DNA of 64,000 nucleotides. Source: Octopus bimaculoides (taxonomy: Eukaryota). Position 1 is the stretch's first letter, and each line of letters opens with the position of its first letter. The stretch covers positions 146,936,460 to 147,000,459 of the forward strand of contig NC_068981.1 in NCBI RefSeq assembly GCF_001194135.2, given 5' to 3'. Below, piece after piece: positions 1 through 64,000 of the stretch. The notes beneath the pieces were generated by a model. That model did no database searches, was not told the DNA's origin, and saw nothing but the letters and a program-made list of their open reading frames with translations. Made by a program: the position numbers and the translations under genes.

Positions 1-89
<89 letters not shown>
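1..89. repeat. Compound (AT)n(AG)n microsatellite
   Basis: Directly visible. Confidence 0.97.
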
Positions 90-489
90 TGTCAAGCTTC
101 TGTAGAAGTTCTTTCTACCAAATTCCACTTACAAAGTATTAGTGAACTCTACAACTCAAAGCTATAGCAGAAGGCAATATCTACAGTGTACCATATAATA
201 AAGACCTAATATGGAACAATAGGCTTGTGAAATGATCTTCTTAATCACACAGCCAAGCGCCTATATGTTAAAATTGAACAAACTATTGTAAATAAATCAT
301 TATGAACTCTTTCAACAAATCATCATAATACCCACCTCCACAACTGTTATACACCTCTATATGTTTATACCAGATGTTTCACTGACCTCTTAATTGATTT
401 ATTTTTCTTTTAGCATGTGTGTGTGTGTGTGTAAAAAAAGTCACAAAAATAATATAAATCAATGACAGAGCTATTGTTATGATATTCTT

Positions 490-682
490 TCTGCAATAAG
501 CGCAAGGTCTGAAATTTTGAGGGTGGGAGCTAGTTGGTTACGTTGACCCCAGTGCTCAACTGGTACTTATTTCATCAACCCCAAAAAGATGAAAGGTAAA
601 ACTGACATCAGCAGAATTTGAACTCAGGACATACAGAGCTGGAAGAAATACTGCAAAACATGCTAACAATTCTGCCAGCTTT
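490..682 (-). mobile_element. SINE family B
   Basis: Same motifs as 4250-4457. Confidence 0.78.
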
Positions 683-704
683 TTTTTTTTAATTCTTTTT
701 TTAT

Positions 705-1025
705 TTGTTTCAGTCATTTGACTGCAGCCATGCTGGAGCACCACCTTCAGTCAAACAAACCGACCCCAGGACTTATTCTTTGTAAGCCTAGTACTTTTGA
801 TCTCTTTTGCTGAACCCTAAGTTAATGGGGACATAAACATACCAGCATCAGATGGTAGGGAGACAAACACACAAACATACGCACACACACACACACACAC
901 GCGCGCGCGATGGGCTTTGGTTGGCCTGAAGCTATAGTAGAAGACATTTGCTCAAAGTGTAACACAGTGGGACTGAACCTGGAACCATGTGGTAGGTAAG
1001 CAAGCTACTTACCACACAGTCACTC
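705..1025 (-). mobile_element. SINE family A
   Basis: Reverse complement of family A. Confidence 0.78.
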
Positions 1026-2454
1026 CTTTGATATTTTTTTTGATAAGACAAGTTGCCAATGTTTTTAAGTTGTTACAGGTTTCAACACTTGAACTTAGAC
1101 CAAACTGAGGCACAGTTATGATATAATTAATTGCTACTAGTAAATCGTTTTGTTGATCATGCAAGAATAGAAAACAAAGTTTTTGACTTCCATCAGAGTT
1201 TTAAACTAAAGCTGAGGTGAATTGATGGGCAGTATTGAATTATGACCACTGATGATGATGATGACAAAGTTCAGTCCTTGTGGCAGAGTGGTGGGTTGTA
1301 TGCCAGTGGAGCACAACCTCTTGATAGGGCCTCCTGTATTGGACAGATCAAATAATGGAGGCCAGATAAAATAAATAACAATCAAATACTAGATTTAACC
1401 CCCTTTCTCTGTCCTCTTTCCTTAAAGTAGTGGCCATGTATTTATATTTAAATACTCTTAAAAGTTGTTAAAAAATATACATTAGCAACAGAGGTAGTAT
1501 TAATATTGAGAAGTTATATTTATTCCCATTTAAATCTGAATGTTCGTTAGAACAAACTATACTGTGGTTGATACCATGAGAAAAACTCTCATATAGGCTT
1601 TTGGTGCAAAATGCATGCTTGTTTATGTTGCTAGCAGGGAGAGAAGACCCTACCAACTCCAGTGCTGAGACCACCAGATCATGTGATTTCAACTTTACTC
1701 GATCTCATCAGTGATGGATGCTCGACTGCTAGAGACAGCAGTGACTCACCTCCCTGCCAGTGATATATAGAAAATCAGTACCTGAACAGTCACTGGTGTT
1801 GCAATTAGCCAGTGAACTTGTTAAAAAATATATATTAGTAAAAGAGGCAGTATTAATACCAAGAGGCAATATTTATTCCCACTCAAATGTGGATGTTCTG
1901 TTAGAACAAGCTATACTGCAGTAGATACCACAAGAGAAACTCTCATATGGGCTTTTGGTGCAATATGCATGCTTGTTTATATCACTAGCAGGAAGACAAA
2001 TCCCCACCATCACCAGTGCCAAAACCACCTGTTAATATGATTTCAACCTTTTTAAAAGTTGGTCTCAGTAAAGAGTATGGTGATTAAAATAAATAAGTAT
2101 TGTTAAGTCAGTTGCATTTCTGTTTTATCACATTGTATAAAATGTTTGAAATGTTAAAATCATTATTTTCCACTCCTAACAAAACCCAGTTAACTGTATA
2201 TTTCCTGCCTAGCATAGGAAAATCTAAACTTCTTTTGAAAGCTATCACTTTGTTCTGTCTGGTAAGCTTTTAGTAGACAGACAAAAAATGAAATACTGAA
2301 ATACACATCTCTCTCCCCCCTCTCTCTATTTCATTATNNNNNNNNNNNNNNNNNNNNNNNNNNNNNNNNNNNNNNNNNNNNNNNNNNNNNNNNNNNNNNN
2401 NNNNNNNNNNNNNNNNNNNNNNNATATATATATATATAAATTGAGTATAAGTGA

Positions 2455-3025
2455 CATCAGATGTAAGTGTGCAGGAGAGAAGACTGTGCTGGTATGGCCA
2501 CATGATACATATGGACAAGGACAGCTGCATAAAGAAGTGCCAATATCTAATTGTGGAACTTGTGGAAGAGGTAGACCCAGGAAGACGTGGACTAGGTGGT
2601 GAAACATGATTATTGGATGTTGAGTCTCACAGAGGCAATGACAAATGAATTCTGGTGAATTGCTGTACTTGAGAAGACATGTCAGGCTAGTGAAATCATG
2701 GTCCTAGCTACTGCTGGCAATGCATGAAAGGCACCCATGCTGTGCTAGTGACATGTAAAAGGCACTCATGTTGGTGACTTGTAAATGGCACCCATGCCAA
2801 TGACACATAAAAGGCATGCATACTGGTGACATGTAAAAGGCACCCAGTACACTCTGTGGAGTGGGTTGGTGTTAGGAAGGGCATCCAACCATAGAAACCA
2901 AGCCAAAATCAGACAAGCACCTGGTGCAGCTCTCTGGTTTACCATCTCCAATCAAACTGTCTAACCCATACCAGCATAGAAAATGGACATCAAACGATGA
3001 TGATGATGATGATGATTATGATGAT
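2455..3025 (+). mobile_element. RTE-type LINE 3' fragment
   Basis: RRLCWYGHMIHMDKDSCIKKC...GTCGRGRPRKTW, a 3' UTR with GGCACCCATG sub-repeats and a (GAT)n tail. Confidence 0.8.
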
Positions 3026-3189
3026 ATATAGATATATATATAGTTGCATGTGGTAAGAAGCATGCTTCCCAACCACATGCTTCTAGGTTCAGTCCAATTG
3101 CTTGGCACTTTGAGCAAGTGTCTTCTACTATAGCCTGAGGCTGACCAAAGCCTTGTGGGTGGATTTGGTAGATGTAAACTGAAAGAAAC

Positions 3190-3460
3190 TTACATTATTT
3201 ACATTTGATAGATATTTGTCCTCATCTTGTTTGTTGTTAACAAGTTTCGACTGATATACCCTTCAGCCTTCATCAGGTGTCTTGGGGAAACTTCGAACCT
3301 GGGTTCTCATTCCTGAGGTATTTTTTGATGCTATTATTATTATTATTATTATTGTTGTTGTTGTTGTTGTTGTTGAGATCACTGCTTGGAATTGAACTAC
3401 AGAATCTTGGGGTTAGTAGCCCGTGCTCTTAGCCACTATGCCATATGTCCGTGGGCAATT
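3190..3460 (-). mobile_element. tRNA(Ser-like)-headed SINE with a hammerhead-like motif in its 3' part
   Basis: A box TGGCATAGTGG, anticodon-like loop CT-ACT-AA, B box GTTCAATTCC, (AAC/AAT)n, then ACAC-CTGATGA-A-GGCTG..CAGTC-GAAAC. Confidence 0.65.
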
Positions 3461-4249
3461 ATGGAGTGAATTTTAGGGCTTATAAATCTAATATTTTTCT
3501 ATCCTTCCTTAATACTGGTTCCCATAGTGAGTGCCTTTTACATGTCACTGGCATGGGTGTCTTTTATATGTCACTAGCCACCAATAATAACTCACAGCTT
3601 CTGATCTTAACTAATTAGAAGTGTTATCATGTGTATGTTTTGTCTTGGTATAAAAGATGGGCTACAGCAAATATTCTGCCAATACCACAGATTTGCATGC
3701 CCTGATGCAGTACCAGGCAGTGGCTCTCATGGCTTCTGATCTTAACTGATTGGAAATGTTATCATGTACATTGTTTTGTTTTAGTGTAAAAGATAGGCTA
3801 CAACAAATATTGTGCTCAATACCACGGATTTGCTTGTCAGTTGTTTGACCTTAACCAGTTGATCATGTCCCTTAATGGCTCATGATATGTGCACCTCTGA
3901 TCATGAGCAGAAGTAGTGGGGGAGCATCATAGCCATATGTTGACAAAAATTCTTTGGGATTTGAAACATGGGTGTTTTGTTCATCATCCTTAAACAACCC
4001 TTATTCAGGGAACTTTTGAGCAGGATGAGAAATTCTAACTGGGTCTCACTTGCAAGGTCATGCGCTATTTATCTTGATATGAGATAACCATGTGCACATA
4101 TAGTTTGTGATGCATGTGCCTGGTGTACTCTTATCAGATAGGTAATTATGATGGGTATATTGGGCTTCGTATATTTTACCTTGGTGTCACTTTGATGACA
4201 TGCACTGCTCTCTCACTCAATACTACTACTACTACTACTAATAATAATA

Positions 4250-4857
<608 letters not shown>

Positions 4858-5009
4858 GTGAAGTGAAAAAATGAAAATGATAGATTTTTCTTGTAAATAT
4901 CCTATCGAAATTTAGCAAACAAGTGAACTGAACAAGTGCTGGAAATGTAGCAACTCTGTTGACATAAACATTTTAATCTCCTAACAGTGTCACATATGAT
5001 GGTTTCAAA

Positions 5010-5215
5010 TTTTGGCATAAGGCCTGCAAGTTCAGAAGAGGGAGGCCAGGTGATAATATCAACCCCAGTGTGCTTAAGTGTTACTTATTTTATTGACCCC
5101 AAAAGTATGAAAGGTAAGAAGATTAACCTAAGGGGAATTTAAACTCAGAACATAAAGACAGATGAAACACCACTAAGCATTTTGCCCAGTGAGCTAACGA
5201 TTCTGCCAGCTCACT
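5010..5215 (-). mobile_element. SINE family B
   Basis: Same motifs as 4250-4457. Confidence 0.75.
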
Positions 5216-5759
5216 ACTTTTGTATCATATATAATAAAAATTTTATAGGTTATTCAGATATATAAAACCATTGGATCAGTATTATACAAAAAAAAAATCT
5301 TTATAACCTTATTTTTTTTTTAATACAATTGTATCATAGTAATGTATTGTAGCAATTAAAAACAAACCTCAGTTACACCATTGTTGTCGCCACCACCACC
5401 GTCTTTGTTGTCATTGTAGTCATTGTCATCATAGTCAATGTTGTTGTTATTTAATATCTGTTTTCTATGCTGGCATGGGTTGATTGTTTCGAAACACTAT
5501 ATATTTACTAGGTGTCAAAGTATTTTATTGTATGTTTACCACATAATTACTGATACTCTATTTCACTGTAGAGTATTGAAATACTGTTTCCTAATAATAT
5601 ATATTATAATCACAAAATAATAATAAAGTATGAGAATGAACACATTAGTGTTTATGGGAGTTTTAATGGGTATAGTGATGCTACTATGATGTCTTAGTCC
5701 TAGTACACAATTCCAAGTGAAATCTCTTGTAAAACATGAGCAACTAAGAAAAATTTTTT

Positions 5760-5887
5760 TACGGTCCCGGGTTCAGTCCCACTGCGAGGCATCTTGGGCA
5801 AGTGTCTTCTACTATAGCCTCGGGCCGACCAAAGCCTTGTGAGTGGATTTGGTAGACGGAAACTGAAAGAAGCCCGTCGTATATATG

Positions 5888-5918
<31 letters not shown>

Positions 5919-6038
5919 GTTTGTATGTGTGTGTTTGTCCCCCCAACATCGCTTGACAACCGATGCTGGTGTGTTTATGTCCCCGTAACTTAGCGGTTCG
6001 GCAAAAGAGAACGATAGAATAAGTACTAGGCTTCTAAA
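5760..6038 (+). mobile_element. SINE family A, 5'-truncated and running into an N gap
   Basis: Same family. Confidence 0.8.
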
Positions 6039-6977
6039 GNNNNNNNNNNNNNNNNNNNNNNNNNNNNNNNNNNNNNNNNNNNNNNNNNNNNNNNNNNNNN
6101 NNNNNNNNNNNNNNNNNATTTTTAATAAGAGCTGTAATAACATCATCACCATCTGGTCATTACGTTATCGTTGTTGACATTGTTGTCGTCACCATCATCA
6201 AGTCATTATTTTTCATTAAGAACTATAATGGCAGTATCACTTGAGAACTACACTATCTAGCCAATGAGGGAACTATTGTATGGTCACTCGATCTAGAAAT
6301 TACAGCCAAATCTCCTCCAAATGACTGCTTACCACCATAAAAAACAGTGGGGGGGGGGAAATATACATTGGGTAATATAGTTCTAGATACCCTGTATCTG
6401 AAAATAAGACAGGATTGTCATGACTGGAATGCTTTTTGTCATAGGTCTACTTGATTGGGGCTGAACAGCAATAAGCATCTAATGATTTAGGAATAAGTCA
6501 ACCTTAGATAAATGGGTGACATTAGTGTAATTGTTGTCTGATTTGGATTGCTTTTTGGAGAACAGTAAGGAAGGATTGCAGTTTTTGAAAGGAAGAATTG
6601 GATCAAACATTTAGTAAGATCTCTTGAAAGAAGTTGAGGAAAAGTGAACCTGTAAGTTTTTTATTCTCCATTATTTTACCTAGGTTTACAAATAGTCTGT
6701 CTGTGAGATTATATCAAACATTGCTACCATTTGATGTGCTGTACTTGTCTGTTAACCAAGTCCATCATGATAATCACTTTGTCTTTAGCTGTTCTTTCTT
6801 TTCCTTTTTCTTTCTGGTGTACATGGTAAAACATTTCTCATAGTAGATGGCTGCTGTCATCTTTTGATCTTCTTCAACAAAACTACTATCCTTGTGTTTT
6901 CTTGAAGGTGGATTGAATGAGAAATCCTGCTCTCTTGTACATTTTATAAAAAGTGATTAGAATATCTAGTGTACTTA

Positions 6978-7320
6978 TATTGTGCTGCGTCTGAAGTTTG
7001 TCAATATTTTGTAAATTATCTGTTTTATTTATCAAGTTACAACAAACGCAACCTAGCATTCAAAGTAGAGACCATCATGTAGCACCTTTCTGCCAGTTCT
7101 TTGATACCATGCTGATACCATTTCTTGTCCTTCAAAGGGAAGAACTCCATCACTGAAGCTTTCAATTCCTCTTCATTTATGGTATGTTGCAAGTTCAGGA
7201 AATTAACTATGGACGCTAGGCTGCTTTTGTCATAACTTGACAAACCAGTGACCAAAATATTGCAAAACTTTTGACTCAACACAATCACTGTCCACTCCAA
7301 ATTTTTGACTCACCACAATA
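6978..7320 (-). mobile_element. Short mariner relic from a different family, transposase C-terminus only
   Basis: Minus-strand EEELKASVMEFF..KDKKWYQHGIKELAER. Imperfect terminal inverted repeats, TATTGTGCTGCGTC versus TATTGTGGTGAGTC. Confidence 0.6.
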
Positions 7321-7769
7321 GTTTTTGCCCTCTGGTTTTGCATGTAATATTTCCTGTTAGTATGTTCCTAAGCAAGAGTCACAGCATTAACATTTCAGTT
7401 CAGTTTCTGGCCAATAATACACTTGCATAGGACATTGACATTAAATGATTATGATGGTGACAATGATAATGATGATGTACCATGATTAATACAGTACTTT
7501 AAAGTTGCATTACATCTTAATGTAATGTTTTAAGACCATGTTCCTTGATTATATCAATCCATTTAACATTCCAAAACACAAACTAACAAGAAACCCTCTA
7601 CATGGTCATGCAATCTGCCAGAAATAGCTGTTAAATCTCCAATAAACCACCCTTTGTTGTCTTAAAAGTTACGACTTATTGGATAATGTAGTGCTCTCAT
7701 TCTGGTAATTCTATATGAGCAAAAGATTGGATGGTCTGACTGAATTGATCCTTGTACTTATTTTCTTAA

Positions 7770-8100
7770 GCCCAGTACTTATTATATTGATCTCTATCAC
7801 CAAAACACTAAGTTACAGGGACGTAACCATACCAACACCAGTTGTCAAGAGATGGTAGGGAAATGACATACACACATGAAATATATATATGTATATATAT
7901 ATCTTATTATTATTATCATAAATTGATGATGATATATACAATGGGCTTCTTTCAGTTTTTGTCTACCAAATCCACTTACAAGATTGTGGTTGGCCTGAGA
8001 TTATAATAGAAGACATTTGCCCAAGGTACCACACAGTGAGACTGAACCCGAAACCATGTGGTTGGGAAACAAACTTCTTACCACACAGCCACACCTGTGC
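7770..8100 (-). mobile_element. SINE family A
   Basis: Reverse complement of family A, diverged. Confidence 0.75.
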
Positions 8101-8213
8101 CTAATCATCCCGAATATTTCTCTTAATTTATACAACTTTTTCTTTATTATTCAAACATTGATTAATGTTTTATGACCCTTATTAAAAAGGTTGTTGCCGA
8201 TATTATATTATAG

Positions 8214-8295
8214 CTTACAACCAGTATATGAAGCAGCATGGTGGATCAATAGTCAACATCATTGCTGATATGTGGAAGGGTTTTCCTATGATGAG
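8214..8295 (+). CDS. PECR: PECR internal coding exon (A)YNQYMKQHGGSIVNIIADMWKGFPMM(S)
   Basis: AG at 8212-13 and GTAAG at 8296. The 82 bp exon is in phase with the next one, and the GGSIVNII motif matches the SDR/PECR beta-strand. Earlier exons were not found in the window. Confidence 0.9.
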
Positions 8296-8579
8296 GTAAG
8301 TTATTATTTATGGACATTGAGTATAAATGATCTGAAGAGGATGAACAGAAATAAGGAGAATGTAATCTGTTGGATGTGTGTGATGTTTGGTTGTATGAAA
8401 CACAGGTTGATGTGTTGGATGCCTGTAATGTTAGTCTGTATGAGAGACAAAGCACAAGTGATCTGGTGTATATGATTGTAATGCTGAGAATCTGAGCTCA
8501 AGTAATCTGTTGGGTATTTATAATGTTAACCTGTGTAACAAACTGAGCTGTTTGTAGTAGTAGTTGTATTAGAAATAAT

Positions 8580-9003
8580 AATTCTTCCTACTATAGATGC
8601 ACCTGAAATTTTGTCAGTTGGGCAGTTACTTTGACCCCAGTGCTAAACTGGTACTTATTTTATAGATCCTGAAAGGATGAAAGGCAAAGTTTATCACAGT
8701 GGGATTTGAATTTAGAACATAGAAAGCTGGTAGAAATGCCACAAAGCATTTCATTTGATGCAATAATGAATCTGCCAACTTACCACCTAAGCAATAACAA
8801 TTCTTTATAATTTTGGCACAAGTTTGGTAATTTTGAGAGAAGTAGGTCAGCTATATAGATCTCAGTACTTGACTGTTTTATTATATTAACTCCAAAAGGA
8901 TGAATGACAAAGTTAACTTTGGTAGGATTTGAACTCAAAATGTAAGATCCAGAAAAAATGCCACTAAACATTTTGTCTGCACAGTAATGGATGTGCTAGC
9001 TCA
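8580..9003 (-). mobile_element. Two tandem SINE family B copies
   Basis: Same motifs occurring twice. Confidence 0.75.
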
Positions 9004-9045
9004 CACCCTGTTGTTGTTGTTATAATAACAACAACAATAATAATA

Positions 9046-9190
9046 ATGAGCAAACTCCAGAAGGAGACGTGGTATGAGCAAACTCCAGAAGGAGACATGG
9101 TATAAGCAAACTCCAGAGGGAGTCACCGAAAATGAGAATTGCAAAATCCTGCGGGATGCAATGATCCAGTGCGATCATACACTAGATAAA
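9046..9190 (+). mobile_element. Fragment of an R4/Dong-like (REL-endonuclease) non-LTR element with a 28 bp triplication
   Basis: WYKQTPEGVTENENCKIL(R)DAMIQCDH resembles the WYEH.PE.V.ENE..KILWD..IQTDH motif that precedes the REL nuclease. It sits directly after a (TAA)n run. Confidence 0.6.
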
Positions 9191-9291
9191 ACACAAGACA
9201 GAGAAGTCAGTGGTGAAAGAGCCATAAAGAGGAAAGTGTGCATAGTCAGAAATAGGGTTGTTAAATTTCAAGAAACATGGAATTTTTGAAG

Positions 9292-9660
9292 GAGAGGCTG
9301 AGCACAAATGGTCTATTAGATGCTTTTAAAGTTAGTCTATATGAGAGACTGAGCATAAATGGTCTATTAGATGCTTGTAAAGTTAGTCTATATGAGAGAC
9401 TGAGCATAAATGGTCTTTTGGTTGGATGTCTGTAATATGAATATGAATGAGAAGCTAAGCACAAATGATGTGTTTGATATCTGTAATGTTGGCCTTCATG
9501 ACACATCTGACCTTAAGCGATATGTTGGATATCAGTGATGTCTGTATGACAGATTGAATGTAAGTTATCTGTTTATTGTCATTGTGAGAGACTAAATACA
9601 AGGTATCTGTTAGATGTCTTTGACATTAGTCTGTATGATAGTCTGAACATATGTAAGAGA
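9292..9660. repeat. 51 bp minisatellite, degenerating distally
   Basis: Unit GAGACTGAGCATAAATGGTCTATTAGATGCTTGTAAAGTTAGTCTATATGA, near-perfect twice and then diverged; related units at ~8355-8550. Confidence 0.8.
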
Positions 9661-10215
9661 GGAGCTGAGAGCTGAGAGAAAGAGTATTGCTTGAAGTGGT
9701 ATAGTTGAAATAACTGTGATGGTATGGCTAGTTTGGCTATGTGATAAGAATGGATGGAGAATGCTGTGTGAAAAAGCGTTGTGTATTGATTGTGGAAGAG
9801 CAAGACTGCAGAAGGAAATGATGAGGTTAAATTGTACAATGCCTGGCCTCAAAGAAGAAATGGTGTAAGAGTGATATTTTTGATAATGTGCTGCAGTGCA
9901 GCAGATCTATCCAACCCATGCCATTAAGGAAAAATTAATGCTAAAATGTTGATAATAATGATGATAATGATGATGAAAATGGTGGTGGTGGCGAGAATGA
10001 TAGTGATAGTGGATGATCAAAATAAAGCAGTTACTATATTTACTTGTGTATAAGTCTCACTATTTTATACTTGATTTTAACTTAAAAGAATTGGGATATA
10101 CACATGACAGAGCTAAAACTGTGGAGGGAAAAAACTTAACTGTAAATTTAGGGATGTGACTTATACAGGAGTGCAACTTGTATACAAGAAGATAACTTTG
10201 TTAAATGAATCTTAA

Positions 10216-10392
<177 letters not shown>

Positions 10393-11400
10393 TAATTGTG
10401 TTACCTCACTTCCCCCTAAAAACTATTGCTCCTTCCAACATGCCCAGCTCCCACTTTTGAGTGTTACTGCCCACATGAAGAACCTCAGCCTTATGGGGAA
10501 AGGATTATATCATTTTTTTTTTCTTTCCTGAATTTTCCATCTTTTATGTCACCAAATATATGATGTGTCAAAGGGACTCAATATTCTCTTTGTACCAAAC
10601 ATTACCGCATGATTCAGCAGCTTTCACACTTAATATTAACCAAGCAACCATAAACAACATACAGCTATTTGCATGACTGCACTTTTTATTTCCTATCAAA
10701 GGAACCTTCTCTGACATTTGTTCTCATTTTAAGTTTTGGCCTACAGTTGCTTCTTCTGTCACTCCATCTTCTATTCACATTCATTAATTCTGCTTGACTA
10801 GTTCATCTCATTTATCACTCAGCATTAAACCTACAAAAATTTACTCAAAATATTCAGCTTTAACTCAAATCAGCAAAATTATTCTGGTCCTTCATGTTTT
10901 TACATGGGATATTCTCATTCTAGTTACAAGTACCAGCTTTTCTTTTGTGATAATAAAAATACAAAATCAAAAAAGGAAACATATTTTAACTTATATTTTA
11001 TGTTTATGTGACATCATTTAAACAATGACTTCTTCAAATATAAATTTGAAAGTTGAGATAACAGAGAGAAGTTACAACTACATGAAATCATCAGGCAGTT
11101 TAAATGCATAAGTCTCTGATATCCAAGTGGCTAAAAAGTATCAACAGAAGGATAACTAGGAGTCATGACCTGGATTTGGCACAGCCCCCTTAGAGTGTAA
11201 GAAGTTAAGGGCTGAAACACTTGCCTCACTAGGGTCTCTTCCCTGAAAACCATCTGCTGTTCAGCTCTCCCGAGTGTTTTCTACCACCATAGAGCTTATC
11301 TAGTTTCAAAATTCATTCACTGTATAGATATTAATATATAATTTTTAATTGCAAATTATTAAAAACTTCAACAAATCTCCCATTCCACTGGCCAATACTA

Positions 11401-11775
11401 GTTGTGTGGTAAGTAGCTTGCTTACTAACCACATGTTTCTGGGTTCAGTCCCACTGTGTGGCACCTTGGGCAAGTGTCTTCTACGATAGCCTTGGGCTAA
11501 CCAAAGCCTTGTGAGTGGATTTGGTAGACGGAAACTGAAAGAAGCCCGTCGTATATATATATATATGTGTTTTTGTGTCTGTGTTTGCCCCTCCCCCCAA
11601 CATCGCTTGACAACCGATGCTGGTGTGTTTGCGTCCCCGTAACTTAGCGGTTCAGCAAAAGTGACCGATAGAGTAAGTACTAGGCTTACAAAGAATAAGT
11701 CCTGGGGTCAATTTCCTTGACTAAAGGTGGTGCTCCAGCATGGCTGCAGTCAAATGACTGAAACAAGTAAAAGAG
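11401..11775 (+). mobile_element. tRNA-derived SINE family A, near full length
   Basis: A/B box-like head (TGTGTGGTAAG..GGGTTCAGTCCC), CCTTGGGCAAG core, internal (AT)/(GT)n and tail ending TGACTGAAACAAGTAAAAGA; many copies in the window. Confidence 0.85.
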
Positions 11776-13314
11776 TATATAATGGGTCACCATTTTATAA
11801 TGTAAGGAAGATTTTTATGATACTTTTGGAGTATCTTCTTCTTCTATTATAATTATTCTGTTGATTCAAGAAGCTAGAAATACAAAAAATGAAGTTCTCA
11901 GGCAGAGTAAATTCAATAACCGTTTATTCACAGGTACTTCATACAAGGAGTTTGCTTTCAGTAGCCATCTTCACAGCAGTGCATAGTTAGCCTTCTCTCC
12001 CATACACGTGAGGTTCAATAACCTCTGGAGACAATGCATGTGGTATCACAGAGGGACAAAAGTCTGCTGTGAGCTCCTGGCTTCGAAGTGTCTTCTTGGC
12101 ATCAGCATGAGAAGAATGAGAGGGAAAATGTCGTTGTCTTTTTTTTTAAATAATGGTTGCAGGTGAGATCTCGCTGTTTCAAAATGGTTCTAGCTTCTTT
12201 GTGCCTGGGTACACATACATAATTCTGAAGCAATGAAAGTACTTTTATGTTGTTTGTCAAGCAGCTAGAAATAGTTGTCAAATTTCCCTTAAATCACCCT
12301 CTACTGTCTTAAAAGTGAAAATTAGATTCCACTTAGTAGTCTTAGATTCCAATATAAAGTCAGTATGACATGGTTGGTATGTCTTTGATCACAGGTTTGT
12401 TCTGTCAAAGTTGATCTAGAGCTAAACAATAACAATAGCAATGATGCATAAATGTTTCATGCTGCTTTTCTGATAAAAAAGAAGGCATATACATATGTAA
12501 ACAATTATTTAAATAACACAACATACATGAGATATAGAATGTGATAGTTAACAATCTTCATTGCACAAAATATTTTAGTTATTCATGTGAAAATTTTTCG
12601 TGGTTTATCAAAGACAGATTAAGTAGAAAAAGTGAAAACCCCTTACCACAAAACTGTCAGTTCTGTGTAGCTCCTGAAGTTGTTCTGTTTAGGAGGTTAG
12701 AAGCTTTGGTAGAGCAATTTGGTGGGAAAATTCACAAAACTTACTTTCAAGTCATAAAAAATATCTTTCACGCTTATGTGGTTATACACAAGCTGATCCG
12801 ATTGGTCAAACCATGTTCACATAGGCGTTAATGCATTTTATGGCGACGCAGTCAATTTCTCATAGCTAGTCTTTTCTTTTTAAGACAGTATAGTTAGGCC
12901 ATGGTCCTAAACTGGAGATCTGAGCAAGATGGTTTGAAATTCAAGAGAAGCCTCATTACAAACTAAACCTTTGAAGGCACTGCTCCAGCATGACCATAGT
13001 CCAATGAATGAAACCAGTAAAAGGATACAAGAATAAATAAGATTAAAAAAAACAATATTTGTTTATAAAGTTTGTTATCTAAAACTTAAATCATTTAATT
13101 AAGTGAAAGAAATATGTCAATTAATGCAGTTAATTAATCTAAAATAACTTCCGATTATCATGCACACACATACATAATAACTCAAATAACTTAATAAGGA
13201 GAAGCTTTATAAATAGATATTCGGTAATGCATTATAAATAACAACCAAGCAATATCAGAATAAATATTCAAAAAAGAGGAAGGAAAAACTTCCTGTTGAT
13301 ATTTCTTTTTTATG

Positions 13315-13540
13315 AAAGGCGGCAAGCTGGTAAAATCATTACCACACCAAGCAAAATACTTAGCAGCATTTTTTCAATCTTTATGTTCTGAGTTCAAGTG
13401 CTGCCAGGGTTAACTTTGCCTTTCATTTTTCCAGAGTCAATAAATTAAGTACCAATTAAGCACTTAGGTCAATGTAACTGATTTAGCCCCCCACCCCCAC
13501 CCCCAAAAAACTGCTGGCCTTGTACCAAAATTTGAAACTG
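13315..13540 (+). mobile_element. SINE family B
   Basis: AAGGCGGCAAGCTGG...GAGTTCAAG head on the plus strand. Confidence 0.75.
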
Positions 13541-13590
13541 ATACTTCTTTTATGAGCAAAACAACATTTTATTGTTTCTGTTTTTATTTG

Positions 13591-13621
<31 letters not shown>

Positions 13622-13734
13622 TCCATACATTTAATGTTCATAGCATGATTTGGATGGAGACTTAATTGGACCAGCAATTTCAGACATATGGTGCATATGT
13701 ACATACACACACACACACACACACGCATACATTG

Positions 13735-26356: not shown

Positions 26357-28162
26357 TAATGTGGTGAAGAAAATGGAAGAATACATAAAACTGATTTATT
26401 TTTTAATATAAGATATTAAACCAACAAATTATTGCACTTAATTTTAAAAATGCAAATATAATTGTTATATTTATATCTATTTTGTCATATTTAGAATAGA
26501 TTCTTGAAATGAAAAAAGGCGAAAGATTTTAATCATTTAAGATTATAAGTCAAAGGAGATTCAGAAACTATGTGAGAATGCAGTCTACAGGAGAATTTTT
26601 AAAAAATTAACAGCAATGTGGAAGCATGTGTTTTCACTCAACTTGCAAGATATGGAAGGAAACACTGGACTTATGTAGTCCCTAATGTACTTAGACAAGA
26701 TAGGCATGACTTTTTTGATCATACATTTTAGTCAGTATGTTTCTGGGGTGAAACAACCTCACTTCAAAATCATTTTATGTCACCTTACTGCACACTGGAT
26801 TAAGTGAAGCCAGTGCTTTGCAGAAGAGGTCTAATAAGAACAAAACATATCCAGAGTGATCTTTGTTTGTTGAATTGATTAAAATATCCCCTCAATATTG
26901 TAGACTGATGTTGTCTCTTCTTTTTCTACATTAAATATGTTAATATTTACTTGACTAATATCATTGTCAAATGAGTGTTAATTAATCAGGTTGCTGAAAT
27001 AAAAGTACTTTGAAAGTATTGATAGATCTTTTGTCATGCCATATAATTGTTTTCAGTGGACTTATACAGGTATTCCCCACATTGCAGCTACCTCAGGTTA
27101 TGCGATCTTATATTTATGAAGATTGTAAAATATAACCACTAATTTTAGTAGATGGACTGATTTAGCCTAACAAAAATTCAGATAAATTTTTCAGAATTTA
27201 AAACCTACATACAATATCTTTGTTAGCCAAAAGACCACTTTTCAGTGATTTTGTTGAGATCAAAGAAGTTATCAATTTGAAAAACTATAATCATGATACA
27301 CATGCACGTGTGTATATGTCACAAGAAACCCTTACATAGTGTAATGTGAAATTTCTTATTGTATTTGTGTATGGTTTTGAGGGGTTAGTATCTGTTTAGT
27401 TATATATATATATAGAGCTATAAATAAAAATCAACCTTCACCATCAACACCAACACAATTAGCATCAAACCAAAACCAATATAATCGTCATTACCAACAC
27501 ACTAACTCAACTCCTTAATGAGCAACACCCACAAGATTACGAAATCCATCTAAAATAAATCACGATGGCATGGGATAATGTGGTATCCTAGTGCATTTTA
27601 AATGTTGAATGGAATGTTTTTGATCCTAGGTCAATGAGGATTGACTTGAGACTAAACAATGACATCAATACAATTAGCAAGAATAAATGATCACTGCCAA
27701 TCCCTGTTATCACAGTCACCAACACCAAAACAGCCAATGATCCCACAACTACCTCTCTACCAACTGTTGAATAAGCAACTAGTAACAACAATAGTATCCA
27801 CATGATAATATCTGTAGCTGTTTATGATGCATGTCAATACAACAGTGTGTGGTGTGTACAGTTTTATGGCTCAAGTCCATAGGTTCAAGGGGCAAAGTGG
27901 CTATAAACATGGTAGCCCTTCAACTAAATGTAATCATACAGTACTTTCTTCCACCTCACTCTTTCATCCTCTCATCAAATTTTCTCTCTTACGTCCATAA
28001 TAAGACACTAACTTTGTACTCTCACAAAATAGTTCTTTTGTGGTGCTATTTTTTTTATATAATACATACTTGTAGATAATTGTTGATTGTCACTGTTGTT
28101 TGATTTTTCTACAATATAAGATTTCTGGAAAGAAGCCATCAAATGAAATTGGAAGCAGTGGC

Positions 28163-28830
28163 ATGAAAAGGAACCATAATAGGATTACATTGAATATTAA
28201 GTTTGATATTTTAAAAAGGCTTGCTGCAAGAGAAAATAATTAGCCACATTGCCAAAGCATCAATAGCTTGCAATGTCTACAGTGAGACCAATACATGACA
28301 TTAGAGAGAAAATTAAGTCAAGTGCTCAAGAAGCTACTCAGTTAACTGCTAAGACCATATCTTATTATAGATCTATTGTGATGCTTAAAGTGTGACAGAT
28401 CATGAGAGTATGAATAAAGGGTCAGGAAAATTTAAAAAGAAAAAAGCCAAAAAGTTAGTGTGACAATTTGTAAAAAAATATAAAGCAAAGTGAAAGTTTT
28501 AATAATCTTTTCTGTCTTGTAAAGGGTGATTTGATAGATCTAAGAAACACTTGAATTTACACAACTTAAAAATGACTGCTGAAGCTTCTAGTGCTGACAC
28601 AGGGGTTGCTGCTAATTATCCTCAGCAGCTGGAAAAAAAAAAAAGAACTGCAGAACAAGTATAGAATGCTGATGAATCTGCACTTTTGTGAAAGGTCATG
28701 CCTGCTAGAATTTTTATTTAAAAAAGAAAAAACAACACTAGGATTTAAAGCCTCTAAAAATCATCTGGCATTTCTTCTGGGAGAAAATGCTGTTGGTGAT
28801 TCTAATTTAAAGTTCTCACAGATGTATGTG
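28163..28830 (+). mobile_element. Tigger/pogo transposase relic
   Basis: MKRNHNRITLNIKFDILKRL (CENP-B-type HTH start), then TAEASSAD..AANYP, NADES.L..KVMPARIF and KTTLGFKASK..LLGENAVGD (DDE_1), with many stops. Confidence 0.8.
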
Positions 28831-29094
28831 AAAATCCAAGGTCCTTTAAGGGTTATGCAAAGTTTAACTTAACTCTGATTTGGCATTCAAATAAGACTTG
28901 GAGAACTAGGAATCTTTTCAAAGAGTAGTTTACAAACATTTTTAACATGATGTAGACAGGTACAGTGCGATACAATGCATCACTCCTATTAGGTAACACA
29001 CCAATCCATCCAGTAAACCTAAATGAGCTTTCTGATAATGTGGGAATAGACTATATCCCCAAGAATACAACTTTTTTGCTCCTGGATGTGTAAT

Positions 29095-29730
29095 GTCAGT
29101 GTGCATACACAACAGAGTATAAGCGCCCTGAGAGAAAAGTTGGACATAAGCATCAGATGTGGTGTGCAAGAGAGACAACGGCACTGGTATAGTCATGTGT
29201 TGCGAATGGATGAGGACAGCTGTGTGAAAGTGTCACACCCTAGCAGTAGAGGGAACCTGTGGGAAGAGGTAGACCCAAGAAGACCTGGGATGAGGTGGTG
29301 AAGCACACCTTTGAACGTTGACCTCACCAAGGCAATGACAAATGACTGAGACCTTTGGAGATATGCTGTGCTTGAGAACCGGCAAGCCAAGTGAGACCAT
29401 AACCCGTGGCTTATGCCAGTGCAGCATAACCAGCCCATTTAAGAGCACTCTTCAATCATTCGGCAATAAACTGCACTTGTGAAGACCTGTTGAGGCAAGT
29501 GAAGTCATTGTCGTGGCTGATGACAGTACCACCTGATTGGCACCCATGTTGGTGGTACATAAAAAGCACCATTCGAGCGTGGTTGTTACCAGTGCTGCTG
29601 CACTGGCCCCCCGTGCCGGTGGCACATAAAAAGCACCCACTACACTCTTGGCGTTAGGAGCCTGGTGCAGCCTTCAGTCAAACCTATGGCAGCATGGAAA
29701 GCAGACGTTAAACAACAATGATGATGATAA
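29095..29730 (+). mobile_element. RTE-type LINE 3' fragment
   Basis: IRCGVQERQRHWYSHVLRMDEDSCVK..GTCGRGRP; same 3' UTR and (GAT)n tail as 2455-3025. Confidence 0.8.
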
Positions 29731-30300
29731 CTCGTGTAGGTTGAACTATGTAAAATGTGAGAAAGCTGTTTCTTGCAATACACACTAATACATCTAAAGC
29801 AAAATTTTTTCAGAGGCCCTTAAAATACTATTATGGCTCCCCAATTTACTATTTTGCTGCATGGACCCCCCAAAATTTTATATGTACTATCAGGGGCCAC
29901 ATGGTTGAGAACCTCTAGATTTTAGAGGTCCCTGACTCAGTTCAATTTGTTGATAAAAGCAGATCTGGATTCAAGAATTTTGATTTCATAACTTAGAAAT
30001 CACATTGTACTGTAGCTTAATATTTCTAACTAGATGGCCCCATGCCGTCAAAAATGACGGCTAATTGTAGTATTTTATTAATAAATATGGATGGTAAATC
30101 AAATTAATACACTTGTCTATGTTATCTAGTGGTTGCCTTTTGAGATGTGACATCAATCATCATTTGTTACTGAAAGAATGCTGGTTCACACATACAAACA
30201 TCCACACTCCCACTACCAGTTTGCTATCACCCCTTCCTTTCTCATTCATATTTTGTGGTGAAGAACAAACTATTACTGTAGTAGACTAGTTTAGAACGTA

Positions 30301-30674
30301 TGTTGTTGTTGGCACTCTGTCACTTACGACGTCGAGGGTTCCAGTTGATCCGATCAACAGAACAGCCTGCTCGTGAAATTAACGTGCAAGTGGCTGAGCA
30401 CTCCACAGACATGTGTACCCATAACGTAGTTCTCGGGGATAATCAGCGTGACACAGTGTGACAAGGCTGGCCCTTTGAATTACAGGCACAACAGAAACAG
30501 GAATTAAGAATGAGAGAAAGTTGTGGTGAAAGAGTACAGCAGGGTTCACCACCATCCCCTGCCGAAGCCTCGTGGAGCTTTAGGTGTTTTCGCTTAATAA
30601 ACACTCACAACACCCGGTCTGGGAATCAAAACCGCAAGTCCTCTGCCCTAACCACTGGGCCATTGCACCTCCAC
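30301..30674 (-). mobile_element. tRNA-derived SINE family C
   Basis: Minus-strand head GTGGAGGTGCAATGGCCCAGTGGTTAGG..TTGATTCCCAG and a (CAA)n tail; 3' domain shared with 36797-36920. Confidence 0.7.
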
Positions 30675-32203
30675 AGTTTAGAACGTATATAGTACAACTT
30701 AATGACAAAATCTCTATGTGGTTGCTTGACCTCCTAGAAACAGCAGCTAAATTTTTATTACAGGCTGATTACCTTTGATACAAATTAACCAATTTAGTTA
30801 CAGTGAAAAGTGCTAATGTTACTTGGAAAGAAGACAAAATAAAATATGAAGTTGTCTTTTTTATTAAAAATACATAATTTATTATATAAAAAAAGTTGTA
30901 ATTTGAAGAAATATTTTACATTTCCCTGAAAAAAAACAAACATAAAAGTGGCCATCATTAAGTTTGTCCTTTAAAAATTTATTTAAAAATCGTGTAAAAC
31001 TATATATACATATATAAAATGAATATTTTTGCTGGTTTTAGGCTAGTTCATTTGGAATGTTAATATTTTCAAAATACGAATCATAATAATTATGAGAAAC
31101 TAAGAAATCTTACTCTGACACCAGATAATAAATTTGGGAGGGCCATTAAAAATTTTTCTTTTTCTCTTCTAAAAATGAAATATATTTCATGAATGATGAA
31201 TTGTTAAATTATTAAGTAGGGCTACTTTTAGGGAGAGCTTCAGTCAGTTATATTGACAGCTGTTCTTTTCTGGTAATTTATTTAATCAATCCAATTCTAG
31301 TGGAATTTGAACTCAGAACATATACAGCATCTTATCCTCCATTTTAATTGATTCTGCTAATCCACAACACTTGAGATTTATTTTATTATTTTTTTTTTAA
31401 TATCGTATCTTCTACTGAAATATGCTAATATTTTTGTAGTATTTTTTAACGTCATTTTAACGAATACACTTAAATAAACTGTTGCTTTAAGAACACTTTT
31501 AGATAGTCAGGGATGTAGAAAAAAAAATTAAAATGTAGTTTCAGCACAGCTGGAATCTCGATTTACTATTTATATGTACAAAATGCTAATTTTAATTATT
31601 TGCAGGACAAATAATAATAATAACGTTGACTTCTTTTAATGTCATTTCTTCCATTTTGTAAATAAAATAAATACATACAAAGAATCATCAACACATTCAT
31701 CATGTTTGTAATTATATTTTTTCTACAAACTAAGAAATGAATTTAAAAAAAAAAAAAAAAATTTGTGTAAAAACACATACCATGAATACAAAGTTTCATT
31801 TTTCACACATCTAATTTCATTTTTATGAATTGATAATGTGAAAGGATATAAAATATTTCCACTTTACTACATGTAAAATATACAACTCTTGATTAAATTA
31901 AAAGTTTTTTTTCCTTTTTTTTTGTTCTTTTTTATAGTTTCAGCTCAGAGCTGCGGCCATGCTGATGCACCGCCGTTACACTTCAACACGTCTTTAGCCT
32001 TTTGCAGATAATATTGAATGTATTCCAATAAAGAAATAAATTTTTGTTATGTGATTCAACAGCTTATTTAATCCCTTTCTTTAAAATCCAACATGAAGTT
32101 TGCTCGAAATTTCTGTAGATACTTTTTTCCTTGTGATTTCAAGGATTATTTACAAAAGATAAATAAATAAATAAATAAATGAGTTTTTATATATTTTGGC
32201 AAT

Positions 32204-32363
32204 TTAACTGTGTCCCGATTCTTTCTCAGCGAATTTTGTAAGTTCGTGTATTTCTCTCCCCAACATTTTTGTGACATGCATTGCTTGTTTTACTTCATCA
32301 CCACCAATCTGTTGCAAAGCCACTTCTGCAGCCGTTCGAACATCAGCAATGACATCATTTCGC
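32204..32363 (-). CDS. TIR/HEAT gene terminal exon: RNDVIADVRTAAEVALQQIGGDEVKQAMHVTKMLGREIHELTKFAEKESGHS*
   Basis: TTTTCAG acceptor; phase 2 completes the TGG codon. Holds the last HEAT repeat and then TAA. Confidence 0.86.
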
Positions 32364-33517
32364 CTGAAAATAAATAAATAAAACCTTATACTTTCAAAGC
32401 ATTGAAACAATTTTAAATCTTTTATTGTTTCAGTCATTATACTGAGGTCATTCTGGGAGGGTTTTAGTCAAACAAACCAATCCTAGTACTTAAGTACTGG
32501 TTGGCCTGGAAATATAGTAGAAGAGATATGCCCAAAGTGCTACACTGTAGGATTGAACCCACAATGTGGATGCAAAATGATCTCCTTAACCACATCCAAT
32601 CCTGTACCTGAATTTTTTTTATTAAATTTGAACTAGGAAAACCAGAAATCAATAATGGCATAATTTTGAAAAATTCAATTACTTAGCAACAGCTCTGTAT
32701 AAGCATTGATTGAGAGGATAAAAAAAATTACAGGTGAACTAGGAGGCAGCAGAGAAACGAAGAAATTTGATTTCGTACACCTAGCAAATATTAGAAATAA
32801 AAATTCTGGACTCATGAAAATGAGTGATTTTACAGAATTGAATAGGTAGAGGCATGCTAAAAAGTTTGCCTCTCAACCATGTGGTTGCTAGTACAGTACA
32901 GCTGATTAGCACCTTGGGCAAGTGTCTTCTACTATAACCCCAGGCTGATCAAAGCCTTGTGAGTGGATCTGGTAGATAGAAAGCGAAAGAAGTCTATTAT
33001 GTAAATGTGTGTCTCCTTGCCTTCACATCATGTAAACAGTGCCTTCTGCCTTGAAAACATGTCTGGTCATCAGAAAATATTACCACACTTGGATACAGGG
33101 CATCTGGCTATAGAAGATCTATCTCAACAGATACCACCTGACCCATGCATACATGGAAAAGTAGACATTAAAACGATGATGAATAGAAAAATGCTTTAGC
33201 ACTAACATTAAATTATTCTATAATCAGTTTTCAGATAAAGCTAAAAAACATCTCAATTATAGAAGTAATAAAAATATTATTTACTTCTTTCAGTTTCTGT
33301 TTACCAAATCTCCTCACAAGGGTTTACTTAGCCTGGGGCTACAGTAGAATACACTTGCCCAAAGTGACATGCTTCAGGACCGAACCCAAGGCCACATGAT
33401 AGGGAAGTAAGCTTCTTAACCACACAGCCATGCTTATATAGTTTAAAAAGCTAAAAAACGTTTTTTTTTAAGTCAAGAAAACCAAGAATAGTAATTTGAA
33501 TAAAATATAAAAGTTAC

Positions 33518-33758
33518 CATAATTCTAATAGAGTAGGTACAGCTTTGTGTGCTTGTGAACGTCCAAGTGCCAAACATCCAGCTTCTCTCACTAAACGATC
33601 TTTGTCTTCAAGAACATCTATTAATGCTTGAATTGTTATATCATCATTAGCACCAGTCTGGGCAAGACAAATGGCTGCAACAGTACGAACATTCGGTTCT
33701 TCATCGTTCGATACTAAGTAGATTAAAGCATCAACAACTTCTCGGCTTTTGAATTTAC
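33518..33758 (-). CDS. TIR/HEAT gene exon: KFKSREVVDALIYLVSNDEEPNVRTVAAICLAQTGANDDITIQALIDVLEDKDRLVREAGCLALGRSQAHKAVPTLLEL(W), HEAT repeats
   Basis: TAAAG acceptor and GTAAC donor, 241 bp. Repeated L..D.D..VR..A..ALG pattern of HEAT_2/PBS-lyase-type repeats. Confidence 0.88.
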
Positions 33759-35192
33759 CTTTAAAATAGAAGAAAAAACAAACAAAACTTAAAATACAAT
33801 CAAGGTTTAGAACAGATGAAATCAAGTGTAGTTGTTGGTAAACCCAAATGCACCTATTTCTACCATCTTAAACAGAATAAAAACAATATCAGAATATCAT
33901 TAATTCTTAAATTAATGAATACAGTTTTCTACAAATATCTTAACCCTATATCTTCATTACCAAACTTTTGGTATTTGCATTGTATTTAGCCAATATCAAA
34001 CAGTTCGGAATTAATCTAAGAGACTTTTAAATTTTAAATACATCTTGGCCTTCATATTCTTTATTAGATCTGTGCTAACTAATTGATTTTTTTATGCCTA
34101 ATCAGTGAAGGAATGATAGTGTTTATGAACTTTTGGCAGGGCACCTAAAACTGGTCATCCTCAAACTGGAGAGTTTTTATCTTTTGTCTCAGTAAAAGGA
34201 AAAAAAAAAACAAAAAAAAAAAGGCAGCAGCTATGACCTTTTTACGGGACTTAAAGAGAAAGGTGAAGATTAAATAGGAAGAAATCATGACTACAGAGAG
34301 GTCCTGCAGTAGGGAGCAGCACATCAAGATATAGTTATCCTTGACCAGAGATCAGGTCCAAATACTTGTGAAGTTTAACACTATCCAAGAACAATCCATC
34401 CACTGTTTTTGTCTAGCCACTTTCTCCTCTCACAATGCAAAGCTATGGGTAGAAGTCCCTTCTTTGAGATGTCACATAATGGGAATGAATCCAAATCACA
34501 TTATTGTAAAACCATGTCTGCAACCATGACATAAGAATTTATCAATTTGCAAGACGTTATCCAGTCAACAAACATTTCTTCACAGCTGTGTGGTTATGGA
34601 GTGTGCTTTGTAACCATATGGTTTTGGGTCCTGTCTTGCTGCAAGGCCCTTTAGGAAAAAGTGTCTTATAATATAATCTCAGATTAACCAATGTCTTGTG
34701 AGTGAAATTGCTAAACAGATATTATGTGGAAGCCTTTTGTATACATTGTATAGCTATGTGTGTCTAAACATTTACTTTCTGTGTCTTTGCATGATGCTAG
34801 CTTAACGATTTCGACACGCCAAGACTAGTGGGGAAAAAAGTACCATATTTGAGTAAGAATTGGTGATAGGAATGGCATCTGGCCATAGTCTTGTTCTGTC
34901 CATGCCAGCATGGAAAGAATGGATGTAAAACTGACAATTACACATTTTCCATGCAACATGATCTTTAACACATCGATACAGTCAACAAGTATGAAGTAAT
35001 CTTGTTTATAATCAGTGAATTGTACCTACTCATGTGTTTTCTCACAGCTAAGTGAACTAAACTGTTGAAAATGAAGTGCATTTAAGAAACTATAGCTATA
35101 GGACTCAATATGCTTTAGAAATATAAAGAAAAATTAGTAAAACAGTTTGGTTTGCTGTAAAGGAGAGTAACCAGAGCAGAAAATTTACTTAC

Positions 35193-35324
35193 TAAGATTT
35201 TCAATGGCTTCTACGCGGACATGAGAATTTATGTTAAACACTTCTTTCATAGCATAACTTTCCCTTGCCTGCTCTTCTATCCTTTGCCACAAACATGAAA
35301 TTATTCCATCCACAGTGCAAAATT
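35193..35324 (-). CDS. TIR/HEAT gene exon: FCTVDGIISCLWQRIEEQARESYAMKEVFNINSHVRVEAIENL(S)
   Basis: ATCAG acceptor and GTAAGT donor, 132 bp, phases consistent. The VRxxAI signature starts the HEAT region. Confidence 0.82.
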
Positions 35325-36430
35325 CTGATTTAAAAAAATACAAATAAAGAAATACAGTGATGATTACAAAACTATTTCATTGAAAGTTAGTTAACAATAG
35401 AAAATAAAACAAAAAATTTGTAATTAACTTTTGATATTAATCAATGCCTTTGGCTTTTTGAAATAAAGCTGCCTGTTTTGAATTGTTCATTGTTGAGGAA
35501 TGTTACAGCCAACTGAATGTCAGTATATAACTGGTACTTGATTTATTGACCAATATCCCTGCCAGCAGAGATACAGGTCAACAACTCAATGTAAATGGAA
35601 GAATAAAAACTAATGCATTTAGTCAGGTTGTTTCTGTCTCAGTTACCATCACTCTTTCACTAATGTAATACTACATTACACTGGTTGAAGGCTACAAATT
35701 CTTAAGGTTGCAGAATAGTGGACTGAATAGATACAAGTATTGTATCAATTCAATTGATATTTATTTTATTATTGAAGAGGGGTGAAACACAGGATGTAGA
35801 GGAACAAGACATTTGGTCTATCATTGCCATTTCTGTTACTCCACCATATGATGAAGAATCTTAGAGTGATCTATAAAAGTTAATATTTCTTTTTCATTAG
35901 TTATTTCTTACACAGCTCCAGTCAAACAGAACAATAAACAAAAGTGTTTAAACCATAACAATTCCATCTAACATTTAAGAAGTGCAAATCATCAAAGTCT
36001 CTTTTTTAAGACAGAAAGATGTAGTTTAATGAAGATTTGGTTGCTATTTCTAACAAATCCAGCAACCATGTAACATTTTTATGTTCATTCATGAGTAGAT
36101 TAAGCTAGTGTTTGAAACACAACTGAACAGAATAGTCATTGCACAAAGATGGGAGATTTATAATCAAATAACCCTTATGAGAACATTAGATAATGCAGTC
36201 CTACATATTTCATTAAAATTACAAGATCCACTGCTGGAATTTCCTTCTGGAAATCAAAACCAAGATCTTGGGAATCAGGACTTCCTATCTGCATTAACCC
36301 CAGAATACTAAATGAGATGCAGCCCCTTTCTGACTGCTACTTAATATAAAAAAGTCTGAAAAAAAAAAACTGATTTCTTGCTCATGTAGTTTCTTTCCTT
36401 CACTTCTTAACAAATCAAGTTTGAACTCAC

Positions 36431-36570
36431 CAATAAATTTATCTCGTTTAAGACACCCATCACGAGTTATATGCATCTCCCACCGGAGGATAGATTTCAG
36501 CCAGTTTTGATCATCAGGAGTGTAAGCGCTAAACAAGCCTTTATAATCACAGGTCAAATCATACCAAAAT
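36431..36570 (-). CDS. TIR/HEAT gene exon: FWYDLTCDYKGLFSAYTPDDQNWLKSILRWEMHITRDGCLKRDKFI(E)
   Basis: TGCAG acceptor and GTGAGT donor, 140 bp, phases consistent. Confidence 0.82.
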
Positions 36571-36789
36571 CTGCATTGGAAATACAAAATGAATTATAAA
36601 TTGGAAGAATTAACCTATCACAGTTTCATTTACCTGTCTCACAAAACAATGCAGTGAAACATCTAGCAGATTTAACTGAGAGTTGAAAGTTTAAATATGT
36701 TATAAGCAAACAAATTGTTGACAGGGTAAGATGATTGGAGATATATTACAAAACCATCCAACCCAACTGAAAATCAGGTTGTCACAACA

Positions 36790-37058
36790 AGTGTTTCAGT
36801 TGATCCGATCAATGGAACAGCCAGTTTGTGAAATCACAGGTGGACCCTTAACATAGTTTTCAGATAGATTCAGCGTGACACAAAGTGACAAAGCTAGCCC
36901 TTTGAACTACAGATACAGCTCATTTTTGCCAACCGAGTGGGCTGGAGCAATGAGAACTATAAAATGTCCTGCTCAAAGACAACACAATATACTGCCAGGA
37001 ATCAAACTCATGACCTTACAACCATGAGCCAAATACCCCAGCCACTAAGCCATGCACC
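36790..37058 (-). mobile_element. tRNA-derived SINE with a different body but the family C tail
   Basis: Head TGGCTTAGTGG..GAGTTTGATTCC, then TTGTGTTGTCTTTGAGCAGGACA, then the shared tail. Confidence 0.62.
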
Positions 37059-37159
37059 ATGGTGAAATGTGTTTATCTAAGAAGTAGACTGATTTTTAAA
37101 GTAATGCCATTTAAAAATATAAACACATAGAAAACATATTAAACTAATAAAGAATATAA

Positions 37160-38030
37160 TCCTTTCTACTATAGGCACAAGGCCTGAAATTCGGGGGAGG
37201 GGGCTAATAGATTACACCAACCACAGTGTTCAACTGGTACTTATTTCCTCAACCTTGAAAGGATGAAAGGCAAAGTTGACCTCAGCAGAATTTGAACTCT
37301 GAATGTAGCAATGGGTGAAATACTGCTAAGCATTTCACCCACTGTACTAATGATTCTGCCAGCTCATCACCTTAAATAATAATAATCCTTTCTACTATAG
37401 GTACATCATCATCATCATTTAACGTCCGCTTTCCATGCTAGCATGGATTGGACGATTTGCCTGAGGACTGGTGGACCAGGTGGCTACACCAGGCTCCAAT
37501 CTGATTTGGCAGAGTTTCTACAGCTGGATGCCCTTCCTAACGCCAACCACTCCGAGAGTGTTGTGGGTGCTTTTACATGCCACAAGCACGAAGGCCAGTC
37601 AGGAGGTACTGGCAATGGCCATGCTCGAAATGGTGTATTTTACGTGCCACCTGCACAGGAGCCAGTCCAGCATCACTGGCAACGATCTCGCTCGAATGTC
37701 TTTTCACATGCCACTGGCACAAGTACCAGGAAGGCGACGTTGGTAACGATTACGCTGGTGCTATTTACGTGCCACCGGCACGGAAGCCAGACAGCTGCTC
37801 TGGCAACGATCACGCTCAGACGGTGCTCCACTGGTACAGGTGCACAAAGCCTGAAATCTCGGGATAGAGGACAAGTTGATTACATCAACCTCACTGTTTC
37901 ACCGGTACTTAATTTATCCACTCTGAAAAGATGAAAGACAAAGGCAACCTTAGAGAACATAAGGCTGGACGAAATACTGCTATACGTTTTGCCCAGTGTT
38001 TTAATGATTCTGCCAGCTTGCTACCTTAAA
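37160..38030 (-). mobile_element. Two tandem SINE family B copies, the second interrupted by the RTE 3' end
   Basis: The tail TCCTTTCTACTATAGG at ~37387 resumes as GCACAAAGCCTGAAAT at ~37842. Confidence 0.75.
37405..37835 (-). mobile_element. RTE-type LINE 3' UTR inserted inside a SINE tail
   Basis: (CAT)n followed by TTTAACGTCCGCTTTCCATGC, the reverse complement of the tail at ~29700 and ~50660, with internal TTTACGTGCCACC sub-repeats. Confidence 0.78.
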
Positions 38031-38409
38031 TAATAAATCTCTTCACAAAATTATTTAGCACACTATACTGCAACACTGGATTTAATGACAGTTACCAATC
38101 TAAATTATCACCATCATTGTTTTATATCTACTTTTCCATGCTGGCATAGGTTGGACAAGTTTTCTGAGGTAGATTTTATGGTTGGATGCCTTAACTAGTT
38201 TAGCTGCCTCTTACAACACAAAAATGAGGAATATCTTGGATATACATGAAAATGGTGTTGACAAATAAAAATTCAAATTTGAGGAAACCAGTGGTGATCT
38301 TTCCAACAAAGAAATTTACTTGTAATATCAGGGTTCTTGTCTCCCCATGCCATACAAACATTCAAATTTGTGAATTCTACTTAATATTATTAGTGCAACG
38401 CTTGAATAA

Positions 38410-38620
38410 TATTGGTTTCAAATTTTGGCACAATGCCAGCAATTTCAGGGGAGGGGATAAGTTGATCACATTGACCTATGTTCAACTGGTACTAATTTAA
38501 TGAACACTGAAAGAATGAAAGGCAAAGTCAACCCCCAAAGCATTTGAACTCAGAACGTAAAGAAATGCTGCTAAGCATTTTTCCCAGCACAGTAACAATT
38601 TTGCCAGATCACCACCTTAA
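38410..38620 (-). mobile_element. SINE family B
   Basis: Same motifs as 4250-4457. Confidence 0.75.
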
Positions 38621-38651
38621 ACACTAAAGTAATATTCCAAAAATAACTTAC

Positions 38652-38775
38652 TGATTCCAGTCTATTTGGTTTTCTGTATATTTTCTGTCCCAATAATCAA
38701 TAGGAGTTTCAAGGTTTTGTTTGCTGTAAATCTTAGTTGATCGTTGTTGCCTCTTCGATTCAGCATTCTGCTTGT
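38652..38775 (-). CDS. TIR/HEAT gene exon: (N)KQNAESKRQQRSTKIYSKQNLETPIDYWDRKYTENQIDWN(Q)
   Basis: TGTAG acceptor after a pyrimidine tract and GTAAGT donor, 124 bp, phases consistent. Confidence 0.82.
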
Positions 38776-39749
38776 CTACATAAACAACACAGCAAAGGAA
38801 AAAAAAAAAAAAAGAGAAAAAAATCAATAAAGACAAAATAAAAAACACGACATTCAAATCAAAACAGCTTGAGAAATTTAACCAAGAAAAATATATTAAA
38901 TGGCTTCGTTCATTTTCAGATTATGGAGTGCATAAAAGAATTCAATTTTTTTTGCAATTTCAATTACAATTCAGAAATAGGTTAATCCTAGTTAATTCCT
39001 GCCAACTTAGCAAACCAATCATTCGTCTTCAATACTTCATTAATCCTTTTTCTTTAAAGACAAACGTATTTTTCCTTATTATAGCAACAGGTTAAGGTTG
39101 TGATTACTTTTAATCCGTTAGCATTCAGATTATTCTGTCATATATATGCTTATTAATTCACATAGCTTTGGATTAATCATATTTCATCTTGTACTTTTGA
39201 GATTTTGATGATATGACTGTTTATTTTTAAGAACAACATTGTAGGGTAGGTGTGAAAGATAAGAACTGGCCAGTTTGATGATAAAACAGAATATTTGGGC
39301 CTGATATGGCCAGCTAAAAGCAAAGGGTCAATGAGACAGCATTTTATTTTCATGAGTCAAGCTCTCATTAAAAATCAAAGAAAGAATTCAGTTATGATGT
39401 ATAAGTATAACTAATAATGATGTAAAAGCAAAGAAAATATCAAATCTGTCAACATCTATCTTTACTTTTTGATGTGAAACCATATATTAAATACTGTTGT
39501 ACTTCAAGAAGGTCATTCTGCCAATACAACAAAAGCTTACTGGTTGTAGTTTACTTTTTATTATTAATTTCAAAAATATAACAATATTAATAATGTTGGT
39601 TTTTCAGTGATTTTCTCTGCAACTCTCTTTCTTCTCCATCAAAAATATTTATTGGTATATTCAGATTTAGTATTTGTTTCTGTCGTCTAGCAATCCTTAG
39701 ACCAACTAAACTCACTAACTTAGAGGATCAGGTTTAGTATCTCAAAGAA

Positions 39750-39970
39750 GAGACTACACCGGTATGGGCATGTGATGCACATGAAAGATGAGTCAGATAA
39801 AGAAGTGCCAAGCAATCATTTGGAAGGAACTGATGGAAGAGAATGAACAAGGAATACATGGAAGAAGTGGTAAAGGCTAATCTCAGAGGGCTGAACTTTA
39901 CAAAGGAGATACTGGAAAAAACTTAGTTAACTGATGCAAACATGAAAAAATGACATAAAATGATGCTGAT
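39750..39970 (+). mobile_element. Degenerate RTE LINE fragment
   Basis: KRLHRYGHVMHMKDES followed by a (GAT)n-like tail. Confidence 0.5.
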
Positions 39971-40238
39971 GATAATGATGGTTATCATCTTCGGTTTGGT
40001 TTTGATGGCTATTTCTTTCCATGCAAGCATGAGTTGGAGAAGACTTTTTGAGGTAGTATTTAAATGGATGAATGTCCTTCCTAACACCAACCCGCGTTTA
40101 TAACTAAGACACTGCATGCCATTGGCCTGCACATGTTGAATTAAACTGCAGGATACAGTGTTTATGCAGAACATACACAAGCAACACCACTACCTAAATA
40201 TATGAATGCAAAGACAAACTCACACATACATGCCATGC

Positions 40239-40297
<59 letters not shown>

Positions 40298-40344
40298 ATT
40301 TGATNNNNNNNNNNNNNNNNNNNNNNNNNNNNNNNNNNNNNNNN

Positions 40345-40380
<36 letters not shown>

Positions 40381-40560
40381 CTGGGTTTTATATTACTTCA
40401 GAACGTGTCTAATATTGCTCAGGCATCTTTTATGCAATCAAATATATTAATGTATACAAGTTATAAGCTTGTCAAGATATCAGTTGATTGATAAATTAAA
40501 TCGCTATAAAAAGTAAGAACTAATTTGAAGAAAAAGAAAAAAGACAAAAGAGAAACTTAC

Positions 40561-40673
40561 TGTTAATAGCATTTAATACAGCTTTTATGTCCTTCAAAAG
40601 TTCATTCATGGTTTCTGGATACCTCTCCTTATCAAGAAATTTATACCACTGCATACCTGCCAGCTTCAGTCTC
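40561..40673 (-). CDS. TIR/HEAT gene exon: RLKLAGMQWYKFLDKERYPETMNELLKDIKAVLNAIN (end of TIR)
   Basis: TTCATAG acceptor and GTAAGT donor, 113 bp, phase 2 in and phase 1 out, matching both neighbours. Confidence 0.82.
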
Positions 40674-41316
40674 CTATGAAGAAAAAAATATTTTGCTTTT
40701 ATAAAAGAGAAAATTCTTTAGAAGTTTAATTTAAGGTGAGACAAATTTCATAGTTATTTTTTCTTTAGATATATTAGATGCATATTCATTATTTTCTGGA
40801 AAATTCTCTGAAACTATCAATTAATCTAAACTTCAGCTTCCTTCAATATGATTGCCTTTGTCAGTTTTAACGTCCACATTTCCATGCTTGATTAAGTTGG
40901 ACAGAATTCACAGAGGTAGATTTTCTATAGATGGATGCCATTCCTGTCGCCAACCATTACCTAATTTCAAGTAAGGTAATATTTCCCCTTGGTCAGACAT
41001 AAGATTAAGAACCAAGAACACAGCTTGTATGACTATGCACATTTACAAATATCGCATGATGTCAAGAGAAGGGTACACACACACACCTATGACAAGCTTC
41101 TTTTAGTTTCCATCAACCTAATCCACTCACAAAGATTTGGTTGGCCTGGGGCTATAGTAGAAGACACTTGCTCTAGGTGCCACACAATAGGACAGAAACT
41201 GAAACAATCTTGTTGCAAAGCAAACTTCTTAACTACAGGCACACCTGTACGTAAACATGTGCCACACAAAGCTTTGTATTAATAGAAGAAAATTAAATTG
41301 ACATTCAGTCACTTAC

Positions 41317-41462
41317 ATCCCAGTATCCATAGACGAAAGGAGATTTTCATCTGAAGAAATGCTAACAGGGAAAATGCTTTTGTTTGAAATATATGCCAAG
41401 GATAATTCATCTTTACAGAATTTGGAATGAATGGAAGTTTCGCTGACAATAGATATGAACAC
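41317..41462 (-). CDS. TIR/HEAT gene exon: VFISIVSETSIHSKFCKDELSLAYISNKSIFPVSISSDENLLSSMDTG(M), TIR strand C/helix C/strand D
   Basis: TTACAG acceptor and GTAAGT donor, 146 bp. The S..S..S..C..EL..A....K.I.PV pattern is that of TIR_2-type domains. Confidence 0.85.
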
Positions 41463-43190
41463 CTGTAATAAATGATAAGATAGAAAAAGAAATGTAAGAA
41501 TATATTTGATTACCAAAATATGGAAAAAATTAACATTTAATAAGAATTTATCATAATTATAAAATAATGGATTTCCTACATTGACCGGAGTGTTAAAAAT
41601 TTATTGGAAAACAGTGGTATTAAATTAACCAAAGATATTTTATGGTATTTCTTCTTAGTATGGACTCTAGAGAGATAAACAGTCAAAGTTGACTCCAGCT
41701 GGATTTGAACTCAAAGTCAGATAAGTAAATACCACAATGCATTTTTTTATCCAGCACTCTAGCAATTTTGTACATCGATTTTGCCAATACCTATATTTAA
41801 CAGCTTTATATATTCTTCTACTTATTAAGATTTTGATGTCAGACAACCAAAAAATGTTTATGTAAAATGTGCAGTGTGTGTCTGTGTGTGCATGCCTAAA
41901 TCACCTGAAAGTAATGAGAGAATACATGGATTAAAAATATTAAGAAATATAAATGAAGTTGATGGTTTTGCAAAGATCAGACTATTTTTGCAACAGTGAA
42001 GCAGTAGCATCTGAGAAAACTAGTGATGTCCTGTGTTGGCAAATAATAAATGGAAAAAAATTAAGTGGTACAAGTTAGTTTGTCACGTGGAAAAGAGATC
42101 TGGCACTTCAGACAGAAAGTTTTATTAGTGCCTCAGGTTTGGCATGGTATCTACAGCTGGATGTAGAACAACCAATTTACAGAACACACAGGATGCATTA
42201 TTTCATGGCACCAGCACCACAAAAATTGTCTTGCCCTTGGCAAAACTAAAAACCCTTTACAGTGTGTACTGGGTTTTTGTATTGTTTTGTGGTAAGCACT
42301 TGTAACCGACAAGATAAAACTAGCTAAATGAGAACAGATTTGCTGCAAGAGATCTGTTATGGTAGTGGGAAGAGTTAACAGATGTGATACTTTTTAGTGG
42401 AAGAAAGGAAGAAGTAGTGTCAGGAGTTAGTGTGAAAGTGAGAGGATAAGTGGTGAGGAGGATGGGGCAATTGATGACTATATATACAAATACTTTAAAC
42501 ATTTTAATTTTCATTTTGGATGTGCTTTTTATGCTGGAAAGATCTGATCTTATGATATTATTATTTCTCTCAGTGAATGCAGAAGCTTTGTTGAAAAAAG
42601 GTCAACATTCATAAAGACACAAGGAAGCTATCCTCAAACCAGAGATTTGACTCATATACTACTTGCAACATAATGGATGCTGCCTGAGGTACCAAGTGGC
42701 CAGGTGGTAGCACTGAATAGGCAACAAATTATGACGAACAATCTATCCACGCAGTTTCCATCAAGTTAATTTCACCCACATGGCTTGAATAATCCAAGCT
42801 ATGGTAGAAGATATCATAGCTCAAAGTACTACTCGGTGAAATAACCAGGAACCAAATAATTGCTAAGCAAGTTTCATAACAACTCAGCTATGCTTGCACA
42901 AATTAATTCAACTAATTCGTTTTTTTTTCTTTAAGCTCAAATTTATATTTTTTACAACTGAATTTTATTGGACATTTTAATCCTTTTTTGTGATAGGTAA
43001 ATTAAGCAATAATGAAGGTAAATTGAGCAATAAATGTTTCATAAAATTAAAAGAGAATTGTGGAGGTGAAAAGCCAGAATAAAAGTAAATTAGTGTATAC
43101 TCTGATGTATATAATAACCTACTTTTCAAGTGATATCATTTGCAACAGCTATACAAGCACTCAAACAATAACATCACTTGTAAAAGCAAG

Positions 43191-43247
<57 letters not shown>

Positions 43248-43356
43248 CATTACGCACAATAAACACAATATAATAAGGCACTGAATACTATATGCTGCAA
43301 CAAAGCACCATGATCATGCACATGCAAGAAAATGTATATGTGCATATAAAGTAGAG

Positions 43357-43458
43357 TATGCATATGCATGAAAAGGAGTATGCATATGCATGAAAATGAG
43401 TATGCATATGCATGAAAAGGAGTATACATATGCATGAAAAGGAGTATACATATGCAGG
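43357..43458. repeat. 22 bp minisatellite (TATGCATATGCATGAAAAGGAG)n
   Basis: About 4.5 consecutive units visible. Confidence 0.85.
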
Positions 43459-43914
43459 AGACTGTATATATGCATGTGTGTGGTTGTGCATATAAAAATA
43501 GGTGCATGTATAGAGAATATGTGCACAAATGAAAGGTGTCTGATGGAGTGTGTGAGTGTGTATGTATGTGAGTGTGTATGCATGTGAGTGTGTATGTATG
43601 TGAGTGTGTATGCATGTGCATATTCATAGAAAAGAGAGCACTACTATTTACATAGCTGTACATTTAAGTAATTTACTCTTATAAGAAATACTGTTACACT
43701 TCATAAACAACATTTTGTTAAATGGAATGACTGGCCAAAATAGCTACTGACCTTGAAATCAGTTGTCCTAAAAACCCATCCTTGAATGTTTACTTAGACA
43801 ACTATGTATGCAATAACAAACATTTATCTTTTTACACATTTTAAATTAAGAGAGGTAATTTGAAGCAAGAAAAATTAACTTTCATGTAGCTTCTGCACTG
43901 CCCTTAATGCTTAC

Positions 43915-44140
43915 TTTAATACTTGTTTCAGTCACTTGACTGTGGCCATGCTGGAGCACCGCCTTTAGTCGAGCAAATCGACCCCAGGATTTATTCTAAG
44001 TAAGCCTAGTACTTTATTGGTTTCTTTTGCCGAACCGCTAAGTTACGAGGACGTAAAAACACACCAGCATCGGTTGTCAAATAATGTTGAGGGGGAGGGG
44101 ACAAACACAGACAAACAAATATATACACACACACACATAT
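43915..44140 (-). mobile_element. SINE family A 3' half running into the large N gap
   Basis: Reverse complement of the family A tail. Confidence 0.8.
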
Positions 44141-44154
44141 ATATATATATATAT

Positions 44155-45013
44155 NNNNNNNNNNNNNNNNNNNNNNNNNNNNNNNNNNNNNNNNNNNNNN
44201 NNNNNNNNNNNNNNNNNNNNNNNNNNNNNNNNNNNNNNNNNNNNNNNNNNNNNNNNNNNNNNNNNNNNNNNNNNNNNNNNNNNNNNNNNNNNNNNNNNNN
44301 NNNNNNNNNNNNNNNNNNNNNNNNNNNNNNNNNNNNNNNNNNNNNNNNNNNNNNNNNNNNNNNNNNNNNNNNNNNNNNNNNNNNNNNNNNNNNNNNNNNN
44401 NNNNNNNNNNNNNNNNNNNNNNNNNNNNNNNNNNNNNNNNNNNNNNNNNNNNNNNNNNNNNNNNNNNNNNNNNNNNNNNNNNNNNNNNNNNNNNNNNNNN
44501 NNNNNNNNNNNNNNNNNNNNNNNNNNNNNNNNNNNNNNNNNNNNNNNNNNNNNNNNNNNNNNNNNNNNNNNNNNNNNNNNNNNNNNNNNNNNNNNNNNNN
44601 NNNNNNNNNNNNNNNNNNNNNNNNNNNNNNNNNNNNNNNNNNNNNNNNNNNNNNNNNNNNNNNNNNNNNNNNNNNNNNNNNNNNNNNNNNNNNNNNNNNN
44701 NNNNNNNNNNNNNNNNNNNNNNNNNNNNNNNNNNNNNNNNNNNNNNNNNNNNNNNNNNNNNNNNNNNNNNNNNNNNNNNNNNNNNNNNNNNNNNNNNNNN
44801 NNNNNNNNNNNNNNNNNNNNNNNNNNNNNNNNNNNNNNNNNNNNNNNNNNNNNNNNNNNNNNNNNNNNNNNNNNNNNNNNNNNNNNNNNNNNNNNNNNNN
44901 NNNNNNNNNNNNNNNNNNNNNNNNNNNNNNNNNNNNNNNNNNNNNNNNNNNNNNNNNNNNNNNNNNNNNNNNNNNNNNNNNNNNNNNNNNNNNNNNNNNN
45001 NNNNNNNNNNNNN
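44155..45013. other. Assembly gap (N run) inside the TIR/HEAT gene
   Basis: N run flanked by (AT)n; edges approximate by a base or two. Confidence 0.97.
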
Positions 45014-45048
<35 letters not shown>

Positions 45049-45074
45049 ATGTATATATATATATATATATATAT

Positions 45075-45481
45075 AAGAATGAGATAAAGAGACCAATGGC
45101 ATAAGTAAATTTATACACAATCCTACACACATTTTCCACTCACTTCAGGCTGTCCTTTAAGTAAATAACGCACAGAGTAAACTGGATACGAGATGATATA
45201 TATCCACAAATGCAACTATAATTATCATTGGAAAATACCCACACGGATTCTATACATGGATATTTATTGTTGGAATGGAACTATACTCCAAGTACTTTTT
45301 CTTCTCCGCATCGCTCTCATTTCTTACTGCAAATCTCCTCATACAGATGTAATAATCCTTATCTTCTACTATTACCGTCTCTCAGATGAAGTGATACATT
45401 GAATTTTCCCTGAAACAGCTGTAAGACATTCTACATAAAATATAAATTTACTTATGCCATTGGTCTCTTTATCTCATTCTT
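45075..45481. mobile_element. ~400 bp element bounded by a ~40 bp inverted repeat; probable Penelope-like relic
   Basis: AAGAATGAGATAAAGAGACCAATGGCATAAGTAAATTTATA and its reverse complement at 45441-45481. Inside is a degenerate hammerhead ending GAAACAGCTGTAAGAC. Confidence 0.65.
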
Positions 45482-45630
45482 TTTTATATACACACACACG
45501 CTAATACACGACCCATGTTATATTCCCCATTCATGTTGCAACCACATCTGGGGCAAAACTAGTCGGTATACATCACTTACTCGGTATTACCTGTATCATT
45601 AGGGTCTGGTTGACTCCATTACACTTCATA

Positions 45631-45676
<46 letters not shown>

Positions 45677-46389
45677 CAGAAACAATTTAGCAACTAATAA
45701 CCATTGTAAAGCTTTTCATTCCTGCCAACCCAGTCTTATTTCTTTTAAGACTTATTTATTCACTGTTTATCAGTAAATTCAAAACAAATATAAAATTCAG
45801 TGTTATTACAGAGGCGTACATACCAGACAAGTTATTTTATCTGAGATCGCATGTTGGAACTAAAATGATTTCAGTATGGATGATACCTGTTAGCCATTGT
45901 CAATGTTTTCATTGCTCAAAACTGCAACATGGTCTCTAGTAGGTTGCAGTTCTGGGCACCAAAAATTTTGACACCATACAACAAACAAACAAACAAACAA
46001 ACAAATATTAAAGAGAAGATAACAGTCATTGTGTGTTTCTGAACAACTAACGTGTTATCATCAATGTTAATTTAACCTACTTCTAAACTATCAAATACTG
46101 CACACTGTCACCTTAACTTCACCACACATGCACACAAACAATCCATTTATATATAGGCTGTATCGCTTTGTCATGTGAGAACTTAAATGCGAGTCAATTA
46201 TACCAATAAATAAAATTCATTTGACTGAACTTCTCAATCATAAGTGTTTTGGAATAATGATCCAAACACATACTGACAATCTATTCTTGTATAAAATAAG
46301 GTTAGTAAAAAAAACAAACTATGATAAATTAAACAAAGTCAAGATAGACAACTATAATCTTTATTCTCTTTCCTTTCAGACTTATGTGT

Positions 46390-46420
<31 letters not shown>

Positions 46421-48054
46421 GTCATATTTTTGCAGGTTAAAACTATTGCCAGCAACATTTAAAGCAATCTGCATGTTCTTCATTGTGAATATTTAGTTAG
46501 ACGCAGAAAATTCTAGGACATTCTAATCTAAATCATTGTAATTTATTTTCCACCTAATTACAATATTCATAGTATCAAGCCACCCTTCTTCATTAATATC
46601 ACTGCAACACTAATGCAATTACAGTATGCCACTGCATACCAACGAAGAAGCCGCTCTGTTGCTGTCCAACCTGCTAGAAATAGCAACCAAATCTCCATAG
46701 ACTACTGTCATTAAAAAAAAAACCCACAAAAAGGAAGGAAGAACAAATTGTATACCAAGATCCTAGATAAATCTTGCCCTGAAAGAGGAATGGGATAATG
46801 GTTGTAGCTTCTTGATCAAGGACTTGAATTCATGAGGGCAGATGGGTTAGACAACATCACCTGTAGCCACCGGTACTAATGATTACAGCTCTCATAAGCC
46901 AAGATATTAACTTCCATATAGTTGCTAGACTTGAACTTAGTGAATGTGACTGCTGGGTTTCTCTTGAGTTGCACCCTTCTATCTTAAATGGCAAGTGGAA
47001 ACGTTCAGTTTTACATCTGTTTTTCCATGCTAGCATGGGTCAGATCATCAGGTTACTGAAGCATTGTTTTTCAGCTAGATGCCTTTCCTAGCCCTAACCT
47101 TCAACTGTGAGAGATCTCTTATTCCACACTTCAAAGACATGAAGAGTGAACAGACAATTTATTAACAGAAGTACAAACAATACTATTCAAATATCATGAG
47201 TTTCTAATATTCAAGCAAAGTTCTAAATATACAGACACATACATGCACATACATAAATGCTAGGGTTTCAGACCTCACATCTCTGATTGCTCTATTGATG
47301 TTGGCCCAGGACTATAGCAGAAAACACTTGCTCAACAACATACCATGCAGTGGAAGAGAACTTAATTACACATCCATGCTGCCCACATCTATCTTGTGAA
47401 GGCTGAAAGGGGAAAAGCAGACAAAAGGGAATATCTAAAGAAATTAAAATGGTTTTAAGCATTTTAAACTTGCCCAACACAATTACACAGACAGAAAACT
47501 ATACAAATGCAAATCTTCTGTTGTCTTAATAGAGAGAGAAGGATCAAAAAACATTTTTCTTTTTTCAGCAGAGATGGTATTTGTTATTTGAGAACCATTA
47601 CATTATTGAATATAGCATGAGATAGATCATGTACTGTTCTGACAGTTTCAAAGTTACACTGGTCTCCTTCCATATTACTAATGCATAAAGTCTCTACCTT
47701 TCAAGCTACAAATCACCAGGATTACCAGTTTCATGATGAGAAATTCTAGAATATGGCATTTATGTTCTTCAGTTTCTTTTTGAATTTGTTCTCAAAACAG
47801 ACACAAACCGATTAGGAAAGAGCTGTTGGCATTCAGTATTTCCTTGTGCATGATAAGCTTAAGTATTTTAAACATATCATATATGCATATAGACATAGTT
47901 GACTCATTTGAACAGGCATGTGATGAGAAAGCCTTCACTTCCTTGTTTGCTCAAGATGATAGCAATATTTCTAATCATGTCACTCAAATTATCACATACA
48001 AGGAACACAAAATTCACAGAAGTAATGGTTTTCACTCAAAGAGAAGTCATTAAA

Positions 48055-48870
48055 TTTACAAATAAATGCATGAAATTTTGATACAATATAGATACAATAA
48101 TGGAAATTAATATGCACCAGTCAAATTTTGCAACATCAGTACATCACATATGAAAAATGACATCGCTTAAATGGCAGCCATTTTCAGCTTCGCACACCCG
48201 TACTCTTTCCAAAACTTGCACCATAACACCCTCAAGAGTTTCAGACCCCACTTCTCTGATTTCTCTATTGATGTTCTCCATCAGTTGCACCAGGGTCTCA
48301 GGGTTTTTGATGTAAACCCTCTCTTTCAGGTATCCCCACAAGAAAAAAATCCAAGCTAGTCAAGTGAGAGTAACATGAAGGCCAGTTGAAATTGCTGTAG
48401 CAGATTATTCTCTCTCCAAAGCATTGCCATAACAACTGCATTCTCTTGCAGTATGAGCAGTTGTCCCATCTTGCTGGAACCATGTGGGAGGTCTACTTTA
48501 AATGGCCTTCACGTTACCCAGACTCGACTAGCTTGGATTTTTTTCTTGTGGGGATACCTGAAAGAGAGAGTTTATGTCAACAAACTGGAGATCCTGGTGC
48601 AACTGAAGGAGAACATCAATAGAGAAATCAGAGAAGTGGGGTCTGAAATTCTTGGGGGTGTTATGGTGCAAGTTTTGGAAAGAGCACAAGTGTGTGAAGC
48701 CGAAAATGGCTGCCATTTAAGTGATGTAGTGGTGTTACAAAATTTGACTTGTGCATATTAATTTCCATTATGTCTTTTATATTGTATCAAAAAATTTCAT
48801 GCATTTATTTGTAAAGTTACGGAAATTATAATAAATTGAAATCCATCAGTGAATTTTGGGACATCTTGTA
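48055..48870. mobile_element. Tc1-like transposase 3' end duplicated in inverted orientation (fold-back)
   Basis: DFFLWGYLKERVY..P.TL.QL.ENINREI..CEAENG.HL reads on both strands. The right arm ends in a TIR-like GAATTTTGGGACATCTTGTA. Confidence 0.85.
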
Positions 48871-49789
48871 TCTGCACAGAAAGCAAGTCACAACATCCAT
48901 ATACAAAAGAATCATGCCATTCACACAGAAAAGACAAATAAATTATGTGAAGTCTTAGTTTGGATGCATTGAATTTGATTTCCCCCCACTTGTTTAATAA
49001 CTAGGTTGTACTGATAACTACATTAGATAAACTTCATAAAAGGTTACAACTCCTTGTTATTTGCCAGTCTAAAGCTGTCCACTCCAATACTCTTATCCTA
49101 TTTCACAGTGACTGGCAAAAAGTTTATTGCAGCAACATAGTAACATCTGGCCTATAACACATTGGAATTTCAAATCAGTTGACCTTATATAGTAGCTACA
49201 AAAATGTTCACATTTTGCTATAAAACAAGCATACAGCAAGTACACTGCTTCTACCAGAGACTAATTAATCCTACCCTATTAACTTAATACTCCAAGTATT
49301 ATATTTATAGCAATGAGCTAAACAATAAAATGAAATGCAGTTACTATTGCGTAACACAAGTAACTGTAGTTGTTTCAGTTTATATTTTTATATTTCCAGT
49401 CATTTCAGTAATGCAATAAGTGAGATACCAGCTCAAAAAGGTCTCAAGTTCAAAATCTTTTATGGATATTTTCATTGTGTACTGAAATCCACATGCTTAA
49501 ATTCTACATACCTCATATGATTTTAGGTTCTAAACTAGAGCCGAACACTTACCCTAAAAAATCCTCTTAAGGAATGCGAGTCAACTATACCAATAAATAA
49601 AATTCATTTGACTGCCAGTCCTCAGTCAAACCGTCCAACCCATGCCAGCATGGAAAGTGGATGTTAAACAATGATGATGATGATACCGTTAAGTAAAATG
49701 TAAATGTAGAACCAGACAAAGAATGGGAAATTATAGTTTAACCTATAATTACATATGTGTACAACAAAGCCATAAACAAAGATAGATGC

Positions 49790-50120
49790 AAATGTGGTTG
49801 TGTGGTAAGAAGCTTGCTTCACAACTACATGGTTCTGGGTTCAGTCGCAGAGCTCCTTGAGCAAGTCTTCTATTATAGCCCCGAGGCCGACCAAAGCCCT
49901 ATGAGTGGATCTGGTACATAGAAACTGAAATAGGCCCATTATGTATGTGTGTGTGTGTGTGTGTCCATCACTGCTTGACAACCAGTGCTGATGTGTTTAC
50001 ATCCCTGTAACTTAGCAATTCGACAAAAGAGACTGATAGATAGGCTTAACAAAAAACAAGTACTGGAGTTGATTTATGACTAAATTTTTTCAGGGCAGTG
50101 CCCCAGTATAGCCACAGTCA
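49790..50120 (+). mobile_element. SINE family A
   Basis: Same family, diverged. Confidence 0.78.
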
Positions 50121-50359
50121 TGCATCTTATTTCTGTTTGTTGTAAGGATTTCATTTTGTACAGCTTTCTAGTAAATATTACAGTGGAATTGAACCAAAAC
50201 TACAGAATACAATACTTGTGAGTTTAATAACTCCCTATACCCCTGCTGCTGCTAAGCACTGACAGGGAAGCCTCCAATGACTTGACATGCTAGAAACAAC
50301 AGTGAAATAAAGAGAAAAAATTGCCTAAAATAGTTTGGCAAGACTTCCGCCCATCCCCA

Positions 50360-50680
50360 CCCCCAAGACATGGGACGAGGTGGTGAAGCATGGTCTTCTG
50401 ATGTTGGGTCTCACGTAAGAGATGACAAATGATCGAGACCTTTCGCGGTTTGCTGTGCTTGAAGAAACTCAACAGGTCAAATGAAATCGTAGCTGTGGAC
50501 AGTGCCAGTGACACGTAAAATGCACCCAATACACTCTCAGAGTGGTTGGTGTTGGAAAGGGCATCCAGCTATAGAAACCAAGCCAAAATCAGACTGGAGC
50601 CTGGTACAGCCGTCCGGCTTACCAGTTCCAGTCATACCGTCTAACCCATGTCAGCATGGAAAACGGACGCTAAATGATGA
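50360..50680 (+). mobile_element. RTE-type LINE 3' fragment
   Basis: KTWDEVVKH..MTNDRDL and the shared 3' UTR ending GGAAAACGGACGCTAAATGATGA. Confidence 0.78.
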
Positions 50681-51572
50681 CATCTACACATTTCAACCTT
50701 ATCAAGTGTGTTATTAGTGCATGTGTACATATTACCAGATTGTATTTGAACAACTTTTTCTAAACTAAATGCAAGAGCGTTCTTATCCACTAAGCCATTG
50801 ACACATGTGCACCCTCTATCATAGGTGAGGTGTCAGCTGAATGGTTACACACATAATCACATAGGTTTGTCTCGTGATAAGCTGCACATAACAGAACCCG
50901 AGTAGCGATGGAATGTTAATCATCAGCTTCCAAAAAATACTAATAAACACCACTATATACATAAAGTACTCTTCCTATTGTTCGAGTGCTTTCATATAAC
51001 ACGCGGACCCACACATGCACTATTGTACAAAAACAAACCTACAGGTATATATATGCATGATTCATCCATTCATTAAACTATCTTTTAAAACGGAAAACAA
51101 ACAATCCGCTTCACTAAATATACAATTTAGCCATACTGTGACGAGTACTGAAAATTAAAAATTGTTACAACATAAGTTATATCTCTGTAAACCAAAAAAG
51201 GGATCAATGTGGTTAGTTTCAGGCTTTGTTAAATCTTCAGAGAAAAATTTTCCCCATCATCTGTCGCTTTTAGCAACTTATATTCAATACAGCTTTGCTT
51301 ATTTCTCAGTGAGGCCGTAAACAAACAAACAAAAGTTATCCAAGAAAAATGTGTCGTGTAGCACACATATGCAAAAGCATGCTTATACATGTACAAAACA
51401 CACATTAGCCTAATTACGGCGAGACAGCTGGTAAATTGTATGATAAAATTGTTTTCTTTTGACAAGAGTAAAAGATTTCGAATATCCCAGAGTTTAAGCT
51501 CCGTAACAAAATTTTCAGGATGGAAAATAAAGTTGGTCGATTCCTTTCACATGAAAAACAAACATATCTTAT

Positions 51573-51960
51573 AGGCGGAGGGGTGGCTGTGTGGTAAGTA
51601 GCTTGCTTACCAACCACATGGCTCCGAGTTCAGTCCCACTGCGTGACACCTTGGGCAAGTGTCTTCTACTATAGCCACGGGCCGATCAAAGCCCTGCGAG
51701 TGGATTTGGTAGACGGAAACTGAAAGAAGCCCGTCGTATATATGTATGTGTGTTTATGTTTGTGTGTCTGTGTTTGTCCCCCGCCCAACATTACTTGACA
51801 ACCGACGCTGGTGTATTTACGTCCCCGTAAACTAGCGGTTCGGCAAAAGAGACCGACAGAATAAGCACTAGACTTCCAAATAAGTCCTGAGGTCGATTTG
51901 TTCGACTAAAGGCGGTGCACCAGCATGGCCACAGTCAAATGACTGAAACAAGTAAAAGAG
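51573..51960 (+). mobile_element. SINE family A, full length with CpGs intact
   Basis: Same sequence as 11401-11775. Confidence 0.85.
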
Positions 51961-52164
51961 TATACCTTGTTTAAAAAAGTTACGAGGAAACGATGGACCG
52001 GGGGAATGCATGCATAAAAGAACTAATCGAATTAGCTTGCATTTTGAAAACGTTTTGTTTTGGAGCGTAAAATTCCGGAATACACAATATCTCTTTTTGC
52101 GATAAGAGGTAACAAGTAAGAAAACAAGAAAAATGTACTAGTATGGTGATTCCATATTTAGAAG

Positions 52165-52515
52165 TAGGCGTGGTTGTGTGGTGAGAAGCTTGCTTTCCAA
52201 CCACATGGTTCCGGGTTCAGTCCCATTGCGTGACACCTTGAGGCTACTATAGCCTCAGGCCGACCAAAGCCTTGTAAGTGGATTTGGTAGACAGAAATTG
52301 AAAGAAGCCCGTCGTATATATGTGTGTATGTCTTTGTTCTCCACCACCACCGCTTGACAACCGGTGTTGGTGTATTTACCTCCGCGTAACTTAGTGGTTC
52401 GGCAAAAAAATATCGGTACCAGGCCCAGGCCTAACTCCTGGGTTCGATTTGTTCGATTAAAACTCAAGGCGGTGGTGCAGCATAGCCGCAGTCAAATGAC
52501 TGAAACAAGATAAAA
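52165..52515 (+). mobile_element. SINE family A
   Basis: Same family with a small internal deletion. Confidence 0.8.
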
Positions 52516-54159
52516 GGTTTAATAGGCCTTAAAACATCAAGTATATTTGCAAAACCTGTTTCATCATAGCTAAGAACATGCTACAATAACAAGAAAAAAA
52601 AAGAGAAAGAAAAAACTGGTGAGGGGATAAGAGAAAATAGAAAGAGTGGGGAGAAAGTGGTTGTGATAAGACATTTAGAAATTAAATACACCGCATAGAA
52701 GAAAAAACGAGGGAGGGAGAAAGGAAGTATACAAAAAAAAGGATGAGAGGGAAAATTACACAAATCGTTTAGAAAGAAAGATTGTGAAAGAAGAAAGATA
52801 AAGAAAAAAAATAGTGAAATGATTTTCCTCACCATACAAAAAGTTGAATGAGTTTTATCAATTCAAGCTACTCCTCTAATAGTTGATTTTTTTTTTCAAC
52901 CCATAAAAGCTAGAAACTTACTATTACTACTACTAATATTTAGCACAGCTACTATTGTTAACTACTTAAAAATAATAAACATCCCATGTAAAAGAGTGAA
53001 GGTAGAGAGAGATAGACAGAAGGAAAAAAATCATAAGAGATCGAAAAACAGAGGTGGGAAGTGTGCGAGCATGTTCGTGTTTTACGTATGAAATTTCCAG
53101 TTGCTAAAGAATTTAAGCTTTGTCCTTAAGACTTTTGAAAGTATATCCCTGGTACATTTTTTCTAAGGCACTAAATCAACTGCCTGTAAAGGGTTATAAG
53201 GAGCGAAGATAGATCACAATTGATCTATCTACCAGAAAAATTTAGACAAAAAATACAAGACGAAGTTTCGGAAGAAGTGGCAAAAACGAAAACTAATGAT
53301 TGTCATTTTTTTTTTAATTATTATTGTGTTTCATACAACGGAACTTACTATCCTGACCCCCACCTCCACTATTATATTTTTCATTTTTGTCCCATCCCTA
53401 TTCATTCAGTAACCGGTGGAATTCTGCTTCAAGCACGCCATATAACCCATCATAACTTTATTTTTAGAAAATTTTTGCGAATTTGTATTCCTTTCCCAGG
53501 AGGCATGGGGTTCCTAATCAAAATCCGCCAAACAGAGCAATCACCAACAGTGTTCCAGCATGTTCTTGGTTGTAGTGACTAAACTGAACTAAAACAACTG
53601 GCTGCATAAATCGAAGTCTGTCTGAATGAGTACACATGCGTTATTACTTAAGGGCAACAGTTGGTTGAAAAGCTGTCAGTTTGTGTTCGGAAGTCGGCTC
53701 AGACATTTCGACTCAATTCGATTAACCTACCCACTCGTAAATACAAATTGCTGATGTAAGCATTAATAGTATCGTAAACATTTACTTATTTCCTATCCAA
53801 ATGACTGAAGGGTTCATATGATCGCACGAGCGAATAATAATAACCAAATCACCTTAAAATCATTTCGTACCATTTTAATCTCTATTAAAGCTGGAAGACC
53901 ATCTGAGAGTAAGTTTGCTCGATAATAGTTAACCTGGAACTATACAACATCATTTTCTTCCTTCACTCAGAGACGAAAAAGGACAAGGGCTGAAATATTA
54001 AATTGTATACCCCTCACAGCAAAACAACTTAAACTCCGATAGAAAACAACTGACTGTAACCAGTGATTGAAGTCGTCTCTTGGGAACTGCTAATTAGAAT
54101 TGCAATAGAAGATACAAAAAGATGTGCTACAAAATCAATGGAAATAATAATATACTAAC

Positions 54160-54301
54160 CTTTTAAGTATAGCATAAAATCCTTGTTGCTGTGGCTGTAA
54201 CTTATCATTAAATCACGGCTGACTGGACGTATTGTAATTGGAGGGTGTTGATGTTTTTCTCTTCTGTACACAGGAGGACAACGGGATATTTTATGTCCCA
54301 T
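54160..54301 (-). CDS. TIR/HEAT gene, first coding exon found: MGHKISRCPPVYRREKHQHPPITIRPVSRDLMISYSHSNKDFMLYLK
   Basis: TTTAG acceptor immediately before the ATG, GTTAGT donor, open frame of 142 bp. DLMISYSH matches TIR box 1 (strand A). Linkage to the downstream exons is inferred across a missing exon. Confidence 0.75.
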
Positions 54302-55194
54302 CTAAATAAAAAGATTTTTAAAAGAAAAAAAAAACTTTTGTGATTATCAAGTAAAAAAAAAAACCTGACAGAAAAAGAAATTTTCTTGAATGACTGGAAG
54401 AACGGAAAATAAGACTAGACATACAGGAAGTGAAAAAGAAAAGAGGGAAGAAAAGAATAGGAAGAGGAGAGAAGAAAAATTACACAAAAGAAAACTGGTT
54501 CTCTGATTTCAAGATTTGGGATTCTCGGTGAGAATAAGACTAATTCCAAACATCGAAAGATTAAACGCAAATTTATGTAGAAGAAGTGATTATTATAATG
54601 TTATTGAAACTTAAATGTACATTTAAAACTAAAATCAAGTTTTCTCTTTAATCGATATTGACTATCTTTCATTTTTCCGGGGCTGATAAAATAAATCAAC
54701 AACTAGGGGTAAAATGACTAGTAGGAAATCATAAGCAAATAAAAAAAAATATCCTCAACTGGGAAAAAAGAAAAATTTAAATTCCATACTTTTTTGTGTG
54801 TGCGTGTGTGTACTCAGCAGATGACAAGCAGAATAACTAGGAAAATACAACCGGGCTTTAAATAGAGAGAAAGTTTAACATAAGCCACCTACGCATAAAA
54901 TTAAAATATGTTGAAGCCAATGGTAAGTGGCCGGAAGCAGTAAGATAAACAAAAGGAAAGAGCAACAAAAATGATAATGAACTAAGGTCGTCTATTGGAC
55001 TACAGTTGCGAGCTTTTCTACCTTACTATTTAAGTTTTATTGTCACGCCTTTATTGACAGCGATCCGTTTTTACACTCGTCCATACATCCAACCACCTAC
55101 GCATTCAGAAGAACCCCCTCTTCAGAGGAAACCACATTGAATGAACAACATCCAAGCACATTGTTCAGCAAATATGCGGTATTTGTGGGGGAAT

Positions 55195-55700
55195 AATAAT
55201 TCTTTCTGCTGCAGGCACAAGTCCTGAAATTATGGGGGAGGAGGTTAGTCGGTTTCATCGACTCCAGTGCTTGACTGATACTTGTTTTATCGAACCCAAA
55301 AATGATGAAAGGCAAAGTGGACCTCGGCAGAATTTGAACTCGGAATGTAAAGACGGATAAAATGCCACTAAGCATTTTAACCGGCATGCTAACAGTTCTG
55401 CCAGCACGTCTATAATTTAGGCACAAAGCCCACATTTTTAGAGAATGGGTTGGGGGGAGTCGATGTCATCGAGCCCAGTACTCAACTGGTACTGTATATT
55501 ATCGAATCCTAGAAGGATTAAAAGGCAAAACTGACACCGGCGAGATTTGAACTCAGAACGCAGAGCCGAGCATGAGATTTTCCCCGGCGGACGTACAATT
55601 TTGTCAATCCATTACCTTTTATTAACTCTAAATAATCCTTTCTACAACAGGCACAGAGATGGGAATCGTCGACTACATCGACCCCAGTGCCCAACCAGCG
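55195..55700 (-). mobile_element. Tandem SINE family B copies (two plus a tail fragment)
   Basis: Same motifs, CpG-rich. Confidence 0.78.
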
Positions 55701-55809
55701 GCGAAGGGTACCGTTTAAAAAATGAATAACCAATGAGTTAAAAATAGTTTGGTATGTGCCACGACGCCTTTTCTTTTTATGTGCACACTCCCCAAAACTT
55801 TAGAACCTA

Positions 55810-56130
55810 TCTCTTACTTGTTTCAGCCATCAGTCTGCGGCCACACTGGAGCACCGCCTTGAAGAATTTTAGTATTTTTTAAACCTGGTACTTATTCTAT
55901 CATTTTTCTTTCGACGAACCGTTAAGTTACGGAGACATAAAAACAAGCACACAAACATATACAGATATATACGACGGGCCTCTTTCAGTCTCCGCCTACC
56001 ACGTCCACTCACAAGGCTTTGGTAGGCCGAGGCTATAGAAGACACTTGCCCAAGGTGCCACGCAGTAGAACCGAACCCGGAACCATGTGGTTGGGAAGCA
56101 AGCTACTTACTACACAGCAACTCTCTCTCC

Positions 56131-56182
<52 letters not shown>

Positions 56183-57110
56183 GTATATATATACATACAT
56201 ATATACTAGCTTGAGCGGATCTTTTTTAAAACGGAGGCCACATTTTTCATTAACGAAACACTTTGAAACTTGGAACACTGGTAGAATGTGTCATATAAAA
56301 CATCTTTTTCTCTTAGTCTTCTTTAAANNNNNNNNNNNNNNNNNNNNNNNNNNNNNNNNNNNNNNNNNNNNNNNNNNNNNNNNNNNNNNNNNNNNNNNNN
56401 NNNNNNNNNNNNNNNNNNNNNNNNNNNNNNNNNNNNNNNNNNNNNNNNNNNNNNNNNNNNNNNNNNNNNNNNNNNNNNNNNNNNNNNNNNNNNNNNNNNN
56501 NNNNNNNNNNNNNNNNNNNNNNNNNNNNNNNNNNNNNNNNNNNNNNNNNNNNNNNNNNNNNNNNNNNNNNNNNNNNNNNNNNNNNNNNNNNNNNNNNNNN
56601 NNNNNNNNNNNNNNNNNNNNNNNNNNNNNNNNNNNNNNNNNNNNNNNNNNNNNNNNNNNNNNNNNNNNNNNNNNNNNNNNNNNNNNNNNNNNNNNNNNNN
56701 NNNNNNNNNNNNNNNNNNNNNNNNNNNNNNNNNNNNNNNNNNNNNNNNNNNNNNNNNNNNNNNNNNNNNNNNNNNNNNNNNNNNNNNNNNNNNNNNNNNN
56801 NNNNNNNNNNNNNNNNNNNNNNNNNNNNNNNNNNNNNNNNNNNNNNNNNNNNNNNNNNNNNNNNNNNNNNNNNNNNNNNNNNNNNNNNNNNNNNNNNNNN
56901 NNNNNAACCGTTAAGTTACGGAGACATAAAAACAAGCACACAAACATATACAGATATATACGACGGGCCTCTTTCAGTCTCCGCCTACCACGTCCACTCA
57001 CAAGGCTTTGGTAGGCCGAGGCTATAGAAGACACTTGCCCAAGGTGCCACGCAGTAGAACCGAACCCGGAACCATGTGACTGAGAAGCAAACTTCTTACC
57101 ACACAGCCAC
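55810..57110 (-). mobile_element. SINE family A copies on both sides of an N gap
   Basis: About 170 bp is identical at 55917-56088 and 56907-57078; possibly one element duplicated by the assembler. Confidence 0.65.
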
Positions 57111-57134
57111 GCTACATAGCCATAAAAAATATAA

Positions 57135-57330
57135 GCGCCGGAAGGCGACGAGTCGGCAGTACGCCGGTCAAAATGCTTAGCAGCATTCCGTCCGTTTGCA
57201 CGTTTAGAGTTCAAATTCCCCTGAGGTCGGTAAAAAAAGTACTAGTTGAACACTGAGGTTAATGTAATCGACTTATCCCCTCGCTATCCCACTCCAAATT
57301 GCTGGTTTTGTGCCAAAATTTGAAACCACT
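57135..57330 (+). mobile_element. SINE family B
   Basis: AAGGCGACGAGTCGGCAG...GAGTTCAAATTCC head on the plus strand. Confidence 0.7.
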
Positions 57331-58569
57331 TGGGAAAGAGTCTTCTCCCAAGCATTGAGTCGACCAAAACCCTGAGTCGAAATTTTTCAGAAACCCTTTA
57401 GAAGGACCGTTTCTGTTTTTGAGTCGTAATCTTATCTCGTTGCCCAGTTTCACACCAACACTTAGTCATTGAATGCCCTTAGTAGTGTCCACTCTGCTGC
57501 AAGCATTTGGGCTGCTCGAAGCAGATCCCTCATTCCTTCGCAACGCTACTGCAGGTCTTTAGACAGATGACTTCCTTTCTTCTGCTACTCTCAGAGATCT
57601 TGAAAAGGTGTGGGATACTGCCCTATCAGATAAAGACTTTTTTTTTAATAGCTTAAGGAAAGGCCGGACAAGAATGTCAATTATGTCGAATATATCATTA
57701 ATCAAAAGTAGAAAACCGAGAGCGGAAGAAGAAAAGAATATCGCATGCCTAAGAAGATAAGTGGATACATTCCTGAAATTTTTACAGTAATGCTATCGAA
57801 GTCGATTTCTCATTTTCATTCATAGAGTAAACAGAAGTTTGTTGAATAAAAACGGACCTCGGCGAGAGTTTGAAAAGAAACACGAGGGTTTCAATTTGTT
57901 AGCTGCGGGGTCGTGCTTTCGCTGTCTTACGAGCACATTTCTCAAAATGTATTTGCTTATAAGAACGCGCGCGCACACAGAAAGAGAAATATAGTGAGTT
58001 GCAAAACTTAACTTTAGTCAACAGAGATTATCAACTGAGCAACTTAGTCGACAAAACTCACCTTTAGAGTGTTTAAAATATACATTCGGTCACCTTAGTT
58101 TATTGGGGGGGTATCCCCAGTTGTTTGTTTTAAACTTGAAGCATCTTTAAAAGCTTCAATTTACTCATTGTTAAAACACTTTATGCTATATATGTGGGAC
58201 CCAAGTACTTGTATTTAGTGTAAAGTATGTGTCTCTGTCAGAGTGCTATTTCACATATAAGTGAAAATGAGCAAACAGAAACTGTGCAGAATCCAAACGT
58301 TGTACTCTTTAACACGCTTGTTCCACCCGAGGGTACACCTGTCTGCGGAATATACAGCCGCAGTCATTCACAAAGGAAGTTATTCAGTTAATCGGATACC
58401 TAAATATTCATTGTCAAAACTGTTGGAAATCCATTCACTTCATATATTTACTGTGCGTGTATATGTGTATAGTATTTCCTTAACAGTTATTAACCAAACA
58501 ATAACAGACAAATTAGCAAGGCATACCTACACATGTGTACCTGCAACTTTCGTCAGAAAAATGGATATA

Positions 58570-58987
58570 CTGGGTCAACCCATAAATAATGCGTTTTTTT
58601 TTCAATTGCATGAACTAAAAGTCGAAGGTGGGGATAAACTACCTGCATCAACTTGCTATAGAAGCAGGTAGTTACTTTGTCCTTACTCTTGGTGCAAGTT
58701 TTGAAGAGTGCAGTTCGATTATCCTTTATTCCGCAGTCTTCAAAATCATTTGGACGGAAAAAATATGAATTTTGTAAACGAGGTCAGAATAGTTCTGGAG
58801 GAGTGTTTTTCGTGACGGACAAGTGAATTTTGGAAAAGGGGCCTTGCAAGTCTACCAGATAGATGGAAGAGCATTGTAGAAAATGAAGGAGAGTATATTT
58901 TAGATTAAAAAAACAACTTTGTTTCTCTTAATTTTGAAAAGTAAAAGAAGTATTAAAAAAGACCGCATTTTTTATGGGATGACCCAA
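58570..58987 (+). mobile_element. Internally deleted 418 bp derivative of the same mariner family
   Basis: Same TIRs flanked by TA on both sides. The 5' UTR is joined directly to the transposase 3' end (LASLPDRWKSIVENEGEYILD). Confidence 0.9.
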
Positions 58988-59182
58988 TATTGCAATGGAA
59001 TTTTCTACAAAATACTTTTCAGATGGTATAGATTGGAATTGGTCCTGAAAACTTTTTTCCGAGAGTGGAGAGAGCAGTTTCGGTAAATTCACAAGAGTCA
59101 ACTTTGTTTCGTCATAACTTTCAGAAAAAAGGTTTTTTTAATGAAATTTTCTACAAATACCTTTCAGATGGTGTACATTACG

Positions 59183-59216
<34 letters not shown>

Positions 59217-59274
59217 TTGGTGGCCTCGCATACATGCATCCATACATACCAATTGACACATCACATATTTACAT

Positions 59275-59428
59275 CGATGGTTCCCAACCCTTTTATTTAA
59301 ATGAGTTTTCCAACGGACCCCTTTTGATATGCTTATCCTTATATAAAATTTTGAATTTAGTTCACGGACCCCCAGTACTACCTTGACGGGCCACCAGAGG
59401 TCCGCGGACCCCAGGTTGGGAACCACTG
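59275..59428. mobile_element. hAT (Charlie-type) MITE, 154 bp
   Basis: TIRs CGATGGTTCCCAACC / GGTTGGGAACCACTG and an 8 bp TSD, ATTTACAT / ATCTACAT (7 of 8 match). Confidence 0.85.
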
Positions 59429-59589
59429 ATCTACATAATGAAATTTAAAACCTTGAAACAAAATTGTGATGTGTCATTTGAAGGTAAACCAAACATCTGT
59501 ACTACTTACTGTAGTGCATGCCTGTGAGGCATGAGCAGTTTATGAACACCACGCCAAAAAGCTAAACTGCTTTCACATGAACTGTCTGA

Positions 59590-59990
59590 GAAAGCTGCTG
59601 AAAAGCACCTGGCAAAACAAGGTCGCTTGTGCAAATGTCCGACACACGCCTCCCCAAGAGGTTGTTTAACAGTGAACTGGCAGGAAGCAAGCGCACGCAA
59701 GGTGGACAGAAAAAGCATGTCAAGGACACACTCAAAACCTCACTAAAATGTTTTTAGATCAACCCCGGCACTTGGGAATTATAAACCCAAGATCACCCTG
59801 CCTGCTGAAGCCGCACCAGCAGAGGTGCCGCCTCCTACGAACAGAACAGGATTGGAGGGACACAAAGAAAACGCAAACTGCGAAAGTCCAAAGACACTGT
59901 TTATCTTCTTCTGTAGACCATCTGTGCCAATTAGAACTTCTAGAATACAATGTTGAGTGAACGCCAGAAAGAAAAAGATGAACAAGACAG
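59590..59990 (+). mobile_element. RTE/BovB-like LINE ORF C-terminal relic (a second RTE family)
   Basis: LVQMSDTRLPKRLFNSELAGSKRTQGGQKKHVKDTLKTSLK..INPGTWE..QD...SRGAASYEQNR, with in-frame stops. Confidence 0.82.
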
Positions 59991-60709
59991 AGAGGGAGGG
60001 CGAGGGAGAGCAATGTGCAAATATGAAAAAGTCAAATGAAAAAAATGGGCCAGTTTTATATGTAATTTTAAAACTATACAGTTGATTTTATTAGTTAAAG
60101 TGTTTAAATTTATCTCCGATTGTTCACAAAGCGTTAACAACTATTCAAACTCAAGAACTAGCATATCTGAAAGCTACTGGAGGCTTTCAAATTAAAAGGT
60201 GTGCATATATACTGTGCAGCAATGAATCGCAGAGTATTTGCACACCTATACATGGAATGTTAGTAACTATAGAGGAATTTGAAAAATGTCTGCCACATAC
60301 ATACAAATATAATGCACGAGGAAATTTGGGTTTGAGAAGATAAATCGAAATGTGTTAAAAACTATTGTTTTGTCTAAATGTCTCTTAACTTTGTTGCAAC
60401 TATTTAGCATTGAAAATAAACAGCATAAATAGTAAAATAAAAAGAACTAAATATAAATCAGGATTTGTACAATAAAAATTACTATAATACATGACTTCTT
60501 AATTGTTTGCATTTTATACACCCTTGTTATTTGTAGAATATGTAGACCAACACCAGTTTCAAATTCTAAATCGAGATGTCAAAGAAATTTATGAATTTAA
60601 ATCAATTTTTGAAGAATTCGTGTTACAACATGATTGCCGAAGAATTCTGCATCTTTTATATACTTTACACCATAGCACATAATATTTACGTAGTTAATAT
60701 TACAGGACA

Positions 60710-60915
60710 CTAAGCTGGTGAATTGACAGCATTATTATTAGCACGAGGGCAAATTGCCTAACAACTTTTGGTTCGTTTTCACGTTCTGAGTTCAAATGCT
60801 GCTGAGGTCGACTTTGCCTTTTTTTTTTCAAGGTTGATAAAATAAGTACCAGTTGAGCAACTACATCGATTTAACCCCTCCCTGGAAAATTGCTGGCTTT
60901 GTGCCAACATTTGAA
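60710..60915 (+). mobile_element. SINE family B
   Basis: Same motifs on the plus strand. Confidence 0.72.
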
Positions 60916-61712
60916 ACTAATATTACGTGATTGTAACTAAACTTTTGAAATTAAATTTACCACATTAAAACGTCAAGGATGGAATGTCTGATCATAGGTC
61001 CGCTCAGCTGAGGCTAAAAAAAACAATAACAGCTATGGAGAGGCATGGGGTAAGACGTGAAGTCGTTGTATTAGACACTCGTACTAAACAAGACAGGTTA
61101 TCGACCCAAGACGATTTGGAGTCAAAAAGCAACGAGACGAAACTAAATACTGCTTGTTTATCTCTCTCTCTCTCTCTCATTAACAATAGGTATTATATTG
61201 AGACTTACAAGTGGTTAGTTACGTTATGTTAGTTCAACTTAGTGGGGGTTTTTTTTTACTTGTACTCGACAACTGTTTCTTGACTGACTTTCTGTCTATT
61301 TTTGTTAAATATCGCTTCCGCTTCTACCAAAGAAAAGTCATGCGTTTGTTTGAGAGAGAAGTCTGCTACGTTTTCACTCACCCACACACATAATGAATGC
61401 ACAGGTATGTATGGGGTGAAGAGATCCTGCGTGTTATGAACGTTGTTGAAAATATCAACGTAATACAAAATCAAGTTTACTACTGATTTTCTTGTTATAT
61501 GGATTTTTTCCAGAGGGAAAAAAAAAGAAAAACTCTGACGAACAGCAACACGACCACTTGTATGCATGAAAATAACTTCTAAACGTACACTGCACAATAT
61601 GTATATACATAGAAACATTTGAAGAAAAATAAATCAGGGAATAAATACGAATCGTACCACAAAAAATACTGACTACTGTGTGAGCGCTAGCGTAGCTAGA
61701 GTGTGTTGCCCA

Positions 61713-63330
61713 GAGCACGAAATTTTTTTCCCCACGAGAGGCCGAACGCGAAATTTTGGTGTTGATCTGGAAACATCATAATCAATATGATAATGGGTAC
61801 ATGCAGTATCACTAATCTCTGTCTGAGCATAGATACCTAATGTTAGCTCCATATAGAGATGGTGCTCAATTGATCTATGGGGATGGTGGGGGATGTGGTA
61901 CTTATGTGAGACCTGCTACGCTGTACTCACAGAGTGACATACACCATTCTATGCCTGACTGACTGTACTAATACACAGTATGTGGATTTTTAAGGTGAGC
62001 TCTGATTGCCTGTATGCAAATGAGTTCGTTACAGGGTTCCGGAACTTTCATGGGAAAAAATTTCGCGTCCCGGACCCCGGTAATGAACTTATTTGCATAC
62101 AACCAACCAGAGCAGAGCCACCTTTATCCTTTCTAATCAGCATCGTGCATTCCTTATTCTTTCCCTCGAGTGGCAGACAGCAACCTTTTTGTCACTATCG
62201 AAAAAAAATGTCGCTATCACTGTAAGTACTAATGTCTCTCTAACTACCTGTCGGGCAAACAAATATATATTGATTCTTCAATATTCACTGGTTACTCCGA
62301 CGTTGGCACAATAATACACTTGCCCAAACTGAATTGCTGGAATTATTTCATTTTCCCCAGAAAAATGTTTTAAAAAAGTTATAGAGGTTTAAAGTTTGAT
62401 CATTTTCACCCAGTCAGGAAACAGGATTTGGAAGCTGTCATTTTGTGCGTGACAAAACAGCACATGTTGTCAACATTTGTAAACAACACGTGTTATGTCT
62501 CCAGTAATTTTCTTTCATGTAAATATTTATGTTAATTTAAAAGAGAAAAACATGAATGTGTCTGTGGCTTACAATTGACTAAAATTTCCAAAATGTTCAA
62601 ACTTTAATTACTAATAACTCTTTATTTATTGATTTATAGCGAAAATTACTTTCACTTCATTAATTAGCCTATAAAAGTGTATCATTACACTGAATATGAC
62701 ATTAATTTGAACAGAAAATTGACACTGGTAACCAAACAGAAAAGATTTTAAAAACTAGTCATGAAACATGGGAGTACAAAAAAATGTTGCAGAGTACTAT
62801 AATATTATTAGTAGTAAATTATAGATCTATTTATTATAACTAGCTGGACCCATGAAAAACTCAGAAAATATTTTAAAATGTAAGCATTTTCAGGATGTTG
62901 ACAACAAAATGTGCAGTCACGCACAAAATGACAGCTTCCAAATCCTGTTTCCTGACTGGGTGAAAATGATCAAGCTTTAAAGCTCTATAACTTTTTAAAG
63001 ACATTTTTCTGGAAAAAATTAAATAACTCCAGCAATTCAGTTTGGGCAAGTGTATTATTGTGCCAACGTCAGAGTAACCAGTGAACATGGAAGGATCAAC
63101 ACCAAGAAGGAAGAAATATTATTTACATATACTTATTTGTTTGCCTGACAGGTAGTTAGAGAGACGGAGAAGTTGTTGGCTGCCAGTAGAGAGGGAAAGA
63201 GTAAGGAATGCATGGTGCTGACTGGAAGGGAAGAAAGGATAAAGGTGGCTCTGCTCTGATTGGTTGTATGCAAATGAGTTCATTACTGGGGTCCAGAACA
63301 CTCGTGCAAAAGAAAAATTTCGTGCCCGAG
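61713..63330. mobile_element. Compound non-autonomous DNA element with long (~410 bp) inverted arms
   Basis: 62071-62480 is the reverse complement of ~62890-63295. The terminal motif GGGCACGAAATTTTT occurs at ~61713, ~62050-62070 and ~63313-63328. Confidence 0.7.
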
Positions 63331-64000
63331 CCGGCTCTTCTGTTTGCTGCCCCTGACAACTTACATCGAACCCTCAACATCGTATATCGCTATAGGTGTT
63401 CAATCTCTCTACAGAATACTGAAAGCAAATGCCTTTGAATAAATCTAAGCATGTGAAACTGCATGGAAACTTGCCAGATAGACTATAGTTGTTTCTAGTT
63501 AGTAGATTTGCTCCATCGCCTGATTTAACACAATTACTTGGCTCTTGAGTGTAAGCATTCTGACCAAGACTAGTTTCAGGATAACTTGATAATTTGAAAT
63601 GTTGCTTTTGGCTGCAGTAACTCATTGTCGTGGGTTTCTGTCTTCTACCAAACTAAGCAGAAGGAAACTTCTCAGAGTAAGATATATTGCAGAAAAAAAA
63701 AAGGGGGGGGTATGAGAAATGTATCAGTATTTTATAAATGGATAATGAGTGTAATGCCATTTCATAGATGAAAACTGAAGCAAACATTTGTTGGAATAAC
63801 TAAGATGGTATAAACAGAAGTAAAATGGCAGAGGCAAGGAAACTACTTAATGGTCCAAGCTTGCAATTAGTAAGTACAAAACATGCACAATATGGTATAT
63901 GTAAAGCTGAATATTAAATGCAGAAAGCATTAAAAAATCTTATCAGAAATACTTATGCTGTGAAGAGAAGAAAACATGCACTCAACATCATAAATATGTT

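What the first reader, a model, noticed from the sequence alone, without database searches (positions are those of the whole stretch)
32204..54301. Unnamed gene with an unusual architecture: MGxxxS N-terminus, TIR domain, EF-hand-like middle, HEAT repeats
Seen: eight GT-AG exons; the seven from 41462 to 32204 chain with perfectly consistent phases (2,1,2,1,1,2) and no stops, giving 1198 coding nt found, so a little over 400 aa with the missing exon. Known: animal TIR proteins are typically receptors (TLR, IL-1R) or adaptors (MyD88 with a death domain, SARM1 with ARM-SAM-SAM-TIR, TRAM and TIRAP as near TIR-only). An N-terminal TIR_2-like domain followed by PBS-lyase-like HEAT repeats fits none of these. 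Inference: this could be an uncharacterised invertebrate intracellular immune or NAD-signalling protein in which the HEAT solenoid is the sensor or autoinhibitory module, a reversed analogue of SARM1. I cannot tell whether homologues are already annotated.
Basis: partly seen in the sequence, partly recalled or inferred. Interest (0 to 1): 0.82.

Follow-up and report, generated by a model that had tools for sequence, protein, structure and literature searches.

The report
Conserved octopus TIR–HEAT signalling gene
This is a real, already catalogued but never studied octopus gene for a TIR "immune-signalling" domain fused to an EF-hand-like module and HEAT repeats; the family goes back to the single-celled relatives of animals, and one exon is hidden in an assembly gap that has spoiled every public model of the gene.

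Summary
On the minus strand I reproduced eight GT-AG exons (54301-54160, then seven from 41462 to 32204), phases 2,1,2,1,1,2, with 1198 coding nt. The window is Octopus bimaculoides and the gene is LOC106868728.

- **Missing exon:** it is 104 nt (35 aa, the middle of the TIR domain). Comparison with O. vulgaris and O. sinensis places it in the 859-N gap at 44155-45013.
- **Second gap:** 40305-40344 is intronic and its flanks are collinear.
- **Public models:** all three O. bimaculoides models lack the true first exon and carry false N-termini taken from intron sequence.
- **Architecture:** MGHKIS N-terminus, TIR_2 domain, EF-hand-like pair without calcium ligands, and PBS-type HEAT-like repeats.
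- **Conservation:** dN/dS is 0.18 against O. vulgaris. Homologues occur in molluscs, annelids, echinoderms, hemichordates, amphioxus, tunicates, acoels, Trichoplax, a sponge and a choanoflagellate, all labelled "uncharacterised".

My best mechanism is inferred, not shown. I propose a lipid-anchored, SARM1-class TIR protein whose self-association, and probably NAD+ cleavage, is controlled by the C-terminal module. A non-enzymatic adaptor role is nearly as likely.

The parts
54160..54301 (-). Coding exon 1 (142 nt): MGHKISRCPPVYRREKHQHPPITIRPVSRDLMISYSHSNKDFMLYLK plus 1 nt. It holds the N-terminal Met-Gly motif and the first TIR strand (DLMISYSH).
   Evidence: The ATG follows an AG acceptor and the donor is GTTAGT. 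It is 96% identical in protein and 97% in DNA to O. vulgaris exon 1. It is missing from all three public O. bimaculoides models.
44155..45013 (.). Assembly gap (859 N) that most probably hides coding exon 2 (104 nt, about 35 aa): TIR helix A, strand B and the BB loop.
   Evidence: The phases require a 3n+2 exon. The O. vulgaris and O. sinensis exon 2 is not found anywhere in the window. Its flanks map to both gap edges, which are (TA)n runs.
41317..41462 (-). Coding exon 3 (146 nt): VFISIVSETSIHSKFCKDELSLAYISNKSIFPVSISSDENLLSSMDTG. It carries the [YF]-C-x-D-E-L motif with the Glu aligned to SARM1 E642.
   Evidence: Splice sites. The alignment to SARM1 and Cat1 is, and the Glu is conserved in 44 of 48 members.
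40561..40673 (-). Coding exon 4 (113 nt): end of the TIR domain, including the long last helix.
   Evidence: In the AlphaFold model helix 146-169 is confident.
40305..40344 (.). Assembly gap (40 N) inside the intron between coding exons 4 and 5. It is flanked by poly-T and TG/TA microsatellites and has no coding consequence.
   Evidence: The flanks are collinear with O. vulgaris (L002 55300-55751 and 56121-58000), and the orthologue has no exon in this interval.
38652..38775 (-). Coding exon 5 (124 nt): disordered basic linker and the start of the EF-hand-like module (PIDYWDRKYTENQIDWN).
Evidence: pLDDT is below 50 for residues 178-185.
36431..36570 (-). Coding exon 6 (140 nt): core of the EF-hand-like pair.
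   Evidence: A weak Cbl EF-hand-like match appears. The loops lack calcium ligands.
35193..35324 (-). Coding exon 7 (132 nt): end of the EF-hand-like module, a connecting helix and the first HEAT-like repeat (VRVEAIENLS).
33518..33758 (-). Coding exon 8 (241 nt): HEAT-like repeats of the PBS-lyase / alphaRep type.
   Evidence: Pfam HEAT_2 8e-19 on the window-encoded protein. The alphaRep profile match is 2e-56, with Foldseek identity of 34-35%.
32204..32363 (-). Coding exon 9 (157 nt plus the TAA stop): last HEAT-like repeat and the C-terminal helix.
   Evidence: The tail is three residues longer than in O. vulgaris.

Best explanation
**What it is (shown).** The locus is the Octopus bimaculoides gene LOC106868728, orthologue of O. 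vulgaris/O. sinensis LOC115211707. It has nine coding exons over about 22 kb on the minus strand. Exon 2 is hidden in the 859-N gap. The predicted product is 433 aa.

**Architecture (shown).**
- Met-Gly N-terminus followed by a short basic tail.
- TIR domain of the TIR_2 (SARM1/bacterial) type, roughly residues 30-170.
- Disordered linker.
- A pair of EF-hand-like motifs without calcium ligands, roughly residues 187-260.
- Four to five PBS-lyase-type HEAT-like repeats, roughly residues 268-429.

The gene belongs to an old, slowly evolving, low-copy family found from a choanoflagellate and a sponge to amphioxus. No member has been studied.

**How it most likely works (inferred).**
1. The start at Met-Gly gives an N-myristoylated protein that sits on a membrane. 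An alternative upstream start would give a soluble isoform.
2. The EF-like/HEAT module binds a conserved partner or ligand and controls whether the TIR domains can self-associate.
3. Once associated, the TIR domains signal. In bilaterian members that keep the catalytic Glu, the signal is most probably NAD+ cleavage, possibly producing a nucleotide messenger.

This would be analogous to SARM1, with the regulatory solenoid on the other side of the TIR. It is not a SARM1 family member.
For: **Gene identity and integrity.**
- The exon chain totals 1198 nt.
- The downstream seven exons match the public O. bimaculoides proteins exactly.
- Exons align end to end to O. vulgaris, with dN/dS 0.18.
- Synteny places exon 2 in the gap.

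**One transcript.** Twenty intron-free contigs of 1.9-3 kb, including contigs from three different sequencing runs, carry the whole TIR-to-HEAT reading frame of a 62%-identical cephalopod homologue.

**Domains.**
- Pfam TIR_2 scores 73 bits against a cut-off of 28, and HEAT_2 scores 68 bits against 27.7.
- The AlphaFold model has mean pLDDT 85.
- Foldseek matches the SARM1 TIR at TM 0.68-0.80 and alphaRep at 34-35% identity.

**TIR class.**
- Profile hits are best to the NADase TIRs Cat1 (8.6e-12), SARM1 (7e-7) and AbTIR (5e-6). TLRs follow (8.6e-6 to 4e-4), and MyD88, TIRAP and TRAM do not reach 1e-3.
- The Glu aligned to SARM1 E642 is present in 44 of 48 members.
- Equivalents of SARM1 Y568, D594, G601 and F603 are conserved. 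This uses the alignment, the column counts, and SARM1 numbering from my own knowledge.

**Membrane anchor.**
- MGxxx[STAGCN] is at residue 1 in 21 of 49 homologues. It follows a short upstream extension in 6 more.
- It is present in the choanoflagellate, sponge, hemichordate, amphioxus and Ciona proteins.

**Breadth.**
Against: **Nothing about function was measured.**

**Catalysis is not universal.**
- The Glu is Asp in Salpingoeca, His in Geodia and Gln in a scallop subgroup.
- TLR-type scaffolding TIRs also keep this Glu (my knowledge), and they score only slightly worse than SARM1.

**The lipid anchor is uncertain in octopus.**
- The octopus N-terminus has His at position 3, which the PROSITE myristoylation pattern excludes.
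- RefSeq isoform X1 (MRFGKLR-MG...) and a related cephalopod transcript (MNWRNFLKKTKN-MG...) have in-frame upstream starts that would bury the Gly.

**The regulatory role of the HEAT/EF module is an analogy only.** I could not inspect domain contacts in the model.

**An immune role is not implied by the evolutionary pattern.** Strong purifying selection, low copy number and retention in the very reduced orthonectid Intoshia are not what fast-evolving immune receptors usually show.

**Exon 2 is not directly readable in this assembly.**
Confidence: 0.5

Rival explanations
1. It is a non-enzymatic TIR adaptor. A lipid-anchored scaffold, working like vertebrate TRAM, docks on the TIR domains of Toll-like or IL-1R-like receptors at a membrane. 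Its HEAT repeats recruit or sequester a downstream factor. No NAD+ chemistry is involved.
For: - The Met-Gly motif is more widely conserved than the catalytic Glu. It is present in the choanoflagellate and the sponge, where the Glu is Asp or His.
- TLR15/2, TLR6, TLR1 and the Hydra TRR-2 TIR are also profile or fold matches.
- The HEAT region is the best-conserved part, as expected for a fixed protein partner.
- The ecTIR-DC proteins of invertebrates have been proposed to act as adaptors or regulators (PMC6321704).
- In amphioxus, other novel TIR adaptors act as negative regulators (PMC6043800).
Against: - The BB loop is of the SARM1 type (D-x-x-x-L-x-A-G-x-D-F) and lacks the Pro-Gly of TLR/adaptor TIRs (motif knowledge is mine).
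- MyD88, TIRAP and TRAM do not appear at E 1e-3 or better.
- Pfam TIR_2 scores far better than the TLR-type TIR model, 3.6e-20 against 4.2e-08.
- Most active-site equivalents are conserved across bilaterians.
Confidence: 0.3
2. It is a housekeeping or neuronal regulator rather than an immune gene. The family would serve a conserved cell-biological task, for example local NAD+ control or membrane/cytoskeleton signalling. The TIR domain would then say nothing about defence.
For: - dN/dS is 0.18.
- The named species looked up carry only one or a few copies each, for example one paralogue in octopus.
- Full-length identity is 31-45% from the sponge and choanoflagellate to octopus.
- The gene is retained in the reduced genome of Intoshia linei.
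- SARM1 itself acts mainly in axon biology (my knowledge).
Against: No expression or phenotype data are available. This reading is compatible with either molecular mechanism above, so it competes only with the word "immune". Gills and haemocytes of bivalves express several related TIR families (PMC5549309), but not demonstrably this one.
Confidence: 0.15
3. It is an artefact or a dead gene. Either the TIR exon at 54301 belongs to a different gene from the HEAT exons, or the O. bimaculoides copy has lost exon 2 and is a pseudogene.
For: Exon 2 cannot be read in the window. No public O. bimaculoides model joins exon 1 to the rest. A MITE-like insertion sits next to the gap.
Against: - RefSeq models of O. 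vulgaris, O. sinensis and Argonauta join the same exons.
- Intron-free cephalopod contigs carry the whole reading frame.
- All remaining splice sites and frames are intact and under purifying selection.
- About 490 bp of orthologous sequence, including exon 2, is exactly what is missing between two microsatellite gap edges.
Confidence: 0.03

Closest known systems
SARM1 / TIR-1 (ARM-SAM-SAM-TIR NAD+ hydrolase)
   Same: - Both have a TIR of the TIR_2 class, with profile E 7e-7 and fold TM 0.68-0.80.
- The BB-loop pattern is the same, and the Glu aligned to E642 is kept in most members.
- Both have an alpha-solenoid in the same polypeptide that could act as a regulator.
- Both are intracellular.
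   Different: - The domain order is reversed.
- There are no SAM domains, so there is no SAM-ring octamer.
- The solenoid is a short PBS-type HEAT-like array, not an ARM domain with an NMN/NAD+ pocket.
- An EF-hand-like module lies between the domains.
- It has an N-terminal Met-Gly motif in place of SARM1's mitochondrial targeting sequence (my knowledge).
- TIR identity is only 20-22%.
TRAM / TICAM2 (N-myristoylated TIR adaptor of vertebrates)
   Same: Both have an N-terminal Met-Gly motif followed by a short basic stretch and then a TIR domain, which suggests a membrane-tethered TIR protein.
   Different: There is no detectable sequence relationship at E 1e-3 or better. TRAM has no EF-like or HEAT part. 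Its TIR is of the receptor/adaptor class.
Prokaryotic enzymatic TIRs (Cat1, AbTIR, ThsB, SPARTA TIR-APAZ)
   Same: The best sequence-profile match of the TIR is Cat1 at 8.6e-12. Domain-level hits occur to SAVED-TIR, Argonaute-associated TIR and ThsB models. The [aromatic]-C-x-D-E-L motif is shared.
   Different: All hits lie far below family cut-offs. The partner domains differ. None of the 20 additional full-length representatives that I looked up by name was bacterial.
PBS-lyase HEAT-like repeats (CpcE/CpcF, NblB, MTH187; designed alphaRep proteins)
   Same: The repeat unit is the same, about 31 residues (D..VR..AA.ALG.IG). The profile E-value is 2e-56 to alphaRep, identity is 34-35%, and TM reaches 0.89.
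   Different: Those are stand-alone repeat proteins or lyase subunits, mainly prokaryotic. Here only four to five repeats are fused behind a TIR domain, with family-specific invariant residues (DRLVRE.GC, WRND).
Cbl tyrosine-kinase-binding domain, EF-hand part
   Same: The first EF-like motif (FW..F.....V.W..F) matches Cbl's at E 0.003-0.005. Pfam Cbl_N2 weakly hits two longer family members. Cbl-b is the best fold overlap for the middle domain, with TM 0.50.
   Different: None of these matches is significant on its own. No four-helix bundle or SH2 domain is present. The calcium ligands are not conserved.
ecTIR-DC families of invertebrates (Gerdol et al. 2017) and the 'ARM-TIR' proteins listed for Aplysia
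   Same: These are catalogues of conserved cytosolic invertebrate TIR proteins that are absent from vertebrates and have unknown function (PMC6321704, PMC9334734). This family fits that description, and an Aplysia homologue exists.
   Different: I could not read the 2017 paper, so I cannot say which numbered family this is, or whether it is one of them. Those works list architectures only.

Membership tests
TIR domain, TIR_2 type (Pfam PF13676) | Profile match above the curated cut-off | tested here: met
   The full-length orthologue P0001 scores 73.1 bits against a cut-off of 28. The window-encoded protein without exon 2 scores only 22.4 bits, because 35 residues lie in the gap.
TIR domain, TIR_2 type (Pfam PF13676) | Flavodoxin-like alpha/beta fold superposable on solved TIR domains | tested here: met
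   In the AlphaFold model pLDDT is mostly above 85 across residues 31-170. Foldseek matches SARM1 TIR at TM 0.68-0.80, Hydra TRR-2 at 0.84, and also RPS4 and Cat1.
Enzymatic (NAD+-cleaving) TIR domains | Catalytic Glu in the helix after strand C, preceded by an aromatic residue four positions before | tested here: met
   The window encodes SKFCKDELSLAY in the exon at 41462-41317. The Glu aligns with SARM1 E642 and with the Cat1 WCWDEL motif. It is Glu in 44 of 48 members and Gln in 4, but Asp in the choanoflagellate and His in the sponge. This feature is necessary, not sufficient.
Enzymatic (NAD+-cleaving) TIR domains | Measured NAD+ hydrolase or cyclase activity | not testable with these tools
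   This requires a biochemical assay.
SARM1 / TIR-1 family | ARM - SAM - SAM - TIR order, with tandem SAM domains that build the octamer | tested here: not met
   Pfam finds no SAM domain. The TIR is N-terminal and the solenoid C-terminal. It is not a member.
TRAM/TICAM2-like lipid-anchored adaptors | N-terminal Gly2 in a myristoylation context | tested here: inconclusive
   The octopus N-terminus MGHKIS has Gly2 and Ser6, but His3 is excluded by the PROSITE pattern. Nineteen of 49 homologues fit the strict pattern at residue 1 and 21 fit the loose one. Upstream in-frame starts exist in some transcripts.
TRAM/TICAM2-like lipid-anchored adaptors | Sequence relationship of the TIR to the TICAM/MyD88 adaptor class | tested here: not met
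   No MyD88, TIRAP or TICAM chain appears at E 1e-3 or better in the PDB profile search.
HEAT_2 / PBS-lyase HEAT-like repeats (PF13646, PF03130) | Profile match above cut-off and an alpha-solenoid fold | tested here: met
   On the window-encoded protein, HEAT_2 scores 68.1 bits against 27.7 and HEAT_PBS 24.6 against 20.9. The alphaRep profile match is 2e-56. Foldseek gives TM up to 0.89.
EF-hand calcium-binding domains | Paired helix-loop-helix fold | tested here: inconclusive
   The model of residues 186-292 has pLDDT 83 and shows two helix-strand-helix units. All 50 best Foldseek matches are EF-hand proteins, but E is 0.28 or worse and TM 0.50 or lower. Pfam finds nothing on the isolated segment.
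EF-hand calcium-binding domains | Canonical 12-residue loop (D-x-D-x-D-G-x-I-x-x-x-E) | tested here: not met
   In loop 1, position 1 is R/K/D and position 12 is K/Q/E/D. In loop 2, positions 1 and 3 are mostly Glu, Asp5 occurs in 12 of 29, Gly6 in 11 of 29, and position 12 is variable. Calcium binding is unlikely.
ecTIR-DC families (Gerdol et al. 2017) | Assignment to one of the numbered families by the authors' architecture and phylogeny | not tested
   The paper is not held. The supplements of PMC6321704 do not give the assignment in text form.

The most novel reading that the evidence does not exclude
The family is an ancestral holozoan, membrane-tethered TIR enzyme, older than animals and independent of SARM1. 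A HEAT/EF-like sensor would release TIR assembly on a membrane, and the TIR would turn NAD+ into a nucleotide second messenger. That would be an animal-lineage counterpart of plant and bacterial TIR signalling, lost in vertebrates and apparently in ecdysozoans.
Probability: 0.2. Interest if true: 0.75.

Novelty: new variant of a known kind. Interest (0 to 1): 0.42.

Why it matters
**For TIR biology.** Since TIR domains were found to be NAD+-cleaving enzymes, SARM1 has been, as far as I know, the only well-studied animal example. A recent survey states that several animal TIR clades remain untouched (PMC13142454). This family is a clean candidate for study:
- It is low-copy and strongly conserved from a choanoflagellate to amphioxus.
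- Its TIR is SARM1/bacterial-like.
- It has a probable lipid anchor and a built-in repeat module.
- It is present in tractable species such as oyster, Ciona, amphioxus and Trichoplax.

Showing whether it cleaves NAD+ would tell whether enzymatic TIR signalling in animals is wider than SARM1.

**For annotation.** All public O. bimaculoides models of this gene have false N-termini caused by one assembly gap. They lose the start codon, the putative lipid-anchor motif and half of the TIR domain.

Tried and rejected
**Searches that led nowhere.**
- An exact look-up of P0001 found no contig. The isoform X1 protein P0065 did.
- tblastn for the missing exon across the whole window, with word size 2 and E up to 10, found nothing credible. 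I therefore rejected the idea that the exon is misplaced elsewhere in the window.
- Gerdol et al. 2017 is not held.
- The supplements of PMC6321704 and PMC13142454 give no usable family or clade assignment.
- Literature searches for TIR-HEAT, ARM-TIR and bbtTIRA/C returned only SARM1 work, the Aplysia catalogue and a review without architectures. I could not test whether the amphioxus adaptors bbtTIRA/C are family members.

**Analyses that gave only weak or negative results.**
- Pfam on the isolated middle segment gave no hit.
- The Foldseek result for the middle domain alone is only suggestive.
- PADLOC and NCBIfam gave only domain-level TIR or HEAT hits far below cut-offs. I do not file the gene under any bacterial defence system.
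- Pfam did not confirm my impression that the ORF fragments in intron 1 and at 14257-15134 are mariner-type transposase remnants.

**Readings considered and rejected.**
- A SARM1 orthologue: there is no SAM domain and the order is reversed.
- A Toll-like receptor fragment: Pfam finds no LRR, and I saw no transmembrane segment, though none was specifically searched for.
- A calcium sensor: the loops lack ligands.
- A chimeric gene model: single transcripts exist in relatives.

Full report
**1. The observation**

The window has 35% G+C and eight N-gaps. On the minus strand I located each exon by its open frame and splice sites.

| Coding exon | Window coordinates | Length |
|---|---|---|
| 1 | 54301-54160 | 142 nt |
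| 2 | hidden in gap 44155-45013 | 104 nt (from orthologues) |
| 3 | 41462-41317 | 146 nt |
| 4 | 40673-40561 | 113 nt |
| 5 | 38775-38652 | 124 nt |
| 6 | 36570-36431 | 140 nt |
| 7 | 35324-35193 | 132 nt |
| 8 | 33758-33518 | 241 nt |
| 9 | 32363-32204 | 160 nt, with TAA |

- Every readable exon has an AG acceptor and a GT donor.
- The seven downstream exons form one 1056-nt open frame with phases 2,1,2,1,1,2.
- With the first exon the total is 1198 nt.

**2. Whose gene it is**

- A protein search gave 64 homologues. The best is O. vulgaris/O. sinensis LOC115211707.
- Its 90% cluster also holds three Octopus bimaculoides proteins: XP_052825685.1, XP_014769611.1 and UniProt A0A0L8HT76, all for LOC106868728.
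- These three are identical to the window's downstream seven exons (coding exons 3-9), so the window is O. bimaculoides.
- Each starts with a different spurious N-terminus made from intron sequence of this window:
  - MKNMQIALNV... from about 46480, plus read-through of the acceptor at 41462.
  - MENINREIREV... from about 48280.
  - MKIKMFK from about 42514.
That exon is 96% identical to the O. vulgaris N-terminus.

**3. The gaps**

I fetched the orthologous loci of O. sinensis (L001) and O. vulgaris (L002). The window is collinear with them over the whole gene and on both sides.

*Gap 40305-40344.*
- It lies in an intron and is flanked by poly-T and TG/TA repeats.
- The orthologue has 369 bp there and no exon.

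*Gap 44155-45013.*
- Exon 1 ends in phase 1 and the 41462 exon begins in phase 0.
- The orthologues have a 104-nt exon between them, encoding DTLEKNNISVWVDTADIGAGVDFLKKIGQAIIESK. tblastn cannot find it in the window.
- In both orthologues this exon lies about 50 bp after a (TA)n run that follows ...GGTTATTAGTTGCTAAATTGTTTCT.
- The window has that same sequence and a (TA)n run at about 45690-45640. A 579-bp block absent from the relatives follows, then a second (TA)n run, then the gap.
- On the far side the window resumes with (TA)n(TG)n and rejoins the orthologous intron at ...AAGCATTAAGGGCAGTGCAG, with further unmatched sequence in between.
- About 490 bp of orthologous sequence, including exon 2, is what is missing.

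I conclude that exon 2 is in the gap. This is an inference from synteny. With it the product would be 433 aa.

**4. Is it a living gene and a single transcript?**

- Exons align to O. vulgaris without gaps at 93-98.6% identity, against about 84-89% for introns.
- Over 399 codons dS is 0.10, dN is 0.019 and dN/dS is 0.18.
- A 62%-identical cephalopod homologue (P0003) is encoded as one uninterrupted 1332-nt reading frame on 20 contigs of 1.9-3 kb, including contigs from three different sequencing runs. The genomic gene spans more than 20 kb, so these must be mRNA-derived.
- TIR and HEAT parts are therefore in one transcript in relatives.

**5. Anatomy of the protein**

*Overall model.*
- For the full-length orthologue, Pfam gives TIR_2 at 3.6e-20, TIR at 4e-8, HEAT_2 at 1e-18 and HEAT_PBS at 3e-5.
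- An AlphaFold model built on 49 homologues has mean pLDDT 85.
- It shows a disordered N-terminus (1-24), TIR (31-170), a disordered linker (178-185), a compact helical module (187-260), and a solenoid (268-429).

*HEAT-like repeats.*
- Structure search returns designed alphaRep proteins at 34-35% identity.
- The sequence profile finds alphaRep at 2e-56.

*TIR domain.*
- Structure search returns SARM1 TIR at TM 0.68-0.80, then RPS4, Cat1, SPARTA and Hydra TRR-2.
- For the TIR alone the profile finds Cat1 at 8.6e-12, SARM1 at 7e-7, bacterial TIRs and AbTIR at 2-5e-6, and TLRs at 9e-6 to 4e-4. It finds no MyD88, TIRAP or TRAM.
- The motif S-K-[YF]-C-x-D-E-L aligns its Glu with SARM1 E642 and with the Cat1 WCWDEL motif. 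The Glu is present in 44 of 48 sequences and is Gln in four scallop-group sequences.
- Equivalents of SARM1 Y568, D594, G601 and F603 are conserved (residue numbers from my knowledge of SARM1).

*Middle module.*
- Modelled alone it has pLDDT 83 and two helix-strand-helix units.
- Its 50 best structural matches are all EF-hand proteins: Cbl and Cbl-b TKB, calmodulin, troponin C, KChIP and others. E is 0.28 or worse and TM is 0.50 or lower.
- At sequence level only a Cbl EF-hand-like motif (E about 0.003-0.005) and an amoebic calcium-binding protein (E 0.007) appear.
- The calcium-ligand positions are not conserved.
- "EF-hand-like, probably not calcium-binding" is a fair description.

**6. The N-terminus**

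- The octopus protein starts MGHKISRC.
- MGxxx[STAGCN] is at residue 1 in 21 of 49 homologues and follows a short upstream extension in 6 more.
- It is present in the choanoflagellate (MGNKPT), sponge (MGGGSS), hemichordate, amphioxus and Ciona proteins.
- Conservation of an internal Met-Gly in models with longer N-termini argues that it is used as a start.

Caveats:
- His3 in octopus violates the PROSITE pattern.
- RefSeq isoform X1 (MRFGKLR-MG...) would hide the glycine. So would a related transcript whose upstream AUG is in a weaker context, C at -3, against A at -3 and G at +4 for the Met-Gly AUG.
- Two isoforms, one anchored and one soluble, are possible.

**7. Distribution**

- Named homologues come from many molluscs, Capitella, Lingula, a bryozoan, a nemertean, acoels, the orthonectid Intoshia, a sea cucumber and the hemichordate Glandiceps (named "tirA-like").
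- They also come from amphioxus (one copy mislabelled FAM65A), Ciona, Styela and Phallusia, Trichoplax, the sponge Geodia and the choanoflagellate Salpingoeca urceolata.
- Octopus has one paralogue, LOC106869059.
- In a search of 1.84 billion representatives, roughly 50 of the 150 listed hits were single matches spanning TIR to HEAT. The other listed hits were multi-TIR or long HEAT-repeat proteins.
- I saw no vertebrate, arthropod, nematode, cnidarian or bacterial full-length member among the named hits. I did not survey absence systematically.
- The catalytic Glu is Asp in the choanoflagellate and His in the sponge.

**8. What it most likely does**

*Shown:* the gene, its exons, its domains, its conservation and its breadth.

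*Inferred:*
- Lipid anchoring through the Met-Gly start.
- Control of TIR self-association by the EF-like/HEAT module, by analogy with SARM1's ARM domain.
- NAD+ cleavage as the output in members that keep the Glu.

The main rival is a non-enzymatic, TRAM-like adaptor. It gains weight from the loss of the Glu in the earliest-branching members and from the better conservation of the anchor motif and the HEAT surface. I put the enzyme reading slightly ahead, for three reasons:
- The BB loop and active-site equivalents are of the SARM1 type.
- The TIR_2 model fits far better than the receptor-type model.
- Adaptor TIRs are not detected.

Strong purifying selection, low copy number and retention in Intoshia suggest a conserved cellular role rather than an arms-race immune receptor.

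**9. Comparison with what is known**

- It is not a SARM1 family member: it has no SAM domains and the order is reversed.
- It is not a TICAM or MyD88 relative.
- It is not a member of any bacterial defence family, since only domain-level hits were found.
- Catalogues of invertebrate TIR proteins describe conserved cytosolic families of unknown function, termed ecTIR-DC (PMC6321704, PMC5549309, PMC6836662), and "ARM-TIR" proteins in Aplysia (PMC9334734).
- A 2026 survey notes several uncharacterised animal TIR clades (PMC13142454).
- I found no paper on this family's function. I could not read Gerdol et al. 2017 to see which number, if any, it carries.

**10. Verdict**

It overstates novelty, because the gene and its relatives are already in the databases across many phyla, though unstudied.

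I rate it a new variant of a known kind (a TIR signalling protein with a built-in solenoid) and of moderate interest.

Noticed in passing
window 41463-41600, 42494-42514, about 46424-46492, about 48276-48359 (minus strand): The three public O. bimaculoides protein models of this gene (XP_052825685.1, XP_014769611.1, A0A0L8HT76) begin with different spurious N-termini translated from intron sequence. One of these comes from a repeat-derived ORF. None includes the true first exon. The cause is the gap that hides exon 2.
   Followed up: yes
window 45060-45638: A 579-bp block lies between two (TA)n runs, right next to the 859-N gap. It has 50-bp inverted ends (45066-45115 against 45441-45490, 96%) and is absent from the orthologous intron of O. 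vulgaris and O. sinensis. It looks like a small MITE-type insertion, or possibly a local misassembly.
   Followed up: partly
window 48147-48360 (-) and 48453-48761 (+): Two diverged copies of the same ORF fragment (FFLWGYLKERVY...NINREIREVGSE...CEAENGCHLSDV) lie in opposite orientation in intron 1. From memory they resemble the C-terminus of a mariner/Tc1-type transposase, but Pfam gave no hit.
   Followed up: partly
window 43316-43478: A CA/TA-rich minisatellite region gives a spurious 137-aa ORF. The corresponding region of O. vulgaris and O. sinensis holds many more copies (L002 51938-52701), so the array length differs between species.
   Followed up: no
window 51571-51962, 52166-52516, 49779-50120, 11403-11777, 5763-6039: A dispersed repeat of about 350-390 bp occurs at least five times in the window. 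It also occurs at non-orthologous places in the O. vulgaris locus. It is probably a SINE-like element.
   Followed up: no
window 13946-15177: A stretch of about 1.2 kb is 82.5% identical to a non-syntenic part of the O. vulgaris locus (L002 36207-37448). It carries ORF fragments with a weak helix-turn-helix hit (HTH_32, E 0.005). It is probably a decayed DNA transposon.
   Followed up: partly
window about 24076-27941 (expected on the + strand); L001 72036-74894, L002 71819-74178: In O. sinensis and O. vulgaris the next gene downstream, on the opposite strand, encodes a 295-aa short-chain dehydrogenase (adh_short). The window is collinear with that region, so part of this gene should lie here. 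I did not map its exons.
   Followed up: no
L001 10001 (about 32 kb upstream of exon 1, outside the window); L005 123-161: RefSeq isoform X1 in O. vulgaris/O. sinensis adds MRFGKLR in front of Met-Gly. Argonauta, several gastropods and a related cephalopod transcript also have short basic or aromatic extensions ending just before a conserved Met-Gly. This suggests alternative starts that switch the putative lipid anchor on or off.
   Followed up: partly
proteins P0030, P0032, P0036, P0046 (scallop group); P0080; P0237: A scallop-lineage subgroup has Gln in place of the catalytic Glu, and SY(E/D) in place of SYSH. The choanoflagellate has Asp and the sponge has His at the Glu position. Catalytic competence may have been gained or lost within the family.
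   Followed up: partly
protein P0069 (Branchiostoma lanceolatum CAH1232801.1): An amphioxus member of this family is labelled 'FAM65A' in its source record. This looks like a wrong name transfer.
   Followed up: no
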